Shown here: positions 1-64,000 of the stretch, one piece after another
Numbering within the stretch: the first letter of the stretch is position 1
How the letters are laid out: each line of letters starts with the position of its first letter
Assembly: GCA_001787405.1 (NCBI GenBank)
Contig: MFWV01000003.1
Span: forward strand, 64,790-128,789
Reading direction: 5' to 3'
Source: Candidatus Pacebacteria bacterium RIFOXYA1_FULL_38_18
GTDB taxonomy: Bacteria > Patescibacteriota > Microgenomatia > UBA1400 > PJMF01
Length of the DNA: 64,000 nucleotides
Made by a program: the position numbers and the translations under genes
The notes under the pieces: generated by a model
Database searches by the model: none
Told to the model about the DNA's origin: nothing
Seen by the model: the letters and a program-made list of their open reading frames with translations, nothing else

Positions 1-80
1 AGATCAATATAACGGTTGATTTTGACAAAAAGTGTAACGTTTTTTTTCAGTTAAAAAACGGTATTTTATATCCTATAACA

Positions 81-109
81 TTGACAATAATACTCAAAAA
101 TGATATAGT
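81..109 (+). promoter_or_regulatory. Sigma70-like promoter TTGACA-17nt-TATAGT
   Basis: TTGACA at 81-86 and TATAGT at 104-109 with 17-nt spacer; faces the GC-rich untranslated block that starts at about 117. Confidence 0.4.
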
Positions 110-544
110 TTGAATACATTTAAGAAGTGAACAGCTTATTTAGTCTAAATATTTTTAAATCTCAAATTTTGTTTTTAATTCACTTCTTTTATGAGTGTGA
201 GTCGCAAGCCGACTGGCGCGCCACCTTTCTAGTAGAGAAAGGTTCTCTGACTTGGTTTTTGTTCACTTCTCAAACCGGTTGGAGATCCTTTTTCTGCTCG
301 AAAGAGCAGAGAGGGTACTTTACTCACCGATGGTTGTGTATCCGGATTAGCTCCAGACAACACGACAAAATTTGGTGAGTGAAGAGCACCTTAACAAGGA
401 GGAGAAAATCGGCGCTTCACGCGCTCGGTTCAGCTTTTCTGGGAATTTTATCAATTTCTGGAAAAGCTGGACTGAGTTGCCGGGCGCCGGCAAACAGAAT
501 CGAGCAAACCACCCCGCCACCACCGTGCGGCAAGGAGAAAGAAA

Positions 545-1591
545 ATGGAAGACAAAGAGCTCCGAAGAAAGTTAGGCCCTGCATGGGCCTGGGTCATTGT
601 TGCCACAATGACCAACATCATCATGGTAGCAATAGTGGTGTGGGCGTCATCCACGTCTACACCCACCACCCCTACTCCAGTCTCGACTGAGACTGAGGAA
701 GCTCCAGACCAGAGCGCCACGATTGTGGCGCTACTGGAAGAATTGGTCGCCGCGCAAGCGGCGACTGAAGAGCCAGAAGCTCCGCCAACGGCGGAACCCA
801 CTCCGGAACCGGTTGAGCTGGTGGTTCCGCCAACGGCGGAGCCCACCCCGGAACCGACCCAAGCTTCGACTGAAGAGCCGGAGTTGAAGGTCGCAGCGAC
901 GGAACCATCGGTTCCCGTTGCTGAAAATGGATACCCAATCGTCTCGTACGATTGGGGCCGTGCCAATATCCCCGCCGAAGTCACCACCATCAAGGTGAAT
1001 GATACAGGCGGATGTAACATGCCCGATGTCGTCTGCTACATGCTAGACGACGAAGGCGTGTTGGGGGCAGATGACCTGGCAGAGGCTGAGGCTAATCCCT
1101 CAGCAATCTGGACCGGGTCAGCCTGGCACCAGATGGCTCAGGGACCGCAAGTTGGTCTCCTAGTGCCAGAAGGTAGTTATGCAACTTGGTACTCAATCTC
1201 ATCCACTGTGGATGGGGGCGGGTACCACCTGGAGTTTGCCCCTCAGGGTGAGCTTCAGTGTAGTGGTGTGTTGGTACGTGGTTGGTTTGCGGAAACGCAC
1301 GTCGACCGGCACGTGCCGATCGTGATTTCAAACTACGGAGCACTGGGTGCTATGGTTTATACCAGATACCCGGTGCCGGTCGAAGCCGGTCAGTTCTTTT
1401 CGCAGGATTACCTCACTGCTCAAGCAACCAATGCACTGGATTTTGATAATTCAGGCATTGGTGATGAGGACTGTGATCTTTTCTGGCAGTTCGTCTTCGA
1501 CTACAACGACGGTTCTTTGACGGTGTTGAATTACACCGTCGAGAACGGTTGGTCCGTAGTTTGGACAAACATCGTCGGTCACGGCCGATGA
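545..1591 (+). CDS. Secreted/membrane-anchored protein with Pro/Thr-rich repeat linker (PTPEP repeats) and a C-terminal globular domain; function unknown
   Basis: ORF-track ORF; hydrophobic segment VIVATMTNIIMVAIVVWA then TPTTPTP and repeated PTAEPTPEP units; alternative start at M22 (position 608); GC content visibly higher than the rest of the window. Confidence 0.55.
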   Translation: MEDKELRRKLGPAWAWVIVATMTNIIMVAIVVWASSTSTPTTPTPVSTETEEAPDQSATIVALLEELVAAQAATEEPEAPPTAEPTPEPVELVVPPTAEPTPEPTQASTEEPELKVAATEPSVPVAENGYPIVSYDWGRANIPAEVTTIKVNDTGGCNMPDVVCYMLDDEGVLGADDLAEAEANPSAIWTGSAWHQMAQGPQVGLLVPEGSYATWYSISSTVDGGGYHLEFAPQGELQCSGVLVRGWFAETHVDRHVPIVISNYGALGAMVYTRYPVPVEAGQFFSQDYLTAQATNALDFDNSGIGDEDCDLFWQFVFDYNDGSLTVLNYTVENGWSVVWTNIVGHGR

Positions 1592-1599
1592 TTGCTCCT

Positions 1600-1632
1600 C
1601 CTCGAAGGGGCGGCGCGCAAGCGCCGCCCTTT
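1600..1632 (+). terminator. Rho-independent terminator-like GC hairpin
   Basis: GGGCGGCGCGCAAGCGCCGCCC perfect hairpin immediately after the stop codon at 1591, followed by T-rich sequence. Confidence 0.5.
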
Positions 1633-1636
1633 CAAC

Positions 1637-1712
1637 CTTATTTATTATTTAATTCACTTTATTTATTACGCAATTAACTTTATTTATTACGCAATTAACT
1701 TTATTTATTATT
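1637..1712. repeat. Tandem direct repeats (about 21-nt unit CTTTATTTATTACGCAATTAA: two full copies plus degenerate flanking copies)
   Basis: Identical copies at 1657-1677 and 1678-1698; related TTATTTATTA units on both sides; lies in the intergenic region upstream of the 1765 gene. Confidence 0.7.
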
Positions 1713-1764
1713 TGATCAAAAATTTTCAGGCTAAAAATCCTTTTGAGTTCGTTCTACAATACTT

Positions 1765-4700
1765 ATGATGATAATCTCTGGTTTTACTCGCTTGTTTAAA
1801 GATCATTTGCCACTTTTGCTTGTGGTCGCGGTGGCCTTGATTATTGCCCGTCAAAACATTGATACTACTACGATTTATTCCGGCTGGGATAATATTCATG
1901 CCGAGTTTGACCTTGCGCGCTATGCTCGTCAGGTCTTTTTTGGGGCTTGGGTAGAGCATCAGGGGTTGGGAGCGCCGGCTGCTCAAGCACAATTGGCCGA
2001 AATACCTCGTTTGCCGATTTTATTACTGCTTCATACTTTGTTACCTGCCAACTTAATTAGGTATGTTTTTATTTTCTTGATGTACTTGATCGGTGGGGTG
2101 GGTATGTATTGGTACCTGGCTACCATTTGGCTTAAACAAAATAAAACCAGTTTCAAAACCTGGCTGGCAGCTCTTGGTGGTTTATTTTATCTTCTCCATG
2201 TTCTCACTCTCCAGCAGTTTTACATTAGTTTTGAAATGTTTATGACTCAATTTGCTTTTTTGCCATTTTTGCTGGTGATTATTCATAGGTTGGCCAAACA
2301 AATTAATTCCAAAAATATCTTGTTGTTTGTGTTGCTTCAGCTTTTACTGGCTCCCAGCAGTCACACCTCGACGGTTTTTTATTTAGCAGTGCTTTTTTCT
2401 TTGGTTTATGGATTCTTTTTGATAGTCAAAGAAAATCCTCTCAAAGCCTTGCGTTTTAGTATTTTACTCGGGCTTTTAACTTTGCTGGCTCATGCTTACT
2501 GGATTTTACCCAATCTTTATTACACTTTGAATAACGCTTCTTATGTAGCGGGCAGTCGCACTAATCAATTATTTGCACCAGAATCCGTTTGGAGTGTGAG
2601 AGAAGCAGGAACTTTGAGTAATTTAACCAGTGGCACTCATTATTTGTTTAGTTGGCGAGATTATGATTTTGCCACTCAACAATTTGAGTTTATTTTTGAT
2701 GAATGGTTACCACATCTCAATCAGTGGTCAGTGAAAATTATGTTGCAAATTTTGGGAGTATTCACGATGATAGGTGGTCTGCTACTCATCAAAGCCAAGA
2801 ATAAAGGTTGGCAACGCTTTTCAATCTTGATTATTTATTTGTTTTGTTTAAGTTTTATTTGGATTGATTTGTTGCCCAGCAACAAGCTGATTGATCAGCT
2901 TTACCAATCGGGTTCATTTCGTGAAGCTTTTCGCAATCCTTTTACTAAATTGTCAATTATTTATAGTTTTGTTTCAGTATTATTGTTCATTCAGTTAGCA
3001 GAAAGTTTGGTTAACTACTTCAAACGCAATGGTCGCAAGCATTTTCCTGGTAAATTTGTGGCAATTGGTCTACTTGGCGCATTGGCGGGAATGATGATTT
3101 ATATTTCTTGGCCGTCATTTCAAGGTCACTTTATTAGTGAAAAATTAAAAATTGAGTATCCCGCTGAATATCAAGCCATGTTTAATTATTTGAGCGATCA
3201 AGATCCTCATTTACGGATTCTTCAATTACCACAGTTTTCTCATGCCAGTTGGGAATATTACACTTGGCCTTGGTTGGGTGAGGGTAATGGGTATCAGGGA
3301 ATGGGTTTTTACTTTTTTGGTTTTCCTCAGGCTTTTTTAAACCGAGACGCCGATCGTTGGGTGGCGACTTCAGATTCTTTTTATCATGAACTCAAACATG
3401 CATTGGACAGGCAAAACGCCACTCATTTTGGCGAAATTTTGGCAAAATATAGAGTAGATTTATTGATTATTGATGAAACACGCTTGGATCCCAACCGCGA
3501 ACACACTTATCTAGTTGATCATCGTTTGGCTAGAGAAGCTGGCTTGACTGAGGTTTGGCGAGAAAATTTTCTGACTATCTATCAAAGACAAAGTGAGACT
3601 GCAGATCAGGAAATTTTTGCGCCAAAGCAATTGACAAAAACTTCGGTTGCGACCGAGCGAGTGAGGACGGATTATCTTTATCGTGAACAAGGTGATTATT
3701 TGACGACCGGAGAGACTGAAGCAACAGTGATTTATCCTTTGGCAGACTTGGTTGTTCATCAGTTAAATGGACTTGATTTTACCGATGATGGTCTTAGGAT
3801 GATTCGCCCGCTGACTGATGGAAAATACACACTGACTGTTCCCGGTTGGCAGGAAAAATATTACTTTACGCCAGTGGCAATTCGCTATCAACAGCAGACC
3901 GTGACGGTAAGCTTTCCACGAGTTGAGATACAAGTAGAGGGCAAAACCATTACTTTGCCCAGATTAGCTGATTTTGAGTTTGAAGTAGTGCCTGATTTAA
4001 CAGCCATCATGCTTTTCTTCAATGAAGGTGGAGCAATTGTGGAACAAAACCAAAGTGCTTTCCCGATTCTCAAAGTACCAGTAGGTGAGTCAGTCAAGAT
4101 CGAACTAATTGAGTTTCCAGGAGAGTTGGTTTATTTGCCGTCAGGAGAAGTTGATGTGACTGGATTGACTGTTAATCCAGTTGCTCGCTTGAACGTGGAT
4201 TGGTCGGCCTTTACTAGTGCCCAAACTTTATCAGTGGATCAGGCTCATGAACTTAAAATAATTTCTCGCTTTCCCTCTTTGACGGTTGATTTATTAAAAA
4301 ATCCAACAGTAAATTGTGCCACTGGCAAGCAAGGCAGTATTCTGACTCAGTCACAGAAAAATACTGTGCTTTTCCAAGCAGATGATTTTGGAGTGAATTG
4401 TGGCGGTTATGCTTTTGAACATTTGTCTTCAGCTTATCCATACGTGATGGAATTGAAAGGCAAGAATTATCAAGGACGAGGGATCAAGTTTTTTATCAGT
4501 TACACAGACAGAGCCATTGTGCCCGAGGATTATTTAATTCAAGAAAATGAGTATGTTGCTTATATTGGTTTGGGAAAAATCTCTGATGATCCGCGTGATA
4601 TTTTTTATCTAAATTGGGAGACACGTTCTTTTGGTAAAGAAGATATTAATGAACTGGAAAGCATTAGCTTGGCTCCTTTTCCATTGGAACAGTTGGCTGG

Positions 4701-5046
4701 TTTAAAGTTGGAAAAGCTGGAAACACCTTTACAATTTGAGAATCGAGCAGAGATTTTGCAAGACAGAGTTTATTTGGACAGCATCCATTTAATCAAAGCC
4801 GATTGTCCAGAAGAGGCTTGCTGGGTGGCTTTGGATCAAAGCTTTGATGATTTATGGTTGGCTTTTCGAGTTGGTAAAGCTGATTTTTTACCTCATCATC
4901 GTTACAACAACTGGGCCAATATTTGGCAGTTGGATAAAACTGGAACGATCGTAATTTTTTATCTGCCAGAACTAGTTTCTTTATTGAGCATGGTGGGATT
5001 GGCCAGTTGGTTGATAATTTTATTGCTCAAAAATTCTCGTCGCTGA
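1765..5046 (+). CDS. Large polytopic membrane protein (1093 aa), N-terminal multi-TM domain plus large extracytoplasmic C-terminal domain; possibly GT-C-type glycosyltransferase-like
   Basis: Many hydrophobic helices in the first 450 aa, long soluble C-terminal region and a final C-terminal TM helix; no catalytic motif recognised with confidence. Confidence 0.45.
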   Translation: MMIISGFTRLFKDHLPLLLVVAVALIIARQNIDTTTIYSGWDNIHAEFDLARYARQVFFGAWVEHQGLGAPAAQAQLAEIPRLPILLLLHTLLPANLIRYVFIFLMYLIGGVGMYWYLATIWLKQNKTSFKTWLAALGGLFYLLHVLTLQQFYISFEMFMTQFAFLPFLLVIIHRLAKQINSKNILLFVLLQLLLAPSSHTSTVFYLAVLFSLVYGFFLIVKENPLKALRFSILLGLLTLLAHAYWILPNLYYTLNNASYVAGSRTNQLFAPESVWSVREAGTLSNLTSGTHYLFSWRDYDFATQQFEFIFDEWLPHLNQWSVKIMLQILGVFTMIGGLLLIKAKNKGWQRFSILIIYLFCLSFIWIDLLPSNKLIDQLYQSGSFREAFRNPFTKLSIIYSFVSVLLFIQLAESLVNYFKRNGRKHFPGKFVAIGLLGALAGMMIYISWPSFQGHFISEKLKIEYPAEYQAMFNYLSDQDPHLRILQLPQFSHASWEYYTWPWLGEGNGYQGMGFYFFGFPQAFLNRDADRWVATSDSFYHELKHALDRQNATHFGEILAKYRVDLLIIDETRLDPNREHTYLVDHRLAREAGLTEVWRENFLTIYQRQSETADQEIFAPKQLTKTSVATERVRTDYLYREQGDYLTTGETEATVIYPLADLVVHQLNGLDFTDDGLRMIRPLTDGKYTLTVPGWQEKYYFTPVAIRYQQQTVTVSFPRVEIQVEGKTITLPRLADFEFEVVPDLTAIMLFFNEGGAIVEQNQSAFPILKVPVGESVKIELIEFPGELVYLPSGEVDVTGLTVNPVARLNVDWSAFTSAQTLSVDQAHELKIISRFPSLTVDLLKNPTVNCATGKQGSILTQSQKNTVLFQADDFGVNCGGYAFEHLSSAYPYVMELKGKNYQGRGIKFFISYTDRAIVPEDYLIQENEYVAYIGLGKISDDPRDIFYLNWETRSFGKEDINELESISLAPFPLEQLAGLKLEKLETPLQFENRAEILQDRVYLDSIHLIKADCPEEACWVALDQSFDDLWLAFRVGKADFLPHHRYNNWANIWQLDKTGTIVIFYLPELVSLLSMVGLASWLIILLLKNSRR

Positions 5047-5067
5047 TTTTTTGCCAAGATTTTTGTT

Positions 5068-6810
5068 TTGTGTCAGTTTGTTGTCAGCTTGTTCGGCTTT
5101 AATGAGGGTGTGAAAAAATTGATCATTACGCTAGTTCTGGCAGTTGGTTGGTTGTCTGTTACTAGTGAGGGGCAGGCTTGGCAGGCAGAAGATTGGCAAG
5201 TGGTGGGTAACACGGAACAAACTTGGCTGGTAGAAGAGGAACAGATAATTGGTGTGGCTGAGGAGCAAAAGCGAGTTTCTTGGTTGGTTTTGCGAGAAGA
5301 TTTGTATCCGGTGACGGAGGATTTTAAGTTTCAGTTTGAGTTTGTGCCGGTGCAAGGCACTGATCACAATCTGATCTGGAACTTTATTGATGAGCAGAAT
5401 TATTATCAGGCACATTTAAATGGCGGGGCGATTTGGGTGAGTAGATTTGCTGACGGTCAGGAGAGCTTGTCGGTGGCCAAAAACTTTTCCATTAATCTTA
5501 GCCAATCCTACAAACTGGAAATTATAGAGCAGGGCAGACAAGTGACTATCCTGATTGATGATCAGCCGATCATTGATTTTACTGACTGGACTAGTGATGA
5601 GCAAAGTCACGGGCAAGTGGGTTTCAAGTTGGCCCCTGGCGCGATTATTCCAGTGGAGTCGAAGTTTACTAACGTTCGGGTTACGGATCCCAAGCAAATT
5701 ATTTTGCCGGTTGAGTTACTCAAACAAACCGATCCAGCTTGGTCGGAATTGATTTATGACACTGCTGATCTTTGGTCTGCCAAACCTACTGTGGGCCGCT
5801 GGGGGTGCGCGCTCACCAGCCTGACAATGATCATGCGCTTCTACGGGTTGGATTTAATGCCGGATGGTTCCCCGACCACCCCAGCGGCCATCAATTCTTG
5901 GCTTCTCACTCAGCCAGACGGTTATCTGGGCCAAGGTCTGGTCAACTGGTGGGCTGGTACCCGTTTAATAAGTCAAATCAGCACTCAATACTCAACACCC
6001 ACAAAAACCCTGCCCAAACTAGAGTTTGCTTATCAAGCTTTGGATTGGTCAACTCGCTTAATATCAGAGTTAACCAGTGGCCGACCAGCCATTGTGCAAG
6101 TGCCGGGTCACTTTATAGTGGCGCACGGTTTTAATCTTTCAAATAATGATTTTTTTATTCACGATCCTTTTTATGATTTCACACAGCTTAGTCACCACAA
6201 GCAAGTCCTTTCTTTGCGTCTATTTACTCCCAGCCAAACAGATCTGAGTGCCATTGTGGTTGTGCATCGACCTGAAGTAACGGTGACCATTGAGCATGAA
6301 TCGGGCACAGCACTCACCCAAACTTGGTCGGAATGGTTAGCTAGCGACCCGGAAAAAGAGCAGACCGCGCCGTGGCAGTTCACAGTCATCGATAAACCGA
6401 TGACTGGTACTTATCGATTTTTAATTGAAGGCAGGCAAGAGGATGGAGACACCAAAGTCTTGATTTATGATCAACAGGCAGGTGTGCAAGACTTTACTCC
6501 TGCCCAAAATCAAACCGGTAATCAAGAATTGCTGGATTTTGAACTGCAGTTTGACAAAACCACTGGCGCGGTTTTCGTCAATCAATTTTCTTGGTCGGTA
6601 TTTTTGGCAAAACTGGCAAATGCTTATCAAACTGGACTAATTGATCAATTAAAGTTTAATCGTTTACAAACTCTTGCCCTAACGGCTCAACAAGCTGATC
6701 AAGCTACTTGGTCGCGCTATCAAACATATTTAAAAAATATTTTGGAAATTATCAAAACCCCGCAAACTAAAGAAAAAATTACCGCATTGCAAGCAATTCT
6801 TGCAGAGTAG
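5068..6810 (+). CDS. Secreted protein with C39-like (papain-fold) cysteine peptidase domain
   Basis: Signal-peptide-like N-terminus; motif GRWGCALTSLTMIMRFYG resembles the Cys-containing block of C39-like peptidases and VPGHFIVAHGF a downstream catalytic His block; inferred from motifs only. Confidence 0.45.
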   Translation: MCQFVVSLFGFNEGVKKLIITLVLAVGWLSVTSEGQAWQAEDWQVVGNTEQTWLVEEEQIIGVAEEQKRVSWLVLREDLYPVTEDFKFQFEFVPVQGTDHNLIWNFIDEQNYYQAHLNGGAIWVSRFADGQESLSVAKNFSINLSQSYKLEIIEQGRQVTILIDDQPIIDFTDWTSDEQSHGQVGFKLAPGAIIPVESKFTNVRVTDPKQIILPVELLKQTDPAWSELIYDTADLWSAKPTVGRWGCALTSLTMIMRFYGLDLMPDGSPTTPAAINSWLLTQPDGYLGQGLVNWWAGTRLISQISTQYSTPTKTLPKLEFAYQALDWSTRLISELTSGRPAIVQVPGHFIVAHGFNLSNNDFFIHDPFYDFTQLSHHKQVLSLRLFTPSQTDLSAIVVVHRPEVTVTIEHESGTALTQTWSEWLASDPEKEQTAPWQFTVIDKPMTGTYRFLIEGRQEDGDTKVLIYDQQAGVQDFTPAQNQTGNQELLDFELQFDKTTGAVFVNQFSWSVFLAKLANAYQTGLIDQLKFNRLQTLALTAQQADQATWSRYQTYLKNILEIIKTPQTKEKITALQAILAE

Positions 6811-7387
6811 CGCTCTCGCGATCACGCGGGGAAATAATCATTTTTTCCCGCTCTATGGGCCACTGGATATTTAGTTCTGGATCAAACAGGGAAAGAGCCT
6901 TATCGCCGGTTGCATTTCGCTCGTCATAAAAAGCACCGACGGCATAATGATAGAGCAATGGCCCCTCCATGACGGCGATGGAATTTGCTACTCCCATGGG
7001 GACATATAGACTGACTTGGATTTCATCACTCGGGTTTGGTTCAAACAGAAAGTACTCTACTTGTTTAAAAGTGGGTGACTCTGGTCGAATATCAACCAAA
7101 ACAGAGATGCCTTTACCAAATATGACGGTGGTCAATTTATGCCAACCTTCTGCGTGCAAACCACGCACCACATTGGTGTGAGAATAAGCCAAATTAATCT
7201 GTTTTAATTCGGGACGCTTACCGATTGCCTTTTCCAAGTTTTTCAGACCGGTGATGTCAGCAAAAAAACCTCTTTCATCCTGGAATTTTTTATGTTGGAG
7301 ATAAAGCAAACCATCGATTTTGGTGCGAAAAACTCCGTCAACTATTTCTAAATTAGGATTTGATTGATAAATAGGAGGCATCTGCAT
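6779..7387 (-). CDS. rmlC: dTDP-4-dehydrorhamnose 3,5-epimerase
   Basis: FQDERGFF and RGLHAE motifs match the conserved RmlC blocks (FGDERGFF, RGLHYQ); length 202 aa; overlaps the 3' end of the convergent upstream gene by 32 nt. Confidence 0.75.
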   Translation of the reverse strand: MQMPPIYQSNPNLEIVDGVFRTKIDGLLYLQHKKFQDERGFFADITGLKNLEKAIGKRPELKQINLAYSHTNVVRGLHAEGWHKLTTVIFGKGISVLVDIRPESPTFKQVEYFLFEPNPSDEIQVSLYVPMGVANSIAVMEGPLLYHYAVGAFYDERNATGDKALSLFDPELNIQWPIEREKMIISPRDRESATLQELLAMR

Positions 7388-7517
7388 ATGATTTGATTAT
7401 AGCCAAAAGCTCATCTTTGTATAGTTTTATTAATTCTGTCTCACTTCGTTTTACCAGATGTTTTGTGTTACAATCCACCAGTTGTTCAAACAAAAATACT
7501 TGCTCAAAAACTCAGCA

Positions 7518-8729
7518 ATGTCTCAAAAAATCTATCAACCTTCCACCAAAATCCTAGCGCGCTATGCAACGGTATTGGTCAATTTTGCTCTCAATTCTGG
7601 ACGGGGGATCAAAAAAGATGAGGTGGTGCGTTTAGTAGTGCCTGATGTAGCCAAGTCTTTGGGCTTGGAACTGCAAAACGCAGTCTTGCGAGCCGGCGCT
7701 CATCCCGTGATGCGTTTTTTACCAACCAATTTTGATCGAGATTTTTATAATTTGGCCAATAAAAAACAATTAGAGTTTTTTCCCAAAAAAATGCTCAGGT
7801 CGCAAGTAGAGTTATTTGATCATACTATCGGGGTGATTGCCGACCCCCATCCAGAAGAATTAATTGATACCGATCCCAAAAAGATTTTACTAGCTCGTGA
7901 TTCCAAAAAAGCGCTGCGTGATTGGTACGACGCCAAAGAACACGCTGGTAAATTTACTTGGACGGTGGCTCTTTGGGGAGTAGAGGCCAAAGCTCGTGAA
8001 GTTGGTTTGAGCCTGGAAGCTTATTGGCAGGAAATCATCAAGGCTTGTTTCTTGGACAAAACCAACCCAGTCGGTGAGTGGCAAAAGGTGGCTAGACTGC
8101 AACAACAAATTAAACGCAAACTCAATAGTCTGCCCATCGATTGGTTATTATTCAAAGGAGCGGACATGGATTTGAAAATCAACATTGGTCAAAAGCGACT
8201 CTGGAAAGGTGGCGAAGGTCGTAACATTCCCAGTTTTGAGATCTTTACTTCACCAGATTGGCGAGGCACCAAAGGCTGGATTCGTTTTAATCAGCCTCTT
8301 TATCGTTATAGTCGAATCATCAGAGACGTCGAGATGAAGTTTGAGCGAGGCCACGTAGTGCAAGCCAAGGCCAAAACCGGCAACAAGTTTTTGCAAGAAA
8401 TGCTCAAAAGTACCAATGCCGACAAACTTGGTGAAGTATCACTGACTGACAAGCGTATTTCTCGCATCAGTCACGTGATGGCAGAGACACTGTTTGACGA
8501 AAACATCGGCGGTCCTTTTGGCAATATGCATGTGGCGATCGGCAGGGCTTATAGAGATTGCTATTTAGAAGATCCCAGTAAATTATCAGATATAGAATGG
8601 CAGGAACTGGGTTATAACGACTCGGCTGAACACACGGATTTGGTTTCCACTACGGATCGCACTGTCACGGCCGTGATGACCGATGGCAGTCAAAAAATAA
8701 TTTATCAAGCTGGTAAATTCGTAATTTAA
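7518..8729 (+). CDS. Aminopeptidase, M29 family (AmpS/PepS/aminopeptidase T-like)
   Basis: About 400 aa; N-terminal region (LARYATVLVNFALN...) typical of M29 thermophilic-type aminopeptidases; start refined to ATG 7518 (MSQKIY). Confidence 0.6.
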   Translation: MSQKIYQPSTKILARYATVLVNFALNSGRGIKKDEVVRLVVPDVAKSLGLELQNAVLRAGAHPVMRFLPTNFDRDFYNLANKKQLEFFPKKMLRSQVELFDHTIGVIADPHPEELIDTDPKKILLARDSKKALRDWYDAKEHAGKFTWTVALWGVEAKAREVGLSLEAYWQEIIKACFLDKTNPVGEWQKVARLQQQIKRKLNSLPIDWLLFKGADMDLKINIGQKRLWKGGEGRNIPSFEIFTSPDWRGTKGWIRFNQPLYRYSRIIRDVEMKFERGHVVQAKAKTGNKFLQEMLKSTNADKLGEVSLTDKRISRISHVMAETLFDENIGGPFGNMHVAIGRAYRDCYLEDPSKLSDIEWQELGYNDSAEHTDLVSTTDRTVTAVMTDGSQKIIYQAGKFVI

Positions 8730-8763
8730 TACCAAAGATTCCCTGATCAGGTACAATACCTTT

Positions 8764-9540
8764 GTGATTATTTCTTCTACCAAACAACTAGCTCAATATC
8801 GTGAAACAGCCAAGATTTCTACCGAGATTCTTTGGCAACTACACGAAGCAACCAAGGTGGGAGTCACCCCGCTGAGTATTGATACTCTGGCGGACAAACT
8901 TTGTCGTCAATATTCCGTTAAACCCAACTTTAAAGGAGTCGGTCATAAAAAAAATCCTTACGCTTTCGTGACTTGTATTTCTGTGAATGATACCGTGGTT
9001 CATGGTATTCCCCAAGACATTCCCCTCATGGAGGGAGATTTGGTCAAAGTAGATTTTGGCCTTGAGTACAAGGGGCTACATACTGATCACTGTTTCACTG
9101 TGGGTATTGGCAAGCTGGCTGATCGCGACAAGAAACTACTGACTACCGGCCGATACGCCATTCTCACCGCAGCACAACAAGCCATCACTGGTAAATATAC
9201 AGGAGACTTGGGTCACATTATGGAGACGACCGCTCATCAGGAAGGCTTTAGTGTGACTGAACAATATGTCGGTCACGGCATCGGTCATAGTTTGCATGAA
9301 GAGCCACAGTTGCCAGCTTGGGGCGAACCGGGCACCGGCACTCTTTTACAAAAAGGCATGGTTTTGTGCGTGGAGGCTCAACTTTTGGCTGGTAGCAATG
9401 AAGTCTATTTGGCTAGTGATGGTTGGTCAGTCAAAACCAGTGATGGAGGCAAGGCCGTCATGTTTGAGTTTATGGTAATCGTGGGTGATAGCAAACCAGA
9501 GTTTTTAACTCCCACCGCCACTTGGCCATTATTGGTTTAA
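8764..9540 (+). CDS. map: Methionine aminopeptidase type I
   Basis: 258 aa; [13 protein letters not shown] block and later His/Glu metal-ligand blocks ([11 protein letters not shown]) typical of the M24A pita-bread fold. Confidence 0.8.
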
Positions 9541-9614
9541 GGGCTTTAAATGAAGGTTGTCAAGTTTTTAGGCTTTTATTCTTGGGAAAGCGTTGTATAA
9601 TTATACATCTTCAT

Positions 9615-10907
9615 ATGGCCAAAAAAAACACCACCAAATCAACTAAAAAACCCAAAAAAACAGTTTCGCCCAAAAAGACCGTCAGTAAAAAGTCTCGAAC
9701 AGTCAAGCAGGTTAAACCAGTAGCCCAAAAAACTCAAAAATCTCAAAAATCTAATAAACTACAACCTAAAGCTTTTGAAAATTATGAGATTCGTCCTCAA
9801 CAAGAAGAAAAAAAACTGCCCAAAACTACGGCTGCAGAAGTAGACAGTCTTTTCAAAAAAGCCAAAAAACAAGGCTTTGTCACCCAAGAAGAAATCTTGG
9901 ATGTCTTCGTGGAACCAGAACTTTACTTGGAGCAACTAGATGATTTTTACAACCAAATCGTCGTAGCCAAGATTGATGTTTTTGAAACAGTCTCTGACAC
10001 CAAAGTTGATGATGATGAGAGTAATGATGAGTTACAGCAAGAACTAGATTTACTCACTGGTCTGAAAAACACCGGTGTAGCCGATCCAGTGCGCATGTAT
10101 CTTAAAGAAATCGGCCGAATTCCTCTGCTCAATCGTGAGCAAGAAATTCGTTTGGCACAAGCTGTTGAGGCCGGAGATCCCAAAGCCAAAAAAGACCTGA
10201 TTGATGCTAACTTGCGTCTAGTCGTTTCGATTGCCAAAAAATATATTGGCCGGGGCATGACCTTTCTTGACCTCATCCAAGAAGGTAACAAGGGCCTCAT
10301 TCGCGCGGTCGAAAAATTTGACTGGACCAAAGGCTTTAAGTTTAGCACTTACGCTACCTGGTGGATTCGTCAAGCCATCACTCGTTCTATTGCTGACCAA
10401 GCTCGCACCATTCGCATTCCAGTGCACATGGTGGAAACGATCAATAAACTGATGCGTACTTCTCGTCGTTTGATGCAAGACCTGGGTCGCGAACCGACTC
10501 CGGAAGAAATCGGCGAAAAAATGGAGGGTATGGAACCAGACAAAGTCCGTGAAATCTTGAAAATCTCCCAGAACACCACCTCGCTGGAAACACCAGTGGG
10601 TGATGGGGAAGACGACAGCATTTTGGGTGACTTTATCTCTGATGAAAAACAAGTTTCCCCTTATGAAGCCACCAGCAAACAAATGCTCCGCGAAAACATT
10701 GAAGAAGTCTTGGGCGCTCTTTCCGATCGTGAGGCCAGAGTTTTACGGATGCGTTTTGGTTTGCAAGGCAATAAAACCATGACGCTGGAAGAAGTCGGTA
10801 AGAAATTTGGTGTCACTCGTGAGCGGATTCGTCAGATCGAAGCCAAGGCTCTGCGCAAACTCAAACATCCCAGTCGTCGCAAGAAACTACAAGACTTTTT
10901 GGAGTAA
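9615..10907 (+). CDS. rpoD: RNA polymerase sigma factor RpoD (sigma-70 family, primary)
   Basis: [16 protein letters not shown] (region 1.2), [18 protein letters not shown] and [27 protein letters not shown] (region 2), [15 protein letters not shown] (region 4.2); start refined to ATG 9615 (MAKKNT), Lys-rich N-terminus. Confidence 0.9.
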
Positions 10908-10941
10908 TCTTCCGCTTTCCAACAAATTCCTCAATTGTTTT

Positions 10942-12267
10942 TTACTTGAGTAAAATAGTGGCCAATCCCAAGAAGGCCAAAAAGCCCAAGACATCAGTAG
11001 CAGCGGAAATAAAAACAGTCGCTGACGCTGCCGGATCTTTGCCCAATCTCACCATGATCAAGGGAATCAAAGTGCCAAAAAATCCCGCTACCAATAAATT
11101 AATAACCATCGCCATCGCCAGTATCAGTGCCAACATAGGCTCTCTATTGAAGATCAAGACAATCCCCGCCACCAGCGCTCCATTGATCAAACCATTGATC
11201 AGCGCTGCTCCCAATTCTTCTTTGATGGCCAGCCAACTATTTTTTATATCAATTTGTTGCAAGGCAATCCCTCGCACCATCACCGCCAAAGTTTGAGTAG
11301 AAGCATTGCCACCCATACCTGCCACGATGGGCATGTAAATAGCCAACAGCACATATTTGGAAATAGTTTCACTAAACAAACTCACCGTAGCCGAAGCCAA
11401 AAAAGCCGTCCCCAAATTGATAATCAACCATTTATAACGAAAACGAACTTTACTTTTGGCAGAATCAAACACAGTCTCCTCACTATGCACCCCAGCAAAA
11501 TCATAAAGAGTGGAAGCCTCCTGATCGCGGATAGCTCGCAAGACATCATCTGAATAAAGAATTCCCAAAACCGCCCCATTCTCTCCCAACACCGCGGTTT
11601 TTCCATGAGGATGATCTAGAAAGTGCCTGAGCACCTTTTTATACTCAGTAGTATGAGCCAGAGCCGGAATTTTTCGCAAATATTCCTTGACCGGTTTGCC
11701 AAGTTCAGCAAAAGCTAGTTTGTGATTTGGCACATAACCGATCAATTTTTCCTCTTCCATAATCAAGACAATCGGAAACTTACCAGTACGCTGTTCATGA
11801 CCCTTAATTTCCTCCACCACCTCTTTCATGTTTTGCTTGGCTTCCACCCGAATATAATTCAAGCTCATCAAACCAGCCGCCGTTTTTGGATCAAATTGCA
11901 GTAACAAAGAAATATCTTGCTGTAATTTTTCACTCAACTCCGTCAACAAAGTCTTTTGCAGTTTAGCTGGCACAATCTGCAATAAATCCGTCGCATCATC
12001 CGGGTCCAAATAATTCAACAGTGCTAGCAATAACTCTTTTTCCAACTTGGGCAATAACTGAGCCTGAATATGACTGGAAAGTTTCAAAACAATGTTTGCC
12101 TGCCTCTCCACCGGCAAATCACTAAAAATCTGCACCCTCTCTTTGGGCCGATAAGTAATCTGTTTAACTAGCTCGCGGGTAGAAGGGGGTTTGGCAATAG
12201 TAGTAGTAACCATAGTTCCAGATTGTAATGAAAAAGCCCCCCAAAAAGCAAGCTCATCAAAAACCAC
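10942..12267 (-). CDS. mgtE: Magnesium transporter MgtE
   Basis: N-terminal MgtE_N-like region, CBS-pair region, C-terminal 5-TM domain with GGNASTQ and FISAATDVLGF blocks typical of MgtE. Confidence 0.8.
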   Translation of the reverse strand: MVFDELAFWGAFSLQSGTMVTTTIAKPPSTRELVKQITYRPKERVQIFSDLPVERQANIVLKLSSHIQAQLLPKLEKELLLALLNYLDPDDATDLLQIVPAKLQKTLLTELSEKLQQDISLLLQFDPKTAAGLMSLNYIRVEAKQNMKEVVEEIKGHEQRTGKFPIVLIMEEEKLIGYVPNHKLAFAELGKPVKEYLRKIPALAHTTEYKKVLRHFLDHPHGKTAVLGENGAVLGILYSDDVLRAIRDQEASTLYDFAGVHSEETVFDSAKSKVRFRYKWLIINLGTAFLASATVSLFSETISKYVLLAIYMPIVAGMGGNASTQTLAVMVRGIALQQIDIKNSWLAIKEELGAALINGLINGALVAGIVLIFNREPMLALILAMAMVINLLVAGFFGTLIPLIMVRLGKDPAASATVFISAATDVLGFLAFLGLATILLK

Positions 12268-12315
12268 TGCCCCCGCCCCCTCTCCACCACCCCAAATAAT
12301 TTTTCAAACCCCAAG

Positions 12316-12343
12316 TCGAAAATCCCCCAAACTTCGGTATAAT
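12316..12343 (+). promoter_or_regulatory. Putative promoter for tRNA-Asn (TCGAAA-16nt-TATAAT)
   Basis: Perfect TATAAT at 12338-12343, 12 nt upstream of the tRNA 5' end; weak -35. Confidence 0.35.
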
Positions 12344-12355
12344 ATGGAAATCAGA

Positions 12356-12430
12356 TCCCCTGTAGCTCAATGGCAGAGCAGGAAGCTGTTAACTTCAAGG
12401 TTGTAGGTTCGAGTCCTACCGGGGGAGCCA
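12356..12430 (+). tRNA. tRNA-Asn (anticodon GTT), CCA encoded
   Basis: Manual cloverleaf: acceptor TCCCCTG/CGGGGGA, D-arm TAGCTCAATGGCAGAGCA, anticodon loop CTGTTAA, T-arm GTAGG-TTCGAGT-CCTAC, discriminator G then CCA. Confidence 0.85.
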
Positions 12431-14005
12431 GATTGGGCGGGAGGGCAACAAAGAGCCCTTTTGTCCCGTAACATCGCTCTTTTCTTGATGTTCGAAACTC
12501 TTACACTCAAATTGGTCAATTTTATCGACTTTCGAACAATTGGTTTCTTTTACTGCCTGAGCCAGAATTTTGAATGCTTTGGTGTAGTCATAGAGGAGTT
12601 TTCCCTCGTCTAATTTCAAGTTGGTGAACACTAGTCGTATAAGGCAGCGCTGTTCTTCGGCTAAGCCTTTCTCTTTTGCAGTTAGGTAGATCTGCTTGGC
12701 TCTCTGGGATAGTTCGTAGAAGTTAATGCCGAAGTTGAAGTAGCCGTTACTAGCTTGGGAGTGCTTCCTGGTGGTTTCTAGGACAGCGTCTTTCTCTCCT
12801 GTATATTGCTTAAACTTCTGATTGTAAAAATCCAGGGTTATTTTCTCGTCCAACTTATCGTCGTAAAGTTTGTCCAAGCGCTTCTTAATTTGCTCGTAGC
12901 GCTGGTTTAGCTCCTCAATCGTAGTGGAGTGGTAGACAGTTTCATCGGCATGGCTTTCTTTAAGCGCTTTTTTGATCCACTCGGCTACTCTCTGGTTTCT
13001 AATGACCAGCTTATCAAAGCCATCAATGATCTGTTCTTCAACCTTTTCTTCTCTGACCCAAGTCTCCTGAGTGCATTCGTGATAGTGGTTGCAGTGTCCG
13101 TAAACCAACCCACCTCGTTGGGATTCCCAGGTAGTTAGCCCGCCACAGGTGGCACAGCGGCATAAACGGTTGAACAGGTAGTCGTGTCTGGTGAGTTTGG
13201 GTGTGGTTTTGCCTGTCAGCATATTTTGCACCTTATCATATAACTCTTGGGTGATAATCGGTTTGTGTTTACCATCGTAGATCTGACCGTTCCACCTCAT
13301 TTTACCAGTGTAGAAGGGCTCTCGTAAGAGTCTGTGAACTCGGCTCTTAACCAGTTTTACGCCGTGGTAGGAGCGCAAACCTTCCTCAAACATGGTCAAT
13401 GTTAATTTTTTGATTGAGTAATTACCCGAAGCGTAAAGCTCGAACATTTTCTTGACCATGACTGCTTTTTCTTCCTCGATAAGGATGATTTTGTGTCCCT
13501 TCTCGCCTACGGTCTTATATCCCACAGGCGGTTTAGTGGGTAGCCACCCTTGCGCTATTTTCTCTTTCTGTCCTTTCTTCACTTCCTCGGAGAGGTTATC
13601 AATGTAGTTTTTTGCAAAAAGGATACGGATGCCCCAGTTCAGTTTCTCTTGAGAACGAGAGTTTTTATGTAAAATCAACGAGTCTTTGACCAGGTGGACT
13701 TGGCGTTCCTCATCATCCTCTAGCCATTCATCAATCATGACAGCATCCTTGAAGCTTCTGGTCAGGCGGTCTACTTTCTCGCAGATAATGATTTTTAGCC
13801 CTTGCTTCTGGACATACTGCATCATCTGGGTGAACACTTCTCGCTGTTTCTTACCACTGGCTGATTCAGAGATGGCGAAGACTTTATCAACACTATAACC
13901 AGTTCTTTCGGAATAGGCGCTTAGAAGCTTCTCCTGGGCTGGTAGGGAGTAGCCTGTTTCCTCTTGTTCTTTGGAGCTGACTCGGCAGTATAGGATGCTT
14001 TTCAT
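12416..14005 (-). CDS. Large serine recombinase (integrase), resolvase/invertase catalytic domain plus recombinase domain plus zinc ribbon
   Basis: N-terminal ILYCRVSSKEQ catalytic-Ser block, recombinase-domain blocks, Cys-rich ribbon (CRCATCGG...HC..H.C) and a coiled-coil tail; its stop codon lies inside the 3' end of tRNA-Asn. Confidence 0.85.
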   Translation of the reverse strand: MKSILYCRVSSKEQEETGYSLPAQEKLLSAYSERTGYSVDKVFAISESASGKKQREVFTQMMQYVQKQGLKIIICEKVDRLTRSFKDAVMIDEWLEDDEERQVHLVKDSLILHKNSRSQEKLNWGIRILFAKNYIDNLSEEVKKGQKEKIAQGWLPTKPPVGYKTVGEKGHKIILIEEEKAVMVKKMFELYASGNYSIKKLTLTMFEEGLRSYHGVKLVKSRVHRLLREPFYTGKMRWNGQIYDGKHKPIITQELYDKVQNMLTGKTTPKLTRHDYLFNRLCRCATCGGLTTWESQRGGLVYGHCNHYHECTQETWVREEKVEEQIIDGFDKLVIRNQRVAEWIKKALKESHADETVYHSTTIEELNQRYEQIKKRLDKLYDDKLDEKITLDFYNQKFKQYTGEKDAVLETTRKHSQASNGYFNFGINFYELSQRAKQIYLTAKEKGLAEEQRCLIRLVFTNLKLDEGKLLYDYTKAFKILAQAVKETNCSKVDKIDQFECKSFEHQEKSDVTGQKGSLLPSRPIWLPR

Positions 14006-14050
14006 AATAATTGTTTCAGCAACACAACATAAAGAAATAACCAGGGAATA

Positions 14051-14653
14051 TCAAGTTGAGTGTTCATCTTTGTTCCAAATTCGCTTTTCATAAAAATCTT
14101 TAATTGTCTGATCAATTGCTCTACCCAGTTCACTTTCTTCTGGCGTAGGTGGCTTCTGTTCGTCCTCGTTAATTTTCTGGACGATTTCTTGTTTGCTTAT
14201 GCTTTCACCGCCTTCTATTCGCATCATTTCCCATAATGCCTTTAACTCTGGGACTGAGGCGGGTTCACCTGAGCGCATTTGTTTTCTTAAGGTTTGTAGT
14301 TTGTCCCAAAACACTTCGGAAATAATATGGAGTCGTTTCTGTCGTATTTGGCTCGTCTTCTTTTTAAGAATTTCCACATCCTCGCTAAGTTTCAAGTCAG
14401 CTCGTTCTACCCAACGATACTGCGATGACCAGCGTTCCAATGTTCTTTCTGAAGGTAATCTGCCAAGTTTATCCTTGAAAATCCCCGACACCTCTCCTAC
14501 AGATCCCCGCAATATTCCTTGCCAAGTTTGCATAAGTCGAGTGAGACTGTTGGTTTCGCAATAAAGTAGAAACGCCACATACTGTCGCTCCTTTTCTTTA
14601 GGCATCTTGGAAGTGATTAATACTGGTGGCTTATTTATTTGTTGTTGTTCCAT
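14051..14653 (-). CDS. Hypothetical protein (island-encoded)
   Basis: ORF-track ORF co-oriented with the recombinase; no recognisable motif. Confidence 0.4.
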   Translation of the reverse strand: MEQQQINKPPVLITSKMPKEKERQYVAFLLYCETNSLTRLMQTWQGILRGSVGEVSGIFKDKLGRLPSERTLERWSSQYRWVERADLKLSEDVEILKKKTSQIRQKRLHIISEVFWDKLQTLRKQMRSGEPASVPELKALWEMMRIEGGESISKQEIVQKINEDEQKPPTPEESELGRAIDQTIKDFYEKRIWNKDEHST

Positions 14654-14867
14654 CTTGTTCTAACCTTTTATTAATAAATCGATCAATGCTTCTGGTAGCG
14701 CGTTGTCGAATTGTCGCGGGTAACGACTCGTTCTCAACTTGGTCAAGGTATTTTTCGAAAGTTACTGACTCTTTCTCACCACAAATGGATCTTACGGATC
14801 GCCTTAACAATGTCGATATCATCTGTTTTCTTTTCTGCTTGGTTAATATTGTTTGTTGTTTCATGGG

Positions 14868-15221
14868 TTATTTGTTTTTTGGCGTGGGTTTGCCAATATT
14901 TTTATAAACTTCTTCCCTAAATTTCTTCCATTTTTCTGGCGACATTGGTTTATATTCAGGTTCAGTTGCCCGCATGGGCAGTGCCTTTGCGTCTTTGAGA
15001 AATCTTCGTTCCCGATAAAACTCGGTAATATAGGGAATAGAGATAGCAAAAGTCTCAAAGACAATCGCTCCTCGTTCACCCTTTGCCAGTGCCTCCTGCA
15101 CTAACCGAGCTTGGTTTTTAGACAGGTAGTATCTGCCTTTGCTGGTAAGAATGACTACCCAGAGTTCCTCGTAGTCATCATCATTTAATATTTCTGGCAT
15201 CGATGCCTCGTTTACTGACAT
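14868..15221 (-). CDS. Hypothetical protein (island-encoded)
   Basis: ORF-track ORF 14868..15284; start trimmed to an internal Met to reduce overlap with the upstream gene. Confidence 0.3.
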   Translation of the reverse strand: MSVNEASMPEILNDDDYEELWVVILTSKGRYYLSKNQARLVQEALAKGERGAIVFETFAISIPYITEFYRERRFLKDAKALPMRATEPEYKPMSPEKWKKFREEVYKNIGKPTPKNK

Positions 15222-15921
15222 GTTCATTCGCCTCCTTTCTAATTTGTAATGCGTCTCGTTTGACGAAATTGCGTAAAGCTGCAAAGTAATCGGAATAGTC
15301 TTTACCAGTCGATTGGCAATAGTTCATCAGGTCATCATATTTACTGGTTACGAAGGGAAGAGGCACACCATATCGTTGGGCTATATCTGTAAACTCCGCT
15401 TCACCAAGGCTCTCCAAGGTGGAATATTTACCTTTAAGAGAAACTAAACCCTTCTCTTTATGTATTTCTCTTTTATTATGTGTAACCTTTAGATGTGACT
15501 CCTTAAGGGGCAATGGTTGCCCCTGGCTCTGCTCTTTTTTGCCCATGGATACTCCAGGTGCAAAATTTGCACTTGGTTGTTTCCAGTGGGATTTATCTAG
15601 AAGAAAGTAAGTGTTATTGAGCCATTGACCCCCTTTATTGCGAACTTTTTCCCGTCTGATAATATTCCACTGTTCAAGTAATTTAATTTTGCTTTTTACC
15701 GTCCTTACCCCAATTCCATGTTCTCTGGCGATAGTCACCTGGCTCGGGAAAGCTGATTGCTCTTTATCGGCGTGACGACATAAAGACACATACACCGCCA
15801 GCGCAGATGGTTTTAGATATTTTGCCCAGCCATTCACATAGGCATCATCCATGCAGAATTTTTCCTTTATTCGTAAGTCTCTGACCCTGAATGTTCGAGT
15901 GTTTATGATTGTTTTTTGCAT
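15181..15921 (-). CDS. HTH DNA-binding protein, possible replication-initiator/DnaD-like or phage regulatory protein
   Basis: Winged-helix/HTH-like block VTIAREHGIGVRTVKSKIKLLEQWNIIRR; island context; function inferred weakly. Confidence 0.4.
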   Translation of the reverse strand: MQKTIINTRTFRVRDLRIKEKFCMDDAYVNGWAKYLKPSALAVYVSLCRHADKEQSAFPSQVTIAREHGIGVRTVKSKIKLLEQWNIIRREKVRNKGGQWLNNTYFLLDKSHWKQPSANFAPGVSMGKKEQSQGQPLPLKESHLKVTHNKREIHKEKGLVSLKGKYSTLESLGEAEFTDIAQRYGVPLPFVTSKYDDLMNYCQSTGKDYSDYFAALRNFVKRDALQIRKEANEHVSKRGIDARNIK

Positions 15922-16063
15922 ATTTGTTTTTGCTCAATTTTGACTAGCAACTCGACAAAACTTATCCAGCTGGAGCCGATTTCGTAAACTTCCTCCAGGC
16001 TTAACTTTGCTCCGTAGTCTTCTTCCAATATCTGCTTTAGCTCTAGGACCAACTTATGACTGA

Positions 16064-16351
16064 TCATGTTTGATCCTCCGAGTAGAGACGGGACTTTATT
16101 GTCCGCAACTGATTAAAATAAGTTTGTGGGGATACGGTGAGTTCGTTACGAAAATACGCCTCAACTAGCTCGTTGAGTTGTTTATTTTTTTTGAAGACAA
16201 AAACCGCTTTACGAGGATTGGACTTATTGATTTCCTCGATTGGTTGCCATAAGGATAAAGCGGTGGCAATGGCGAGATCGCTTGTGAGATAGTAATCGGT
16301 GTTTAATTCTTGCTGTTTCATAGTGATAGTCATTCGGTTGGTGACTATCAA
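16064..16351 (-). CDS. Hypothetical small protein (island-encoded)
   Basis: ORF-track ORF co-oriented in the island. Confidence 0.3.
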   Translation of the reverse strand: MIVTNRMTITMKQQELNTDYYLTSDLAIATALSLWQPIEEINKSNPRKAVFVFKKNKQLNELVEAYFRNELTVSPQTYFNQLRTIKSRLYSEDQT

Positions 16352-16428
16352 GATTGTTAAACAAACAGCAAACTACCGCCACGGATTCTTTTACGACTTT
16401 TTTACGATCCTTTTGCGATGAAGGGAAT

Positions 16429-17082
16429 TTATGGACGAAGTAGCTTGTAGCCCACATTTCTCTTGGAGATAATCATATCTTCAATTTCATCTTTGGTCAT
16501 ACCCGCATCTTCTAAAATAGGAACGATGTTTCTTCTTATATACTGAACGGCTACAGCGATCTCTTTGGAATCAGACGATGCTCGACAATTCAAATCGAGT
16601 TTATCAGCTATTTCCCCATATCTGACAATTTGATCACTTTCCACAAGGAGAATTAAATACCTTATTTCATCCTGGGTGGGCGAGATCTCTACTGGTTTAT
16701 TGCCTTTATACTGCATGACCCCTTTTAGTAGATCGATTTTTAGTTCTCTCCACACATATACTCCCTCTGTCTTTTCAGGTTGAGTATCCTTGCCTCCAAC
16801 CGCCAATTTTTCTCGGTCAACCATTATTTTAACTGTCTCGCCCGCGAACCTTCCCAGCTTGTTTAAACAAGATATATCAATTACTTGCACTAGATGCTTT
16901 TCCTCAAGTGTCCTTAACATCTTTTTTAAGTCGTCTTTGGGAATTAAGTCGCCATTTTTATCTCTAAAATTCCAAAGAGTGATAGCAATCGCCTCGTCCG
17001 ACTCTGGAGATATTTCGACCTTTTTTTGAATAATATCCACCACTAAGCGTAGTGGCTCTGGTAATGCCATTATCATAGTCAT
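16429..17082 (-). CDS. Hypothetical protein (island-encoded)
   Basis: ORF-track ORF, 217 aa, co-oriented with the regulatory module. Confidence 0.4.
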   Translation of the reverse strand: MTMIMALPEPLRLVVDIIQKKVEISPESDEAIAITLWNFRDKNGDLIPKDDLKKMLRTLEEKHLVQVIDISCLNKLGRFAGETVKIMVDREKLAVGGKDTQPEKTEGVYVWRELKIDLLKGVMQYKGNKPVEISPTQDEIRYLILLVESDQIVRYGEIADKLDLNCRASSDSKEIAVAVQYIRRNIVPILEDAGMTKDEIEDMIISKRNVGYKLLRP

Positions 17083-17155
17083 ATTTATATTTGGGTATAA
17101 AAATACCCACTCTTATTTTACTAAAAGTGGGTCAGATAACCTAGGGAAGTTTGTT

Positions 17156-17428
17156 CTAGAACTCAAACAGGTCTTTGACCTTTATACTCAAACCTCTGGC
17201 AATTTTGATCAAATACCTTACTGAGGTATTCACATACCCATTCTCGATCTTCGCCAGATACGAGACATTACTTGCAGCTTTATCAGCAAGATCTTCTTGC
17301 GTCATCTTTTTCTGCTCACGAATTCGTTTGATAGTTTTACCCAATACCTCTCTTTCACGCAGGAATGGATTATTTTGTGCATATCCTCTCATGCTCACAG
17401 TATTTCCATATTTGGAAACATTTACCAT
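17156..17428 (-). CDS. XRE-family HTH transcriptional regulator (phage cI/Cro-like repressor)
   Basis: Canonical XRE HTH: LGKTIKRIREQKKMTQEDLADKAASNVSYLAKIENG. Confidence 0.8.
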   Translation of the reverse strand: MVNVSKYGNTVSMRGYAQNNPFLREREVLGKTIKRIREQKKMTQEDLADKAASNVSYLAKIENGYVNTSVRYLIKIARGLSIKVKDLFEF

Positions 17429-17478
17429 TCCATATATGGCAAGATTGTGCTAAAATTAGCCTGGTAGCCAACTAAAAC

Positions 17479-17508
17479 TTGACATTGAGATGGAAAGGAA
17501 GCTAATAT
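17479..17508 (+). promoter_or_regulatory. Putative promoter (TTGACA-18nt-TAATAT) in the divergent region between the XRE repressor and the + strand gene
   Basis: TTGACA 17479-17484, TAATAT 17503-17508; followed by AAGGAGG RBS before ATG 17548. Confidence 0.4.
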
Positions 17509-17547
17509 CTCAGAATCTTTTACAGTTAGCGCATAAGGAGGATAAAA

Positions 17548-18420
17548 ATGACAATGACACATAAAAACAAATCTCGTATTCTGCCTGCTATTCTTTTCCT
17601 TGCCGTAGTTACTATTTTTGCCGTTGTATTAGCTCCTCGCTTTTTGGGTCAATCCAAAGTCGTTCAAACCCCGCAAACCAGTGCCAAAGACAAGCAAGTC
17701 ACTGAGCTTCTGGCTAAAATGAGCGAGAACCCCAATAAGGACTCTCAGGAGTATGCAGAAGCTAGACAGGAATTTTGCATCCTGACCGCACGACCAGCAG
17801 CCCAGAGAGAGAAAGCTGTAGCCAACATTAGGCAATTCCTGGGCATGACCGACATCCCAGTCGAATTCGTTTGCAGTAGGTTTAACGGTAAACCAGATGA
17901 TAGCGGAACGGACTACAATAGCCCTGCCAGCGAAACTTATGAGGCTGCACGATTTAGCTTTACAGTTGATCCAAAGACCAACTACATCGTCGAGACAGGC
18001 GAGGCAGAGCGTCGATGGGGAACGAAAGTGGATGGCACACGCTGGTTTGAAAACATGCCAGAGTATGATGACACGCCCACCTACACCACGTCAGAGGCTA
18101 TCAAGCCAGTAGCGGAAGCTTTCATGATTAAAAACAAGGATATCTTTGGAGTAGACATCACCAAAATGACCTACCAGTTCGAAGGCAGCAAGATCGGTAA
18201 CTTCTTTGTAAAGTGGATCGATAAAAGCAAACCACACACAAAGGACAGTGTGGAGTGTGGAGATGTCGACCAGAAGCGTGAAGGCGCATACAAAAACGAT
18301 CAAGGAGTATGGTGCTTAAAAAGCATCTACACCACATACCCAACAGTGAACATGACCATCATGCAGAGCGGGCAGGTGGCGGTCTACGACAATGACGGCT
18401 GGGAGATAGAGAAGCTATAA
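17548..18420 (+). CDS. Secreted/membrane-anchored hypothetical protein
   Basis: N-terminal signal/TM segment ILPAILFLAVVTIFAVVLA; strong RBS; no known motif. Confidence 0.5.
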   Translation: MTMTHKNKSRILPAILFLAVVTIFAVVLAPRFLGQSKVVQTPQTSAKDKQVTELLAKMSENPNKDSQEYAEARQEFCILTARPAAQREKAVANIRQFLGMTDIPVEFVCSRFNGKPDDSGTDYNSPASETYEAARFSFTVDPKTNYIVETGEAERRWGTKVDGTRWFENMPEYDDTPTYTTSEAIKPVAEAFMIKNKDIFGVDITKMTYQFEGSKIGNFFVKWIDKSKPHTKDSVECGDVDQKREGAYKNDQGVWCLKSIYTTYPTVNMTIMQSGQVAVYDNDGWEIEKL

Positions 18421-18699
18421 TAAAAACAGTATGAAAAAACAGTGGATTATAGTCGCCATTCTTCTAGTTATCGTTCTTATTTGGTTTCTGCTTACCGTCG
18501 ACTGTGTGGTCAATAGAACTAACTCTGGTATCCCTATCGACTGGGCTAATATCAAGGATTGTAGCTACTAACTTAAAACTTCCTCAACACATCCCCGACG
18601 AGGCTTCTGAAGCTAAATAGAGGTGGAACTATGCCATCCCAGGCATGAAAGCCTCACACAAGTCAACACACGGGGACACGAGCGTTTCCTTTCTTTCTA

Positions 18700-21600
18700 T
18701 CAAGGGGTTGTTTGCATTTGGATTTCTTTTTCTGGAGCAATTGTCCTTTTTAGATACTTTTGATCTCTTTTTTGAAAAGCGGGAAGCGTTCCCTCAAGAA
18801 CATCTAGTATTTTTTTGTTCGTAGCAGGGTTTTCTATGCTACCAGAGGTGTATCTGATTTCATAAGTGTGCTTGTCCATCTCAGAGCTAATTATTTGTTC
18901 GGCGTCGCAGACAACGGCAAGATTAGGGTTATGGGTTACTATGATGATCTGTCGTTCTTTTTTGGCTTGTTTTATGTAAGGGACTAGGAGGGTATAGACA
19001 GATTCGTTATCAAGATTTTCCTCTGGTTGGTCAATTATGAGAGGAACCTTATCCTTGTCTATCAATAAGTAAAAAATTAACAGTAATGCTCCTATCTCCC
19101 CAGGAGAAAATTCATTCTCATTTAGATCTTTACCATTGAAAGTAATGTTGTATTTAACTTCAAGGTATTTTAATCCGTAGAGGTAGTTATAAAGTTCTAA
19201 TTTTTTACCATCACTTTTTATTAGCTGATCATCCAGCAGCTTGATAGGATTTCCCTTTACTGATTTATCGACTCTGAGACATTCAATGAGCTCTTTGATA
19301 AAGTTTACAACGCCATCTTTTGTTTTCAGGTCGCTATTTGCGATAGTTTCTTTTACTCTGATTAACGCCTCGGCTTTTCCTTGAAAACTGCCGTCTCTGC
19401 TTTGATCAATAAAGGATAAAAAGTCTATGGGAAAATTAAGTTTGTCAAAAACTATCCCGACATCAAAATTAAGCACACTACCTGTTTTCCTCTGTTTTTC
19501 CTCTTTATCGCTTATGACCTTGGCAAGAGGGGCGTAGATTTCTTCATAGAAGGAAATCTTTTTTAGAAGTTCATCATAAATTTGCTCAACGGTTTGATCT
19601 CTCAGTTTCTCTGACGTTTCAATATCTTTATCTAATTTCTTCTGAACATACTCTATTTCACCAGTTAGGGACTTTATTGTCGTTAGACTAGTGTCATCAT
19701 CTACACCTTCAATCAATCCTCGTTTTGTTTGATATGTCTTCAACGCTTTTTGATATTCTCGAAAGGCGTTGTTTTCTTTGTCAAGGCTATCAACGATTGT
19801 TTTTAGATCTGCCTGTATGCCTTTTTTCTTTACGACTAGGCTTGTTTTTGCGTCTCCCTCTTCTGATAATAAAATAGTTAGGCTGTCTTTTTCCAGGTTT
19901 AGGGAAGTCTTCTTCTGTGTGATAAGAGCCTCGTCTATTTTGATGGTAATAAGCTTTTGTGGATCAATACCCAAGAAGGTTAGGTCTTCTTTATAACCAG
20001 AAAGAAAATCATCAAATTGCTTTTGTAGACTGCCTAGGGCAATTTCGAGATTTTGGACCTTTGTAATGTTTTGGTTAACACCCTTTAATACCAACTGCTT
20101 TTCCCCGATGAGCTTTTCAACCTCTTCAAAGGATTTATTAAGAGCTGAGATTTTATCTTCTACATCTTTTGAGGGCTTGCTTTTAGGTTCTGTAACTTTC
20201 TTTGGTTTGACTAAATTCTTTAGCTCCCGTTGTTTTTCCTCTAACTTACGCTTGAGCGATCCAAGATAGATAGGGAGTTTTTTATTTTCTAGTTTACATA
20301 TGGAACCGTTTTGTTCCGACACTTTCTGTTTCAAGGTTTCAACATTTCTATCAATTAGACCTGTTTTTAGCCTAATTAGGTCTTTTAAATTACTAGTGCT
20401 ATTTCGATTTTCCTCGGGAACATATGAGAAGATTACTTTGTCAATTTCCTGCTGAAAAAGCTGATTAACACCACTGCCATCGCAGATCGCCTCAACGAAC
20501 TTTTGAGGGAGATACTTCACCTGCTCGGGTTCTGTGAGATTCACTTGATCATCAAGATTTGACTTTACGGAGATCCCATCCTCCCAAGTGAGTATTGCTT
20601 CATATTGTTTTGCCAGACCTTTTTTCCTGAATTTATCATCTCTCAAAAAAGAGTAAGTATTTGAGTCAGCATGGCTTTTTCCTGCCAATGCCATAGAATC
20701 TGCTTGTGCGCTTTTACCGCTCCCTTTCTTGCCAATAATTGCCACTAAACCAGGATTGATAGGAATTTCGTTATCAAACCAAGGATTCTTTTGAGTGCTG
20801 TCTACTGGTTTCAAAGATATAGCGTTAATGTAATGAGACTTATTACTTTCGATGTCGAGTAACTTGGGTGGCATTTTACCAATGAAGATTCTATCTTCTG
20901 GTTCATTTACAACTTGTCTTAATCCCTCAAAAGTTGGGTCAGCTTTTATCCAGCAGCATCTTTCGCATGGTTGTGACTTTTCATCTCGGATTGCCCCAAT
21001 TGGATATGTGTGTTCATGAGAGTCGCTACCTTTAAGGCATGGCTTTTTGTCTTTGAACCACTCTTCAAATTTTTCCTCTTTAACCTTGTCATCTTTCCAA
21101 AGGAAGAAATCTATTTGTTTTTGATTCGATGACCCGATAAAGTGCGAATCGTTTATAAGTCCTTGCTTGAACCATTGATCATTTACTGGATCGATATTGT
21201 CAATACCGCCATACTCGTCATATGGCATCCAAATCAGGTATTTCCCTCTGAAGGTTGGGTTTGCCTCAAGTAACTCCTTTGTTCTACCAAAATCAACAGC
21301 TACATTCTCGTATAAAAACTTGCTGTCAGAATATTTACTGGAGATTTGACTTCCATTAACGATAAGTGATTTTAGGAAATTCTCTATATCTAAGATATCT
21401 ATTTCATTGCTAAAAACGATATGAAAATTTATTCGCTGACCATTTTTAGAGTTTTTGTTGAGTAGGGCGTTGGTCATCCTAAATTCAACCACTGGCAGAA
21501 CAACTTTGTTTGAGTTGGGTGCTTTGGTTGTAAACTGCTTATAGCCCTCTACAGAACAGTAATCATTGATACCCACAACATCACAATCAGATTTTTCAAT

Positions 21601-21711
21601 TTGATCAACAAATTGGTCATATGTGCCCTTGTAACTAAACGATGCAGGGCTGTGGACATGCAAGTCCCACTTGCGCCATATTGAACCTTTTGGGTCATTC
21701 GTAATTTTCAT
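18700..21711 (-). CDS. Fusion protein: N-terminal PHP-family phosphoesterase domain plus coiled-coil ABC/SMC-type (AAA_15/AAA_21-like) ATPase
   Basis: PHP motifs WDLHVHSP (aa 15-21) and GSDSHEH (aa 228-234); Walker A IIGKKGSGKS (aa 325-334, coordinates about 20710-20740); long K/E/L-rich coiled-coil; C-terminal ABC signature-like FSPGE, Walker B/D-loop LIIDQPEENLD (about 19009-19038) and H-loop IIIVTHNPNL. Confidence 0.7.
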   Translation of the reverse strand: MKITNDPKGSIWRKWDLHVHSPASFSYKGTYDQFVDQIEKSDCDVVGINDYCSVEGYKQFTTKAPNSNKVVLPVVEFRMTNALLNKNSKNGQRINFHIVFSNEIDILDIENFLKSLIVNGSQISSKYSDSKFLYENVAVDFGRTKELLEANPTFRGKYLIWMPYDEYGGIDNIDPVNDQWFKQGLINDSHFIGSSNQKQIDFFLWKDDKVKEEKFEEWFKDKKPCLKGSDSHEHTYPIGAIRDEKSQPCERCCWIKADPTFEGLRQVVNEPEDRIFIGKMPPKLLDIESNKSHYINAISLKPVDSTQKNPWFDNEIPINPGLVAIIGKKGSGKSAQADSMALAGKSHADSNTYSFLRDDKFRKKGLAKQYEAILTWEDGISVKSNLDDQVNLTEPEQVKYLPQKFVEAICDGSGVNQLFQQEIDKVIFSYVPEENRNSTSNLKDLIRLKTGLIDRNVETLKQKVSEQNGSICKLENKKLPIYLGSLKRKLEEKQRELKNLVKPKKVTEPKSKPSKDVEDKISALNKSFEEVEKLIGEKQLVLKGVNQNITKVQNLEIALGSLQKQFDDFLSGYKEDLTFLGIDPQKLITIKIDEALITQKKTSLNLEKDSLTILLSEEGDAKTSLVVKKKGIQADLKTIVDSLDKENNAFREYQKALKTYQTKRGLIEGVDDDTSLTTIKSLTGEIEYVQKKLDKDIETSEKLRDQTVEQIYDELLKKISFYEEIYAPLAKVISDKEEKQRKTGSVLNFDVGIVFDKLNFPIDFLSFIDQSRDGSFQGKAEALIRVKETIANSDLKTKDGVVNFIKELIECLRVDKSVKGNPIKLLDDQLIKSDGKKLELYNYLYGLKYLEVKYNITFNGKDLNENEFSPGEIGALLLIFYLLIDKDKVPLIIDQPEENLDNESVYTLLVPYIKQAKKERQIIIVTHNPNLAVVCDAEQIISSEMDKHTYEIRYTSGSIENPATNKKILDVLEGTLPAFQKRDQKYLKRTIAPEKEIQMQTTP

Positions 21712-21781
21712 AGTTATTGTTATTTATAAATACTGCCCTCACTTAAGGGCAGTATGGCAGAAGTTAGTCTCGAACTGCTCC

Positions 21782-24094
21782 TTATTCATCAATTTTATAA
21801 GCACTACTGATGATAGCGTCGAAACTGTTAATTCTGCTTATTGCGGTATGGGGTAGGATTTTATAGATCCACTTCTTTTTAGTTGCTCCAGAAGCAATCT
21901 TGCACCATTCTTCAGCTTGCTTGGCTTTCTCAATTACCTCTGGGTCTTTTTTGTCTAACTTGCTCTTGTCTTTTACCTCCACTAGATAATTGGCATCATC
22001 TCTTTCAACGATGAAGTCAGGGTTATAGTTGCCGTAAATATATCTAATTGGCAACTGACCAGTTCGAAGTCTTACCCAACTAATTACTGTTTTGTCTTTT
22101 TCTAAAGAGTCGGCAAGTAGCTTCTCCTGGGTTGAATCAAAAACATAAGAATTGTAGACACTCTTGTCATAGCCATCAATAATGTTTCCTCTGGCTTCTG
22201 CTTCGCTCACCTCGTCTTTATCCAATGGAACAGCGGAAGCTTTTACTACTTTCAGATAAGGTTCAAATGAAAGCTCCTCGTCAAGCACGCCAAACTTAAT
22301 CGTTGTCTGTTCTTGGAGTCGCTCCTGCAATTGAGGTAAGATATCATTCAGGATTGTCTGTTCGTGAAGCTTTACCAACTTCGACAATTCTTTATCAGTA
22401 ACCTGAAGCTGGTCAAGATAGTGCTTTACAATCTTTTGTAAAACTGCCTTGAAAGAGATGTCAAACTCGGACATTTCCATAATAATCAACCTTACGATTC
22501 GGTTGACTGGATCAATCTCTTCTTTTACTACAACCTCTCCTGCATCCTCAGTTTGTCTAGAAACAATATCGGCTTTGATTAATCTTGGCTTTATCTTCTT
22601 TAACTCCTCTAAACGCAACTTAATTGGGAAGAATTCCAATTTATTACTCGAATAAACTTTTGCTTCAACTAAAGGAACTTTAACCCAAAGTTTCTTATTA
22701 TCTGTTGGTTTAATTTCAACAGTTTTAAGTTCTTCTTTCTTCTCAGCTTTTTTAACTCCAAGCCCTTCTGCCACTTCATGGGCTACTGCCACCACTCTAG
22801 CAAAGTTATCGTGCGAGATAATGTCGAGAGAGTCCAGCTCCTCAACCCCTGTCAGTTCGCCAAATGGCAAACGCAAACCTCTCCCGATAGTTTGCTCAAT
22901 CAGAGTCTTACTGATTGAAGCCCTGAAGGGAATGATCGTATAAACATTTTTAACATCCCAACCCTCTTTTAATTTATCGACATGGATAACGATTTCATTT
23001 TTATTAACGGGATATGGTTCCTCTAGGCGGAGGAGTTGATGGATAGAATCAACCTCGCTTTCACTGGTTACCAATAGGGTTTTATCTTTGTAATAGCCAT
23101 CAAAGAAACTATCACTTTCAATAAGTGCTTTGACATCCTTAGCGTGCTGGATATTCTTTGTTGTTAAGAGGGTAATTGGTAAAACAAACGGTAATTTATT
23201 GTTTTTGCAGTATTCCTCAATAAGCACCTTTTTCTCTCGGTGTCTTCTGATCCCATCCTCAAGTTTTACCAGTTCTAGGTCACCTTTGTAGGTGTAGTCG
23301 TCACTTCTGGCAATAACATAGGGAATCTTGATGTAACCACCCTTGGCGCCATTACCAGCCACCAAGCTCTCCAAAGCCCGCTTAGAATCGTTTATGGCGT
23401 CTCCTAGGGTGTAGGAATAGACAATGTTGTCACTTATTGGGGTAGCTGTGAACTCCAGTCCCAATTCTGGTTTGAGATGGTTAATAGCCCTAATCGACTT
23501 AACTCCTCGATATCGATGACTTTCGTCCATTAAGATAACCAGATCCTTTTGTTGCAGAAGTTCTGCAAAGCTCGATCCTAATGTCTCTTGATAACGATGG
23601 AACTTAAATTCAACATCGGTTCTCTCGTTAAAGATCTTCTGGATGTTGAAAACATAAATGTTGACTGCCTCAAAAAGTTGATTACCGAAGTTAGCGTAAC
23701 TATAGTTTTCTCCAGTAATCAGGTTAAACAAGGGGAAATCAGTTAATCCATCTAGGACATACTTTTTACTCGAAGGAGTAAAGTTATCGATTGTTTTGGT
23801 ATAAATCGTTTCTCCTGGAGTCAGGATGAAAAAGTCCTTTAGCCCTTTGGTGTAATAGAGGTATGCGATCATACCCGCCATCAGTCTGGTCTTACCAACG
23901 CCTGTAGCCAGGGCAAAAGTAAAGGAGGGGAAGTCAGTGTCAAACTTTACATTACCAACCAATCTCGCTTCAATGTCCTCTAATTTATCTCTACCCAACT
24001 TAACCCCTGAAAGGATGGCATCCAATTTAACGAGTGAAAGCTGTTGTGGCTTTCTTAAGCTTAGTTCTTTTGTGATTTTATCTATTGTGTTCAT
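21782..24094 (-). CDS. res: Type III restriction enzyme, Res subunit (SF2 helicase plus PD-(D/E)xK nuclease)
   Basis: Walker A ATGVGKTRLMAG, DEAH-like ILMDESHRY, motif VI QTIGRGLRL, C-terminal PDFIVER...LVEVKDK nuclease motif; 4-nt overlap with Mod. Confidence 0.8.
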   Translation of the reverse strand: MNTIDKITKELSLRKPQQLSLVKLDAILSGVKLGRDKLEDIEARLVGNVKFDTDFPSFTFALATGVGKTRLMAGMIAYLYYTKGLKDFFILTPGETIYTKTIDNFTPSSKKYVLDGLTDFPLFNLITGENYSYANFGNQLFEAVNIYVFNIQKIFNERTDVEFKFHRYQETLGSSFAELLQQKDLVILMDESHRYRGVKSIRAINHLKPELGLEFTATPISDNIVYSYTLGDAINDSKRALESLVAGNGAKGGYIKIPYVIARSDDYTYKGDLELVKLEDGIRRHREKKVLIEEYCKNNKLPFVLPITLLTTKNIQHAKDVKALIESDSFFDGYYKDKTLLVTSESEVDSIHQLLRLEEPYPVNKNEIVIHVDKLKEGWDVKNVYTIIPFRASISKTLIEQTIGRGLRLPFGELTGVEELDSLDIISHDNFARVVAVAHEVAEGLGVKKAEKKEELKTVEIKPTDNKKLWVKVPLVEAKVYSSNKLEFFPIKLRLEELKKIKPRLIKADIVSRQTEDAGEVVVKEEIDPVNRIVRLIIMEMSEFDISFKAVLQKIVKHYLDQLQVTDKELSKLVKLHEQTILNDILPQLQERLQEQTTIKFGVLDEELSFEPYLKVVKASAVPLDKDEVSEAEARGNIIDGYDKSVYNSYVFDSTQEKLLADSLEKDKTVISWVRLRTGQLPIRYIYGNYNPDFIVERDDANYLVEVKDKSKLDKKDPEVIEKAKQAEEWCKIASGATKKKWIYKILPHTAISRINSFDAIISSAYKIDE

Positions 24095-25647
24095 ACTTTG
24101 AATTTCCTTAATAAAACATCGGGAATTTTTCTAACTTCGACATTATCAGGTAATTTTATTTTACTTGATATGGTCTTAGCATAGATAATAAGAAAATCGG
24201 CTGCATCGCCAATTTCCCGAAGGACTGCCTCTACATACTCCTGATTAAGATACTGCTCGGTGACATGAGCGATAGTTCTGCCTGAGATACCGTGGAGACC
24301 ATTGTCTGGGTGAAGAAGTCTAAATCCTTCTACCTTTAGGACTGCTCGAATAAGCGCACCGTTATAAACCTTTGGGTTGAGCACTGTTAACCTTAAATCG
24401 TCATCTTCTACAAATAAGCTATCTCCAAGCTCAAAATACTTAAATCCACCTCCACCACTCCAATCATATAATCTACTTATTCCTTCTTGGTCTTTGCCTG
24501 ATACCGCTACCTTTAGTCTTGGTATTATGTGGGTTTTAGCATGGTTACCCAATTCCACCATAATCCATTTACGATTTCGCTTATGAGCCACGGCACCTGT
24601 TGTGCCTGACCCTGCAAAAGAGTCTAAAACCCAATCACCCTCTTTAGAGGCTAGATCGATAATCCTATTAATAAGTCTTTCTGGTTTTGGAGTTGTAAAT
24701 TCGTCTTCCATATTAAAAGCCCTTATTTCTCTTTTAGCCTCCTGATTGTCTCCAACCTCTGTTCTAAACCATATCGTTTTTGCTACAGATCCTTGTTTGA
24801 CCTCAGTAAGAAAAATCTTTAAGGATGGTTTGTTCTCACCCTTTTTCCCAAACCAGATTCGATTATCTTTAATCATCTCGTTCAGTTTTTCTTTTCCATA
24901 AACCCAATGTCTGTTATTGCTTGGTAGAAACTTTTTGCCTGCAGGACTTGTGATTTCATACTGTCCGTAGGGGAAGGGGTCTTTTGCAGTCAAATCTGCA
25001 TTTTTCCAAACACCTCTTGGATCATTATCTGGATTTTTATATCGGGCGTTCATTTCTTCTGTTCTTGACAATAGGTTAGGTCTCCAGATGTCTTTATTTT
25101 TGGCGTAAGCAAGAATATGATCGTGACTATCTGATAGCCATTTTGCATCGTTTTGTGGCGAGTATTTTTTCTCCCAAATTACATTTGAAATAAAGTTTTT
25201 TCTACCAAAGACTTCATCACATAAAACTTTCAAGTAATGACACTCATCATCGTCAATTGAAATCCAAATACTCCCATCTTTGCTTAGTAGTTTGTAGAGC
25301 GCTTCTAGTCTCGTTTTCATCAATCCTAGCCAAAGAGAATGCTCCATGCCGTCATCGTAATGCGAGAAAGCATTACCAGTGTTATAGGGAGGATCAATAT
25401 AAATCAGTTTTATTTTGTTTCTAAAATCTTGAAGAAGCGATTGAAGGGCAAGCAGATTATCACCCTTGATAAGCATATTCTCTGTATCTTTGTCCCCAAA
25501 AGTCTCTTTCTGGAGTGAAATTCTCGGCTCTGTTACTCTGGGGTCTTTCTTATCCACCCATTCATAATTACCCGTATCGACATCGTAATAAAGGCTCTTA
25601 CTCTTATTTGCCCAGTTTAATTCTAATTTATTGTCATTTTTAGTCAT
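24091..25647 (-). CDS. mod: Type III restriction-modification DNA methyltransferase, Mod subunit (N6-adenine/N4-cytosine, beta class)
   Basis: Motif IV IYIDPPYN precedes motif I FAGSGTTG (beta-class order); lies directly upstream of and overlapping Res. Confidence 0.8.
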   Translation of the reverse strand: MTKNDNKLELNWANKSKSLYYDVDTGNYEWVDKKDPRVTEPRISLQKETFGDKDTENMLIKGDNLLALQSLLQDFRNKIKLIYIDPPYNTGNAFSHYDDGMEHSLWLGLMKTRLEALYKLLSKDGSIWISIDDDECHYLKVLCDEVFGRKNFISNVIWEKKYSPQNDAKWLSDSHDHILAYAKNKDIWRPNLLSRTEEMNARYKNPDNDPRGVWKNADLTAKDPFPYGQYEITSPAGKKFLPSNNRHWVYGKEKLNEMIKDNRIWFGKKGENKPSLKIFLTEVKQGSVAKTIWFRTEVGDNQEAKREIRAFNMEDEFTTPKPERLINRIIDLASKEGDWVLDSFAGSGTTGAVAHKRNRKWIMVELGNHAKTHIIPRLKVAVSGKDQEGISRLYDWSGGGGFKYFELGDSLFVEDDDLRLTVLNPKVYNGALIRAVLKVEGFRLLHPDNGLHGISGRTIAHVTEQYLNQEYVEAVLREIGDAADFLIIYAKTISSKIKLPDNVEVRKIPDVLLRKFKV

Positions 25648-25649
25648 AT

Positions 25650-25841
25650 TTATTTTTTCTTGTTCTTCAAAATAACCTCAAGGTCTTTAGGATCGTAACG
25701 CCTGTCTCCACGCTCATTTACTATGATAGCCTTTAACTTACCACTTTTGTCCCATCTCCTTAATGTTTCGACATGGACATTGATAATTTCGGCTGCCTGT
25801 CGAATTGTCAATAGTTTTGGTAATTTATTGTTTTTATCCAT
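25650..25841 (-). CDS. Small HTH DNA-binding protein (excisionase/MerR-like; candidate controller or recombination directionality factor)
   Basis: 63 aa; LLTIRQAAEIINVHVETLRRWDKSGKL is an excisionase-type HTH; 2-nt gaps to both neighbours. Confidence 0.55.
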   Translation of the reverse strand: MDKNNKLPKLLTIRQAAEIINVHVETLRRWDKSGKLKAIIVNERGDRRYDPKDLEVILKNKKK

Positions 25842-25843
25842 AG

Positions 25844-27652
25844 TTAGTGTTGGCTATTCAGCCTATTTGCAAGCATCTCTTGCTCATCATATAACGGCTT
25901 ATCTTGATCAATCATCCTCTGTTCAGCGGCACTTAACCATTGGTTAGACTCCATTTTAGACGCAATAGCTGAAATGTTAGCAATTCTTATTGAAATTATC
26001 TCGTTGATTCTATCGACATCGCCTTTGTTCTTCTGGTAAAAGTTAGCGTTATTTTTAAGATCCGCCCAACTTGGTTGAATTTCTCTTAGCTTTGATAGGC
26101 TGGTTTTCCAAGACTCTGTATCCTCTTTCTTGTAGTTAGGGGGGATGTAGCCAGCTGCATGAACAACAATAAGCTGTGTGGGGCATCCATTCAAACTTCC
26201 TTGGACTTCTCCAATACCAATATCATCAAACTTTTTATCAGACCATGTATTTTTAGCATCTGTAGAATCTCTTTCGAGATAGTCCTCAATCAACTCATCA
26301 GCGGTGTAGTAACCTTCTAGCGACCATTCCCAAACATAACTATTCCAATAACCAGCCTTTGACATTGCGCTTGAAACTACATCAAAAGAAGCCTCTTGTT
26401 GAATAGTATTGTTCTTTAAAAGATATTCGCCTCGTATTTTGGCTGATACATCAAGTTTCGGTTCGTATTTTACTGGTGTTGCTCCATTTTCCTTGCGTTT
26501 TTCATTAAGCAATTCAACAAACCTATTTCTGTCAATTATTGGCTTTACTGTATCTGACAAGTCATTCGTTGCATCATGCCAATTTTTATCAAGTTTGCCC
26601 TTCTGTTTTTCCAGGGGTAAAACAAGACGGATATCTTTAATGGAAGCAAAACCGATCTCTCTTGAATCGGAACTGCCTTTTCTATTGTCTCCCATAGCAA
26701 AGACCGCATCTTGTGGAACCGTAATCACCTGGCACTCTTTAAGAAACTTCTCGCCGAATGTCGAGCGTGGTTTGGCAATATAAGGTTCTTTTTGTGGTTC
26801 TCCATTGAGATAGACAATACCATCCCTAAGTTCTATTGTGTCTCCTGGTAAGCCAATAATTCTTTTTAATAAACCTGCAGGATTACCACCATCTCTGCTC
26901 GTTAGCTCTCTTGTAGTATCATTTTCCCAGGTAAGAATGTCGCCTCTACCTAGTGTGTGTCCTAAAAATCTTCTTCCATTTATCACAATTCCGTTTGGGT
27001 AAGGTAAAAAGCCCGCCGTTGATATAATCTCTTTTGCCAATTCCTTGTTGCTTTTGCCTTTTGTGCCTTTCTCCCAAGTCGGATACATTGAGCCTGTCCC
27101 CACAATATTTATGTCTTCAGTGATATACCCCAGCTGACTAGCAGCTAAAGCTCCAACCGTTACATATCCACCAATCCAAATAGGCAAGATAATAACTCCA
27201 ACCGCTATAAGCGTAGTGACCCTGACTAATATTGGTTTGAGACGAAATGATTTAAATAAGCTCTTGATGCCGTCATGTTTTAGTCTTTTGACAAACTCAA
27301 GTGGTTTGAGGATATAAATAAACAAATACAAGGGCAGGATAGCGAGGATGAAGAACAGTTTAATGAGAAAAATAAAGATATTTTGTCTCTTATGAGACCT
27401 CTTAGCTATTAGTTGTGCTGTAAAGCTAGTTATTCCAATCAAGAAAGCGAAACTTCCTAGAAGGACGAGACCAAGAAGCGAGAAAGCAAAAACATCGGGT
27501 GCTTTGTCGAACATCTCTTTTCTTATGCCAACGACATACCCCATGATGGAGAAGACGCCAACAATACATCCTACCCAGACTATGGCTGATACTTTAATAA
27601 TCCAGTTAAGGACTTTTTCTTTGTTTAGTTTTAACGACATTTTTCTCCGCAT
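25844..27652 (-). CDS. Signal peptidase I (S26)-like protein fused to an N-terminal polytopic membrane domain and a C-terminal extra domain
   Basis: About 6 N-terminal TM helices; S26 boxes GTGSMYPT (Ser nucleophile), LPGDTIELRDGIVYLNGEP and GDNRKGSSDSR; C-terminal 270 aa of unknown function. Confidence 0.65.
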   Translation of the reverse strand: MRRKMSLKLNKEKVLNWIIKVSAIVWVGCIVGVFSIMGYVVGIRKEMFDKAPDVFAFSLLGLVLLGSFAFLIGITSFTAQLIAKRSHKRQNIFIFLIKLFFILAILPLYLFIYILKPLEFVKRLKHDGIKSLFKSFRLKPILVRVTTLIAVGVIILPIWIGGYVTVGALAASQLGYITEDINIVGTGSMYPTWEKGTKGKSNKELAKEIISTAGFLPYPNGIVINGRRFLGHTLGRGDILTWENDTTRELTSRDGGNPAGLLKRIIGLPGDTIELRDGIVYLNGEPQKEPYIAKPRSTFGEKFLKECQVITVPQDAVFAMGDNRKGSSDSREIGFASIKDIRLVLPLEKQKGKLDKNWHDATNDLSDTVKPIIDRNRFVELLNEKRKENGATPVKYEPKLDVSAKIRGEYLLKNNTIQQEASFDVVSSAMSKAGYWNSYVWEWSLEGYYTADELIEDYLERDSTDAKNTWSDKKFDDIGIGEVQGSLNGCPTQLIVVHAAGYIPPNYKKEDTESWKTSLSKLREIQPSWADLKNNANFYQKNKGDVDRINEIISIRIANISAIASKMESNQWLSAAEQRMIDQDKPLYDEQEMLANRLNSQH

Positions 27653-27703
27653 ACCTCAACTTAATTATACAAAAATAAAAGGAAAAAAGGTATACTTGAA
27701 ACG

Positions 27704-28630
27704 ATGAAAAAACCCATAGCCTCATGGCGATATTTATTCAAATTACCAGTCAATATCTTTAATAATGAAATGGTTGGCTATGAAATTAACCCCCTGCCAT
27801 ATTCCGATCAGGGTAAGGTAGTAATCTTTGCTGGTAAAAGTGACCAAACGGAGGACCAGGGCATCGTTTATATTTACCTTGAGCTTCTAAAGGAGTTGAG
27901 TCAGGGCAATAACTTTGCTAATTTACAGCGATTACTGAATTTAATTTATATGGAAACTGGTTTGCCTACGCATCCATTTCCTGTGCAGATTGATGAAGGT
28001 GAAACTGCCGATCAAGTAATTTCAAGGTTTATGTCAAAAACCTTTTATTATCCAGACAGAAGTTACAGTGGAACAGCTTCGCAGCCAAACCATATTGCCA
28101 GGGTTCAATCGTGTGTGAGTCTTATAAGCAGACTAAATAAAAAGAATTTTAATAAGTTTGACAATGCCTTGAATACCTATGTTTGGGCTTTAGAGTTGAT
28201 GGAATTACCAAATCCCCACCTGAAATATACTCTTTATATGACGCTATTTTTGTCTTCAATTGAACAACTGGTTGATATACCTGCTACCTGTAAACATAAA
28301 CCTTTCCCTGTTTGTGAAGGTTGCGGGAAGGAGTTTGCCAATCACCATCCAAAAGGAAAAGGAGTCAGACAGGCTTTTGAGGATTTTATTCGAGAAATGT
28401 TGACTGGAAGCGGAGTAGATGATGCAGTTGAAAGAGTTAACCGTTTACACCAAAAGTTAAGATCGTCATTCTTACACAGCGGCACGCTTTCTGGCGCAGA
28501 GAAAGTTGGTGGCTTCTTAACTGATGGCACGAACGACACCACTCTAATCGTGGAAGATATGATGAACACCTTGATTTTGAACAGACAGTTATTAGAACAG
28601 TTCTTGCTAAAAAGGCAAATTAAACTATGA
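27704..28630 (+). CDS. Hypothetical protein with Cys-rich zinc-ribbon-like motif
   Basis: [16 protein letters not shown]; 4-nt overlap with the downstream gene. Confidence 0.4.
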
Positions 28631-29805
28631 AAATTGGACGCAATGACCCATGCCCCTGTGGTAGTGGTAAAAAATATAAAAGATGTTGTTTGGTCAAACC
28701 TAGATTAATACCTAATGTTACTGAGGTAACTCCAACTCCTGAACTTGAATCATTGAGAGATCAAATTAACTTAGAAAATGAAGAGAGAAGAAAAAAGTAT
28801 CTAGAACCTCAGGGTATTTATATTGATTTTGTGAAGCCGATGATTTATCAGGGAAGGAAATTTTGGGCTTTAGGTAGTCGTCTATATTATGAGAGACCGC
28901 CCGACGAGACCTTCCATGAGTTCATTATCTTCGTTTTGTGTCAAACGCTCGGAGAAGAGTGGCGACGACAACAAATAGCTTTACCTGAAGAACAACAACA
29001 CTTTGCTTATAAGTGTTACAAGAAATATAACGAATGGCGAAAGAAAAATCATACTCTCAATAATCAACAAGGTGAGGTTTGGGCTGCCTTGCCCGATGGA
29101 TGGACAAGAGCCTTTCTTGCCTTAGCCTTTGATGTTTGTAGCTTAATCCATAAAGACTATCTGTCGGATAAACTATTAAATCGCTTAAGGAATAAGGATC
29201 AATATCAAGGAGCTCGTTATGAGGTGGCAATTATGGCAATGTTTGCTCGGTTGGGTTATAAAATCACTCCATTGGATGATACCGATATTAAAACAACACA
29301 CCCCGAATTTATTGCAGAAGACTTAGTTAATGGAGAGAAGATTGCAGTTGAAGTAAAAAGTAAGCAACGAGAGGGTGTTATTCATACTCCTGGTAGTGTA
29401 AGCGATCCAGCCCAACTATTATGGGGAGATGTGTCTAGGTTATATAGACACGCTATGAAACAAAATCCTGGCAACATCCCTTTTCTGGTTTTTATTGATA
29501 TGAATTCCCCACAGACTCCTGGTATTGCATGGCAAGACAAGCCTTGGGTCAAAGATATTAAGAAGATGATGACAAAATCTCCTTTACATAATCCACAAAA
29601 TCCAGATCCTTGTAGTGGACTTATGTTTACAAATTACTCCTACCATTATCAGACTGAAGACGAGGCTAAGAGTGGTGAACACCTACAGACGATACCCCTT
29701 CATCCTATCCATCGCATACAAAGAGGAGATTTCTTTGAAAGACTGGGTAAAGCCTTGGCTAGTTATGGGAATATTCCCAATCTCGATATTGAGGTGGGAA
29801 AATGA
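28627..29805 (+). CDS. SEC-C motif domain protein of unknown function
   Basis: N-terminal [17 protein letters not shown] matches the SEC-C zinc-binding motif; remainder unrecognised. Confidence 0.5.
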
Positions 29806-29988
29806 AGTAGATCAATTGTTTATAAATTTGGCTGATAAAAATCTCTGCGTTTCCTGGTAAGTCAGCTCTGGGTATTCGATCTCGTTGATCCAGTCTGTCC
29901 TTCGATACGAGTCCCATGATTCGAGCCAATTGGCACTTAATATACCGAATTTAGCCTCATTTAAAACGTGGATTGTTGTAATAAAGAT

Positions 29989-30558
29989 TTAATTGGTAAA
30001 TTTGAATGTGGAGAGGATTTGGTCGAATTCTTTCTCTAGAGAATTTCCTATTTCTGTCTGTGAATCACTTACGGGATAAGCGAGAATTATTGAGTAAGTT
30101 TTTCCGTTGACTTCAAACACCCCCAATGTATTGGTTAGTGAAGTTGATATTCCTACCATTTGAGTATTGTCGTAACTATTTGTTTTAACAAAACGAAAAA
30201 GGTTATTTCCATCCAGATTAAATGGTTGTCCTTGATAGGTTTGTCCCTGACCCCCTATTCCATCCATATTAAAAACCATTGTTATTTTGGCTTCGTTTTG
30301 CTGAAGTTGAACTTGGGTGTTGTAAGTTGTACCTTGTTCTACTTGACCTTCTTTTTCGACTAGACTCCATAAAGGTGAATATTTAAATGTAATTCCTTGA
30401 ACAGAATTGCTGTATGTTTGCCAGTTTGCTGTTGGGTCTGGAGTCGGTGTAGGGGAGGGCGCGGTTTGCGTGATTGGTGTCTCAGATGTTTGCTGTTCTG
30501 ATTTTTGATAATATATGTAGGCAAAATATCCACCCACACCCAGTGAAATCATTAACAA
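29989..30558 (-). CDS. Membrane-anchored secreted hypothetical protein
   Basis: N-terminal TM helix then Thr/Pro-rich linker. Confidence 0.4.
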   Translation of the reverse strand: MLMISLGVGGYFAYIYYQKSEQQTSETPITQTAPSPTPTPDPTANWQTYSNSVQGITFKYSPLWSLVEKEGQVEQGTTYNTQVQLQQNEAKITMVFNMDGIGGQGQTYQGQPFNLDGNNLFRFVKTNSYDNTQMVGISTSLTNTLGVFEVNGKTYSIILAYPVSDSQTEIGNSLEKEFDQILSTFKFTN

Positions 30559-30778
30559 GATGACAAGGATAATGGTTTGAATATTTTTTGCTTTCTTGAC
30601 TTCTGCAATGGGAGAGTTTGGTGGAGTGGATTGTTGTAAGTCTATTTGTGGCTGGTTGACTTATTGATTTTGAGTAGTTATTGGTTGGTTTTGAATATCA
30701 TTCATATGATGAGTATAACCCAAATGTTCTCACGGATTCTACTAGTCGGAGCCAATTAAAGATATAATATTTCTGCTT

Positions 30779-31345
30779 ATGAATTTCATTGAAGATTCAA
30801 TCAACAAAAATCTTGCTAAAAAAATTTTTATTATTTTGAAAGGTCGAATTTCACCAAAATCATCATTGCTTGATTATGGTTGTGGAAGAGGATTTGTAGG
30901 TCAGGAATTACAGCAAAATTTGGAGTTGGGCATCTTAGGAGTTGATGTTATAGATGTGAGAAGAGTTGGTATTCCATTTAAGCAAATTCATTCTCATCAA
31001 AGGTTACCATTTAAAGATAGGCAATTTGATTATGTGCTTGTTTCATTTGTTTTACATCACACCGATAATATCGAAGATATTTTGAGAGAATTAAAGCGTG
31101 TTGTTAGAAAGAAAATATTTATATTTGAGGATACGCCAAGTAATTTAGTTACGAATTGGCAGTGCAATCTCCATGGATTTGCTTTTAAAATGGTTTATGG
31201 TTTAAAAAATAATTGGCAATTTTATTCTTATGATGAATGGCAAAATATTTTTTCCAGTGTTGGGTTGAAGCAAGAAAAGGCAATTAGTTTTCATAGCAAC
31301 AATCCAATATACAATCCTTCAAGAACCCTATTTATAGTTAAATAA
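30779..31345 (+). CDS. Class I SAM-dependent methyltransferase
   Basis: Motif I LLDYGCGRGFVG and a downstream acidic motif (VLVSFVLHH). Confidence 0.6.
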   Translation: MNFIEDSINKNLAKKIFIILKGRISPKSSLLDYGCGRGFVGQELQQNLELGILGVDVIDVRRVGIPFKQIHSHQRLPFKDRQFDYVLVSFVLHHTDNIEDILRELKRVVRKKIFIFEDTPSNLVTNWQCNLHGFAFKMVYGLKNNWQFYSYDEWQNIFSSVGLKQEKAISFHSNNPIYNPSRTLFIVK

Positions 31346-31409
31346 TTCAGAATTATTAGCTTTCCATCTTTTATCATCGGCCCCACCCAATTTTTGATAT
31401 AATCTCTAT

Positions 31410-31748
31410 ATGGCTTTACCCTTTTCCACCTTTATTGAAAAAGATGGCTTTATTTTTACATCTGGCCAGGTTCACCTTGGTCCAGATGGTACGCTGGTGG
31501 GTGAAACTATTGAAGAGCAGGTAGCGCAGGTGATGAATAACCTGCGAGCAGTTTTGGATCAAGCTGGAGTGGGTTTTGAAAATGTGGTCAAATCGACTGT
31601 TTATATTACAAACATGGCTGATTATTCGCAAGTAAGTCAGGTTTATGCAACTTATTTCAAAAATCAATATCCTGCGCGAGAGATTATTGGCGTGAAGGCT
31701 CTTCCTTTGGGTGCAAGTGTAGAAATTAGTTTGATTGCCAAAAAATGA
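31410..31748 (+). CDS. ridA: RidA/YjgF/TdcF family reactive-intermediate deaminase
   Basis: 112 aa; conserved blocks PFSTFIEKDGFIFTSGQ and PAREIIGVKALPLGASVEI typical of YjgF/RidA. Confidence 0.7.
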   Translation: MALPFSTFIEKDGFIFTSGQVHLGPDGTLVGETIEEQVAQVMNNLRAVLDQAGVGFENVVKSTVYITNMADYSQVSQVYATYFKNQYPAREIIGVKALPLGASVEISLIAKK

Positions 31749-32218
31749 ATATTAGACCCGTCACAGATGCAGACTTCCCAAGATTATCAGGAATTTATAC
31801 TGATGCTTACAATGTGTTGAAAATTGGTGAGGAGTGGACTCCTCCCACCGCTGAAAAACTCTTAAGACATTTATATGATGCTCAGCCAGACTTGTTTTTC
31901 GTCATAGAGATGGATGGAGTGGTGGTGGGAGCGGTGAATGCTTTGGTCAAACCTTGGTGGGATGGTAATCATATTACCGATGGAGAAATTTTTGTGGATC
32001 CAAAACAGCAGGGAAAGGGGATTGGTAAAGCTTTACTCAAACACCTTTTTGTGCAAGCAAAACAATTGTATCAAGCCGTGGCTTGGGACACTTTTACCCA
32101 TGTAGTGCACGAACACCCACTCAGTTGGTACAAAGAGCTAGGATTTGAAGAGATTAAGGAATGGACGATGATCACGGGAGATATTGAAAAAGTGTTGGAT
32201 AATTTGGAGAAAAAGTAG
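31745..32218 (+). CDS. GNAT family N-acetyltransferase
   Basis: 157 aa; [11 protein letters not shown] acetyl-CoA-binding motif. Confidence 0.65.
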
Positions 32219-32255
32219 TACATTTTCCTCTCTGAAGGAAAAAAGGAGGCTGAGT

Positions 32256-32750
32256 ATGAACAAAAATGAATCTGAAACAAAAGCATCCCCAGAAAGTATT
32301 TCAAAGTTTAAAAAACTGCGTGGCAATAGAAAGTTCCGATTGTGGTTGATTGCTGCATTGATGGCAATTGTGGTAATACTTTTTATCTTTTTTGAAAAAC
32401 TTAGAATTTTTCTGGTTATTATTTTCATTACGCTACTGGCTGCCCTTGGATTGGAAGTTTCGCAAAATGATTGGGATTTGGGCAAACTGTGGGAAACAGG
32501 ATCGTTTCAGGAATCCAAAGTATTGCGCGATGAATCAGGCAATGTTTTATTTGATAAACTTGGCAATATTACCACCGATTCTTCAAAGGGTAAAAAAGCA
32601 GATGAATATAATTGTGATGATTTTTCAACGCAACCTGAAGCTCAAGAATTTTTTGAAAAAGTTGGGGGAGTTGGCAATGACGTTAATAGGCTTGATGGAG
32701 ACAAGGACGGAGTCGCCTGTGAGAGTTTGCCAAAAGAAGAGAGTAACTAG
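32256..32750 (+). CDS. Membrane-anchored protein with C-terminal Excalibur calcium-binding domain
   Basis: AAGGAGG RBS before ATG 32256; TM helix; C-terminal [13 protein letters not shown] matches the Excalibur DxDxDGxxCE motif. Confidence 0.6.
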
Positions 32751-32810
32751 TTGGTTGTGTTTGCGAGTATTGGGGTTACTTATTGTTTAAGATGGGCAAG
32801 ATAAATTATT

Positions 32811-33593
32811 ATGAATGAAACACAAAATTTTTCCTCCGAATTACCTGTATCTTCCGATTCAAAAGAATATTCCACAGAAAGAATAGACAAACTCTTGGAA
32901 AACCAAACATTATTGAACAAACTGATTGAAATGGGGAAAAGAAGAGCTGAAGATATGTGGAACAGATCAAGAGAGATAATTTCTAAACATGTAGACCCAA
33001 ATGGAAAGATTTTGGATGTCGGAGTTGGTTTTGGTCAAATAACAGAGGTTTTCATGGATAACTTAAAAGGAGGTTTTAAAAATGTATTTTCGATTGATGT
33101 TATACGTTTACTACAGGTTAAAAAATTAAAAGAAAACTATGCCTTGGCCAAGGGAGAATATATGCCGTATGCATCAGAATCAGTAAAAACAGTTTTTATT
33201 ACTGATGTCTTGCATCACACTCCCAAGCCAGAAGATATATTGGCAGAGTCCAGTAGAGTTCTAGAAGCCGAGGGGATTGTCGTAGTATTAGAAAATCTAT
33301 TACGAGATGATTTACCAGAACCGTTAAAAACGATATACAGAAAAATTCTATTTGCTTTTGACAATACATCAAATGCTCAAAATGAAGTTGATCATCCTCA
33401 TTCAAATCAAACTTTGGCAGGCTGGCAAAAACTTGCAGAATTATCGGGTTTGGAAATGATAGATCATAAAGAATGGCAGTGGGGGTTAGTAGATTTCATT
33501 CCAGGTTTGGCCGAAAAAGGTAACAGAGATAAACCAGGAATTTTAAGACCATTTACAGATTCAGTAATGGTTTTTCGCAAATCAAACAATTGA
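32811..33593 (+). CDS. Class I SAM-dependent methyltransferase
   Basis: Motif I ILDVGVGFGQ. Confidence 0.55.
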   Translation: MNETQNFSSELPVSSDSKEYSTERIDKLLENQTLLNKLIEMGKRRAEDMWNRSREIISKHVDPNGKILDVGVGFGQITEVFMDNLKGGFKNVFSIDVIRLLQVKKLKENYALAKGEYMPYASESVKTVFITDVLHHTPKPEDILAESSRVLEAEGIVVVLENLLRDDLPEPLKTIYRKILFAFDNTSNAQNEVDHPHSNQTLAGWQKLAELSGLEMIDHKEWQWGLVDFIPGLAEKGNRDKPGILRPFTDSVMVFRKSNN

Positions 33594-33735
33594 TTTTTTA
33601 CTATTTTTTTGACCAAAATACAAAAACTAGTTATAAATCAGTCGCTTTTTTCTATATAAAGACATAGATTGACATATTTTGACACATCAACTAAGATTTG
33701 AATATTATTCTTATTAATTATCAGAATGCACTCAT

Positions 33736-34245
33736 ATGCCTAGAAACTTGGAAGCAGATCAACGAAACTTGGGAGAAGATCGACAAAACTTGGAAGAAGA
33801 TCAACAATTTAGACAAGAAAATAATGAGGCTCTAGATTATAAATATGTAGATCAAATTATTTCGGCTGCCAAAGGAGAAATTAAGAAAAATTTAAAAGAT
33901 TTAAACAATTTATTGAAAGAATATTTTGAAAAAAGGGGCAACAAAGACTTGAGTGATGACCAAAAAGAATTTATTGGAGGGAGAGCAAGGGATCTGGTGT
34001 TTTATCAAACTTTTGCTGCTATTTTTAAAATGATTCAATTAAATAATATAGGAAAAATATACTATTGGGAAAGAGTCAAGCAATATAGAGAATCCTTTTT
34101 TAATATACCAATCTCTGACCAGTCATCCGAAAAATTATTTGCTCTTGGATTGAACCCATTCCAAGAAGCTGGTTTGGAGTTAAGAGTTACACTTTTGGTA
34201 CGAAAAATCATGAATAAAAATAGATTTCCCAAAAAACACGATTGA
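33736..34245 (+). CDS. Hypothetical protein with N-terminal degenerate repeats
   Basis: Repeats QRNLGEDRQNLEEDQQ; no known motif. Confidence 0.35.
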   Translation: MPRNLEADQRNLGEDRQNLEEDQQFRQENNEALDYKYVDQIISAAKGEIKKNLKDLNNLLKEYFEKRGNKDLSDDQKEFIGGRARDLVFYQTFAAIFKMIQLNNIGKIYYWERVKQYRESFFNIPISDQSSEKLFALGLNPFQEAGLELRVTLLVRKIMNKNRFPKKHD

Positions 34246-34507
34246 TTGGAGAAGTAATTTCAGTTTCTCAATTCAAGACCACAATGGTTGCATATATCTC
34301 ATGATTGACAAGTACTACAACTAGTTGCTATATTTGTAGTATGACAACTAAGAAAAAGCAACGCGCTACTATTTTTTTGAATCCAGCTGTCTATAAACAC
34401 TCCCGGGCACAAGCGATAGTCGAGGAATTAACTTTGACTCAACTTGTAGAAAAAGCTCTAGTTTGCTATTTACCAAAAGAAACAATTATCAAGAAAGTGA
34501 GGGAAAT

Positions 34508-34885
34508 ATGAGTGAATCACAAGTTAAAACGGGGTCTCCTCAAAAAGATTACCAAGCGAAAAAAGCAATTTTTCGCACCTATCAGATTATTTGGTACATC
34601 CTCGGTCTAATCGAAGTGGTATTGGGCTTTAGAGTGCTATTCAAACTCCTTGGAGCCAATGCTTCCAGCGGATTTACCAATTTTATCTATGCAATTAGCT
34701 ATCCCTTTGCCCAGCCATTTGCGGGCATATTGGGTACAACCAAAAGCTCAGGCATTGTCCTGGAATGGTCAACTCTAATTGCCATGATAGTTTATGTGGT
34801 TGTCGCCTATGGAATCGTAGCCTTCTTTCAGCTGGTGAAGCCGACTGATCAAGAAGAGGTAGAACAAACAGTTGATAGTCAATAG
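34508..34885 (+). CDS. YggT family membrane protein
   Basis: Two TM segments with the YGGT-like pattern; start refined to ATG 34508 (GAGGG RBS). Confidence 0.5.
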   Translation: MSESQVKTGSPQKDYQAKKAIFRTYQIIWYILGLIEVVLGFRVLFKLLGANASSGFTNFIYAISYPFAQPFAGILGTTKSSGIVLEWSTLIAMIVYVVVAYGIVAFFQLVKPTDQEEVEQTVDSQ

Positions 34886-34914
34886 ATTATTAATAATTAA
34901 AGGGAGGTGAAAAT

Positions 34915-35058
34915 ATGAGTATTTCATTAACAGCATTAAGTCCAATTACGGCTTTGCTTTTTGGCATCTTAATTTTGATGTTTCCCAAATTTTTGAACTA
35001 TTTGATTGCGGGATATCTGATTCTTATCGGTTTGATTGGCTTGGGTGTATTTATATAA
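34915..35058 (+). CDS. Small membrane protein (47 aa), DUF3096-like
   Basis: Not in the ORF track (shorter than 60 aa); strong RBS AGGGAGGTGA 7 nt upstream; two hydrophobic helices. Confidence 0.45.
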   Translation: MSISLTALSPITALLFGILILMFPKFLNYLIAGYLILIGLIGLGVFI

Positions 35059-35076
35059 AAAGTAAAGAAGGAACAT

Positions 35077-35325
35077 ATGGGTATTATTCTATGGATTATT
35101 TTAGGTGGCATTGCTGGTTGGATTGCTTCTATGGTGATGGAGACTAATTCTCAGGGCACGCTCGCCGATATTATCATGGGCATTGTAGGTGCTATGGTGG
35201 GTGGTTTTCTATTGAACCTAATTGGCCAATCAGGAGTGACAGGGTTTAATGTTTATAGCTTATTTGTGGCTGTTATTGGTGCCATAGTTCTTATTTATCT
35301 TGGTCGGATGTTTCGCTCAAGATAA
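35077..35325 (+). CDS. GlsB/YeaQ/YmgE family stress-response membrane protein (transglycosylase-associated)
   Basis: 82 aa; MGIILWIILGGIAGWIAS...GIVGAMVGGFL matches the family pattern. Confidence 0.7.
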   Translation: MGIILWIILGGIAGWIASMVMETNSQGTLADIIMGIVGAMVGGFLLNLIGQSGVTGFNVYSLFVAVIGAIVLIYLGRMFRSR

Positions 35326-35342
35326 AAAATCGAAAGGAAATC

Positions 35343-35687
35343 ATGTTAGCTTTGATATTACTGCTGGTTGTGGGATCTATACTTGCTTATATCTCCAAAT
35401 TTAATATTATGCCGGTCACAGTCAACTTTGGTGTTTATGTTTTGACTGATATTCCACTTTTCTATGTCATCATCGGTTCTGTCATTTTTGGTTTAGTTTT
35501 GTCGTATCTTTTTTATCTTGCCCATGCCATTTCCCACGTTTTCAAACTGCGTGGTAAAGATAAAGAAATCAAGAAAAATAAAAATGAAGTACTTGGATTA
35601 ACTAGACAAGTGCATCAATTGGAGTTGGAAAAAGAAAAACGCAAAAAAAATAATCCGCTGGAGCCAGTCGATAAAAATTCATTATGA
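35343..35687 (+). CDS. LapA-domain-like small membrane protein (DUF1049-like)
   Basis: Two N-terminal TM helices then a K/E-rich tail. Confidence 0.4.
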   Translation: MLALILLLVVGSILAYISKFNIMPVTVNFGVYVLTDIPLFYVIIGSVIFGLVLSYLFYLAHAISHVFKLRGKDKEIKKNKNEVLGLTRQVHQLELEKEKRKKNNPLEPVDKNSL

Positions 35688-36142
35688 AGACGATGTTGGC
35701 AAAGTTATGGAAAGCCTTTCGCTTTCCCAAAAAGTTTCAATTATTTGTGATGCGTTTTTTGCAAGATCAATTCTTGGTGGGCTTAACGGGCATTATTTTC
35801 AATGATAAAAATGAAGTTTTGTTGTTTAAGCATGTTTATCGAGCTCATTCGTGGAGTTTACCAGGCGGTTATATGAAAGCCGGTGAACATCCAAAAGAAG
35901 CGCTGGAAAGAGAAATTAAAGAAGAATCAGGGCTAGTGGTGAGCGTGGACGAACAACTCAAAACACGAACTGACCGAGAAACTGCTCGTTTGGATATTTG
36001 TTATGTCGGTGTTTTTATTGGTGGGGACTTTTCTCCCTCATCTGAAGTTTCTGAATTTGGATTTTTTAGCCTAGATAAACTGCCCTTGATTCGAAAAAAT
36101 CAGTTGTTTTTAATCAATGAGGCCCTAACTCAGAGAACTTAG
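35684..36142 (+). CDS. NUDIX hydrolase
   Basis: Nudix box GGYMKAGEHPKEALEREIKEESGL (Gx5Ex7REUxEExGU). Confidence 0.8.
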   Translation: MKTMLAKLWKAFRFPKKFQLFVMRFLQDQFLVGLTGIIFNDKNEVLLFKHVYRAHSWSLPGGYMKAGEHPKEALEREIKEESGLVVSVDEQLKTRTDRETARLDICYVGVFIGGDFSPSSEVSEFGFFSLDKLPLIRKNQLFLINEALTQRT

Positions 36143-36170
36143 CATCAAAATCAACTTTATAGAATGTTTC

Positions 36171-36389
36171 TCAATTCAAGATCACAATGGCTGCGTTGAG
36201 TGTAGTGGCAAAAGTTACCCACAATAGATAGGGCACTAATAAATAAAAGGCTGCTTTTGATAAAGGATAAAACTTTTTCATGGTCAGCATGATGGACGCC
36301 CACAGTGCCACGATGACGATCAGGCCCAGTAAGGGGGATCGCAGACCAAAAAAGATGGGTGACCAGCTGAAATTGAGCACTAGTTGCAC
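36171..36389 (-). pseudogene. TspO/MBR (tryptophan-rich sensory protein) C-terminal fragment
   Basis: 72-aa ORF whose sequence (NFSWSPIFFGLRSP...LWVTFATTLN) matches the C-terminal half of TspO; about half the normal length. Confidence 0.4.
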
Positions 36390-36445
36390 CAGAAAAAATA
36401 GGCCGGCGGCTTAATTTATTTCTTTCTTTTTGTTATAATTCAACC

Positions 36446-38074
36446 ATGCTGACACAAGTTCAAACTCTGCTGAAACTTAAAAAATATTTTCCTTTAATAA
36501 TTGTTTTGTTGGGATTATTGATTTATTCAAATACTTTTCAGAGCTCATTTCACTTTGATGATGAGTTTATGCTCAGATCAATTCCCATATTTATTGAAAA
36601 TAAAGCATGGTTTTCCAACCCCAGGGCAATCGGCAATCTCACTTTTGCGTTTAATTATGCGCTACATGAAAGAAATGTTTTTGGTTATCATTTGATCAAT
36701 CTTTCTATTCATCTTGCTACTTCAGTATTAGTTTATTTTCTATCTTTGTTGATTTTTCGCACACCAGCGATAAAAGACAAAAAAATTGCCAAACAAAAAT
36801 ATTGGTTTAGTTTTTTTATTGCCCTTATTTTTGTTGCTCATCCATTACAAATTCAAGCAGTGACTTATATTGTGCAGAGATTTTCATCGCTGTCAGCCCT
36901 ATTTTATATATGGGGTTTATGGAGTTATTTCAAAGGAAGATTGGATCAACGCCCCAGTTATTATTTGTGGGCAATAATTGCATTTTTATTGGGGCTTTTT
37001 ACCAAAGCAGATGGAGCGACTTGGCCATTGGCAATCGTATTGAGTGAGGGATTATTTTTTCCAGCCAAAAATTTACGGTCAAAAATCCTGACCAAATTTT
37101 TGATTCCCGCTTTATTGTTTTTTGCTCCCTTATTGATGGTTTTGAAGTTTTTCAAAAAAGTAATTTTTGCTGCTCAATTTTCTTTTTTGGGAGAAGTGGT
37201 GACGAGCAAAACTTATTTTTTGACTCAAATGAGAGTAATTCCCAAATATATTCAATTATTGTTTTTTCCTCTCAATCAAAATTTTGATTATTATTTTCCG
37301 ATTAGTAAAAGTTTTATGGAACCAGCCGTATGGTTGGGTTTTTGTTTTTTAACAATGATTATTGTTGTTGCGATTTTATTGATCAAAAAACAACCATTAA
37401 TCAGTTTTGGCATAATCTGGTTTTTTATTACGCTGATCGTTACTAGCAGTTTTATTCCTATTAGTGATGTAATTTTTGAGCATCGTCTTTATTTGCCCAT
37501 GATGGGTTTCGCGTTTTTCTTGGTCATTGGTGTCTATAAATTATTGGCTCATTTTATAAGCGATCAATCTCAGCGAATGAATAATTTTATTTTTTTCATG
37601 ACAGCAATAGTGTTATTTTATGGAGTCTTAACTTATCGCAGAAACTTAGTTTGGAAAAATGATTTAAGCTTGATGACGGATGTCATTCAAAAATCACCAC
37701 TTAAAGCACGAGGCTATAATTGGCTGGCCATAGCTTTGCAAAAAGATGGCAACCTGACCGCTGCCAAGGAAAATTATTTGCAAGCAATTAAGCTCAAATC
37801 TAATTATCAAGATGCTTATAACAATCTAGCCAATATTTATTCTTATGAGGGAGATTTGCCAAATGCATTAAAGTATTATAATCTTGCGCTTGACTTGGGA
37901 AGAAGAATCAATGAAATTAAATTAAATATTGGTTTGACTTATTTTAATGTAAAACAATACGATGTGGCACTGCAATATTTTAACGAAGTGCTGGAAGATG
38001 ATCCAAAAAACATGTTGGCTGTAAAATATATTGAGATGACGCAGGCTAAGTTGGCTGGTAGTAAAGAGAGATAA
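36446..38074 (+). CDS. Polytopic membrane protein with C-terminal TPR repeats (PMT/GT-C-like glycosyltransferase family candidate)
   Basis: About 11 TM helices followed by TPR-like repeats (AIALQKDGNLTAAKENYLQAIKLKSNYQDAYNNLANIY...). Confidence 0.5.
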   Translation: MLTQVQTLLKLKKYFPLIIVLLGLLIYSNTFQSSFHFDDEFMLRSIPIFIENKAWFSNPRAIGNLTFAFNYALHERNVFGYHLINLSIHLATSVLVYFLSLLIFRTPAIKDKKIAKQKYWFSFFIALIFVAHPLQIQAVTYIVQRFSSLSALFYIWGLWSYFKGRLDQRPSYYLWAIIAFLLGLFTKADGATWPLAIVLSEGLFFPAKNLRSKILTKFLIPALLFFAPLLMVLKFFKKVIFAAQFSFLGEVVTSKTYFLTQMRVIPKYIQLLFFPLNQNFDYYFPISKSFMEPAVWLGFCFLTMIIVVAILLIKKQPLISFGIIWFFITLIVTSSFIPISDVIFEHRLYLPMMGFAFFLVIGVYKLLAHFISDQSQRMNNFIFFMTAIVLFYGVLTYRRNLVWKNDLSLMTDVIQKSPLKARGYNWLAIALQKDGNLTAAKENYLQAIKLKSNYQDAYNNLANIYSYEGDLPNALKYYNLALDLGRRINEIKLNIGLTYFNVKQYDVALQYFNEVLEDDPKNMLAVKYIEMTQAKLAGSKER

Positions 38075-38138
38075 AATTTTTACGGGCATTGCCAGTGAAT
38101 ATTTTTTGCAGTTATCGATAAAATGTTAGAATACTAAT

Positions 38139-38441
38139 ATGCAAACATATCCCACTAGCCAAGATAGAGAATTAATCAAAGGTTTTGCTCAGCTAAAAAA
38201 TGAAAAAGAAATCATTGGGTTTTTGCGAGATTTATTAACTCCAGCAGAGATAGAAGAATTTTCTCAAAGATTCCAGATAGCCAAGTTATTATGGACGACT
38301 ACCAAATCTTACGTTGAAATTGCCAAAAAAGTTGGCACCAGTACAACTACGGTTACCAGAGTTGCTCATTGGTTATACAAAGAATCATTCCAAGGATATG
38401 CTGTTGTTTTGGAGCGATTATTTGGAAAGTCCCAGAGATAG
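38139..38441 (+). CDS. TrpR-like DNA-binding protein, YerC/YecD family
   Basis: 100 aa; LTPAEIEEFSQRFQIAKLL and HTH block ...YVEIAKKVGTSTTTVTRVAHWL typical of YerC/YecD. Confidence 0.6.
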   Translation: MQTYPTSQDRELIKGFAQLKNEKEIIGFLRDLLTPAEIEEFSQRFQIAKLLWTTTKSYVEIAKKVGTSTTTVTRVAHWLYKESFQGYAVVLERLFGKSQR

Positions 38442-38678
38442 ATATATTAGCATATTAATATGTTGACATATAGACAATTTATGTTTATAATCCTCTTTAT
38501 GATGAAAAATATTTTTATCACACCATTATTCCACCGGGCCCATGAAAGCAGCGGGGTGATTTGACGTATTAAAAAATAATAAAATAAAACGCAGTCCCAC
38601 CCCGCTTGGCAAGCGGGTTTTTTCGTTCTAAACGAGGAAAACAAGGACTGCGTTTTTTAGTAAAAAAAGAAAGAAAAT

Positions 38679-39422
38679 ATGACAGAAATTTATAAACAAA
38701 ATGAAGAAGAATCTTTTAAACAAGAAATGATTTTGTCAGCTAAAAATGCTGGAAAAATGGCAGAGCAAATAGCGCTATTAATTCCTCAGGAATTTAGAGC
38801 TGAAGTAGTTCAGGCCGAAATGCTCATGGTTTTAGGAGGCATTAAAGCAACATCTGACATCACTTGGGTTTTAGATGATTTTTCAGAGGAAAACGCAGGG
38901 CAATTAGTGACTGCTTTTAACAGTGTTGATATTGAGATTTCGCTAGATAAGCCAATCATTACCAAGACTGGCAAGATGCTCATTTGTGGAAAGATTAGTA
39001 ATCTTTCTTGTCTTGAAAAAGAAACACGCGAGAGTGATTTGGTGCCACCCTATACTCGAGATATTAGCGTTGCTGAATATATTGCGATTTGTGACGCAAG
39101 GGGTATTGATCGGAGGGTCAGCATGGGAAAAATTTATTCTTTTCCAGAATCGGCAATCAAAGATCGCTTGACAGTAAATAATTTTACTGAAGAACAGATA
39201 GAGGCAAAGAAATATCTGGTAAATCGTGGTGGAGAAACTTATTTTTTCTTTGATTCTCCCAAACAAGACGTGATTGAAAGAGAGGAAAAGAAAAAAATAT
39301 TTTTGCAAGAGTTGAGTCTTTCAGCAGAATTGCAGAGAGCAATAACTTTGGCTGGTGGCAGAAAAGTAATTAGAACCTGGGGCTTAAGAAGACCAGAAAT
39401 GATGGGTGTACGGGAATATTAA
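38679..39422 (+). CDS. Hypothetical protein
   Basis: ORF-track ORF, 247 aa; preceded by nested hairpins. Confidence 0.4.
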   Translation: MTEIYKQNEEESFKQEMILSAKNAGKMAEQIALLIPQEFRAEVVQAEMLMVLGGIKATSDITWVLDDFSEENAGQLVTAFNSVDIEISLDKPIITKTGKMLICGKISNLSCLEKETRESDLVPPYTRDISVAEYIAICDARGIDRRVSMGKIYSFPESAIKDRLTVNNFTEEQIEAKKYLVNRGGETYFFFDSPKQDVIEREEKKKIFLQELSLSAELQRAITLAGGRKVIRTWGLRRPEMMGVREY

Positions 39423-39589
39423 TTTCTCCGATTACAACTCGCCTATCTCTTTCATAGTTTTTGAAAGAGATGGAGGAGATGCAATCTCCTGTGTGAGAAC
39501 AAGATAGCCTTGTTCATCACGCACTTTAAAAGAAAAAAGAGGGTGCTCTAGTTATTCAAAAATTCAAGTTTGATAATTCACGGAGGTGA

Positions 39590-39853
39590 ATGGTGAAAAA
39601 GTTAAAAGAGTATTTTGAAAAAGTTTTTGGAAAGATTTTTGGAAAAATTGGTTCCAAAACTGACGACCCAGACAAAAAGGAAGAACCTGTTCGCGGTGAT
39701 CCTCCAGAAGGTGAGAATCCCGAGGTCGACGACGACCCGGTTGGCGGTTTGGTGCACAATGGTTTTTTTAAGTGGAGCAACGCCAAAGATCTCGAGCCCA
39801 GCGAAGAAATGGAGGATTTGATCAGGCTTGGTGCCTTTAACCACCCACACTAA
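39590..39853 (+). CDS. Small acidic hypothetical protein
   Basis: GGAGGTGA RBS; 87 aa; terminator hairpin follows. Confidence 0.4.
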   Translation: MVKKLKEYFEKVFGKIFGKIGSKTDDPDKKEEPVRGDPPEGENPEVDDDPVGGLVHNGFFKWSNAKDLEPSEEMEDLIRLGAFNHPH

Positions 39854-39900
39854 ACTAGTTAAATTCTTCTAACTAGCCCCAGCCCCTCTTTTTTTCTCTA

Positions 39901-39930
39901 GGCCCATCGCAAGGTGGGCCTATTTTTTTA
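39901..39930 (+). terminator. Rho-independent terminator
   Basis: GGCCCATCGCAAGGTGGGCC hairpin followed by TATTTTTTT. Confidence 0.6.
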
Positions 39931-40094
39931 ACAGCAACCCAATGCCAATATTTTCACTCACCAAGTTTAACTTATAGACTTATAGGATATTACTGTTATA
40001 CTGACTATCTTCGGTTTGAAATTCCCTCATTTTAATTATTTGGCGGAAGATGCGATTCTCTCCGCGCTATTTAGTATTTAAAAAACAAGGCATT

Positions 40095-41273
40095 ATGTCC
40101 TATCAATTCAATAGGCGTGGGCGTTCATTTCGTCCTCGTCATCAGTCAAATAACCGCAGACCTCAGCGATCTAGTATTCCGCGATCTCATTATGTGAGTA
40201 CGCCAGTAGCTCCTATTCAGGAAGAAGCTTATTTGGCAGTCAATACTTTTGCAGACTTTGGTTTGCACGAGCAATTACTGGCAAATGTTATGCGTCGAGG
40301 TTATAGCAAGCCAACTCCTATTCAAGATCAAGCCATTCCGGTTTTGATGAGTGGTAAGGATGTGGTGGGAATTGCCAATACCGGTACTGGTAAAACGGCA
40401 GCTTTTTTATTGCCGTTGATTGATAAATTATTGAAAGATCCCAATCAGGGAGTCTTGATTTTGGCTCCTACTCGCGAACTAGCTTTGCAAATTCAAGAAG
40501 AACTAAAAGCCTTTTTGATTGATTTACCTTTGGGTACCGCTTTGTGTATCGGAGGCATGAATATTAATAGACAAATTTTACGTCTCAAAGATAAGCCTCA
40601 TTTTGTGATTGGTACTCCTGGCAGAGTCAAAGATCTTATCAATCGTCATAAATTCAAAACTGCTCTTTTTACCAATATTGTCTTGGATGAAGTGGATAGA
40701 ATGCTGGACATTGGTTTTCGTCACGATATTTTATTTTTGATTTCCAAACTGCCACCTCAACGTCATGCAGCACTATTTAGTGCCACGATGGATAGAGGCG
40801 CTGAAGCAATCATGAAGCAATTCTTGAAGGATCCAGTCACGATCAGTGTCAAAAAAAGAGAATCCGCTTTGCAGATTTATCAAGATATTGTGACTATTAA
40901 ACCAGGAGAAAATAAAGTAGATGTACTTTGTAAACTCTTGTTCCAAAAAGAATTCAACAAAGTAATTGTTTTTGGCAGGACCAAGCGAGGAATTAATAAA
41001 CTGGAAAAACAACTCTATGATCGTCGGCTCAATGTGAGCGCCATTCATGGTAATAAAACTCAGAGCGCCAGAAAACGTTCACTTTTAGACTTCAAACAAG
41101 GTAGGGTGCAAGCCTTACTGGCTACTGATGTGGTAGCTAGGGGCATTGACGTGGATGATGTTTCTCACGTCATCAATTTTGACGAGCCTCTGACTTATGA
41201 GGATTATATTCATCGTATTGGTAGAACTGGTCGAGCTGGCAAGGTTGGCAAAGCTCTAACTTTTATTTCGTAA
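40095..41273 (+). CDS. DEAD-box ATP-dependent RNA helicase (minimal, no C-terminal extension)
   Basis: Q motif region, Walker A ANTGTGKTAAF, PTRELA, motif II VLDEVDRM (DEVD variant), SAT, HRIGRTGRAG; start refined to ATG 40095. Confidence 0.85.
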   Translation: MSYQFNRRGRSFRPRHQSNNRRPQRSSIPRSHYVSTPVAPIQEEAYLAVNTFADFGLHEQLLANVMRRGYSKPTPIQDQAIPVLMSGKDVVGIANTGTGKTAAFLLPLIDKLLKDPNQGVLILAPTRELALQIQEELKAFLIDLPLGTALCIGGMNINRQILRLKDKPHFVIGTPGRVKDLINRHKFKTALFTNIVLDEVDRMLDIGFRHDILFLISKLPPQRHAALFSATMDRGAEAIMKQFLKDPVTISVKKRESALQIYQDIVTIKPGENKVDVLCKLLFQKEFNKVIVFGRTKRGINKLEKQLYDRRLNVSAIHGNKTQSARKRSLLDFKQGRVQALLATDVVARGIDVDDVSHVINFDEPLTYEDYIHRIGRTGRAGKVGKALTFIS

Positions 41274-41277
41274 TCAA

Positions 41278-41937
41278 TTATTGGTGAGCTTGGAGTGTCT
41301 GCATAATTTCTGGCCAGGTTTTTGCTGCTGGATGATCAGGAGTGATAGGTCCTCGGAAAAGCAGGGCAGAGATTAGCGGATTGCTGAGAGCGAATATTGC
41401 CTCAAAAAGTTTGAGACTATCATCAATCATCACGACTGGTTTGTTTTTCTCTTGTGCTATTTTTTCCAACTCTCCTATTTTCCAAGCAACTGTCTCTGCA
41501 AGCGGAACGCTTTTGGGTCTGGCAATTACTTCTCTTGCGGGAAAACCATTCTTGATTAATTCCTTACGACTCAACTCAGTTAAAGTCTCTGGTCTGGTAG
41601 TCAAATATCCATGTAAAGCAGCCTCAAAACTAGCTATAGCTTCTCTAGCTCCTGGCATGAGTGGAAGTCCTGAATTAAATTCTGGACTATTTCTCATGGC
41701 TCCATTGGCCTCTTGGTACCAGGGAAAACGCTGATAAGCTTGATGAGTGCCTCCCACGGCTAATACTTCTGGGAGGGTGGGTATCTCAATTTCTCCCTTT
41801 TTTTCTGCTAGTTGTGTTAACTGTCTTTGATGTTCTTCTATGGAATTAAAGATCACTTCATCAAGATCAGATACGACGAGAAAATCAGGTTCTTCGGTTG
41901 GTTGTACAGATGGTAATTTTTCTATATTTCCAGGCAT
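41278..41937 (-). CDS. HAD-superfamily hydrolase-like protein
   Basis: Motif I-like VVSDLDEVIF and motif IV-like VVMIDDS. Confidence 0.4.
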   Translation of the reverse strand: MPGNIEKLPSVQPTEEPDFLVVSDLDEVIFNSIEEHQRQLTQLAEKKGEIEIPTLPEVLAVGGTHQAYQRFPWYQEANGAMRNSPEFNSGLPLMPGAREAIASFEAALHGYLTTRPETLTELSRKELIKNGFPAREVIARPKSVPLAETVAWKIGELEKIAQEKNKPVVMIDDSLKLFEAIFALSNPLISALLFRGPITPDHPAAKTWPEIMQTLQAHQ

Positions 41938-42109
41938 TTTATTAAACTAAAACTTAATGACGAGATACTATCAGTAAATTACCCGAAGATCAAGCAAATT
42001 GAGAACTGATTGAGTTTTGCTCAATCTTGGCTTTTTTGAACAAATTTTTGATTTTGGGAAGATTTATGAGATTTACAGAGTCGCTTTTTACTGGTTATAA
42101 TCAGTCCTA

Positions 42110-43168
42110 GTGTCGTTAAATTTTTATCAAGCTTTGGGAAAAACCGAGACCTGGCCGAACCTCAGTCAAGTGAGTCCTGCTAGTCTTACTTATGATGATG
42201 TTTTGCTAGTTCCGCAGACTCTCACAGAAGTTTCTTCTAGAAAAAAAACCGATGTTTCCGTCAAGTTTGGTCCTTTTGTTTTGAAAAAACCTATTGTAGC
42301 GTCTCCCATGGACACCGTCAGTGGTGAGCGAATGGCGCGCTTGATGTACAAATTGGGTGGTTTGGCTTTTATGCCCAGAGTTTTTATTAATGAGGCTTTG
42401 ACAGCTTGCCGGCGTTTGCAAAAAGACAAAGTTGAGGCAGTTTATTCCATTGGTTTGAAAAATGCTGCGGCAGATGCCACTCAATTCAAGAAATTGGGAA
42501 TTAAGGTCTTATTACTGGATGTAGCTCACGGTGGCATGAAAAATGTGGTAGAAACAGCAGCAGAGATTCAAGCCAAACTAAAGCTAACCGTGATTGCTGG
42601 TAATATTGTCAGTTTTGATCAGGCCATGTCCTATAAAAAAGCTGGTCTGAAAATTGCCAGAGTAGGAGTGGGTGGTGGTGGTTTGTGTACTACTCGACTG
42701 GTGGCTGGAACTGGCTTTCCCCAACTGTCAGCAGTTTTTGAAACAGTTTCCTCTGGATTGGAAATTATTGCTGATGGAGGAATTCGCAAACCAGCTGATT
42801 TTAGTAAAGCTATCGCAGCGGGAGCTAGAGTGATCATGATTGGTTCCATGTTGGCAGGCACCGAAGAAGCTCCTGGAGAGGTAGAGGGCGGATTCAAAAA
42901 AGCGCGCGGTCAAGCTTCCGAGGATTACATGAAAGATAATGGTTCTAAGTTGGGTGAGTTTCGCAGTGCTGAAGGTATTACGACGATGGTGCCATATAAA
43001 GGCTCGGCTGAGTGGATTATTAATGATTTGATAGGTGGTTTGCGCAGTGCCATGTCCTATGTGGGAGCCAAAAATATTGCTGATTTTCAGAAAAATGCTC
43101 AATTTGCGATGGCCTCACCGGCAGCTCAGGGGGAGAATGTGGCTCACATCATTTATAACAAAAAATAA
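42110..43168 (+). CDS. IMP dehydrogenase/GMP reductase family protein (no CBS insert)
   Basis: Catalytic Cys loop GVGGGGLCTTRLVAGTGFPQLSAV and GGIRKPADFSKAIAAGA; 352 aa, closer to GuaC-size. Confidence 0.7.
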   Translation: MSLNFYQALGKTETWPNLSQVSPASLTYDDVLLVPQTLTEVSSRKKTDVSVKFGPFVLKKPIVASPMDTVSGERMARLMYKLGGLAFMPRVFINEALTACRRLQKDKVEAVYSIGLKNAAADATQFKKLGIKVLLLDVAHGGMKNVVETAAEIQAKLKLTVIAGNIVSFDQAMSYKKAGLKIARVGVGGGGLCTTRLVAGTGFPQLSAVFETVSSGLEIIADGGIRKPADFSKAIAAGARVIMIGSMLAGTEEAPGEVEGGFKKARGQASEDYMKDNGSKLGEFRSAEGITTMVPYKGSAEWIINDLIGGLRSAMSYVGAKNIADFQKNAQFAMASPAAQGENVAHIIYNKK

Positions 43169-43239
43169 ATTGCTGTGATTTAAAAAACCTGGAAATTAAT
43201 TAGGAAATTAATTAATTATTAACTATTTAATTAATTATT

Positions 43240-43626
43240 TTAAAGATGATCTTCTTCATCCATTTCAGCATCTTTTTTGGTTTGGTGAATGGTGCCATCT
43301 TTATGATGGGGTGGTGCATAAATGGTATAAAGTTTGAGTGGTCTTTCAGCCGAAGTATTGATGATGTTGTGTTCAGCGCCAGCGGGAATGATGATAACGT
43401 CGTCGTCCGTAATTGATTGTGTCTCACCATTAATGATTACTTTACCCTCGCCAGCTTCAACTCGGAAAAACTGATCAGTAGTTTGATGAGTTTCCAAACT
43501 AATCTCTTCATTTGGTAGTAATGACATCAGAACCAATTGCAGGTGCTGACCGGTAAAAAGTACTTGTCTGAAGTTTGGGTTGGCCAGGGTGGCTTTTTTG
43601 ATATTGGTTAAATAACCGATTTTCAT
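43240..43626 (-). CDS. Cupin domain protein
   Basis: 128 aa; cupin motifs (H.TDQFFRVEAGEG...IIIPAGAEHNI). Confidence 0.55.
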   Translation of the reverse strand: MKIGYLTNIKKATLANPNFRQVLFTGQHLQLVLMSLLPNEEISLETHQTTDQFFRVEAGEGKVIINGETQSITDDDVIIIPAGAEHNIINTSAERPLKLYTIYAPPHHKDGTIHQTKKDAEMDEEDHL

Positions 43627-43779
43627 ATTTTCTCCTTAATTTAAACTAATGTTAATGATGCTTTAAAATAGCAACGAATGGGGAGTGTCATCAGTCAATG
43701 CCATTGTAGCAAACTGTTAACTGCCATTCAAATAAGTTGCCAACTTGGCAAGTGAAAAACGGTAGGGTATGATGTTGCT

Positions 43780-44601
43780 ATGAAGATGCGTCTGAAAATT
43801 CGTTGGTGGTTGGTTGCTAGTATCTTCCTTTTTTTCGTCATTAGTTTTTTGGTTGGGCTATTTTTTTCTATTCAACTAGATAAAAATACAAATCGGTTGT
43901 TGACTATCGTCAATTGTCAGCAAGCTGATTTAGTCAAAGATGTGAAGTATTTTTTGATGACTTGGAGTAAAAGTATAGAACAATATGGTTATTTATTGAC
44001 GTCTCCCTGTGATGATCAAATAATTAGAATTATTGACGATGACCCCCGTTTTACGACTTATGGTGTGGTTACTCTTGATGGAAATGTAGTTTGCACCAAA
44101 AATCAGCAAGAAACGAATGTTAGTCTTGGTGATAGGTCATATATTCAACAAGCTATTGCTACCAAGCAGCTTTCCATGAGTGGTTTCCAAATAGGTCGTT
44201 TTACTGGCAAAGGTGTGGTGGCATATGCTTATCCGGTTTTTGATAATCAGGGGAATGTAATAAAAGTAGTATTTTTGGGAGTTGATTTGAAGTGGATGAA
44301 TGATTTTTTTGAAAAACTCGATTTACCGAAAGATTCTGAGCTAATTCTCAGTGATCCGCAGGGTGTAATTGAGGTTTATTATCCAGAAACAAATGAATTA
44401 ATTGGTGAACAAATGTTTAACTCAAAAATTTTTAGTATTGTTTTAGCTCAGCAAGAGGGAAAATTAAGAACCAAAGGAATTGATGGAACTAGAAGAAAAT
44501 ATATTTATGGTCCGATTTACCTAAATGATGATGAAACGGTTGACGCATTTTTATTATTTGGTCTGCCTCGTTGGCCAGATGTTGATTATAATCTTTTTTA
44601 G
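43780..44601 (+). CDS. Membrane-anchored hypothetical protein
   Basis: N-terminal TM signal anchor; no motif. Confidence 0.4.
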   Translation: MKMRLKIRWWLVASIFLFFVISFLVGLFFSIQLDKNTNRLLTIVNCQQADLVKDVKYFLMTWSKSIEQYGYLLTSPCDDQIIRIIDDDPRFTTYGVVTLDGNVVCTKNQQETNVSLGDRSYIQQAIATKQLSMSGFQIGRFTGKGVVAYAYPVFDNQGNVIKVVFLGVDLKWMNDFFEKLDLPKDSELILSDPQGVIEVYYPETNELIGEQMFNSKIFSIVLAQQEGKLRTKGIDGTRRKYIYGPIYLNDDETVDAFLLFGLPRWPDVDYNLF

Positions 44602-44603
44602 AA

Positions 44604-45677
44604 TTAGTTCGGTTCGAAAACTCTAGTAACTGAGTTCAAAATCTCCAAGATAAATTGATCGGTTATACCAACAAAATAAACTAAAGTTTTTCCAGCATTT
44701 TGTATTTTATTATCAACTGTGTTTTGTTCAATTTCGGTGGTTTGTTCACCCAGTACCTTGGTTTTACTAGAAAAATCTAACTTGGGACCAGTGCCAGTTT
44801 CTGATTCTTCTTTTAGATTTGTGGTTTCTTTAGTATTAATTTTTTCTGTGCTGGGAATAAATTGTGAAATTTCGTCGTCATTTTTTATTTTCTCTGGAAG
44901 AATAAGGTAGCCTATGGCATTTAATTCCTTAAGCACATTAGTGCCACGTCCGTCATTAGCCAAAATCAATGAACTGGATAAGAATCTAACTTCAACAGTG
45001 CCTGGTTTTTGAGTTTGAAAATAAACAGTGGCAAATTTGCCTACTGGTCCTTCAAAACCAGGATTGGGCAAACCACCGCTCAGACGAACGAAACCAAGAG
45101 TGTTATTAATTTCCTCTTGAATGAAGATAGTAGCAAATGAATTTAGTTTGGAAATTTCTATCACCTGTAAAAATTGAGGATCAAAAGCAAGGTCTATTTG
45201 CATGGCATTAATCGGAGTTTCAATACCAGCTACTTCTAAATTGAGCGGGAAAATTTCTCCTAGTAAATACTGTTTCTCTGTGGGGATAAGGATAGTAGCA
45301 GTTTTGGGGGTGATGGGAAAGCCAAAACTACGCAAGGCTTTTATTTCTAAAAAAATTAAACCAACAGAACCCAAAGCAAGAATAAGCAGAATTATACTAT
45401 TCAAAATAACAGATCTAAAGTTACGAGGAAAGGGACGTTGGTTTTTTTCAACTCTTTTTTTACATAATTCGCAATATTCACCCTGTTTACAAGTTTGACA
45501 AGCAAAACAAATTACTGAGCTTGGCGAAACAAGCCAAATTAAAGGATAACCGAAGGCAATAAAAAGACCAGCTAGAGCAAAGAGATGAATTCCTAACCAG
45601 GCAAAAATTACAAAAGTTATTACATTCAAAACAATTCGTATTTTTTTAGAAACGCTAATAAATTTTATTTTTGGCAT
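44604..45677 (-). CDS. Membrane protein with Cys-rich (zinc-ribbon-like) segment
   Basis: CFACQTCKQGEYCELCKK; several TM helices; last gene of the minus-strand surface-protein cluster. Confidence 0.4.
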   Translation of the reverse strand: MPKIKFISVSKKIRIVLNVITFVIFAWLGIHLFALAGLFIAFGYPLIWLVSPSSVICFACQTCKQGEYCELCKKRVEKNQRPFPRNFRSVILNSIILLILALGSVGLIFLEIKALRSFGFPITPKTATILIPTEKQYLLGEIFPLNLEVAGIETPINAMQIDLAFDPQFLQVIEISKLNSFATIFIQEEINNTLGFVRLSGGLPNPGFEGPVGKFATVYFQTQKPGTVEVRFLSSSLILANDGRGTNVLKELNAIGYLILPEKIKNDDEISQFIPSTEKINTKETTNLKEESETGTGPKLDFSSKTKVLGEQTTEIEQNTVDNKIQNAGKTLVYFVGITDQFILEILNSVTRVFEPN

Positions 45678-45683
45678 TACTAC

Positions 45684-46304
45684 TTACAATATATGGTATA
45701 ACAACACTGACAAATCTACTAGATCACACTCTTGGTCTTGATTTACATCGCATTTTAGTGGTTCTAATACCACTCGATCAGTCGACAGATTGGTGACAAA
45801 ATTAACCCATTCACCAATCCAAACGTCGATTATAGAATTTAGTTCTTCTTGAGTAATTTTTCCGTCGTGATTAGTATCAAAAATAGCTATTGGAGTGGGT
45901 AATAGCGGTACAGCAGTTACTCTTTCTTGAGTAATTTCTACTGTGGGGATGACTGCAAGTGTGGAAGTAATGGCAGTCAATTCATGATTGGTAGTTGGGG
46001 TAGGTGTGGGAGTGGGTGTGGGAGTGGGTGTGGGAGCAGGTGTGGGAGTCGGTGTGGGAGTAGGCGCTGTTCCATAACAGCCTAGTTCATCGAATTCGCA
46101 GGCAATATCACAGCTCAAGTCTCCAGCGAAATATCCTAGGGAGCGACAAGTTTGGTCTCTGAGATCCAGATTATCGCATTCTTCGCTTCCTTCAGCTACC
46201 AAATCTCCACAAACACTAAGTCTGACGGTGGCAGTCACATCTTGTGAGACCGCTGAGGCCGACCTAACAGTCAACAGCAGAAATAAGGCAGCTAAAACTA
46301 TCAT
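45684..46304 (-). CDS. Secreted protein with (TP)n linker and dockerin/EF-hand-like Ca-binding repeats
   Basis: Signal peptide; TPTPTPTP linker; DTNHDGKITQEE and DVNQDQECDLVD loops. Confidence 0.45.
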   Translation of the reverse strand: MIVLAALFLLLTVRSASAVSQDVTATVRLSVCGDLVAEGSEECDNLDLRDQTCRSLGYFAGDLSCDIACEFDELGCYGTAPTPTPTPTPAPTPTPTPTPTPTPTTNHELTAITSTLAVIPTVEITQERVTAVPLLPTPIAIFDTNHDGKITQEELNSIIDVWIGEWVNFVTNLSTDRVVLEPLKCDVNQDQECDLVDLSVLLYHIL

Positions 46305-46984
46305 TCTTCATCGTTTTTTTTATCGGTTGTAAAAGTATTCTTTTTTGTTCTTTTTTTCAAACTAATGTCTAGACTGATGAAGTTGCGAACTATTTTGATT
46401 ATTATCAGAAAAGAAAATGTGCCGGTAATGATTTGAGGAATTGGTTGGTATTTGTTCCAAAGTGACAACGCACGATAATAAAATCCCTCCCAGGTGTTGG
46501 CTGGAGCAATGGTGAAATATAATTTACTGGCAGCAGCCACACCAATGGAAGCGCCACTGGGATTATTTGAAGTAGCTATTGGCCGTGCCTCCAAAAAAGC
46601 AAAATAATCACCTGGCACAGTTTTGACTGGTAGAGTCAGAGTCACCTCTACAATTTTTCCCTCGCCTGGTTCTAGACTAAATTTTTCAGGCTTATAAGTA
46701 AACCAGTCTACGTTTGGTCGCATTTCTGATTGATTTTCACGAAAAGAAACATCGAGAATATATTCACCAGCTTCGTCACCAGTATTAATGACTGAAATAG
46801 AAGGCAATTGATAAAGAATACCAGGCTTCAATTCTTCTTCAAGTTGAATTCTGCCGGTACCCACACCTACGCCTATAGAAGCTTGAGCTGAAGGCGTAAA
46901 CAAAAGAGCTAAACTCAAAAAAGAAAATAAAAAAAGTCTAAACCTCATGATCTCGACTTTATCACTTGATAATTGTAAACGCAA
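46301..46984 (-). CDS. Cell-surface protein with signal peptide and C-terminal TM anchor plus basic tail (DUF916/DUF3324-like architecture)
   Basis: N-terminal signal, C-terminal FSFLIIIKIVRNFISLDISLKKRTKKN anchor; 4-nt overlap with the downstream gene. Confidence 0.4.
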   Translation of the reverse strand: MRLQLSSDKVEIMRFRLFLFSFLSLALLFTPSAQASIGVGVGTGRIQLEEELKPGILYQLPSISVINTGDEAGEYILDVSFRENQSEMRPNVDWFTYKPEKFSLEPGEGKIVEVTLTLPVKTVPGDYFAFLEARPIATSNNPSGASIGVAAASKLYFTIAPANTWEGFYYRALSLWNKYQPIPQIITGTFSFLIIIKIVRNFISLDISLKKRTKKNTFTTDKKNDEE

Positions 46985-47019
46985 GTTACCTTTGCGAATT
47001 AAAACTTCTAAACTTCTAA

Positions 47020-47544
47020 TTAAGAGGCTGATGCTAAAACAGTAACGGTTAATGATTCTTCTGCTGTAACGACAGTGGCTGTCGGAGACAAGAATTGTAA
47101 ATCAAAAACTTGAGTACCGCTTTCTGTCACAGAAGTGGCCAAGGCCTGGTAGCTAGCAGTCAGGGCGGTCCAGGTGGGAGAAGTGTCGCAATCTGTAATA
47201 CAAAATTTATGAGCAAACGTTTCCGATCCTGCTGTGCTAGACAGTGTCCAATTGCTTGAATCCTGAGCTTTAATATCAAAATCTTCAGTGACATTGCCAT
47301 TATTAGTGGTAGTTTGACTATCATTAACTCCATTGGTAGTAGTGTCTGTACTACTACTAGTGTTAATAGTGCCATAAGTTACGGAACCGTCTGTAACTGT
47401 CAAAGAAATGCTAGCAATAGTCACGGTAGCAGTGACATCAGCAGATGCGGCAGCATAAGCTAGTGGTGAAAAAACCAAGGTAGTTGCAATCAAACTAACA
47501 ATGACTTCTGTTGGGGAAATCCCAAGCAAGCGACCTAACCTCAT
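47020..47544 (-). CDS. Secreted Ser/Thr-rich protein with WxL-like motifs
   Basis: Signal peptide; SNWTLSST and PTWTAL motifs near the C-terminus. Confidence 0.4.
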   Translation of the reverse strand: MRLGRLLGISPTEVIVSLIATTLVFSPLAYAAASADVTATVTIASISLTVTDGSVTYGTINTSSSTDTTTNGVNDSQTTTNNGNVTEDFDIKAQDSSNWTLSSTAGSETFAHKFCITDCDTSPTWTALTASYQALATSVTESGTQVFDLQFLSPTATVVTAEESLTVTVLASAS

Positions 47545-47665
47545 AGCTCCTCCTTTTTATCGCTAATGTACAAAAATATACTCACTTTAAAGGATATCAA
47601 GTAAAAAAAATCAATGCAATATGATTAAATATATCAAATTAAATAAAAAAAACGATGAAATTGAG

Positions 47666-48664
47666 CTATGGTGATGAGGCAACAATGGTAATTGTGGCGC
47701 TGTGTTGTGAAAGCGATGAAGAGCCAGTGGGAGTTGTTAATCTGAGCGACAGATTACGAGTGGCACTCTGAGCTACATTAGTGTCAAAAGTGTAGTTAGT
47801 GTCAGCAGCAGCAAAAGTAGTCCAGCCAGTACCATCATTGTTAGAAAACTCCCAAAAAACCTGATCACTACCGTTAGCTAATGAACCCAAAACCCAGGTA
47901 TTACTACCATCAGAAAAAGTAGTAGATCTGACATCAAGGTTAGCTGGCCCAGTGTCTACAGAAATGGTTTCTGGATGATTGAGACCAGTACTAGTAGTAT
48001 CTCTAGTGGTGTTTTCTGCCTGATAGCCAAATCCCACTATGCCGTCCGTAGTGAGAGAAATACTCACTGCCACTGGGACCGAATAAGTGATGTCAGCATA
48101 AACAGCACTAACTTTGATGGTAGAAGTAGCTCCTCCTCCACTTTTGGAAGCAGTTAATCTGACAGTTAATGAATCTAGTTGGGCCTGAGTAAGCGATAAG
48201 CCACTAAAAGTAACAGAATCCCAAGTATCTGTGGTTCTTTTTGGAAGAGCAGTAGCATCAGACCTAGTGGTTGTTTCATCATCATCATAAAGCTGAACAG
48301 CAACTAAGCCGTTGCTAACATCATTGTGGTACACCCAAACTATTACCTGACTAACACTGCCGACATTAATTAATGATGACATCCTAAAATTAATACTGGC
48401 GGCGACGTTGGCGACACCAGAAATATAATCGGTGGTGGTGGGCGAAGTAGGTTGCCTGATTGCTTCATCAACAGTGGTATAAAAAGTACCAGTAGGGGTG
48501 GCTGACCAGGATCCAGTAGCTCCATCTCCATTGGGATCAATAAAGCCACTATCAGCATTTGCAAAGGGAATTCTTATGATCCAGTTAACCGGCCAGCAAG
48601 GGAAAATGGCCATTCCCCACACAGCCAAGGTGAGCAAAATAAGATTTTTAGTTTTACCTGACAT
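47666..48664 (-). CDS. Secreted Ser/Thr-rich surface protein (WxL-like)
   Basis: Signal peptide; Thr/Ser-rich beta-like sequence; WVLGSL and GWTTF motifs. Confidence 0.4.
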   Translation of the reverse strand: MSGKTKNLILLTLAVWGMAIFPCWPVNWIIRIPFANADSGFIDPNGDGATGSWSATPTGTFYTTVDEAIRQPTSPTTTDYISGVANVAASINFRMSSLINVGSVSQVIVWVYHNDVSNGLVAVQLYDDDETTTRSDATALPKRTTDTWDSVTFSGLSLTQAQLDSLTVRLTASKSGGGATSTIKVSAVYADITYSVPVAVSISLTTDGIVGFGYQAENTTRDTTSTGLNHPETISVDTGPANLDVRSTTFSDGSNTWVLGSLANGSDQVFWEFSNNDGTGWTTFAAADTNYTFDTNVAQSATRNLSLRLTTPTGSSSLSQHSATITIVASSP

Positions 48665-48771
48665 TTGATAAGATAATTACTTTTTATACTGTACTGAAAG
48701 AAGAGGGGTCTTGACAAGAGGATGTGATTTTCTTCATTGGAACCAAGATAGCAGGTGCTATACTTTTTAAC

Positions 48772-49761
48772 ATGGCTATCAAATATGTGGCAGATACTGA
48801 TCTAAATTGGCAGAGAAAAGGCAGTGGAAAAGGTTTCCATTATCTAAATAAAAATGGCCAACCGTTGCGGACAGCAATCAAGCGAATCGAGAAGTTGGCT
48901 ATTCCTCCAGCTTGGACGGCAGTCAGAATTTGCCCTGATGAGAAGGGACATATTCAGGCAGTTGGTTTGGATGCAAAAGGTCGCAAACAATATATTTATC
49001 ATCCTGATTGGGTGGCTCATAACCAAAAACATAAATTTGATCAAATGGTCCGTTTTGGTGAGATTTTACCTACCCTGCGCCAAACGGTTGCCGGTCACAT
49101 GCGTCAGCGCCAGTTGAATAAACAGCGTATCTTGGCCACAGTGGTTTGGTTACTAGAACATACTTTCATTAGAGTAGGGAACAAGACTTATGAGAAAGAA
49201 AATCAGTCTTATGGTTTGACTACACTGCGCAATAAACATGTGGCCGTGCGTGGTGACAAAATTAAGTTTAGTTTCAAAGGCAAAAGCGGAGTTTATCACG
49301 AGTTGGACATTAGTCACCCACGAGTAGCGCAAACCATCAAAGAATGTATTGAGCTACCCGGTTATGAAATTTTTCAATATTTGGACGAAGAGCAACAACG
49401 TCAGCGAGTGGATTCCAGAGATGTAAATGAATATCTCCAAGAATTGACAGGCGAAGCTCTGTCGGCCAAAGATTTCCGAACTTGGGGAGGCACCACTCTG
49501 GCTGGCGACTTATTTTATTCATTGGATCAAGAAAATCGGGAAAAAGAAGCACAGCAAGTGATAAGTGAAGTAGTGGAGCAGGTGGCGGATCACTTGGGCA
49601 ATACCACCCAGGTTTGTCGTAAATATTATATTCACCCCAAAATCATTACTAGTTATGAAACAGGCAAGTTACAACCTCATTTCAAAAAAGTTTATGCTCG
49701 TCGCAAACCAAATGGTTTGTCACTGAGTGAAAAAGCGACTTGGTTGTTATTGACCAATTAA
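48772..49761 (+). CDS. DNA topoisomerase IB (bacterial/poxvirus-type)
   Basis: N-terminal KGFHY...RIEKLAIPPAWTAV.I...GHIQAVGLDAKGRKQYIYH block typical of TopIB; C-terminal active-site-like TQVCRKYYIHP; start refined to ATG 48772. Confidence 0.7.
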   Translation: MAIKYVADTDLNWQRKGSGKGFHYLNKNGQPLRTAIKRIEKLAIPPAWTAVRICPDEKGHIQAVGLDAKGRKQYIYHPDWVAHNQKHKFDQMVRFGEILPTLRQTVAGHMRQRQLNKQRILATVVWLLEHTFIRVGNKTYEKENQSYGLTTLRNKHVAVRGDKIKFSFKGKSGVYHELDISHPRVAQTIKECIELPGYEIFQYLDEEQQRQRVDSRDVNEYLQELTGEALSAKDFRTWGGTTLAGDLFYSLDQENREKEAQQVISEVVEQVADHLGNTTQVCRKYYIHPKIITSYETGKLQPHFKKVYARRKPNGLSLSEKATWLLLTN

Positions 49762-49849
49762 AATCTCACTCGTTTATTGTGAAGTTAAAACTTCACCTGT
49801 TTACCTCAAAATTTGCTTTTTCTACCAAAAAATCTATACTGAAGGCATT

Positions 49850-50599
49850 ATGAAAAAATCTTCCCGCGTCCTATTGGCAGTGATTATTATTTCTTTTTTG
49901 ATTACTCCGTCTTTGACAGGAGCAATTGAGACTCAGTCCAGAGGAAGTAGTCGTACTCCGGCACAGACTGCAACTCAAGAAGTTGGTGAATCAGACGAAT
50001 CAGAAGAATCAGACGAATTAGCAGTAGAGTTTTCTCCAGCAGTGAGGGGTAATGGCATGATGCAAGAGACCGAGGCAGAAGCAGCACCAGAAGTGAGGAG
50101 CTATCAAGAAAAATTACAAGAAGAGCGTCAAGCCAGAGTAGAAGAAATGGTGCAAGTGAGGAATCAAGTCAGAGAAGAGGCAATGACTCGGGTAATGTTA
50201 CAATCCAGACAGACTGTTGCTAGTTTGTCACAAGGAGCCAGTTTTACTATTGATCCAATCACAAATTTAGTGACTGTTACCACTCCTTCTGGTCAGGAAC
50301 ACATTCTCTATCATTTACCAGATCAAGCCATTGAAAGAATGCAGGAAGTTGGCCTGCTTTTACCGGCAGAAGATGCCGAACTTCCTGATGAGGAATTGAC
50401 TGAAGAACTGGAACTGATTGCCACTGATGATAACTTGGTTTATCAGTTAGACAGTTCTCAGCTAAAAAAGTTATTGGGAATTTTCAACCGCCAAGTTCCC
50501 AGAAGAATAGTGCTGGATGATGATACCGGTACGGTAATAGCGCAACCAGTTGAGGGAAGAAATTTACTACAAAGATTATTGGATAATCTGTCTTTTTAA
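49850..50599 (+). CDS. Secreted acidic hypothetical protein
   Basis: Signal peptide, Glu-rich. Confidence 0.4.
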   Translation: MKKSSRVLLAVIIISFLITPSLTGAIETQSRGSSRTPAQTATQEVGESDESEESDELAVEFSPAVRGNGMMQETEAEAAPEVRSYQEKLQEERQARVEEMVQVRNQVREEAMTRVMLQSRQTVASLSQGASFTIDPITNLVTVTTPSGQEHILYHLPDQAIERMQEVGLLLPAEDAELPDEELTEELELIATDDNLVYQLDSSQLKKLLGIFNRQVPRRIVLDDDTGTVIAQPVEGRNLLQRLLDNLSF

Positions 50600-50674
50600 C
50601 TGGAAAGAGCACTGGAAAAATCACCCGAACTTAAGTTTAAAAAAATTTAAAGTGGTGGGTTTGTTGTCAAAAAG

Positions 50675-51394
50675 TTACTCTTTGGCAATCACAGTGCCCT
50701 TGAAATTACCTGTTTCAAAAATATTTTTTAGATTTTTCAAGTTTTCTCCATTGATTACCAAAACCGTTTGACCTTCTTCTTCTGCTAGTTTGGCAGCGAT
50801 TGGATCATAGGGAGTATTCATTCTTGGGGTCCACTCATCACCGACCATTTTTCTAAAGTCTGCCCAAGTGATTTTATCAATTGGTTTGGCGTTTGGATTT
50901 TTTCTGGGATCATCATCATAAACCTGATCAATATTGGAGAGATTGATGATGTAGGGAGCCTTTACTCTTTGAGCAATTTTGCCAGCCACAAAATCTGTTG
51001 ACCAGCCAGGTTTCCAACCACCTGCGACAATGATTTTTGCATCACTCAATTCATCTGTTTCTGGATCAGTAATAATCTCTGGTTGAGCTTGATCACGGAA
51101 AATAGTCCGAATCAAATGAGCATTGAAACGAGTAGCGTGAATACCCAGCCAATCTTTATCATCTTTGGTAATTTCTTTGCCCATTATTTTACTGGCAGCA
51201 TCGATATAATCTTTAGCTTGACTGCCCCCACCGGTAATAATAAAAAAGCGCCAGCCTTGTTCTAGCTGGCCCAAGATAAATTTTCTAAAAGCAATAAGAT
51301 ATTTGACATTGACTTGCTCGGGAACGATCAGAGAGCCTCCCAGTGAAAGAACTACTCGCTTGCTTTCTGATTGATGAATGGGATATTGAGGCAT
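50675..51394 (-). CDS. pyrH: UMP kinase, archaeal-type (amino-acid kinase family)
   Basis: VLSLGGSLIVPE and FFIITGGGSQAKDYIDAAS blocks match the short archaeal-type UMP kinase pattern; 239 aa. Confidence 0.55.
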   Translation of the reverse strand: MPQYPIHQSESKRVVLSLGGSLIVPEQVNVKYLIAFRKFILGQLEQGWRFFIITGGGSQAKDYIDAASKIMGKEITKDDKDWLGIHATRFNAHLIRTIFRDQAQPEIITDPETDELSDAKIIVAGGWKPGWSTDFVAGKIAQRVKAPYIINLSNIDQVYDDDPRKNPNAKPIDKITWADFRKMVGDEWTPRMNTPYDPIAAKLAEEEGQTVLVINGENLKNLKNIFETGNFKGTVIAKE

Positions 51395-51560
51395 GTAATC
51401 CTTTATTATTTTTATTTAATACGGAAAGATGCAAATACTTTCGGGTACTATTGCATTTCCTTCCTTATTTATCAAGGGGGAAAGAATTTGGCAAAAAACA
51501 CGATTTAAAGCCACTAATTAAAGCCACTAAAACTTAAATTCGATGTATTAACTCAATTTT

Positions 51561-52037
51561 TTAGTTTGCCAACCATTTTTTGAGTCTAGTCATCATCAGT
51601 CCCTGGACTAGGCTTAAAACTAGAGCCAACCAGCCAGCTACCATCCAGGAAGTTATTCCCAAACCAAAAACCTCTGCAAACCTGGTAATGATCCAAATTC
51701 CGGCAAAATTAATCAGGAAATAACCCACCAACCAGTTTACATTGCTCATTTTTTTACCGCGTTGCTTTTCCCATTCATGAAAAAATGGTAGCGCAAAAGC
51801 ATCAATCAGCGCTAATTTGCCCATGCTCAGACACAATGCCCAAGTGACGGTCAAACCAATGGTGCCTAGCACTATATATTGTGGGAACCAGCGTACGGCT
51901 AGCCACAAGACTATTACATTGGTCAAAAACAGGCTTAGATATGAGATAACCATTCTCATCTCTGGATTGTGTGCAAAATTATCAATTTTCTTCGCCATAT
52001 CCTCCTTTTTAATTATTACTCCTTCTAGTGTACTCAA
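51561..52037 (-). CDS. Membrane hypothetical protein
   Basis: 4 TM helices. Confidence 0.4.
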   Translation of the reverse strand: MSTLEGVIIKKEDMAKKIDNFAHNPEMRMVISYLSLFLTNVIVLWLAVRWFPQYIVLGTIGLTVTWALCLSMGKLALIDAFALPFFHEWEKQRGKKMSNVNWLVGYFLINFAGIWIITRFAEVFGLGITSWMVAGWLALVLSLVQGLMMTRLKKWLAN

Positions 52038-52663
52038 TTTCCGCTCTGCTTGTCAAAATTATGAGGATGGAGATTAAAAGAAGTGCTAAGATAAAAAACA
52101 TGACTCTATTCAATCTGCGCTCAAAAGCTGTTTTTATCATGGTCGGTTTTCCCGGGAGTGGCAAATCAACTTTGGCCAAGCAAATTTGTGCCAAGTTTCA
52201 TTGTGAATATCTATCCTCAGATGAAATTAGAGAAAAAGTTTTTGCTTCTGGTCGTTTTGATGCATCAGAACAACAGCAGGTTGGTCAGCTCAGGCAGTTG
52301 GCTTATCAATTAATGTATGACACCGCGCAAACTTTATTATTGCAAAATAAAAAAATTGTTTTGGATGCCACACATTTGGAATTAGCCAAACGCAAACCGA
52401 TGGTTAGTCGATTGGAAAAGATTAAAGATAAAAGCCAGTTTTGCTATGTGCTAGTCAAGACTTCACGAACCATTATTGATCAACGGATGCAAAAACGAGC
52501 GACTGAAATACACAATCCTGGTGAATCAATGTATGATGCTTGGAAACGGGTTTATGGTTATTTTGAAGCCAATCAAACCAAAGGTTTGTTGGCTTGGCCA
52601 GATCCACAAACAGAAACAATAGACTGTATAACTCATGAAGAACTTCTCACCCACCTGGATTAA
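52028..52663 (+). CDS. P-loop kinase (AAA_33/zeta-toxin/polynucleotide-kinase-like)
   Basis: Walker A MVGFPGSGKSTLAKQ; true start may be an internal Met; overlaps the downstream HAD gene. Confidence 0.55.
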   Translation: MYSISALLVKIMRMEIKRSAKIKNMTLFNLRSKAVFIMVGFPGSGKSTLAKQICAKFHCEYLSSDEIREKVFASGRFDASEQQQVGQLRQLAYQLMYDTAQTLLLQNKKIVLDATHLELAKRKPMVSRLEKIKDKSQFCYVLVKTSRTIIDQRMQKRATEIHNPGESMYDAWKRVYGYFEANQTKGLLAWPDPQTETIDCITHEELLTHLD

Positions 52664-53309
52664 ACAGATCAAACTCATTGCTTGGGATCTGGATGGTACG
52701 CTTTATCCACCCATGCCCGAGGTTTCTGAACAAATTAATCGAGTTCGAGTGACTGCGATTGCCAAGCTTTTACGGCTACCTTTGAGCAAAGCCCAAGCCA
52801 AATTTGATTCGATGTATCGGCAACTGCATAGCACTACTAGAGTGCTCAACGAACTAAAGATGGGAGGTGAGCAATTCTTCATTGATTTTTGGGAAAATTT
52901 TGATTTAAGCAACTATATTCAGCCCGATCCTGAATTGCAAGAAATCTTTGTTCAAGCCAAAGCTCAGGGTAGAGAACATGCCTTACTTACCAATGCCAAC
53001 ACTTTGATTTCAGTTCAGAAAAAACTAGCAGCGATTGGTTTAGCTCCAGCTTTATTCAGCGCCATTTTTGCTTCCGGCAGAACCGGGATTCACAAACCCA
53101 CTCCAGAAGCTTTCAAACAGCTTTGGGAGCAAACGCCGTTTGCCATGGAAGAAATAGTTTATGTGGGAGATAAGGAAAACACCGATATTGTGCCCGCCAA
53201 AAACTTGGGTTTAAAAACAGTCTTAATGGATTGGCTGATTAAAGGAGAAGAGACACAGGCAGATTTATTAGTCCATTCACCCAAAGAGCTCTTGGCTTAT
53301 TTCATTTGA
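52635..53309 (+). CDS. HAD-superfamily phosphatase (subfamily IA-like)
   Basis: Motif I IAWDLDGTL, motif III/IV region VYVGDKENTDI. Confidence 0.7.
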   Translation: MKNFSPTWIKQIKLIAWDLDGTLYPPMPEVSEQINRVRVTAIAKLLRLPLSKAQAKFDSMYRQLHSTTRVLNELKMGGEQFFIDFWENFDLSNYIQPDPELQEIFVQAKAQGREHALLTNANTLISVQKKLAAIGLAPALFSAIFASGRTGIHKPTPEAFKQLWEQTPFAMEEIVYVGDKENTDIVPAKNLGLKTVLMDWLIKGEETQADLLVHSPKELLAYFI

Positions 53310-53390
53310 GTTTTTTTGTGCCCCCTCTTTATTTTGATAAAAAGATTCTGCTACACTGATAACACTATTTATTTATAAATACTTATTTTT

Positions 53391-55631
53391 ATGTCAAAAC
53401 CCTCCGCCAAAAAAATTCAAGTAATTGGTTTTATTACTTTTGCTTTGATTTTGCTTGGTTTGAGTTTGACTCTATTTTTTCTTGATCAAAATAAAGACGT
53501 TCGACAGCAAGCTTTTGTAGGTACTAGTGATGTGAACGACTATTGTCCTGGAGGAGAATGTGTTGCGGAGTTTGTTAAGTCAAAGTCAGGAGAATATTCT
53601 TCTCCAACAGGAGTTTATAGCTTGTATTATGATCAAGATGTTTGGCAGACAGCAGCAATTCCTTCCAAAGCCACTTCCACCGATCAAGAGCAAAGTTTTT
53701 TTGTTTCGTCAACGCCTTGGGGATTTGCTACGATTTATCTCAATGCAGTGGCTTTGTCGGAAGCTCAATCAGAAATGAGTGTTCTAGCCTTGGCTACTAA
53801 TTTGGAAACTCAGATTAGTTCCAATTTAGCTGAAAATATTCGTTATGTTGGTAAAGAAATTGTTTATTTAAACAACAGAGAAGCAATCCGTTTTGATTTT
53901 TCAGAAGTTATTCTTGGTAGAGAGACTACTTATCAAGAATATGTTTTACTTGGCGACAATCATTACGTAGAGGCTGAAGCAAGATCTTCGGGGACATTTG
54001 GGATGACGGCGATGATCGAAAATCTTTTGGGATCGATCAAGATTGGTGTTGAAGCACAAGTCAAAGGTACTACAGATGAACAAACATTCAATGATCTTGA
54101 GCTTTCAGAATTAGTTAGCCCCTCAGTGGCCAACGTGCTTCATTTGTATTGTAAAGAAGTCTTGGTTTCTCCTGAACTCAAGGCAAATTATCTGAAATCT
54201 AGCTATCCTTTTTGTAGTGGCATGACCGGTTCGGGATTTTTGGTGGGCGAGAGTGGCTTGGTAGCCACTAATGGCCATGTTGTTACTTCTTATCCAGAAC
54301 AGGATTTTTTTATGAATTTGTCCATGGGCCATCCTGTGTTTGTTGAATTTGTTGTTGATTTTGTTCGAGAACTAGCTTTTGCCCAAGGAATAGAAACTAC
54401 TGCCCAAGAGGGACAAATTCTTGCCGTTAATACCCTTCAAGATCCGTCTGGTATGCAAATGGTTTTTGGATATATTTTGGAGTTTTTCAATCGTGAGGTT
54501 TTTACGGTTAAGACATTAACAGATCTACACTATGTAGATTTGGGAACAAAACCATTTAACTTTTCAAGTGAAGAGTTAACACCCCAAAATATTAATAATT
54601 TCGTTACCGAAGAAGATAACATTTTTTCTGCTGAATTGATGGGTTTTGATTTTGCCAATTTTTTTACCAAAGAAATAATATCTGGAGAGCAAAAACCCAA
54701 TGCTTCTGATGTAGCTATCTTGAAAATCAACAAAGCAACGAACTATGTCTATCCAAATTTGCAAATCAGTGATGCTTCAAAGGTTAAAGAGGGTGAACAA
54801 ATTTTAATCTTTGGTTTTCCTGGAATAGTTAGTGGTGATGAATCTTTGCTTTTAGATTACACCGGTTCTAGTGCCAAAGTAACCGTTACCAAAGGTATTG
54901 TCAGTTCCATCAAACAAGATACCGGTGGCAGAACCCTCATTCAAACAGATGCCTCTGTTGGGCATGGTAATAGTGGCGGTCCAGCCTTCAACCAAAAAGG
55001 AGAAGTGATTGGTATTGCCACTTATGGATTGAGTGAAGAAACTGGTGGAGGGAACTTCAATTTCTTGAGAGATACTGCTGATTTACTGGAACTGAGCAAA
55101 TCAACTGGTGTAGAGATCAGCACTAGTCCAGGGAAAACTTATCAAGATTGGCAGAGTGCTTTAGAGTATTTTTGGGAAAATCATTTCACCAAATCTTTGA
55201 GTTATTTAAATTCAGTTGTTGAATCATACCCAACTCATCCCAAAGTTTTTGGAGTGATAAGTGAAGCAGAGCAGAATATTAAAGATGGTAAGGATGTGGA
55301 TTTATTGTTTGGGATTCAAAAAGTATATGTTTATGTTGGTGGAGGATTATTGGCAGTATTGTTAATTGTTGGTGGAGTGATGCTGGTTTTGAAAAAGAAA
55401 AATGATCGTGTACCACCAGTTGCTCCGCAAGCACCGTTGCCGGTAGCTGAACCCAGTCAGATGCCAGAGGAAGATTCAATTAAGCCAGTAGATTCACCAA
55501 TTATGTCGGTAGCTGATTTTAATCAACCCCCTTCTGAATCAACTCAATCCAATTTTGATCAGACCACTGTCAATCAGCCGAGCGAGAGAGAAAGCTTTCC
55601 GCCTGTTCCACCTCAAGAGGGAAGCATCTAA
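53391..55631 (+). CDS. Membrane-anchored trypsin-like serine protease (S1C/HtrA-like protease domain) with Pro-rich C-terminal tail
   Basis: N-terminal TM; His block TNGHVV, Ser block GHGNSGGPAFN; second TM near the C-terminus then a Pro-rich tail. Confidence 0.7.
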   Translation: MSKPSAKKIQVIGFITFALILLGLSLTLFFLDQNKDVRQQAFVGTSDVNDYCPGGECVAEFVKSKSGEYSSPTGVYSLYYDQDVWQTAAIPSKATSTDQEQSFFVSSTPWGFATIYLNAVALSEAQSEMSVLALATNLETQISSNLAENIRYVGKEIVYLNNREAIRFDFSEVILGRETTYQEYVLLGDNHYVEAEARSSGTFGMTAMIENLLGSIKIGVEAQVKGTTDEQTFNDLELSELVSPSVANVLHLYCKEVLVSPELKANYLKSSYPFCSGMTGSGFLVGESGLVATNGHVVTSYPEQDFFMNLSMGHPVFVEFVVDFVRELAFAQGIETTAQEGQILAVNTLQDPSGMQMVFGYILEFFNREVFTVKTLTDLHYVDLGTKPFNFSSEELTPQNINNFVTEEDNIFSAELMGFDFANFFTKEIISGEQKPNASDVAILKINKATNYVYPNLQISDASKVKEGEQILIFGFPGIVSGDESLLLDYTGSSAKVTVTKGIVSSIKQDTGGRTLIQTDASVGHGNSGGPAFNQKGEVIGIATYGLSEETGGGNFNFLRDTADLLELSKSTGVEISTSPGKTYQDWQSALEYFWENHFTKSLSYLNSVVESYPTHPKVFGVISEAEQNIKDGKDVDLLFGIQKVYVYVGGGLLAVLLIVGGVMLVLKKKNDRVPPVAPQAPLPVAEPSQMPEEDSIKPVDSPIMSVADFNQPPSESTQSNFDQTTVNQPSERESFPPVPPQEGSI

Positions 55632-56386
55632 TCGTGAGGCATTAATTTAAAAATAATCAGCATAATCATCACTCCAGCAAGCATGGTCAGAGCAGCTTTT
55701 TTATAAGAAGTATGCTTGCCGGGTTTGGGTAGAAAATCACTGGCAGAGAGATAAAGAAAAATGCCGGCAGAAATGGCTAAAAGATAACCAATGATAGCCA
55801 GCTCCTCAGCGATCCACCAGACCAGCCAGGCCCCTAAAAATGAGGTGAGAGCAGAGAGAACATTGACCCAAATAATACGTTTTTTGTGCCAACCAGCTTG
55901 TAATAACACTCCAAAATCACTCATTTCATGAGGTACTTCGTGTAAAAAAGTGGAGAGAGTAGTGGTGATGCCCAAGGCTGGATTGGCCAAATAGGCAGCA
56001 GCAATAGTGGTGCCATCTATGAAGTTGTGAATAGTATCGCCAAAAATGATCAAAGGTATAGCAGAAGTATGATGAGCGTGTTGATCATTTTCATGATGAT
56101 GAATCTCAAAAATAAAGTTTTCAAATAGATAAGTGATGATAAAGGCACCCAGCAACCAACCGAAAGCAGTTTCTCCCAATTCATGAATTGCCTCTGGTAG
56201 CAAACCCAATAAAGACACAGCCAGTAGTATTCCAGCTGCAAAAGCCGAAGCATAGCGAGTCAAAAAACGTACCAAAAACTTGATGCGCAAACAAATTAAA
56301 CCACCCACCAATGCCACTAAACTGCCCAAAAAGACCAAGAGATTGATAGTAAGAAAATCTGACATGCTCATGATTATAAATGTCAA
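55628..56386 (-). CDS. zupT: ZIP family metal (zinc) transporter, ZupT-like
   Basis: HNFIDGTTIAAA and HEVPHEMSDFGVLL signature blocks. Confidence 0.75.
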   Translation of the reverse strand: MTFIIMSMSDFLTINLLVFLGSLVALVGGLICLRIKFLVRFLTRYASAFAAGILLAVSLLGLLPEAIHELGETAFGWLLGAFIITYLFENFIFEIHHHENDQHAHHTSAIPLIIFGDTIHNFIDGTTIAAAYLANPALGITTTLSTFLHEVPHEMSDFGVLLQAGWHKKRIIWVNVLSALTSFLGAWLVWWIAEELAIIGYLLAISAGIFLYLSASDFLPKPGKHTSYKKAALTMLAGVMIMLIIFKLMPHD

Positions 56387-56401
56387 TGCAACAAAGTTGC
56401 A
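56387..56401. promoter_or_regulatory. Perfect 6-3-6 palindrome TGCAAC-AAA-GTTGCA, candidate Zur/Fur operator
   Basis: Lies in the 46-nt divergent intergenic region between the ZIP transporter and the Fur-family regulator. Confidence 0.45.
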
Positions 56402-56432
56402 ATAGCCAAATAAACGAGGTATACTTGAGTTT

Positions 56433-56801
56433 ATGAAGACAGTGAATAATCAAAAACGCAACTTAGAAGACAAAATCATGGCTCTTTTGAAGTTGGAACA
56501 CTTGCTCTCTGCCAAAGAAATCTTGGAAAAATTGCAGGGATTGGATCAAAATTATAACAAAACCAGTGTTTACAGAGCGCTAGAGCGCTTATTGGCAAAA
56601 GGTATTTTATGTCAGCATCATCTGGGTGAAGCTGGTTTAACTTATGAACTGCGCTCAGACAATCATGAGCATTTGCAATGCGAGGTGTGTGGCAAAATAA
56701 AAGCGATTCCGCATACTTTTAGCCAGCCAGCCTCGATCGAAGGTTTTAAAATCAGCCATCATCACCTCACTTATTTGGGCATTTGCCCAGATTGCCAGTA
56801 A
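56433..56801 (+). CDS. zur: Fur-family transcriptional regulator (likely Zur)
   Basis: Winged-helix block TSVYRALERL, C-terminal metal-site CEVCGK...HHHLTYLGICPDC. Confidence 0.7.
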   Translation: MKTVNNQKRNLEDKIMALLKLEHLLSAKEILEKLQGLDQNYNKTSVYRALERLLAKGILCQHHLGEAGLTYELRSDNHEHLQCEVCGKIKAIPHTFSQPASIEGFKISHHHLTYLGICPDCQ

Positions 56802-56898
56802 TTTTCTTGTTAAAATAGCAAAGATTTTTGATTTTAATTGATCAGATAGTGTTGATTGCAAACATTAGCATCAATATTATTCTTGATTACAGTGAAGA

Positions 56899-56971
56899 GC
56901 GCTTGTAGTTTAGTGGATAAAACGTTGGTTTCCGGAACCAAAGACCGTGGGTTCGACTCCCACCGAGCGCA
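56899..56971 (+). tRNA. tRNA-Arg (anticodon CCG), no encoded CCA
   Basis: Manual cloverleaf: acceptor GCGCTTG/CGAGCGC, D-arm TAGTTTAGTGGATAAAAC, anticodon loop TTCCGGA, T-arm GTGGG-TTCGACT-CCCAC. Confidence 0.8.
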
Positions 56972-57016
56972 CCGCTTTACCTTGATGGTTACCAAACAAA
57001 AAACTATTTAATCCTA

Positions 57017-57544
57017 TTACTTCAACTTTTTATGCTCGTACTGCAAATAGTGAAAGTCGGTTATTTCGCCTTCCTCGTTAAAACTGATTTCGTAATCAAT
57101 TCTATCAAAATACAGAATTGGCCACGAACCATCTGATTCAGGTCCCCAAGGGAAATAGTGCGCCGCGGGTAATGAACCAGTATAGGTTCCATCGCCATCT
57201 TTATCACTTAATACTACATGGTGTGATTGTGGTGTCGCTGTAACTGTATCCACATACACTTCATCAAAGTGAACCGTATTTCCATGGAAAGCAAAATCAT
57301 AGAACGACATTTCCAAACAGTCGGTGCAACTTGTAAGAGGTGTTCCGCCCACTTCAGGGTTCCATTTTGGTCCCCATACGGTCCAATCACCATTCGGTGA
57401 CATACCATCCCAATCAACCTCAATAATTACGTACAAAGGAACTCCGGTGGGGTTATCTATTCCTTTGGCAGAAACAGATGTGCTTGCACCAAATATGAGC
57501 GCCACAAATGCAAAAAGCAATGCTAATTTTTTCATCTTTACCAT
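57017..57544 (-). CDS. Secreted hypothetical protein
   Basis: Signal peptide; 175 aa. Confidence 0.4.
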   Translation of the reverse strand: MVKMKKLALLFAFVALIFGASTSVSAKGIDNPTGVPLYVIIEVDWDGMSPNGDWTVWGPKWNPEVGGTPLTSCTDCLEMSFYDFAFHGNTVHFDEVYVDTVTATPQSHHVVLSDKDGDGTYTGSLPAAHYFPWGPESDGSWPILYFDRIDYEISFNEEGEITDFHYLQYEHKKLK

Positions 57545-57803
57545 CCCTTTCTACTTTTTTTAAAAAACTTTACTACTCTCAATGTACTCAATGTGTGTTT
57601 TTTGTCAATAGAACCAACTCCCATCTCCCCTGTTCCAATTGGAATTTTTTTTATATTTTTGTCTAAAGCTTGATCTCAAAACTTATATCAATAGTTTCAA
57701 ATCCACATTTTTGATAAAAGCGAATGGCTTTTTCATTTTTCACTTTCATCTATTTTTTTTACCATCTTTGTTCATGTTTATTAATTATGTAACGATTGAT
57801 AAA

Positions 57804-59063
57804 TTAATTATCTTTATCCCAAGTACTCATTTCTTTTTGCGGTAGTTGTGATTGTTTCGGGCTAAATATCAAGACCAATAAACTAGCCATCAGCCCTATT
57901 CCGCCCATAAAACTGAAACTAAACTGTTCATGGAATCGACTGGCGAGTAAGCCAGCTAGTAGTGGACCAATGACAAAACCCAAACTATAAATTGAGTTGG
58001 AAAGACCGATGAGGTGTTGTTTGTGAATGCCCATTCTGCCACCCAAACCAGAAAAAATAGTTTCTGCCAAATTAAGAGCTAAAGAATTGAAAAAACCGAT
58101 AGTTAAACCAAGCAATAAAAGACCTAAACCTGGATTGATCAAGCCAAATAAGATTGTTGAAATAGTACCGATAGCCAAAAATATAGCACTAAATTTTTCT
58201 TTATGAACAGTGATGACTTTTTTCATCAAAAACATTTGAGCCAACATGGCTGGCATAATATAAGCGGGTAAGATTAAAAAAGAATAAGCAAAAGTAGCGT
58301 GTATTTTTTCACTCAAAACTGCGCCAATAGTCCAGAAAGAGGCATCAATTAAACTAAAAGCAAAAATTAAAGTAATAGCTGGCCAGGCTGGTTTAAACAA
58401 GGTTCTCCAATGAGCTAGTTCCAATCCAAGTTTGGGCGTGGTTTTGGGTGGCTCTGGGGTTGGTAGACCACTATGTTCTTTAAAGGGAAAAAGTAAGAAT
58501 AATAATTGAACACCCAATATCAGACCAAGCACTGCTCGCAATACCGGCCATTTTCCACCCAAAAGCAAAAAACTGGCTACGATCGGGCCGGTAATATAAG
58601 CAAAGCTTTTGCCAAAGAGTATGTTAGCCCAAGCTACGCTGTGATGAGAGGCTGGTACTTTGTTGGCAATAAAAGTTTTGCCAGAAAAAGCCAAAAATTC
58701 ATAATAAATACCCCAAAAACCCATGGCCAAAATAAAAAATGGCACAGTAGGCATAAACATGGTTATTATGAGAGTGAGCAAAAATAAAGTTTGAAATAAA
58801 ATACTCAGAGAAAATGATTTTTTGACGGTTAGTTTGGGTAATAATTGAGGAATTATCAAATCAGCAATAATGCCAATCATTGAGGAGGTAGCCATAATCA
58901 CACCCAATAAGGCGCTACTGTTAAAAGTATTCATAATGTGATTGGGCACAAAATATGACAACGAAGCATCCCCAAGAGCAATCAAAGTAATGAATAGAGA
59001 GACATGGAAAATTCGCTTGGCCAAAGGAGTTAATGGGGAATTAGTTTTGAAAAATTGAAACAT
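57804..59063 (-). CDS. MFS transporter
   Basis: 12 predicted TM helices with the typical MFS loop pattern. Confidence 0.6.
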   Translation of the reverse strand: MFQFFKTNSPLTPLAKRIFHVSLFITLIALGDASLSYFVPNHIMNTFNSSALLGVIMATSSMIGIIADLIIPQLLPKLTVKKSFSLSILFQTLFLLTLIITMFMPTVPFFILAMGFWGIYYEFLAFSGKTFIANKVPASHHSVAWANILFGKSFAYITGPIVASFLLLGGKWPVLRAVLGLILGVQLLFLLFPFKEHSGLPTPEPPKTTPKLGLELAHWRTLFKPAWPAITLIFAFSLIDASFWTIGAVLSEKIHATFAYSFLILPAYIMPAMLAQMFLMKKVITVHKEKFSAIFLAIGTISTILFGLINPGLGLLLLGLTIGFFNSLALNLAETIFSGLGGRMGIHKQHLIGLSNSIYSLGFVIGPLLAGLLASRFHEQFSFSFMGGIGLMASLLVLIFSPKQSQLPQKEMSTWDKDN

Positions 59064-59148
59064 AGTTTAAATTTTTAATACATTTATCTTCTCACAATTT
59101 AGTTATAGTTTGCAGGCTTGAAAAAGTCTGTTTTTCAAGAGAAAATGA

Positions 59149-60603
59149 ATGGGGATGAAAAAATCTACACAACAATGGTGGAAATTATTGATTTATTTGG
59201 CTGTTTTGGTAATTTTTTTGGGCTTGAGAACTTTTTCTTTACAAAAGAGCTTTTGGTTTTTTGGAGATTTGGGCAGAGACCTGTTTGTTTTACAGGATTG
59301 GGCAAACCACCCCTTTCATCCGCCTCTTTTGGGTCCTCAGACTAGTGTCGTAAGTTTCAATCAAACTGCTGGTTATTATTATTATTTATTTCCATTTTTT
59401 CTAATTAGTGGTCAGTCGGCTTATTCAACATTGATTGCTACCTTAGCACTCTATGTTGGATTAATCATTGGCGCTTTTGTTATTTTCAAAAACAAAAAAC
59501 ACTGGCAACCGGTTGCTGCCCTATTATTCTTAATCGCCATTCATCCTCAGTTTGTGATTCAACATCGTTATGTTTGGAATCCTTCGCTGGTTACTCCTTT
59601 TTTATTGATTGGTTTTTGGGGTTGGTGGAGATATCGAAGTCGGGCCGATTGGCGCTGGTTACTTCTGATGGCTTTTAGCTGGTTTGCTGCGACAGGACTT
59701 AATTTTTCGTTAACGCCTACGGTCTTGGTGATGATTTTATTGTTTTTTTGGGAACAGCGTAAAAATTGGCGAGTGATAGGTCAATTTATTTTATTGAGCA
59801 TTTTGGCAAATTTAATTATTCATGCTCCAACCATTATTTTTGAATTCCGTCATGATTTTTTATTGACGCGCAATTTGCCCACCCAAGAATTATTACAACA
59901 AGAAACTCTTTTTTCCAGAAAAGTTACGGAATTAATCTCACATGTGTTTTTGCCGGAAAGATCTATGCGTGGAGGAATGCAACTTAGTTGGGTAATAGCA
60001 GCAGTTTTTATTTTTTGCGTTTGGCGTTTTAAAGCTCTGCGTCACTCATGGGTGTTGATTCGCTCTTTGCAGATTGCGATATTGACGGCTCTATTAATGC
60101 TTTTAACTCCATTTCGCATGCACGAACATTATGTATTTGGCAGTTTGACATTTTTATTGGTAGCTTTGGCGCGTTTACCCAAACAAATCTTGTTCATAGT
60201 ACTCATTGGTTTGAGTATTTTATATCTTCGTCCTTTTTATTTTCAGTTTTACGCCAAACCAGCCCCTCATTTAATTGCAGAGCAAAAATCTTGCATCCAG
60301 CAGACTTGTGAAATAATTAAGCTCCATGGTTTGGAGCCGATTTTTGTAAATACTCACTCCTCTTCACACAATCATCAGGCGCGAGAATATATTTTTTGGT
60401 TGAAAAACTTTGGTTGTCAGGCAATTGACACTCAGCAATTCAATGCAACACCAACAAATTACATGGTAGTTGTTTCTGATAGGGCAGAGTTTGAAAATGG
60501 TAAAACTGGATATTATGAGCTGAGCCAATTTGGAGAAGCGGTGGAATTAGAACAAATCTCTTGCAAAGAAAATCTGAAAATTCATTTATTGAAAAAGCTC
60601 TAA
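59149..60603 (+). CDS. Polytopic membrane protein, GT-C (ArnT/PMT-like) glycosyltransferase candidate
   Basis: About 12 TM helices in the first 380 aa then a soluble C-terminal domain. Confidence 0.4.
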   Translation: MGMKKSTQQWWKLLIYLAVLVIFLGLRTFSLQKSFWFFGDLGRDLFVLQDWANHPFHPPLLGPQTSVVSFNQTAGYYYYLFPFFLISGQSAYSTLIATLALYVGLIIGAFVIFKNKKHWQPVAALLFLIAIHPQFVIQHRYVWNPSLVTPFLLIGFWGWWRYRSRADWRWLLLMAFSWFAATGLNFSLTPTVLVMILLFFWEQRKNWRVIGQFILLSILANLIIHAPTIIFEFRHDFLLTRNLPTQELLQQETLFSRKVTELISHVFLPERSMRGGMQLSWVIAAVFIFCVWRFKALRHSWVLIRSLQIAILTALLMLLTPFRMHEHYVFGSLTFLLVALARLPKQILFIVLIGLSILYLRPFYFQFYAKPAPHLIAEQKSCIQQTCEIIKLHGLEPIFVNTHSSSHNHQAREYIFWLKNFGCQAIDTQQFNATPTNYMVVVSDRAEFENGKTGYYELSQFGEAVELEQISCKENLKIHLLKKL

Positions 60604-60612
60604 TAATAAATT

Positions 60613-61701
60613 TTACAATCGTTCTTGGATGTATTGTTGTACCGCTTCCCAGGATTCACGCGGTTGAATAATGGAGGCACCGCCACTAGATGTGCCACTG
60701 GTGAGAACGTTATCGGTTGATAAATTGATCCGGACAATTTGATAATCACGGCTATTTTTGAGCACGGGCCACAAATATTCGGCTAGTTTGGCATCCAGAT
60801 CTGTTTGAGTGTGTTGGGCAAACTGAGCAAAGACTCTGGGAATATTTATCACTCCTTCCAGGGTAAATAATTTATCACGAATGGCAGTCAATACTTCTTG
60901 TTGACGTACTCCACGAGCAAAATCACCACCGGGATTGCCGTGACGTGAGCGCACATATTTGAGTGCATCACCGCCCTCCATGCGCACAATGCCGGCTGAA
61001 TAACTGATAGTCTCGAAACGACAAGGGAATTGTTTTTCCAGTTCAAAACCAGAATACTGCTCATGTGCCTTGGCAATTTCTTCTGGACTCAAGCCACATA
61101 AATTTAGTTCTTCGCCCTTGATGGGATACCAATCATCAGTCATGGTTTGAGCAACATGGACGTCAATCCCTCCCAGTTCCTGACCGATGATGCGTTGGAA
61201 ACCAACAAAATCCACGGCTATAAAGTAATCAATCGGTAGGTTGGTGACCACTTGTGCCATTTGTTTGGCAGTAGTGGCTTTTTTATCCTGATTTTGAAGA
61301 TCGGTGGCATAGGCAGCATTGATCTTGTTTTGAGTGCCATTGGGTAGTGACACCCAAAGATCACGCGGAATAGAGATTAAAGCTAGTTGGCTTTTTTCAA
61401 AATCTAGACTCATGATTTGAATAACATCAGACAAAGCTCCTCCAGAGTGACCGGCTCCGCCATAACCCAAAAGCAGAACATTCAGCACGCGCAGATCTTC
61501 GGCTTTTTCAGGTAAATTTTGAGCATCTTGTAACTGGGGAGCGGCCAAGTTTTGACTAGGGCGATTGATTAATTTGGAGCCAAGTAAATAAGTGACTAGG
61601 GTAGAGGAGACCAAGACACCCAAAACAATGCCCCACAACCATTTATTTTGAGCGAATAAATTTTGAAAACTCAGCAAAGTTTGACGAAAGGTCTCTTTCA
61701 T
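60613..61701 (-). CDS. LytR-CpsA-Psr (LCP) family cell-envelope phosphotransferase
   Basis: N-terminal TM; VLLLGYGGAGHSGGALSDVIQIMSLD...ISIPRDLWV matches the LCP core. Confidence 0.7.
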   Translation of the reverse strand: MKETFRQTLLSFQNLFAQNKWLWGIVLGVLVSSTLVTYLLGSKLINRPSQNLAAPQLQDAQNLPEKAEDLRVLNVLLLGYGGAGHSGGALSDVIQIMSLDFEKSQLALISIPRDLWVSLPNGTQNKINAAYATDLQNQDKKATTAKQMAQVVTNLPIDYFIAVDFVGFQRIIGQELGGIDVHVAQTMTDDWYPIKGEELNLCGLSPEEIAKAHEQYSGFELEKQFPCRFETISYSAGIVRMEGGDALKYVRSRHGNPGGDFARGVRQQEVLTAIRDKLFTLEGVINIPRVFAQFAQHTQTDLDAKLAEYLWPVLKNSRDYQIVRINLSTDNVLTSGTSSGGASIIQPRESWEAVQQYIQERL

Positions 61702-61905
61702 AAATTGATTAAAAACTGATTTAAAATGAGTCTATTTACCATAGCACATCAAGCACAAGAAGCGTTGATTGAATTACTCCCCTATCTTTACAGCTCAATT
61801 AGCAGACGAGTCATTACTCTGCTAATTTAAGTAAAAAGAGTTTATTTAATTAATTAAAAACGCAAGTAATTTTGTGATGAAATGGGTGCCACTGGGTTGG
61901 GATTT

Positions 61906-62544
61906 TTACGGGTTTTTGGGAAAAGGATTTAAAACTTTAGCCCAAATCAAGGAAAAAAACTCAAGAGAGGCCACAATCAAAGTCACTAAAGCCTTCCAAC
62001 TGACCTCTTGGAGGGCAATGTGAAAGAACAGGAGCCAAATCACCACATAAACCAAGGAATGAAGGGTGTTCCACTGTTTGCCCAGGTGCCTGACCGACCA
62101 ATCGTTGGAAGTGAAAAAAAGTGGGGTAAGCAGGGTAAAAGCAATCAGACCAAAGATCTCGAAAGGATTAAACAGCCAAGGATTACTACTACTGGCGATG
62201 AGGGGCAATAAACGCGACCAGCCCCAGTGAGTGAGAGCCAATAAATACATAGTGACACCCAATTGACGACGATAGAGCAGTAATAAAGTTCTAATAGGCA
62301 AGAGCCAGCCGACGATTTGAAAACGCTTCATCATGCCGGGTAAGAGGACGATCCAAAAAACAATCAAACTAATAGTAGCTGATTTTGTTCCCCACCAAAT
62401 CCACGAAGTGATAGACAGAAGTTGGGTAGACAAAGCCAAAAAAACCAACCAAGCAATCAATAATAAATGCCAAACCTTGACAATGATGATTTTTTTTTGG
62501 AGTAAAAACTGTTGCAGTGATTGAAACATGGATTTTTGAGTCAA
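61906..62544 (-). CDS. Membrane hypothetical protein
   Basis: 6 TM helices; no motif. Confidence 0.4.
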   Translation of the reverse strand: MTQKSMFQSLQQFLLQKKIIIVKVWHLLLIAWLVFLALSTQLLSITSWIWWGTKSATISLIVFWIVLLPGMMKRFQIVGWLLPIRTLLLLYRRQLGVTMYLLALTHWGWSRLLPLIASSSNPWLFNPFEIFGLIAFTLLTPLFFTSNDWSVRHLGKQWNTLHSLVYVVIWLLFFHIALQEVSWKALVTLIVASLEFFSLIWAKVLNPFPKNP

Positions 62545-62608
62545 TTAAAAACTTCAAGCTCTGATTGATATTTTTTCTAGCGACTCTCCCCTGTTGTTAT
62601 AACATAAA

Positions 62609-63862
62609 TTAAGCGTAAGCTTCCAGTTTTTCTGCGATTCTAGTTAGCTCGTTGTATTTAGCGGTTCGCTCTCCCCTACTGACTGATCCAGTTTTGATCC
62701 AGCCACAGCCCGTGCCGACGGCTAAATGGGCGATAGTGACGTCTTCGGTTTCGCCACTGCGGTGAGAAACTACATTTGACCAACCAGCTTCTTTGGCCAT
62801 TTTCATGGCTTGTAAAGTTTCACTCAGAGTACCGATTTGATTGAGTTTAACCAGCAAACTATTACAAGCTTGCTGCTTGATTGCTTGCTGAATACGAAGG
62901 GGATTGGTAACCAACAAATCATCGCCAACAATCTGTTGTTTATCTCCCAATTTAGCGGTCAATGCTTGCCAACCCAACCAATCATCTTCAGCCAACATAT
63001 CCTCCATCAGCTCCACTGGATATTGATCAGCCAACTCAGCGATCCAGTCAATCATGGCTTCGGTCGATAAACTTTGATTATCGCGTTTGAGCTCATATCG
63101 TTGAGTAGTGGCGTTATAAAATTCAGAGGCAGCTGCATCAAAACCCAAGGTGACATCAGTGCCGAATTGATAGCCGGCCAGTTTAACAGCTTGGGCAATC
63201 AGCTCGATTGCTTCTCGATTGGATTTTACGGCTGGAGCAAAACCACCTTCATTGCCCACATTGATTGAGTAGCCTTTTTCTTTGAGTACTGTTTGCAAAA
63301 ATGCAAAAACTTCTGAACCCAAACGCAAGCGATCTTTCCAACTCAAATGAGCCACAGGGATGATCATGAATTCTTGAATATCGGTGGCCCAGTCGCCATG
63401 TTTGCCACCATTCAAAATATTAAACATGGGTCTGGGTAAAATAAAGTTATCATTGTCAAATAATTGGCCAATATATTGATAGAGAGCCAAATTCATTGCC
63501 CGACTGCTAGCCCAAGCAAAAGCCAGTGAAACAGCCAAGATCGCATTGGCACCCAACTTGTTTTTATTGGCAGTACCATCAAGTTTAATCAGCAATTGAT
63601 CCAAACTAAATTGATCTAGATCCTGATTGAGAATGGCTTGCTTGATGTCGGTATTGATGTGATTGATGGCTTGACTAACACCTTTACCCAAATACGGCTG
63701 GCCTCCGTCTCTTAATTCTAGTGCTTCGTGTTTACCGGCTGAGGCTCCGCTGGGAACAGCGCTTCTGCCAATCACACCATTTTCCAGTGTGACCTCCGCT
63801 TCCACGGTAGGATCTCCACGAGAATCCAAAATTTGACGAGCAAAAACGTGAGTGATTTTCAT
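62609..63862 (-). CDS. eno: Enolase (phosphopyruvate hydratase)
   Basis: SHRSGETEDVTIAHLAVG signature and N-terminal ITHVFARQILDSRGDPTVEAEV; start refined to ATG 63862 (MKITHV). Confidence 0.9.
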   Translation of the reverse strand: MKITHVFARQILDSRGDPTVEAEVTLENGVIGRSAVPSGASAGKHEALELRDGGQPYLGKGVSQAINHINTDIKQAILNQDLDQFSLDQLLIKLDGTANKNKLGANAILAVSLAFAWASSRAMNLALYQYIGQLFDNDNFILPRPMFNILNGGKHGDWATDIQEFMIIPVAHLSWKDRLRLGSEVFAFLQTVLKEKGYSINVGNEGGFAPAVKSNREAIELIAQAVKLAGYQFGTDVTLGFDAAASEFYNATTQRYELKRDNQSLSTEAMIDWIAELADQYPVELMEDMLAEDDWLGWQALTAKLGDKQQIVGDDLLVTNPLRIQQAIKQQACNSLLVKLNQIGTLSETLQAMKMAKEAGWSNVVSHRSGETEDVTIAHLAVGTGCGWIKTGSVSRGERTAKYNELTRIAEKLEAYA

Positions 63863-64000
63863 AGGCAGTTTTCTATCTTTATCATAGCAGGATCTGATCT
63901 TTAGTGAAATTGTTTTAAAAACTGTTTTAAAAAAAGTGTGAGGTTTTTCACTCTTTTTCCCCCAGTAAGGCCTTACACTAGTCAAAGTGTTACAGAAAGC

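What the first reader, a model, noticed from the sequence alone, without database searches (positions are those of the whole stretch)
12356..29930. Putative integrative island (about 17 kb) inserted at the 3' end of tRNA-Asn with a large serine recombinase
The stop codon of the 529-aa serine recombinase (12416) lies inside the last 15 nt of tRNA-Asn (12356-12430) on the opposite strand, the classic arrangement for a tRNA-targeting integrative element. Downstream genes on the same strand include an XRE repressor divergent from a + strand gene (a lysogeny-switch-like layout), an HTH Rep/DnaD-like protein and several small hypotheticals, then the R-M operon. The right boundary is not defined. A weak match to the tRNA 3' end (CGAGTCC, TTCGAGCC) around 29900-29930 is the only candidate attR. 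No virion structural genes are evident, so this looks like an integrative defence island or a degraded prophage rather than an intact phage.
Basis: partly seen in the sequence, partly recalled or inferred. Interest (0 to 1): 0.6.

Follow-up and report, generated by a model that had tools for sequence, protein, structure and literature searches.

The report
Mobile island that splits its own integrase
A 17.5-kb mobile DNA island carrying phage-defence genes sits at the end of a tRNA-Asn gene in a groundwater CPR bacterium; it is unusual because its attachment site lies inside its own serine-integrase gene, so insertion cuts off the enzyme's last 36 codons and leaves them at the far end of the island.

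Summary
tRNA-Asn(GTT) is at 12356-12430. The 529-aa large serine recombinase (LSR) ORF, 12416-14005 (-), ends with a TAG inside the tRNA. The island is 12431-29928 (17,498 bp), with only GAGCCA shared at both junctions.

The new result is that attP lies inside the LSR gene. Joining the island ends extends the ORF to 563 aa. A tail HMM built only from full-length homologues hits one place in the 64-kb window, the minus strand at 29815-29988 (E 6.5e-11), at the right junction. Two independent islands elsewhere also carry detached tails, and the tails evolve as coding sequence (pN/pS about 0.3-0.5).

Of 131 homologues, 88 switch at the same residue into tRNA-antisense tails or stop, and 22 keep the conserved tail. 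Recombinases over 90% identical sit at tRNA-Asn in unrelated chromosomal contexts.

Cargo is a Type III R-M system plus a TrlF ATPase, not MADS. The core looks phage-derived, with no virion genes.

I found no excised form or same-strain empty site. The role of the tail is inferred. I rate this a new variant of a known kind.

The parts
12356..12430 (+). tRNA-Asn(GTT), intact, with an encoded CCA end. This is the integration target (B arm of attB/attL).
   Evidence: ARAGORN; Rfam RF00005, 64.8 bits.
12425..12430 (.). Left copy of the 6-bp identity block GAGCCA (tRNA positions 71-76), inferred to contain the 2-bp crossover. attL spans roughly 12400-12460.
   Evidence: It is the only sequence shared by the two junctions. 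The symmetry centre of the outer inverted repeats of the reconstructed attP (CCCAT...ATTGGG) falls on its GAG. All homologues in the >90% identity cluster diverge right after the codons W-L, which are TGG CTC, the antisense of GAGCCA.
12416..14005 (-). Integrated form of the large serine recombinase gene (529 aa). Codons 1-526 are element DNA. W527-L528 are encoded by the shared GAGCCA block and so are the same in both forms. The last two codons (P, R) and the stop are antisense tRNA.
   Evidence: Pfam Resolvase 3.4e-21, Recombinase 8.5e-16 and Zn_ribbon_recom 3e-5. PHROG integrase 9.5e-72. R8 and S10 are invariant. The AF2 model shows the complete catalytic, recombinase and zinc-ribbon/coiled-coil domains up to about residue 490.
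14051..14653 (-). 200-aa core protein with a weak small-terminase-like hit.
   Evidence: phrog_6299 terminase small subunit, E 1.2e-6. The homologous 181-aa protein in L066 hits the same PHROG and sits next to a clear TerL.
14631..15284 (-). Two small core ORFs (77 aa and about 110-138 aa) of unknown function.
   Evidence: Called in all copies. No family hits.
15181..15921 (-). HTH_36 replication-initiator-like protein.
   Evidence: Pfam HTH_36 4.8e-13. PHROG replication initiation protein 5.6e-14 and DnaD-like hits.
15903..17082 (-). Core genes: a 54-aa ORF, a DUF5659 protein (16064-16351) and a 217-aa protein (16429-17082).
   Evidence: Pfam DUF5659 1.2e-11. The same gene order is seen in L066, L069, L080 and L082.
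17156..17428 (-). XRE/Cro-C1-type regulator, the first gene of the operon that ends with the recombinase.
   Evidence: Pfam HTH_3 7.5e-14. PHROG transcriptional repressor 1.5e-12.
17548..18420 (+). Divergent 290-aa core protein of unknown function, with an N-terminal hydrophobic stretch that I read as a probable membrane anchor.
   Evidence: 74-81% identical across four islands whose recombinases are 65-87% identical. No family assignment. The anchor is read from the consensus sequence; no topology predictor was run.
18700..21711 (-). Cargo: TrlF-family AAA-like ATPase (1003 aa).
   Evidence: NCBIfam NF045780, 607.7 bits against a cutoff of 350. PADLOC hits to Ppl (C-terminal part), mad3 and mad8 are weak.
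21782..25647 (-). Cargo: Type III restriction-modification system, Res (770 aa, 21782-24094) and Mod (518 aa, 24091-25647).
   Evidence: PADLOC REase_III 9.1e-86 and MTase_III 4.9e-148. Pfam ResIII, RE_endonuc and N6_N4_Mtase.
25650..25841 (-). 63-aa MerR/HTH_17 protein. It is either a regulator of the cargo operon or a candidate excision (directionality) factor.
   Evidence: Pfam MerR_1 and HTH_17. PADLOC mad1 2.6e-12. PHROG 'excisionase and transcriptional regulator' 9e-10. Conserved in L066 and L088.
25844..27652 (-). Cargo: 602-aa protein with a signal-peptidase-I (S26) domain and a weak YkwD-like region.
   Evidence: Pfam Peptidase_S26 1.1e-23. NCBIfam sigpep_I_bact 8.3e-25.
27704..29805 (+). 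A 308-aa protein of unknown function and a 392-aa SEC-C-motif protein. The latter is convergent with the recombinase tail and is the gene next to attR in three independent islands.
   Evidence: Pfam SEC-C 5.6e-10. Homologues in L086 and L088 also directly abut a detached tail.
29812..29928 (-). Detached 3' end of the recombinase gene. It carries the shared W-L codons (29923-29928), then 35 tail codons from ESWDSY... to ...FINN (29815-29922), then the stop (29812-29814). It is in frame with codon 526 when the island ends are joined, giving a 563-aa protein.
   Evidence: Reconstruction. Alignment with full-length homologues. The tail HMM has a unique hit in the six-frame window, E 6.5e-11, with the next best at 0.37. 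No in-frame start codon precedes it, so it is not an independent ORF.
29923..29928 (.). Right copy of GAGCCA. attR spans roughly 29895-29955. The displaced native tRNA flank begins at 29929 (ATTGGCACTTAATATACC).
   Evidence: L058 has GGGACTTAATATAC in the same register after the same tRNA. Contig L010 starts at 29931.

Best explanation
Window 12431-29928 is an integrated mobile element of 17,498 bp in a CPR bacterium whose MAGs are labelled Candidatus Pacebacteria.

How it inserted. Its large serine recombinase (LSR) recombined an attP site that lies inside the 3' coding region of its own gene with an attB made of the last bases of tRNA-Asn(GTT) plus the downstream flank. The crossover is inferred to fall within the 6-bp identity GAGCCA, which is tRNA positions 71-76 and, read antisense, the codons Trp527-Leu528.

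Consequences. Both partners carry GAGCCA, so the tRNA is restored exactly. The integrase gene is split. Codons 1-528 stay at the left end and run into antisense tRNA, ending ...IWL-PR-stop (529 aa). The last 35 codons, a conserved tail of the form WDxYRxxxW...YPEL...FL, plus the stop end up 17.5 kb away at the right end. Excision would rejoin them into a 563-aa protein.

Content. The backbone is an XRE regulator, a divergent 290-aa protein with a probable N-terminal membrane anchor, a Rep-like HTH_36 protein, DUF5659, a TerS-like protein and the LSR. It looks phage- or satellite-derived. The cargo is a Type III R-M system with a TrlF ATPase, an HTH protein, an S26-peptidase-like protein and two unknown genes.

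Shown: the boundaries, the split gene, the tRNA-Asn target in several independent elements, and the horizontal spread of the family.

Inferred: the exact crossover dinucleotide; that the 529-aa form keeps activity, since all folded domains are retained; that the tail has a protein-level function in the free state; and how the element moves between cells.
For: 1. The tRNA and the LSR overlap as reported.
2. Joining 29928 to 12431 extends the ORF in frame to 563 aa. The added tail aligns with the C-termini of 12-13 full-length homologues at 54-59% identity.
3. A tail HMM built only from those homologues hits one place in the six-frame translation of the window, 29815-29988 (-), with E 6.5e-11 against 0.37 for the next hit.
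4. Detached tails were found independently at the distal ends of other islands: L086, E 1.2e-5, junction TTCGAGCCA|; and L088, E 2e-7, with tRNA-Asn about 6 kb upstream.
5. The detached tails give pN/pS of 0.32-0.46.
6. Of 131 homologues, 88 switch at the aligned Leu528 into tRNA-antisense tails (such as PREDSNLQP) or stop within 3 residues. 22 keep the conserved tail.
7. Integrated relatives overlap tRNA-Asn(GTT): L069, L070, L082 and L083. L065 overlaps a tRNA-Asn that carries a group I intron; L066 shows the same pattern by sequence inspection only. All share the junction GGGGAGCCA|GAT(T)GGG.
8. Full-length relatives (L059-L064) have element genes on both sides and no tRNA.
9. L058 carries the same tRNA followed by GGGACTTAATATAC, matching window 29933 onward (GGCACTTAATATAC) in the same register.
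10. LSRs over 90% identical occur in MAGs labelled Pacebacteria, Beckwithbacteria and Roizmanbacteria, with unrelated flanks and different cargo.
11. The AF2 model places the crossover in a low-confidence linker after all folded domains.
Against: - No excised circle was found. The exact 563-aa protein is absent from the 15-billion-protein collection, and the attP junction 30-mer is absent from viral contigs.
- No same-strain empty attB was found. Every long contig of this population carries the island.
- Contig breaks at the left junction are explained by a 122-bp tRNA block shared with another genome, not by excision. Only one contig breaks at the right junction.
- No recombination directionality factor could be identified.
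- Base composition does not set the island apart.
- The tail region of the AF2 model is only moderately confident (pLDDT 62-68, 26-sequence alignment), and no contact information was available.
- The pN/pS estimate rests on 31 codons, with synonymous sites near saturation.
Confidence: 0.88

Rival explanations
1. This copy is a grounded remnant. The island arose by LSR-mediated integration as described, but in this population it is now fixed and immobile. The truncated 529-aa recombinase would be inactive or unexpressed, and the element would persist only because of its R-M cargo.
For: - All assemblies of this population carry the island at 99.5-100% identity.
- No attP or attB forms were found.
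- There is no TerL and no structural genes, unlike relative L066, which keeps a TerL.
- L088 shows that such islands do decay to cargo only.
- R-M systems can act as addiction modules (established knowledge).
Against: - The recombinase body, the detached tail, both att arms and the whole core operon are intact, with no frameshifts.
- The tails evolve under purifying selection.
- LSRs over 90% identical sit in other hosts, which implies recent transfer of the family.
- Gene-based look-ups cannot see short attB or attP bubble contigs, so the lack of evidence is weak.
Confidence: 0.25
2. The element is a phage satellite (PICI-like). It would move between cells by using its TerS-like protein to redirect a helper phage's packaging machinery. 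This concerns the transfer route and is compatible with the best explanation.
For: - The gene set resembles PICIs: integrase, divergent regulators, a Rep-like initiator, a TerS-like protein next to int, no capsid, tail or lysis genes, and a core of about 6 kb.
- The close relative L066 has a TerS-like gene plus a clear TerL (phrog_675, 1.5e-94) immediately upstream of int, and no structural genes in 10 kb.
Against: - The TerS assignment is weak (E about 1e-6 to one PHROG, no Pfam hit).
- No helper phage is known.
- More distant full-length relatives carry TraG/TrwB-like coupling proteins, which points to conjugative transfer in part of the family.
- Only 2 relatives exist in the viral contig collection.
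Confidence: 0.3
3. The 'tail' is conserved only as DNA, as the P arm of attP, and has no role as protein. In that case the split of the ORF would be an incidental result of a compact genome.
For: - The first roughly 8 codons after the crossover (LESWDSYR) overlap the 20-25 bp normally bound by an LSR subunit.
- That stretch resembles the tRNA B arm, with 17 of 28 positions matching by my hand count on the sequences printed (no tool computed it).
- The 529-aa form keeps all folded domains.
Against: - Conservation continues about 30 codons (90 bp) beyond the crossover (W...YPEL...FL). That is well outside a 40-50 bp att site.
- Differences between the three detached tails are mostly synonymous (pS 0.47-0.80 against pN 0.16-0.35).
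- The tail is predicted to be helical.
Confidence: 0.15
4. The overlap is coincidental. On this reading the recombinase is a resolvase or invertase unrelated to the tRNA, and the region is an ordinary variable chromosomal segment.
For: No long direct repeats flank the region and its composition is not distinct.
Against: - The gene is split, with an in-frame tail at the far end.
- The same tRNA-Asn junction recurs in at least 6 independent contexts.
- Tail classes are consistent across the family.
- The domain set is that of an LSR, not a small resolvase.
Confidence: 0.02

Closest known systems
Large serine recombinase (serine integrase) elements, such as phiC31, Bxb1, A118, SPbeta and Tn4451/TnpX
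   Same: The domain architecture is the same: a resolvase catalytic domain with invariant R8 and S10, a recombinase domain, and a zinc ribbon with a coiled coil. The junctions share only a very short identity and there are no long direct repeats. The integrase gene lies next to the att site.
   Different: Known site-specific serine integrases are described as inserting within protein-coding genes and disrupting them, while tRNA 3' ends are targets of tyrosine integrases (PMC5704250). Here the target is the last 6 nt of a tRNA gene, and the tRNA is restored. In the model phages that I recall, attP lies outside the int ORF. That statement is from memory, and I found no paper that places attP inside a serine integrase gene.
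SSV1-type 'suicidal' tyrosine integrases of archaeal viruses and plasmids
   Same: The att site is inside the integrase ORF. The target is a tRNA gene. Integration partitions the integrase gene, and excision restores it (PMC8371274).
   Different: Those enzymes are tyrosine recombinases. The review calls them exclusive to archaea. The split there removes a substantial part of the enzyme. Here the enzyme is a serine recombinase in bacteria (CPR), and only a C-terminal module of about 35 residues behind a predicted flexible linker is removed.
Integration-dependent immunity of mycobacteriophages (BPs, Brujita and relatives), cited from my own knowledge
   Same: attP lies inside a phage gene, so integration changes the C-terminus of the encoded protein and with it the protein's behaviour.
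   Different: There the split gene is the repressor and the integrase is a tyrosine recombinase. Here the split gene is the serine integrase itself. No effect on stability or activity has been shown.
tRNA-targeting genomic islands with tyrosine integrases (Islander type), tycheposons and PICIs
   Same: The island is inserted at a tRNA 3' end without inactivating the tRNA. It carries defence cargo. The small core has regulators, a replication initiator and a TerS-like gene, and lacks virion genes.
   Different: The recombinase class differs. No tRNA fragment of 15 nt or more is duplicated at the distal end (only 6 bp). Helper dependence is untested.

Membership tests
Large serine recombinase (serine integrase) | N-terminal resolvase catalytic domain with the nucleophilic serine | tested here: met
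   Pfam PF00239, 76.3 bits against a cutoff of 23.3. R8, V9 and S10 are invariant in 26 sequences.
Large serine recombinase (serine integrase) | C-terminal recombinase domain plus a zinc-ribbon domain with an embedded coiled coil | tested here: met
   PF07508, 58.5 bits. PF13408, 24.8 bits, just under its cutoff of 25.3. The AF2 model shows beta strands at 282-305 and 460-474 and long helices at 353-445.
Large serine recombinase (serine integrase) | Short att sites with a 2-bp crossover, so only minimal identity between attL and attR | tested here: met
   Only GAGCCA is shared by the two junctions and no repeat of 14 nt or more exists. The centre of the attP inverted repeats falls on GAG. The exact dinucleotide was not determined.
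Large serine recombinase (serine integrase) | Catalyses attP x attB recombination, with excision needing a directionality factor | not testable with these tools
The candidate small proteins (MerR/HTH_17 63 aa and others) remain unassigned.
Classical tRNA-targeting genomic island (tyrosine integrase, Islander type) | Tyrosine recombinase | tested here: not met
   No Phage_integrase domain occurs in the island. The only recombinase is of the serine type.
Classical tRNA-targeting genomic island (tyrosine integrase, Islander type) | Direct repeat of the tRNA 3' segment (typically 15 nt or more) at the distal end | tested here: not met
   The longest shared block is 6 bp.
SSV-type 'suicidal' integrase | att site inside the integrase ORF, so that integration partitions the gene | tested here: met
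SSV-type 'suicidal' integrase | Tyrosine recombinase of archaeal elements | tested here: not met
   The enzyme is a serine recombinase. The host MAGs are labelled CPR bacteria.
SSV-type 'suicidal' integrase | The partitioned integrase is inactive, so excision needs an intact copy supplied in trans | not testable with these tools
   The model suggests that all folded domains are kept in the 529-aa form. Activity is unknown.
Phage-inducible chromosomal island / phage satellite | Integrase, divergent regulators, a replication initiator and a packaging-hijack gene (such as TerS), with no structural or lysis genes | tested here: inconclusive
   The integrase, the XRE gene with its divergent partner, and the Rep-like gene are present. 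TerS is supported only at E about 1e-6. No structural genes were found.
Phage-inducible chromosomal island / phage satellite | Induction and packaging by a helper phage | not testable with these tools
   No helper phage is known.
MADS defence system | MAD6, MAD7 and MAD8 are mandatory in the authors' detection model | tested here: not met
   PADLOC gives only mad1 (63 aa, 2.6e-12) and weak mad3 and mad8 hits on a single ATPase. The model definition is in 10.1101/2023.03.30.534895.
Type III restriction-modification | A Mod methyltransferase plus a Res helicase-nuclease in one operon | tested here: met
   MTase_III 4.9e-148 and REase_III 9.1e-86. The two genes overlap by 4 nt.

The most novel reading that the evidence does not exclude
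The split is a built-in switch that reports and controls the integration state. The conserved C-terminal tail is made only when the element is excised. On this reading it tunes the recombinase, for example by favouring attP x attB synapsis, by blocking attL x attR, or by setting protein stability or partner binding. The tail-less 529-aa prophage form would then behave differently: either prone to excision, or locked until a full-length copy arrives. Directionality would be partly encoded in the gene's own topology. This would be the first such case for a serine recombinase and the first 'self-partitioning' integrase in bacteria, and it appears to be widespread across the CPR.
Probability: 0.3. 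Interest if true: 0.85.

Novelty: new variant of a known kind. Interest (0 to 1): 0.68.

Why it matters
1. It breaks two textbook regularities at once. tRNA 3' ends are regarded as targets of tyrosine integrases, and integrases that split their own gene are described as an archaeal, tyrosine-only feature.

2. Serine integrases are major genome-engineering tools, and control of their directionality is an active structural question. A natural family whose C-terminus changes with integration state offers a direct experiment: full-length against tail-less enzyme on attP/attB and on attL/attR.

3. The family appears abundant, with 3,792 homologues at E <= 1e-3 among the 8,000 candidates scored, mostly from CPR bacteria. 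Few integrated elements have been described in that group, so the family provides a precise, sequence-only marker for mapping them: a switch at the W-L codons into tRNA-antisense sequence, plus an orphan tail at the far end.

4. These elements carry varied defence cargo in organisms that rarely have CRISPR. That is relevant to how CPR bacteria acquire phage resistance.

5. The target is a conserved tRNA end, so these integrases may have broad host range as tools for CPR bacteria, which are currently hard to manipulate genetically.

Tried and rejected
- Empty site through synteny. A scan with MgtE against species-representative genomes gave only relatives at 60% identity or less (labelled Saccharibacteria and others) without mgtE-tRNA-Asn synteny, so it was uninformative.
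- Metagenome scan with the intergenic region plus the tRNA 5' end. It returned one contig, L058, from a different genome that shares only 122 bp. It was useful for the native flank but is not a same-strain empty site.
- Contig ends as evidence of excision. At first these looked striking: 12426 and 12428 on the left and 29931 on the right. Contigs coming from the island side end at 12302-12402, so the left breaks bracket a 122-bp repeat shared between genomes. I withdrew this as evidence for excision.
- Search for the excised form. The exact 563-aa protein and the attP 30-mer gave no hit.
- Base composition and GC skew show no boundary signal.
- MADS classification of the cargo was rejected.
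- Detached tails in the 10-kb flanks of L065, L066, L067 and L069 were not found. Those loci do not reach the far ends of their islands.
- Viral contig collection. Only 2 LSR relatives were found and neither was informative.
- Rfam over the island and the whole window found only the two tRNAs. The LOOT RNA seen in relative L065 is not present here.
- Structure model. It gives the domain layout, but no contacts are reported, so whether the tail docks on the body could not be assessed.
- Literature. Seven full-text searches and seven papers read in part gave no description of a serine integrase with an intragenic attP, or of tRNA-targeting serine integrases in CPR bacteria. The library lacks most subscription journals, so prior description cannot be excluded.

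Full report
OBSERVATION. ARAGORN finds tRNA-Asn(GTT) at 12356-12430 on the + strand, and Rfam agrees. The ORF at 12416-14005 on the minus strand encodes 529 aa. It has Pfam Resolvase (76 bits), Recombinase (58 bits) and Zn_ribbon_recom (24.8 bits, just under the cutoff) hits, and a PHROG integrase hit of 9.5e-72. Its stop codon TAG is the reverse complement of 12416-12418, which is 15 nt inside the tRNA. It comprises a run of minus-strand genes that includes an HTH_36 replication-initiator-like protein, DUF5659 and an XRE regulator; a divergent 290-aa gene; and an operon with a Type III Res/Mod pair. No virion genes were detected. Composition does not mark the region. No repeat of the tRNA 3' end of 14 nt or more exists anywhere in the window.

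SOURCE. Identical sequence occurs in Rifle-type groundwater metagenomes and in MAGs labelled Candidatus Pacebacteria, namely GCA_001787395.1, GCA_001787375.1 and GCA_001788645.1. The host is therefore a CPR/Patescibacteria bacterium.

BOUNDARIES. The two ends share only GAGCCA, at 12425-12430 and 29923-29928. That is what a serine recombinase with a 2-bp crossover should leave. Three kinds of evidence place the junctions at 12430|12431 and 29928|29929, giving an island of 17,498 bp.

First, the recombinase gene is split. Joining 29928 to 12431, as in an excised circle, extends the ORF in frame from 529 to 563 aa. The ending ...RPIWL-PR* becomes ...RPIWL-ESWDSYRRTDWINEIEYPELTYQETQRFLSAKFINN*. 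In a search of 5.8 billion proteins, 12 homologues of 552-558 aa at 54-59% identity cover 99-100% of this reconstructed protein. They share the tail motif WD[DE][FY]Rxx.W......PEL....QLL. I built an HMM from 13 such tails, starting after the crossover and excluding the window, and searched the six-frame translation of the whole window. It has one significant hit, on the minus strand at 29815-29988, with E = 6.5e-11 and the next hit at 0.37. The fragment has no in-frame start codon of its own.

Second, the native flank can be recognised. A metagenome contig from another genome, L058, shares window 12307-12428 at 100% (the tRNA plus 49 nt upstream). It then continues AGGATGGGACTTAATATAC. The window's right flank reads ATTGGCACTTAATATAC from 29929, matching 13 of 14 positions in the same register. 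So the sequence from 29929 onward is the displaced tRNA-Asn trailer. L058 continues into a different set of genes: IS1595, a Panacea antitoxin, a TdeIII Type II R-M system, and then argH and argG.

Third, the reconstructed attP has outer inverted repeats (CCCAT...ATTGGG) whose centre falls on the GAG of GAGCCA. The intact genes of free relatives show the same layout.

A FAMILY-WIDE ARCHITECTURE. I anchored 131 homologues of at least 480 aa on the residue aligned to Leu528.
- 61 continue with tails such as PREDSNLQP, RGLDSNQQP or PGVDSNHEP. These are antisense translations of tRNA acceptor and T-arm sequence (GGTTCGAATCC gives DSN).
- 27 stop within three residues, as the window does.
- 13 have the full conserved tail and 9 a short version.
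- 14 fall in an 'other' class and 7 could not be anchored.

Within the cluster at over 90% identity, every member diverges immediately after RPIWL.

Genomic contexts confirm this reading. L069, L070, L082 and L083 have the LSR 3' end overlapping tRNA-Asn(GTT). L065 overlaps the 3' exon of a tRNA-Asn interrupted by a group I intron (Rfam RF00028, 76 bits). L066 shows the same core motifs by eye but fell below the Rfam threshold. All junctions read ...GGGGAGCCA|GAT(T)GGG.... The full-length homologues (L059-L064) have element genes on both sides and no tRNA. Those genes include XRE pairs, Phage_rep_O, HTH_36, TraG-like proteins and an M23 peptidase.

INDEPENDENT REPLICATES OF THE DETACHED TAIL. 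Homologues of the 392-aa SEC-C gene that abuts the tail led to two unrelated loci.
- In L086/L087 (GCA_964422865.1) the tail HMM hits the minus strand right after the SEC-C gene (E 1.2e-5). It ends at ...GTCGTTCGAGCCA|ATAAAG, and housekeeping-type genes follow.
- In L088/L089 it does the same (E 2e-7). A tRNA-Asn(GTT) lies about 6 kb upstream, with only a 51-aa ORF, Res, Mod, MerR and SEC-C in between. No recombinase body is detectable by tblastn. This is a decayed island that kept its defence cargo and an orphan tail.

Across the three detached tails, synonymous differences far exceed non-synonymous ones: pS 0.47-0.80 against pN 0.16-0.35, a ratio of 0.32-0.46 over 31 codons. The tails have therefore evolved as translated sequence, which requires periodic rejoining with the gene body.

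MOBILITY. LSRs over 90% identical occur in MAGs labelled Pacebacteria, Beckwithbacteria, Roizmanbacteria and 'Patescibacteria group'. L080/L081 and L082/L083 show the same core module next to unrelated chromosomal genes and with different cargo. DNA identity to the window is mosaic: 85-89% over the LSR, 89.5% over Res/Mod in L080, and 67-80% elsewhere. None is found in the flanks, apart from weak (~67%) matches in L065 and L066 to window 10.1-10.9 kb. This indicates recent horizontal spread of the family.

For this particular copy I found no excised form. The exact 563-aa protein is not in the collection and the attP 30-mer is not in viral contigs. I also found no same-strain empty site. Contig breaks near the left junction looked suggestive at first. 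But contigs from the island side end at 12302-12402 and those from the mgtE side at 12426-12428. They therefore bracket the 122-bp block shared with the L058 genome. That is a repeat between genomes, not evidence of excision. The single contig that starts at 29931 is only a weak hint.

WHAT THE SPLIT REMOVES. An AF2 model of the 563-aa form has mean pLDDT 74. It shows a normal LSR body up to about residue 490, then a low-confidence linker at 492-539, then two short helices at 530-535 and 545-557 with pLDDT of about 62-68. Trp527-Leu528 lie in the linker. Integration therefore removes a tethered helical module of about 35 residues and leaves every folded domain. I infer that the 529-aa form can still bind DNA and probably still catalyse recombination. 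I also infer that the tail has a protein-level role in the free state, because its conservation extends about 90 bp beyond the crossover, further than an att arm reaches. What that role is remains open. The options are directionality, stability and partner binding.

ELEMENT TYPE AND CARGO. The conserved core consists of the XRE regulator, a divergent 290-aa protein, a protein of about 215 aa, DUF5659, a 54-aa ORF, the HTH_36 Rep-like protein, two small ORFs, a 200-aa protein and the LSR. The 290-aa protein is 74-81% identical across islands and has an N-terminal hydrophobic stretch that I read as a probable membrane anchor. The 200-aa protein weakly hits a small-terminase PHROG. Its homologue in L066 sits beside an unambiguous large terminase (phrog_675, 1.5e-94). 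The backbone therefore looks phage- or satellite-derived, but the window's copy has no TerL and no structural genes.

The cargo comprises:
- a TrlF-family ATPase (NCBIfam, 608 bits);
- Type III Res and Mod;
- a 63-aa MerR/HTH_17 protein (mad1-like, with an excisionase/regulator PHROG hit);
- an S26-peptidase-like protein of 602 aa;
- a 308-aa protein of unknown function;
- the SEC-C protein.

It is not MADS, because the mandatory MAD6-8 are absent.

COMPARISON WITH WHAT IS KNOWN. The enzyme meets the defining features of a large serine recombinase. The element does not fit the classical tRNA-island type, since it has no tyrosine integrase and no duplicated tRNA segment. A review of integrative mobilizable elements states that tyrosine recombinases use tRNA or gene 3' ends, while site-specific serine recombinases insert within genes and disrupt them (PMC5704250). 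Having the att site inside the integrase ORF is the hallmark of SSV-type 'suicidal' integrases. [quoted passage not shown] Integration-dependent immunity in mycobacteriophages, which I cite from my own knowledge, splits a repressor gene and not the integrase. I found no paper that describes an intragenic attP for a serine integrase, or tRNA-targeting serine integrases in CPR bacteria. The library is incomplete, so this is absence of evidence only.

VERDICT. On closer study it is more interesting than reported. It belongs to a widespread CPR family of serine-integrase elements that target the extreme 3' end of tRNA-Asn through an attP embedded in the integrase's own coding sequence, so that the gene is cut and rejoined with each integration and excision. 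I rate it a new variant of a known kind and give it an interest of 0.68. The main uncertainties are whether this copy still excises and what the severed tail does.

Noticed in passing
L065:11655-11862 (-); by inspection also L066 about 11630-11830; possibly L080: In related CPR genomes the tRNA-Asn(GTT) gene targeted by these elements is interrupted in the anticodon loop by a group I intron. In L065 Rfam RF00028 scores 76 bits (E 9e-18). ARAGORN therefore misses the tRNA. L066 shows the same core motifs (GGTGCAGAGACTA, GAGATAGTCC) but is below the Rfam threshold. In L080 ARAGORN also misses a tRNA at the same junction, where the 3' end still reads as tRNA-like.
   Followed up: partly
L065:8259-8369 (-): A LOOT RNA (Rfam RF03000, 77.8 bits) lies just upstream of the conserved 290-aa core gene in one related island. 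No counterpart was detected in the window's island, even at relaxed thresholds.
   Followed up: partly
L058:1-11218 (Ga0208958_1003870); window 12307-12428: A 122-bp block, tRNA-Asn plus 49 nt upstream with a TATAAT-like box, is 100% identical between the window and an otherwise unrelated contig. In that contig the tRNA is followed by an HNH-like gene, an IS1595 transposase, a SocA/Panacea antitoxin and a TdeIII Type II R-M system. The tRNA-Asn trailer thus seems to be a hotspot for defence genes in more than one genome. This shared block also explains why assemblies break at the tRNA.
   Followed up: partly
L088:5220-11362 and L089:506-6648: A decayed derivative of the island: tRNA-Asn, a 51-aa ORF, Type III Res and Mod, MerR, SEC-C, and an orphan recombinase tail. 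The recombinase body and the whole core module are deleted. It is an example of defence cargo being retained after the mobility genes are lost.
   Followed up: partly
L009 (ERZ28564294 scaffold_1502), corresponding to window 29635-29707: A strain variant of the island at 99.5% identity has an indel in the SEC-C gene, so the gene is called as two ORFs (236 and 175 aa). The Res gene is also split there (699 and 71 aa). Some copies therefore carry degraded cargo.
   Followed up: no
Proteins P0008, P0014, P0079, P0113 (homologues of window 12416-14005): Two homologues continue after the W-L crossover with tails that closely resemble each other: PNPSFNINDSIKRLIDIVEE (P0014) and PKPPFNINESIERLIKIIQE (P0113). 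P0079 and P0008 are only loosely similar. These tails are neither the WDxFR tail nor tRNA antisense. They could reflect a second tail type or a second conserved target.
   Followed up: no
Residues aligned to window LSR 527-528, across 131 homologues: The two residues at the crossover are WL in 78 sequences, LL in 31 and WR in 6. Trp (TGG) is the antisense of an encoded CCA, so this variation may track whether, and how, the target tRNA gene encodes its 3' end. L058's tRNA-Asn gene, for example, lacks an encoded CCA.
   Followed up: no
window 12431-12470; the same position in L059, L061, L065 and L069: The P' arm inside the recombinase coding sequence contains a short inverted repeat about 10-30 nt from the crossover: GGGCAACAAAGAGCCC in the window, CAGGGAGAAAATCCCTG in L061 and GACGCAGAGGCAACAAAGCGTC in L065. 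The sequence differs between elements but the position is kept. Its function is unknown; it could be a protein-binding site or an RNA hairpin.
   Followed up: no
L066:8387-9937 (+) and L068: A close relative of the island, with a recombinase 87% identical, carries a full-length large terminase (phrog_675, 1.5e-94) between the TerS-like gene and the recombinase. No structural genes lie in the 10 kb available. The window's copy lacks this gene.
   Followed up: partly
window 18700-21711 (-): The 1003-aa ATPase next to the Type III R-M genes is a full-length member of the NCBIfam TrlF family (608 bits). It shares only its C-terminal ATPase part with the anti-phage protein Ppl. I did not look into what TrlF proteins do alongside R-M systems.
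   Followed up: no

Follow-up and report, generated by a model that had tools for sequence, protein, structure and literature searches.

Ppl is a single-gene anti-phage system whose product carries PHP and ATPase domains (PMC11482910). It is reported to be a 3'-5' single-stranded DNA exonuclease that is inhibited by NTPs, with NTP depletion plus 3'-OH ends as the conditions of its activation (PMC12904381; also PMC13434339, which cites Xu et al. 2026, Mol Cell 86:180). The TrlF family takes its name from the trlR-trlF-trlG operon of Photorhabdus laumondii, a temperature-restriction locus in which TrlF bore the annotation histidinol phosphatase (PHP-type) and in which temperature-tolerant mutations were obtained in trlG only and none in trlF (PMC7554251). 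The literature that we searched on TrlF yielded this Photorhabdus work alone, and no published defence or enzymatic data on TrlF were found in it.

The window analyzed here is a stretch of 64,000 nucleotides from Candidatus Pacebacteria bacterium RIFOXYA1_FULL_38_18. An ORF of 1003 codons, unbroken from ATG to stop, occupies positions 18700-21711 of its minus strand. The first-pass annotation read this ORF as a fusion between a PHP phosphoesterase domain and an ABC/SMC-type ATPase with a coiled coil; the ORF is as it described, and every motif that it quoted is present in the 1003-aa protein. The gene and the parts of its product are listed below.

18700..21711, minus strand: trlF-family gene, 1003 aa plus stop codon; PHP phosphoesterase fused to coiled-coil ABC ATPase
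20812..21711, minus strand: N-terminal PHP phosphoesterase domain, aa 1-300 (conserved ligand motifs, Foldseek, Ppl-model match)
20392..20811, minus strand: N-terminal lobe of the ABC ATPase head, aa 301-440 (GxKGSGKS and Q403 invariant; Rad50/SMC are the best PDB matches)
20710-20739, minus strand: Walker A, in the N-terminal ABC lobe
20503-20514, minus strand: Q-loop YLPQ, in the N-terminal ABC lobe (Q403 invariant)
19477..20391, minus strand: coiled-coil insert, aa 441-745 (composition, AlphaFold2 helices)
18703..19476, minus strand: C-terminal lobe of the ABC ATPase head, aa 746-1003 (invariant motifs, Ppl C-terminus match)
19096-19110, minus strand: signature SPGE, in the C-terminal ABC lobe
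19009-19041, minus strand: Walker B/D-loop LIIDQPEENLD, in the C-terminal ABC lobe
18928-18948, minus strand: H-loop, in the C-terminal ABC lobe

In the protein, the motifs WDLHVHSP and GSDSHEH lie at aa 15-22 and 228-234, Walker A IIGKKGSGKS at aa 325-334, FSPGE at aa 868-872, LIIDQPEENLD at aa 891-901 and IIIVTHN at aa 922-928, and the motif residues are invariant across 54 homologues, whose identity to the window protein ranges from 40 to 88%. The protein scores 607.7 bits against NCBIfam model NF045780, "TrlF family AAA-like ATPase" (cut-off 350, E = 6e-182), with aa 8-986 aligned to model positions 1-943 of 944. A full-length profile match of this strength, combined with the invariance of the motifs, is far beyond chance.

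The TrlF profile was compared with E. coli Ppl (WP_015059139.1) using hhalign. The two aligned with a probability of 99.6% (E = 7e-24) over 808 columns that span Ppl residues 2-888 of 891. BLASTP of the window protein against Ppl gave collinear segments over HxH, then GSDxH, CWxK, GLR and Walker A, and finally SPG, DQPExxLD and the H-loop; the C-terminal lobe matched the Ppl C-terminus with 30% identity (E = 9e-17). The window protein is thus a TrlF-family member and a full-length relative of the anti-phage protein Ppl. As can be seen, the claim of the first-pass annotation that a PHP-ATPase fusion belongs to no described system does not hold, since the protein passes the TrlF cut-off and is homologous to Ppl over its full length. 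These two matches place it, in essence, in an already named defence family, an outcome that the annotation had itself listed as counting against its proposal. Because the architecture has both a family name and a characterized relative, the window adds one more member, and the PHP-ATPase fusion itself is ordinary rather than new.

Ppl shares with the window protein its domain order (N-terminal PHP with HxH and GSDxH, Walker A, SPG, DQPE(E/D)xLD, H-loop) and a helical insert between the ATPase lobes, and Ppl too occurs on mobile elements. The window protein exceeds Ppl in length by ca. 110 aa and has additional segments in its PHP domain and coiled coil. It scores only 96 bits against the Ppl equivalog NF042955 (cut-off 1000), the PADLOC Ppl model (PDLC02208) matches its C-terminus only (83 bits), and its identity to Ppl is ca. 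22-24%. Given this identity and a score below the Ppl cut-off, the substrate and the trigger of TrlF may differ from those of Ppl.

The N-terminus of the protein is a PHP phosphoesterase, as had been proposed from its motifs. It has conserved HxH, E, H and DxH motifs, and the putative metal ligands are H18, H20, D50, E76, H97, D230 and H232; in two homologue alignments, H18, H20, D50, E76 and D230 are invariant and H97 and H232 are nearly so. Foldseek searches with an AlphaFold2 model of the 1003-aa protein (pLDDT 86.2, pTM 0.70) matched the PHP domain of PolC (3f2b, E = 1e-4), that of RNase AM (7ug9, target TM-score 0.60), 3o0f and TrpH-like phosphoesterases. By sequence, the N-terminus alone matches positions 188-247 of the Ppl model (E = 5e-6), in the PHP region of Ppl, and found no match among PDB sequences; the Pfam PHP model aligns with aa 16-68 of the window protein at 15.6 bits, below its gathering score. 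PHP domains have a proofreading role in PolX and PolC, and can also hydrolyze RNA or nucleotides; RNase AM, one of the structural matches, is an RNA-acting enzyme.

The remainder of the protein is a Rad50/SMC-like ABC head with a short coiled-coil insert, which agrees with the ATPase type originally suggested. In the AlphaFold2 model, the two ABC lobes are parted by an antiparallel coiled coil of ca. 300 aa, with long helices at 441-497, 514-571 and 678-742. Within aa 441-745, K makes up 16% of the residues, L 13% and E 10%. This segment contains one Cys, and the CxxC zinc hook that was sought in it is absent. Foldseek matched the head to SMC, Rad50, JetC and LmuB (5xei, E = 1e-10; 7zr1, E = 4e-9), and searches of PDB sequences with the window protein, E. 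coli Ppl and the TrlF profile retrieved only Rad50, SMC and generic ABC heads. Every aligned TrlF, and Ppl as well, has Gln after the Walker B Asp (DQPE).

The first-pass annotation had also compared the protein to SbcCD. This likeness stands as far as the ABC head with its coiled-coil insert is concerned, and fails for the rest: the coil is short, there is no CxxC hook, and no metallophosphoesterase gene of the Mre11/SbcD type was found among the window neighbours at ca. 12 to 30 kb. Both Rad50-Mre11/SbcCD and TrlF have an ABC head split by a coiled coil together with a metal-dependent nuclease (predicted in TrlF) acting at DNA ends. In TrlF, however, the nuclease would be a PHP domain in cis instead of a separate calcineurin-like subunit, each arm of the coil has ca. 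60 residues instead of hundreds, and the Walker B Asp precedes a Gln and not a Glu.

In the OLD-family and AAA_15/21 ATPases (Gabija GajA, PARIS AriA, Septu PtuA), several of which have been proposed to be regulated by NTP sensing, the C-terminal ABC lobe has the same hhhD-x-PE-type Walker B as the window protein. The latter gives weak AriA matches and, on the C-terminal lobe only, sub-threshold Pfam matches to SMC_N and AAA_21 (25.6 bits for AAA_21 versus a gathering score of 27). In contrast to these systems, the predicted TrlF effector is PHP; TOPRIM and HNH domains or partners were sought in the protein and its neighbours and are absent. PrrC and RloC resemble TrlF in that an NTPase and a nuclease (predicted in TrlF) are joined in one polypeptide encoded in or beside Type I operons. 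They are anticodon tRNA nucleases that lack a PHP domain, RloC having a Rad50-like coiled-coil ATPase, and no homology of the window protein to either was detected. Double-strand breaks in DNA are reported to elicit a response from RloC (PMC12707154).

TrlF relatives were found in at least 574 species, in most phyla, of a 185,579-species collection, and the family has 1704 cluster representatives at E <= 1e-30. TrlF and Ppl matches jointly fall on 1147 plasmid records, 828 of which are conjugative, and close relatives adjoin type IV secretion genes, integrases and restriction-modification genes. These data bear on the idea that TrlF is a housekeeping DNA repair enzyme, a single-chain analogue of SbcCD/Mre11-Rad50 that deals with the double-strand breaks or hairpins of its own genome. 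That the closest solved relative is Rad50 by sequence, and SMC, Rad50 and RecN heads by fold, speaks for such a role, as does the proofreading by PolX and PolC PHP domains. We nevertheless regard it as very improbable, since the distribution is patchy, the genes lie in integrated islands and on conjugative plasmids, the coiled coil is short and has no zinc hook, and no conserved neighbourhood of repair genes was seen in the loci that we surveyed.

The surroundings of trlF in the window contain the following features.

12356-12430, plus strand: tRNA-Asn (ARAGORN)
12416-14005, minus strand: large serine recombinase gene abutting tRNA-Asn (Pfam Resolvase, Recombinase, Zn_ribbon_recom)
21712..21781, minus strand: res-trlF spacer, 70 nt; a hairpin with an 11-bp stem, then an A/U-rich tail
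21782..24094, minus strand: Type III restriction subunit Res, 770 aa (Pfam ResIII and RE_endonuc; PADLOC REase_III, E = 9e-86)
24091..25647, minus strand: Type III methyltransferase Mod, 518 aa (Pfam N6_N4_Mtase, E = 7e-49; PADLOC MTase_III, E = 5e-148)

The mod and res genes overlap by 4 nt, and res lies directly upstream of trlF on the minus strand, as noted earlier, with a res-trlF gap of 70 nt. The RNA of this spacer folds with -20.7 kcal/mol (z = -3.66), and its hairpin may act as an attenuator or as a weak terminator; a simple promoter scan found no σ70-like site in the spacer. The tRNA-Asn and the recombinase gene (12356..14005), just to the left of which lie the housekeeping genes rpoD and mgtE, probably mark the left edge of the integrated island to which trlF and the Type III system belong. 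The recombinase gives weak matches to XisF/Ccr-like NCBIfam models. No att-type direct repeats of the tRNA-Asn 3' end were found, which fits a serine recombinase.

We surveyed the neighbours of trlF in 82 loci, calling genes with a longest-ORF heuristic and clustering their products by all-against-all BLASTP. No gene family occurred in more than five of the 82 loci within four genes of trlF. No partner gene is thus universal, and the idea of an obligate multi-gene system was set aside. The neighbours are rich in Type I/III restriction-modification genes, integrases, Fic/SoFic, Abi, YhcG nucleases and nSTAND, a richness that is given by raw aggregate counts per Pfam or PADLOC model. The defence-island context that had been suspected from the window alone is real and recurs in distant homologues.

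TrlG-like genes (AlbA_2 plus HATPase_c_4) stand beside trlF in the same orientation in four of 80 loci (L034, L045, L068 and L078), and an AlbA_2 gene lies near a 79%-identical relative in L089. Together with the origin of the family name in trlR-trlF-trlG, these loci could be taken to mean that TrlF and TrlG make up a two-gene TRL-type system, and that TrlF is incomplete, or has a regulatory role only, when TrlG is missing. The window gene belongs to the same family as Photorhabdus TrlF by the curated full-length model; it differs in lacking the trlR-trlF-trlG context, having Type III mod and res upstream instead. We consider a two-gene system quite improbable, since the pairing is confined to the four loci in 80, no AlbA_2 or HATPase_c_4 (TrlG-like) gene was found by Pfam/NCBIfam match among the ORFs scanned between 9.5 and 41 kb of the window, all catalytic motifs are intact in the window protein, and the Photorhabdus phenotype mapped to trlG and not to trlF (PMC7554251).

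The neighbours flanking trlF are co-oriented Type III mod/res genes in six to seven of the other 80 loci and hsd genes of Type I in ca. seven, and the loci of both types are scattered over at least 10 separate branches of a TrlF tree built by quick neighbour-joining. A co-directional trlF is found inside or beside hsd operons in L058 (hsdS-trlF-hsdR), L042, L064 and L019. No description of a link between TrlF and restriction came to light in the literature searched on PHP domains, defence islands and restriction-modification. The Res proteins encoded beside TrlF relatives of 75% and 48% identity show similarity only at the level of motifs to the window Res. We also considered TrlF as an extra subunit of Type III enzymes and rejected this, there being no consistent Mod/Res lineage, a flanking Type III system in six to seven of 80 loci, and unrelated Res proteins.

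One can ask whether TrlF is instead a guardian of restriction akin to PrrC and PARIS, which would monitor the adjacent Type III (in other loci Type I) enzyme or the anti-restriction proteins of phages and, once restriction is inhibited, unleash its PHP nuclease to cause abortive infection. PrrC is embedded in a Type IC locus and the ABC ATPase of PARIS senses anti-restriction (PMC12707154); the occurrence of co-directional trlF inside or beside Type I hsd operons and Type III mod/res in several unrelated lineages, as well as the weak AriA matches of the C-terminal ATPase lobe, would be in line with this. Nevertheless, in ca. 80% of the loci surveyed the two nearest ORFs on either side include no restriction-modification gene, some close relatives adjoin a Type IIS system or conjugation genes or stand alone, and Ppl acts as a single gene. 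The Res partners are, moreover, mutually unrelated, which argues against a specific protein-protein interface between TrlF and Res. We hold a guardian role to be improbable.

A coupling of TrlF to ATP-dependent Type III/Type I restriction that goes beyond a shared island appears to us unlikely. TrlF could be a post-restriction exonuclease, loading where Res or HsdR has left 3'-OH ends and destroying the cut DNA, or it could be a guard that fires once restriction is blocked. The repeated presence of co-oriented trlF in unrelated Type III/I operons, on at least 10 branches, is compatible with coupling and does not prove it. We speculate that a post-restriction role would weigh most in lineages that have no end-degrading enzymes of the RecBCD/AddAB type.

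Our preferred reading, based on analogy with Ppl and given a probability of roughly 60%, is that TrlF is a self-contained, horizontally mobile nuclease-ATPase that belongs to the same superfamily as Ppl, has the same architecture and works by a Ppl-like mechanism. If homology to Ppl is a guide, the PHP domain would act as a 3'-5' exonuclease on single-stranded DNA or 3' overhangs of invading DNA, and the ABC head would dimerize and bind nucleotide as a sensor or lock without being a fast motor. High cellular NTP would hold the nuclease off, and a fall in NTP together with free DNA ends carrying 3'-OH during infection would switch it on. At the window locus, one may further suppose that cleavage by the neighbouring Type III enzyme could supply such ends, with TrlF finishing the restriction-cut DNA.

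TrlF forms a far larger branch than Ppl and has a wider taxonomic spread. If TrlF works like Ppl, an annotation would become available for thousands of genes now called "hypothetical" or "ABC-type ATPase", and these would include many on enterobacterial conjugative plasmids. The recurrence of trlF in Type I/III operons is a testable lead to restriction enzymes that cooperate with end-processing nucleases.

The open reading frame at 18700-21711 of the minus strand runs from ATG to stop over 1003 codons, and every motif quoted for its product in the first-pass annotation was located: WDLHVHSP (aa 15-22), GSDSHEH (aa 228-234), IIGKKGSGKS (aa 325-334), FSPGE (aa 868-872), LIIDQPEENLD (aa 891-901, nucleotides 19009-19041) and IIIVTHN (aa 922-928). 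The K/E/L-rich stretch was also found, at aa 441-745. An alignment of 54 homologues with 40-88% identity to the protein showed that H18, H20, D50, E76, H97, D230 and H232 of the PHP region are invariant or nearly invariant, as are G327-x-KGSGKS334 (Walker A), Q403, S869-P-G-E872, D894-Q-P-E897 and H927 of the ATPase. The AlphaFold2 model built from this alignment is confident (pLDDT 86.2, pTM 0.70). Its N-terminal domain is alpha/beta; three long helices and a small apex region separate the N-lobe from the C-lobe of the ABC head. In Foldseek searches of the PDB, the N-terminus matched PHP domains (PolC 3f2b, E = 1e-4; RNase AM 7ug9, target TM-score 0.60; TrpH-like 3o0f), while the C-terminal 700 residues matched SMC, Rad50, JetC, MukB, LmuB and RecN heads, with 5xei (E = 1e-10) and 7zr1 (E = 4e-9) on top. 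Since conserved motifs, predicted fold and structural matches agree, the original reading of a PHP phosphoesterase joined to an ABC/SMC-type ATPase was right.

This fusion had been thought undescribed; however, a named family, TrlF, and a characterised homologue, Ppl, already exist. Pfam returned SMC_N, AAA_21 and PHP, each below threshold. The NCBIfam match to NF045780 (“TrlF family AAA-like ATPase”) is decisive and full-length (607.7 bits, cut-off 350; aa 8-986 align with positions 1-943 of the 944-position model), while the model for “anti-phage protein Ppl” (96 bits) and that of the Spaf_1101 family match more weakly. The best PADLOC model was Ppl, over the C-terminus only; the N-terminal 300 aa alone match the Ppl model at the collinear position. 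BLASTP against Ppl of an E. coli IncF plasmid (WP_015059139.1, 891 aa) gave collinear segments: one crosses the HxH motif, one spans GSDxH...CWxK...GLR...Walker A (E = 1e-11), and the C-terminal lobe is covered at 30% identity (E = 9e-17). Alignment of the TrlF profile with the Ppl sequence by hhalign covered 808 columns and Ppl residues 2-888 (probability 99.6%, E = 7e-24). Because the protein falls below the Ppl equivalog cut-off, it is a TrlF member and a distant paralogue of Ppl. It adds a member to an established, named family that has a characterised homologue.

The name TrlF derives from the temperature-restriction locus trlR-trlF-trlG of Photorhabdus laumondii, where the TrlF protein bears a histidinol phosphatase annotation and TrlG combines AlbA_2 with HATPase_c_4 (PMC7554251). 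Ppl, encoded by one gene, is a described anti-phage system that unites a PHP domain and an ATPase domain (PMC11482910). A 2026 review (PMC12904381) describes it as a 3'-5' ssDNA exonuclease inhibited by NTPs bound at both the PHP and the NTPase domain; the inhibition is lifted when phage infection depletes NTPs and 3'-OH ends are present. The original study is Xu et al. 2026, Mol Cell 86:180, as cited in PMC13434339.

Both TrlF and Ppl carry DQPE after the Walker B aspartate and not the usual DEPE or DE; this Gln is invariant in 54 of 54 aligned TrlF proteins, and the Ppl gene that shares it lies at 2871-5543 of L091 (the prefix L denotes loci fetched around TrlF/Ppl relatives). The position that follows the Walker B Asp of ABC ATPases is normally occupied by the catalytic glutamate. 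Its replacement by Gln suggests slow hydrolysis or catalysis via the second glutamate, which in TrlF/Ppl would fit nucleotide sensing with slow hydrolysis rather than motor activity. We consider it most likely, with a probability of roughly 60%, that TrlF acts on its own as a Ppl-like defence nuclease and is cargo of a mobile island. In this scheme the PHP domain would digest DNA starting at 3' ends; the Rad50-like head, predicted to bind both nucleotide and DNA ends, would gate this nuclease.

The TrlF family is large and patchy. At least 2710 proteins were retrieved at E <= 1e-5 and 1704 cluster representatives (50% identity) at E <= 1e-30. Relatives reach across most bacterial phyla, in at least 574 species-level genomes, and into one archaeal MAG. 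Among the matches listed, MAGs of Omnitrophota and Patescibacteria are the closest at species level. The identical protein in the same mod-res-trlF context is present in many metagenome assemblies; its records include one named groundwater and one genome assembly, GCA_001788645.1. TrlF- or Ppl-type matches were found on 1147 PLSDB plasmid records, mostly conjugative plasmids of Escherichia and Klebsiella (828 of the 1147 predicted conjugative), and on a few phage records. A housekeeping SbcCD-like repair enzyme, a reading for which the Rad50-type head matches speak and against which this patchy distribution speaks, is very improbable.

The gene order in the window is rpoD, mgtE, then tRNA-Asn, a serine recombinase gene, HTH genes, trlF and mod-res, with res and mod upstream of trlF on the same strand, as initially noted:

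12356-12430, plus strand: tRNA-Asn, overlapping the 3' end of the recombinase gene
12416-14005, minus strand: large serine recombinase gene, abutting or overlapping tRNA-Asn
18700-21711, minus strand: trlF
21712-21781, minus strand: 70-nt res-trlF spacer
21782-24094, minus strand: Type III res, directly upstream of trlF
24091-25647, minus strand: Type III mod, upstream of trlF

An integrated island containing the HTH genes, trlF and the Type III system probably has its left junction at 12356-14005; no att repeat was found for such a tRNA-adjacent island. The spacer contains a hairpin with an 11-bp stem (-20.7 kcal/mol, z = -3.66) and, after it, an A/U-rich tail; a simple promoter scan found no sigma-70-like site in the spacer. 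The hairpin may serve as an attenuator, or as a weak terminator, and leave trlF partly uncoupled from mod-res; transcription from res may continue into trlF with a degree of attenuation.

Three further features were observed in the window. Just upstream of mod (25844-27652, minus strand), a 602-aa protein combines a signal peptidase I (S26) core with a YkwD/CAP-like region and weakly matches the conjugative signal peptidase TraF; it may be a conjugative-element remnant or cargo. A 48-codon ORF below the ORF-list cut-off (18431-18577, plus strand), in the gap downstream of trlF and converging on it, encodes a hydrophobic, membrane-like peptide (MKKQWIIVAILLVIVLIWFLL...). Two copies of a 29-nt direct repeat, GTTTCTCAATTCAAGACCACAATGGTTGC, lie at 34263-34291 and 36166-36194, with two mismatches and 1903 bp apart, where none is expected by chance; the copies bracket ORFs at 34463-36142.

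Neighbourhoods were compared in 82 loci: the window, L001 (an 88%-identical relative) and 80 species-level loci. No neighbour family was common to more than five of the 82. When the two genes to either side of trlF were scanned with Pfam and PADLOC, defence and mobility genes proved to be in excess, which bears out the defence-island setting first proposed. Pfam hits included ResIII (4 downstream, 9 upstream), HSDR_N (4 and 3, in the same order), Methylase_S (3 and 5), N6_N4_Mtase (2 and 5) and N6_Mtase (2 and 4); PADLOC reported MTase_III (5), Type I specificity subunit (5-6 + 3) and Type I REase (4-5). SoFic (3), phage integrase (4), nSTAND3 (2), YhcG nuclease (2) and TrlG-like HATPase_c_4 (2 + 2) were also seen, and representative checks of BLAST neighbour families gave HsdM, HsdR, HsdS, TrlG-like, YhcG, integrase and transposase. 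That TrlF is one half of a TRL-type pair left without TrlG, a partner seen at these few loci, appears improbable. Close relatives elsewhere lie at the end of a type IV secretion cluster, with a Type IIS system and a LexA-like gene, or with integrases.

About one fifth of the loci surveyed have a restriction-modification gene within two ORFs of trlF, well above the level for a random gene, taking general knowledge rather than a computed null as yardstick. Co-oriented Type III arrangements are mod-res-trlF (window, L007, L071), res-mod-trlF (L046, L056, L088) and trlF-mod-(x)-res (L062, L068). In L014, L019, L042, L058, L064, L066 and L074, trlF is surrounded by or embedded in Type I genes; it is directly upstream of hsdM-hsdS in L019, with hsdR further downstream, and lies between hsdS and hsdR in L042, L064 and L058 (hsdS-trlF-hsdR). 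YhcG/DUF1016 nuclease genes are near trlF in L033, L042, L048 and L063. A position within a Type I operon, as in L042, L058 and L064, is the known arrangement of prrC, and a PrrC- or PARIS-like guardian of restriction is a conceivable, if unlikely, role for TrlF; functions beyond the named readings take the rest of the probability. Restriction-linked loci are scattered over the TrlF neighbour-joining tree, and the Res proteins beside 75%- and 48%-identical TrlF relatives resemble the window Res in helicase motifs only. Judged from these sequence comparisons, the association therefore arose repeatedly and was not inherited as a block.

The link of TrlF to ATP-dependent restriction systems is recurrent and possibly functional. 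Our literature search found no published defence or enzymatic data for the TrlF branch, and the residual value of the finding lies in such a branch combined with this link. Plasmid copies of TrlF/Ppl-type genes are found beside Abi-family genes in Klebsiella (L092, NZ_CP045678.1, with a CcdAB toxin-antitoxin pair also near) and Rhizobium (L096, NZ_CP104146.1), and plasmid genes of this type may represent an under-studied plasmid-borne defence or competition function.

Follow-up and report, generated by a model that had tools for sequence, protein, structure and literature searches.

Five co-oriented genes on the minus strand of a Microgenomates (CPR) genome, located in a window of 64,000 nt (the whole stretch of DNA that was analysed), follow each other so closely that the question arises of whether they represent one composite defence system or an assembly of independent parts. 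An earlier note on this DNA had favoured the former, i.e., a single transcript in which a Type III restriction-modification (R-M) system is tied to unusual accessory factors. Its five ORFs were all found with exactly the sizes given, and its domain assignments were right, with intact motifs in every protein:

25844-27652 (-): signal peptidase I (S26; SPase), 602 aa (Pfam, NCBIfam, motifs)
25650-25841 (-): MerR/HTH_17 (excisionase-fold) DNA-binding protein (HTH), 63 aa (Pfam MerR_1/HTH_17)
24091-25647 (-): Type III mod, beta-class N6-adenine DNA methyltransferase, 518 aa (PADLOC, Pfam)
21782-24094 (-): Type III res, SF2 helicase-ATPase with C-terminal PD-(D/E)xK nuclease, 770 aa (Pfam, PADLOC)
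18700-21711 (-): TrlF-family protein, 1003 aa (NCBIfam, motifs, AF2/Foldseek)

Comparison with related loci (designated by L numbers) favours, with a probability of about 70%, a mosaic of four independent co-oriented units, i.e., the SPase gene, an integrative element with an HTH-led slot, an R-M cassette, and TrlF.

Junctions and expression signals

Two further features bear on the expression of the five genes:

27653-27703 (-): SPase upstream gap with an extended -10-like TGTATAAT (27671-27664) and GAGG (27657-27654), recognised by eye
21730-21755 (-): 11-bp hairpin in the res/TrlF gap, then UUAUAAAU (folding)

On reading the sequence, all junctions described earlier were exact: SPase and HTH are separated by 2 nt (TAA-CT-ATG), as are HTH and mod (TAA-AT-ATG), the mod stop and the res start share ATGA in a 4-nt overlap, and res and the 1003-aa gene lie 70 nt apart. 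The tight coupling proposed for the entire row held for the first three junctions but not for the last one, which is not tight because a stable hairpin occupies the gap (-21.3 kcal/mol, z = -3.4, none of 200 shuffles equally stable). This hairpin sits just beyond the stretch that blastn found in common with L174, and it could act as a partial terminator or mark where the R-M cassette ends on its 3' side. Since the genes are co-oriented and a scan of the minus strand called no terminator-like site at any of the first three junctions, read-through into the cargo from the SPase promoter is plausible, and the co-oriented units are probably co-transcribed. As for the promoter that had been placed in 27653-27703, a sigma-70 consensus scan of the minus strand called no site in this gap (promoter-like sites were not enriched overall), but the -10-like sequence and the GAGG listed above mark it as a candidate that could feed the downstream cargo, too.

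The signal peptidase gene as probable host flank of an integrative element

The 602-aa protein matches Pfam Peptidase_S26 (84 bits) and NCBIfam sigpep_I_bact (87.5 bits; cutoff 47), and from its invariant motifs GTGSM (S188), KR (K263), and GDNRKGSxDSR it is predicted to be catalytically intact. Four N-terminal TM segments (hydropathy) are followed by the catalytic domain and a conserved C-terminal extension of ~250 aa. A protein of a Pacebacteria MAG is 100% identical to it, relatives are encoded in at least 438 species genomes, and homologues with 54 to 94% identity are spread through the Microgenomates. Among the best 80 relatives kept, which represent 79 distinct loci, each from a different genome record, the gene is single copy with one locus per genome. 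Its neighbours vary widely between loci, mostly without R-M genes behind it, the HTH gene follows in only 16 of 82 SPase-carrying loci (about one-fifth), and a PADLOC match for SPase was not obtained. Homology among the SPase loci begins 20 to 55 nt upstream of the ATG, and in three of them that lack the HTH gene (L027, L014, and L015; 75 to 86% nucleotide identity) it ends exactly at the SPase stop codon (window position 25845). The role of an R-M accessory factor, as suggested previously, does not fit a conserved single-copy gene of so many species genomes with such varied neighbours, and we interpret it as the lineage's own housekeeping SPase, which forms the host flank of the element and lies outside the defence module.

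The earlier claim that the R-M genes lie within an island with a serine integrase was confirmed by the presence of a large serine integrase gene at 12416-14005, the defence locus being part of the same element:

12356-12430 (+): tRNA-Asn(GTT) (ARAGORN and Rfam, 64.8 bits)
12416-14005 (-): large serine integrase, 529 aa (domains Resolvase, Recombinase, Zn_ribbon_recom)
14051-14653 (-): backbone, 200-aa protein with relatives just before the terminase in L004
15181-15921 (-): backbone, HTH_36/RepL-like protein (family search)
16064-16351 (-): backbone, DUF5659 (family search)
16429-17082 (-): backbone, 217-aa protein
17156-17428 (-): backbone, XRE HTH (family search)
17548-18420 (+): backbone, 290-aa protein (P290) with one N-terminal TM segment (hydropathy)
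18431-18571 (+): backbone, 46-aa TM peptide (hydropathy)
18580-18680 (no strand): conserved non-coding block of ~100 nt at the distal slot edge (nucleotide comparison)

This is a serine-integrase integrative element of ~13.4 kb (window ~12431-25843) with the slot at one end and the integrase at the other. It would have inserted between SPase and the tRNA-Asn gene, starting right after the SPase stop codon. The tRNA-Asn gene, which is convergent with SPase and separated from it by the element, is the probable attachment site; the last 15 nt of the integrase gene overlap its 3' end, and the same overlap is present in L009 and L078. A single example resembling an empty site is available, i.e., L026, where the SPase stop codon is followed after 2 nt by a convergent tRNA-Asn gene and the SPase is only ~53% identical. 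A search of the SPase side for a 3' fragment of tRNA-Asn or a direct repeat found neither, TGG being the only bases shared by the junctions, and the exact position of the att crossover is a prediction. The gene order of the backbone at 14051-17428 is collinear with L174 and L001, and in L004 to L006 the backbone runs on into a GpA terminase. The two genes at 17548-18571 are convergent with the cargo; P290, for which a family match was not found, has an identity of 90% in L174 and of 31 to 74% in 11 loci with the HTH.

Modular exchange of cargo behind a conserved HTH

The 63-aa HTH is 71 to 98% identical wherever it directly follows SPase, despite differing cargos, and in every variant it precedes the first cargo gene by 0 to 2 nt. 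From these comparisons it appears to be the conserved leader of a variable cargo slot, which is seemingly bounded by HTH on the proximal side and by the ~100-nt block together with the membrane-anchored 290-aa protein on the distal side. The block is 79 to 91% identical in L002, L004, L007, L008, L023, and L175, whatever the cargo, and yielded neither an Rfam match nor covariation. Ten different cargos are headed by the HTH among the relatives, which contradicts the view that it is a part specific to this R-M system. The contents of the slot behind the HTH include the following:

Window and L001: Type III Mod + Res + TrlF
L174: TrlF alone
L004 to L007 and L012: TrlF + Type II MTase + REase
L002 and L013: Res860 + Mod636 + PycTM-like + 1141 aa
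L008 and L023: 220 aa (weak HEPN match) + Res860 + Mod606 + OLD/GajA-like ATPase
L019: 279 aa + Mod555 + Res772 + 1027-aa DUF4365 protein
L020: Res860 + 258 aa + Mod593
L175: PD-Lambda-4_A homologue
L092 (away from SPase): HTH-246aa-Res862-Mod596-TrlF

Defence hotspots are present in P4-like satellites and prophages, and the interchangeable cargos between conserved flanks found here (R-M, OLD/Gabija-like, PD-Lambda-4, and PycTM-like) resemble such hotspots of mobile elements. The slot differs from them in its CPR host, in the large serine integrase at tRNA-Asn, and in its start only 1 to 2 nt past the stop codon of a host housekeeping gene, due to which it could borrow SPase transcription. The combination of a methyltransferase and an SMC-like ATPase in one operon behind a small mad1-like HTH also recalls MADS (mad1-8), but only five genes are present here, two of which are the canonical Type III pair, and MAD6-8, which are mandatory in MADS (bioRxiv 10.1101/2023.03.30.534895), are absent as genes.

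The R-M pair of the window is exchanged as a unit:

21722-25683 (-): mod-res cassette as an insertion, delimited against the L174 backbone (blastn)

The blastn alignment with L174 covers window positions 27686-25684 and then jumps to 21721-16060, with identities of 94% for SPase, 90% for HTH, 79% for TrlF, 90% for P290, 89% for XRE, and 59% for the integrase. Since the L174 backbone carries HTH-TrlF without mod-res, the latter is an inserted cassette of ~4 kb. Mod scores 492 bits for PADLOC MTase_III and 167 bits for Pfam N6_N4_Mtase and has DPPY (85-88) before FAGSGTT (at ~352); Res matches Pfam ResIII and RE_endonuc as well as PADLOC REase_III (287 bits) and contains GVGKT, DESH, and PDF...EVK. 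The pair corresponds to EcoP15I/EcoP1I-type systems in its order, with mod before res and overlapping stop and start codons, in the beta-class N6-adenine MTase with DPPY before FxGxG, and in a Res that combines an SF2 ATPase with a C-terminal PD-(D/E)xK nuclease. Mod would methylate one strand of an asymmetric site, and the Res-Mod complex would find and cut unmodified DNA by using ATP. However, Res is short (770 aa versus roughly 870 to 990 aa for the models) and reaches only 36.7 bits versus the cutoff of 564 of the Type III NCBIfam equivalog, and the leading small HTH is not a classical C-protein (HTH_3) but common to unrelated cargos.

Two alternatives concern the proximal end of the element. 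For the HTH, a role as slot regulator is predicted here, but it may instead be the recombination directionality factor (excisionase) of the serine integrase, a tentative reading to which we give somewhat less than even odds. The protein has the HTH_17/excisionase fold, scores 26 bits for NCBIfam 'excise' (TIGR01764; just below the cutoff of 28.8), and is conserved in sequence independently of the cargo; it is encoded at the terminus opposite the integrase and would therefore be adjacent to it in a circular form. Some large serine integrases, e.g., that of phiRv1, use small HTH_17 Xis proteins. The slot regulator is favoured by the coupling of 0 to 2 nt to the cargo in every variant, by L092, where the HTH heads an R-M and TrlF block away from SPase, and by the best match of the protein, PADLOC mad1 (44.9 bits), Mad1 being homologous to widespread regulators and dispensable for MADS defence (bioRxiv 10.1101/2023.03.30.534895). 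The other alternative, which we consider improbable, is that the mobile element starts upstream of 27652 and includes SPase, which would spread horizontally with HTH and cargo. SPase identities of 77 to 94% are found across MAGs assigned to different candidate phyla, although such taxon assignments are unreliable for MAGs. In contig L011, one end is contiguous with the other. The upstream neighbours differ even where the SPases are 92 to 94% identical, and the SPase of L010 is flanked on both sides by a 156-nt direct repeat composed of tRNA-Asn and integrase 3' ends; SPase could therefore sometimes travel with elements. Nevertheless, the SPase gene has one copy per genome throughout the 79 distinct loci kept, close relatives lack HTH and cargo with homology ending at the stop codon, and the identities of HTH and P290 are decoupled from that of SPase (L018, HTH 86% and SPase 62%; L001, SPase 93% and P290 47%). 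A search for SPase relatives on viral contigs found none.

TrlF and its association with R-M genes

The 1003-aa protein matches NCBIfam TrlF_fam_ATP over its full length (607.7 bits; cutoff 350) and combines an N-terminal PHP phosphoesterase/nuclease with an SMC/Rad50-like ABC ATPase (Pfam SMC_N/AAA_21) that contains a long coiled coil. The PHP domain is under the Pfam threshold (E 0.011); invariant HxH and DxH motifs speak for it, as do fold matches. Invariant residues comprise H18/H20, D50, E76, H97, D230/H232, and H927 as well as the Walker A (327-334), signature (869-874), and Walker B (894-898) sites of the ATPase. With the AF2 model (pLDDT 76), Foldseek detected SMC/Rad50/JetC/LmuB (E down to 4e-10) and the PHP esterases 3e0f and 9etk; the ATPase head resembles AriA, and weak PADLOC matches to mad3 and mad8 were obtained. 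The TrlF family is a sister family of Ppl, a single-gene anti-phage system consisting of PHP and ATPase (Gao et al. 2020; mechanism summarised in PMC12904381). Both unite an N-terminal PHP domain and an ABC/SMC-like ATPase in one protein of roughly 900 to 1000 aa, and the C terminus of the TrlF ATPase scores 83 bits for PADLOC Ppl and 96 bits for NCBIfam Ppl, but the latter value fails the equivalog cutoff of 1000 bits, whereas that of the TrlF family is reached. By analogy to Ppl, TrlF is a candidate for a single-gene defence system that would most likely act alone, as a nucleotide-gated nuclease aimed at DNA ends; its anti-phage activity is a prediction, because a literature search for TrlF found no paper.

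The earlier note had asked whether homologs of the 602-aa and 1003-aa proteins recur near R-M genes, and the answer is divided: SPase mostly occurs without them, but the TrlF family does recur beside R-M genes, far more often than expected for a random gene. Among 49 tight co-oriented neighbours from ~75 metagenome loci, Methylase_S (HsdS) was the commonest family (six cases), other top families being DUF2130, N6_N4_Mtase, and ResIII (three each) and BrxL (two), in counts that cover TrlF loci alone. TrlF follows R-M genes after 70 nt in the window, 73 nt in L092, and 47 nt in L093 (Omnitrophica; TrlF 48% identical), and precedes a Type II R-M system in L004. L133 and L141 both show the arrangement hsdM-hsdS-TrlF-...-hsdR; in L141, TrlF and hsdS overlap by 4 nt. 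PrrC is reportedly an accessory defence gene embedded in a Type I R-M operon, EcoprrI, which the position of the TrlF relatives between hsdS and hsdR resembles; in the window, by contrast, the neighbour is of Type III, and TrlF comes after the R-M genes with a hairpin in between.

That all five genes constitute one translationally coupled system, with the S26 peptidase and the PHP-ATPase as dedicated R-M accessories, would agree with their co-orientation and close junctions, with the lack of called terminator-like sites at the first three of these, and with the recurrence of the tight SPase-HTH junction in at least 16 loci. This single composite module fails because SPase is no R-M accessory, HTH also heads cargos other than this R-M system, and mod-res and TrlF are separable: TrlF lacks R-M genes in L174 and on plasmids, and L019 carries the same R-M system (Res 89%) with an unrelated 1027-aa protein as partner. 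As SPase-HTH also precedes cargos other than Type III, i.e., TrlF alone in L174 and PD-Lambda-4 in L175, the five-gene proposal is largely refuted by comparative genomics and very improbable. What survives is the looser reading that TrlF tends to sit in R-M operons. Since Type I and Type III R-M operons with an embedded TrlF gene recur, cooperation is conceivable, and HTH, Mod, Res, and TrlF could form a functional composite without SPase, in which TrlF would, for example, degrade ends or nicks made by restriction or serve as a back-up 'guard' if R-M is inhibited, like PrrC at Type I loci or like PARIS. Its position directly behind three unrelated Type III(-like) systems, the further R-M contexts described above, and the AriA-like ATPase head point in this direction, as does the dependence of Ppl on a further nuclease that supplies 3'-OH ends (PMC12904381). 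We nevertheless regard this composite as unlikely. Signs of co-evolution are missing, as TrlF proteins of 75% and 48% identity adjoin R-M systems that are only 24 to 35% identical to that of the window, and TrlF is the sole cargo on the same backbone in L174. Moreover, defence genes generally cluster with R-M, roughly 80% or more of the TrlF metagenome loci have no adjacent R-M gene, and a strong hairpin lies between res and TrlF. The mosaic of independent units also accords with the solitary TrlF genes in all four plasmid contexts inspected. Beyond these, a T4SS operon ends with TrlF in L091, and relatives are encoded on twelve IMG/VR contigs.

Composition of the five-gene cluster

The five minus-strand genes are best read as the signal peptidase gene of the host and, behind it, the defense-cargo slot of an integrative element of CPR bacteria; in this genome the slot presently carries TrlF, a Ppl-like gene, along with a Type III R-M cassette. 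Defense hotspots on mobile elements, Type III R-M systems, and PHP-SMC nucleases are all kinds of entity that are already known. The features concerned are as follows.

25844-27652, minus strand: signal peptidase (SPase), 602 aa
25650-25841, minus strand: HTH protein, 63 aa
24091-25647, minus strand: mod
21782-24094, minus strand: res
18700-21711, minus strand: TrlF, 1003 aa
18580-18680: conserved noncoding block of ~100 nt
17548-18420, plus strand: membrane-anchored protein, 290 aa
12416-14005, minus strand: serine integrase
12356-12430: tRNA-Asn(GTT)

The earlier note had described a tightly coupled operon of five co-oriented genes, and the ORF listing contains all five exactly as stated. 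The junctions agree with the sizes claimed, reading TAA-CT-ATG between the SPase and HTH genes, TAA-AT-ATG between HTH and mod, an ATGA overlap between mod and res, and 70 nt between res and the 1003-aa gene. The proposed domains were likewise recovered (Peptidase_S26, MerR/HTH_17, N6_N4_Mtase, ResIII plus RE_endonuc, and an SMC_N/AAA_21 ATPase). The description as tight suits the two 2-nt junctions and the 4-nt overlap, but not to the res/1003-aa junction, whose 70-nt gap holds a perfect 11-bp hairpin (21755-21730, minus strand; -21.3 kcal/mol, z = -3.4). Between 27653 and 27703, where a promoter had been placed, the consensus scan called none, but an extended -10 element, TGTATAAT, followed by GAGG is discernible; the sigma-70/terminator scan was altogether uninformative (36 promoter-like sites versus 28.7 +/- 5 expected).

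A Candidatus Pacebacteria MAG encodes a "signal peptidase I" with 100% identity to the 602-aa protein, and the protein search returned hundreds of homologs with 54 to 94% identity in Microgenomates/Patescibacteria. The search thus pointed to CPR, and a Bacteroidetes origin with SusC/D-like genes, suggested by the ORF sizes, was rejected. Boxes B, D, and E of SPase I with the Ser/Lys dyad are invariant in the alignment (GTGSM with S188, KR with K263, and GDNRKGSxDSR, in the window GDNRKGSSDSR), the TIGR02227 score (87.5 bits) exceeds its cutoff of 47, and hydropathy places four TM segments at the N terminus. Relatives occur in at least 438 genomes in a scan of one genome per species; the best 80 of these relatives, representing 79 distinct loci, each from another genome record, formed the comparison set, whose ORFs were called and clustered for a comparison of neighborhoods. 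The HTH gene is also present in only 16 of 82 loci carrying the SPase gene, the neighbors of which are many and different. In three HTH-less loci from other genomes (L027, L014, and L015; 75 to 86% nucleotide identity), the stop codon (25845) is the exact point at which homology with the window is lost; HTH-bearing loci remain homologous past the SPase gene and through the HTH gene. Since, in addition, PADLOC gave no match for the SPase, we concluded that the protein is the housekeeping signal peptidase of the lineage, and the proposal that it serves as an accessory factor of the R-M system was abandoned. On the upstream side (27704-29805), a divergent 308-aa gene beside the SPase promoter is found only in the window and in locus L001. 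In locus L018, a SEC-C-motif gene of 392 aa (86% identical) directly abuts the SPase gene, itself only 62% identical, which indicates recombination or mosaicism on this side too.

The integrative element and its probable attachment site

The serine integrase that had been noticed in the island is a large one with Resolvase, Recombinase, and Zn-ribbon domains, and these domains, together with an end abutting tRNA-Asn, are those of a large serine recombinase element. The last 15 nt of its ORF overlap the 3' end of the tRNA gene, an overlap that recurs in loci L009 and L078, and eight of the loci retrieved through the SPase have a tRNA-Asn gene no more than 10 kb away from the SPase gene. In locus L026, only 2 nt separate the SPase stop codon from a convergent tRNA-Asn gene, as would be expected of an empty site; in the window, the two genes are likewise convergent and 13.4 kb apart. 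On the basis of this overlap, adjacency, and orientation, and in keeping with the homology break at the SPase stop codon, the element is placed putatively at ~12431-25843. Direct-repeat and mismatch searches found neither a displaced 3' fragment of tRNA-Asn nor an att repeat at the SPase side, and TGG, which is the CCA end of the tRNA in reverse complement, is all that the two putative junctions (25841-25846 and 12428-12436) have in common; for these reasons, and given the complexity of L010 and L011, we infer the limits of the element. An empty attB was not found in a close relative of the window. If the crossover occurs at TGG, the start codon of the HTH gene would be CTG in the circular attP form and would become ATG only once the element is integrated.

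Locus L010 contains a 156-nt direct repeat (9649-9803 and 13827-13982), consisting of the last 9 nt of tRNA-Asn and the 3' end of an integrase gene (81% identical), which flanks the SPase gene and ~2 kb of other DNA. The two ends of L011, a contig of 7,777 bp, are contiguous relative to L009 and L010. Both observations suggest that the surroundings of the SPase gene in that sublineage consist of decayed or tandem elements or belong to a circular form.

Past the 290-aa gene, the backbone of the window comprises an XRE HTH gene, a 217-aa gene, DUF5659, an HTH_36/RepL-like gene, a 200-aa gene, and the serine integrase gene, and this order is collinear with those of L174 and L001, two related loci from other genomes. 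In L004-L006 a related backbone runs on into a GpA terminase gene, which makes the element family phage-related. Despite this terminase, a viral nature of the element was not supported, since neither the SPase nor the 290-aa protein had relatives in scans of IMG/VR. The window element carries no terminase or structural genes and may thus be a satellite-like or decayed prophage derivative. The 200-aa protein beside the integrase (14051-14653) is 36% identical to L004 19905-20492, directly before the GpA terminase, in prophage-like loci of Shapirobacteria.

Where the HTH gene follows the SPase gene, the spacing is 1 to 2 nt or a short overlap, and the HTH protein is 71 to 98% identical across these loci. 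The SPase gene ends in TAA in all 11 HTH-bearing loci examined and in TAG in HTH-less loci with the same SQH C terminus. It is possible, if somewhat less than probable, that the HTH protein is the recombination directionality factor of the element. Its position at the element terminus speaks for this role, as does its similarity to the excisionase fold, for which NCBIfam TIGR01764 gives 26 bits, under the cutoff of 28.8; the annotations of its phage relatives go no further than MerR-like HTH or excisionase/regulator protein. The best match of the HTH protein is PADLOC mad1. In the methylation-associated defense system (MADS; mad1-8), mad1 belongs to the group of components that have homologs among R-M parts and widespread regulators, its deletion has little effect on defense, and the MAD6, MAD7, and MAD8 genes are mandatory (bioRxiv 10.1101/2023.03.30.534895). 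PADLOC sees only mad1 on the HTH gene and weak, partial mad3 and mad8 matches inside TrlF; MAD6-8 are absent, and an assignment to MADS was therefore rejected.

The cargo slot and its variants

Ten cargo architectures were found behind the conserved HTH gene, in eight of which the distal end, i.e., the ~100-nt block and/or the 290-aa gene, was reached. Several unrelated defense cargos thus occupy one position between homologous flanks, which constitutes a defense hotspot.

Table. Cargo architectures and the loci (window or related loci) in which they occur.
Type III Mod-Res-TrlF: window, L001
TrlF only: L174
TrlF (27% identical; 490 bits to the TrlF model) + Type II MTase + REase_II: L004-L007, L012
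Res860 + Mod636 + PycTM-like + 74 aa + 1141 aa: L002, L013
220 aa (weak HEPN match) + Res860 + Mod606 + OLD/GajA/AriA-like ATPase: L008, L023
279 aa + Mod555 + Res772 + 1027-aa DUF4365 protein: L019
Res860 + 258 aa + Mod593: L020
PD-Lambda-4_A homolog: L175
HTH + 246 aa + Res862 + Mod596 + TrlF, in another flank: L092

Type III R-M enzymes cleave DNA in an ATP-dependent manner and need two inversely oriented unmethylated sites, and Mod hemimethylates. In the window, Mod has IDPPYN (motif IV; 84-89) before DSFAGSGTT (motif I; ~350), which with a TRD between them is the order of a beta-class N6-adenine MTase, and matches PADLOC MTase_III over its full length (492 bits). Res combines an SF2 helicase with a C-terminal PD-(D/E)xK nuclease (GVGKT, DESH, TATP, and PDF..EVK; Pfam ResIII 75 bits, RE_endonuc 31 bits, PADLOC REase_III 287 bits), and the mod-res order with the 4-nt ATGA overlap is that of a coupled Type III operon. 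The element in L174 has the same backbone (identities: SPase, 94%; HTH, 90%; TrlF, 79%; 290-aa protein, 90%; XRE, 89%; integrase, 59%) without mod-res. Its blastn alignment covers window positions 27686-25684 and resumes at 21721-16060, so that 25683-21722 represents a 3.96-kb insertion with mod, res, and the hairpin. Judging from these alignments, mod-res is a cassette, from which TrlF is separable. The same R-M system in L019 (Res, 89%; Mod, 81% over part) is followed by an unrelated protein of 1027 aa.

In L019, this protein (16831-19914), with an N-terminal DUF4365/Argonaute-associated REase-like domain, stands in the place of TrlF, and a 279-aa protein without a family match (12000-12839) lies between HTH and mod. 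In L002 (16529-20711) and L013, no cyclase was detected next to the PycTM-like effector (43 bits), which precedes a 74-aa protein and a 1141-aa protein with only a weak HEAT-repeat match; these three genes are possibly an uncharacterized defense module in the same slot.

Distally, the slot is bounded by the ~100-nt block, and next come the convergent 290-aa protein gene and a 46-aa TM peptide. The block, with the core GTGTGAGGCTTTCGTGCCTGGGGTGGCATAG...ATTTAGCTTCAGAAGCCT, is 73 to 91% conserved at this edge, holds the 11-bp palindrome GCTTCAGAAGC, and also occurs away from the slot in two loci (L020, 7014-7167; L046, 196-296). Rfam over 9 to 34 kb gives only the tRNA and hence no match for the block, and a structured RNA was unsupported (weak consensus fold, zero compensatory pairs). 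The block may serve as an operator, as a 3' untranslated region, or as a boundary for recombination or exchange.

What had appeared as an exotic five-gene system is hence interpretable as a defense-cargo hotspot on serine-integrase elements of CPR/Microgenomates bacteria, whose mobile elements and immunity are poorly described. The natural "swap experiments" of one backbone with ten cargos can be used for mining new CPR defense genes, candidates for which include the 1141-aa, 1027-aa, and 220- to 258-aa proteins.

TrlF and its relation to restriction-modification

The 1003-aa protein matches the TrlF family model NF045780 with 607.7 bits (cutoff, 350) over residues 8-986 and profile positions 1-943 of 944. 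The Ppl model NF042955 gives 96 bits, far below its cutoff of 1000, and aligns only with the C-terminal ATPase region. As in Ppl, a single-gene anti-phage system, a PHP metal site and ABC-ATPase motifs are united in one polypeptide. The metal-site residues (H18/H20, D50, E76, H97, and D230/H232) are invariant in 12 TrlF homologs of 40 to 100% identity, the ABC motifs (Walker A, 327-334; signature, 869-874; Walker B, 894-898; H-loop, H927) are common to the same 12, and a coiled coil of ~400 residues separates the two ATPase halves. Searches of the PDB by profile and by sequence returned Rad50, SMC, and AriA heads, and no solved structure of Ppl or TrlF turned up in the sequence search. The AlphaFold model (pLDDT 76) matches SMC, Rad50, JetC, and LmuB with E values down to 4e-10, and its N terminus matches the PHP phosphoesterases 3e0f and RNase AM 9etk. 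NTP binding to the PHP domain and to the NTPase domain keeps Ppl inactive, and nucleotide depletion plus 3'-OH ends activate it (PMC12904381). A literature search found no paper on TrlF, the term yielding only unrelated uses, and the defense role of TrlF is therefore one that we infer. The family is very large, with >2700 homologs at E <= 1e-10 among the candidates scored, and is flagged here as an uncharacterized sister family of Ppl.

The check suggested in the earlier note, whether homologs recur near R-M systems, gave a divided answer for TrlF. On the one hand, TrlF is the sole cargo in L174 and solitary in all four plasmid contexts inspected (Rhizobium, Burkholderia, Vibrio, and Staphylococcus). 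In L091 it closes a T4SS operon, relatives occur in 12 IMG/VR contigs, and most of ~75 metagenome TrlF loci have no adjacent R-M gene. On the other hand, it lies inside R-M loci. In L141 (4148-13858) and L133 (837-12741), it is embedded in a Type I R-M operon of the order hsdM-hsdS-TrlF-(1 to 3 small genes)-hsdR. TrlF relatives in L092 (75% identity) and in L093 of Omnitrophica (48%) are preceded by Type III or Type III-like systems that share only 24 to 35% identity with that of the window; the partners do not coevolve, which speaks against a tie. Among 49 tight neighbors of TrlF (co-oriented, gap of <=150 nt), the commonest Pfam families by raw counts are Methylase_S (6), DUF2130, N6_N4_Mtase, ResIII, and DEAD (3 each), and BrxL (2). 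Defense genes are known to cluster with R-M systems, and since these counts are raw, a true functional coupling of TrlF to R-M appears unlikely.

Equally doubtful is a joint reading in which TrlF is an R-M-coupled effector and the element sets its cargo behind the host stop codon and makes the ATG of the HTH gene at attL. Under this joint reading, loci of the Type I, Type II, Type III, and BREX kinds may have acquired TrlF on repeated occasions, perhaps because it acts on restriction-made ends or nicks or fires on blocked restriction, and the HTH ATG may arise from CTG at attL. Mod-Res-TrlF would then be a two-layer system, and the slot would be expressed only while the element is integrated. 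Irrespective of the joint reading, the frequent embedding of TrlF in R-M operons makes a cooperation of end-directed nucleases with restriction testable. The locus is of interest for its CPR host, for its rich series of natural cargos, and for the uncharacterized TrlF family, often found in R-M operons. Within L141, hsdS and TrlF overlap by 4 nt. L131 (2038-12279), where TrlF stands beside a RhuM-family gene, was grouped with L141 and L133 as Type I R-M embedded.

Elsewhere in the window, two large adjacent plus-strand ORFs of 1093 and 580 aa (1765-6810) have no homologs in any fetched locus, and three tandem 21-nt repeats (AAACTTGGAAGCAGATCAAC-like, 85 to 100% identical) lie at 33744-33805, at the start of the ORF 33736-34245.
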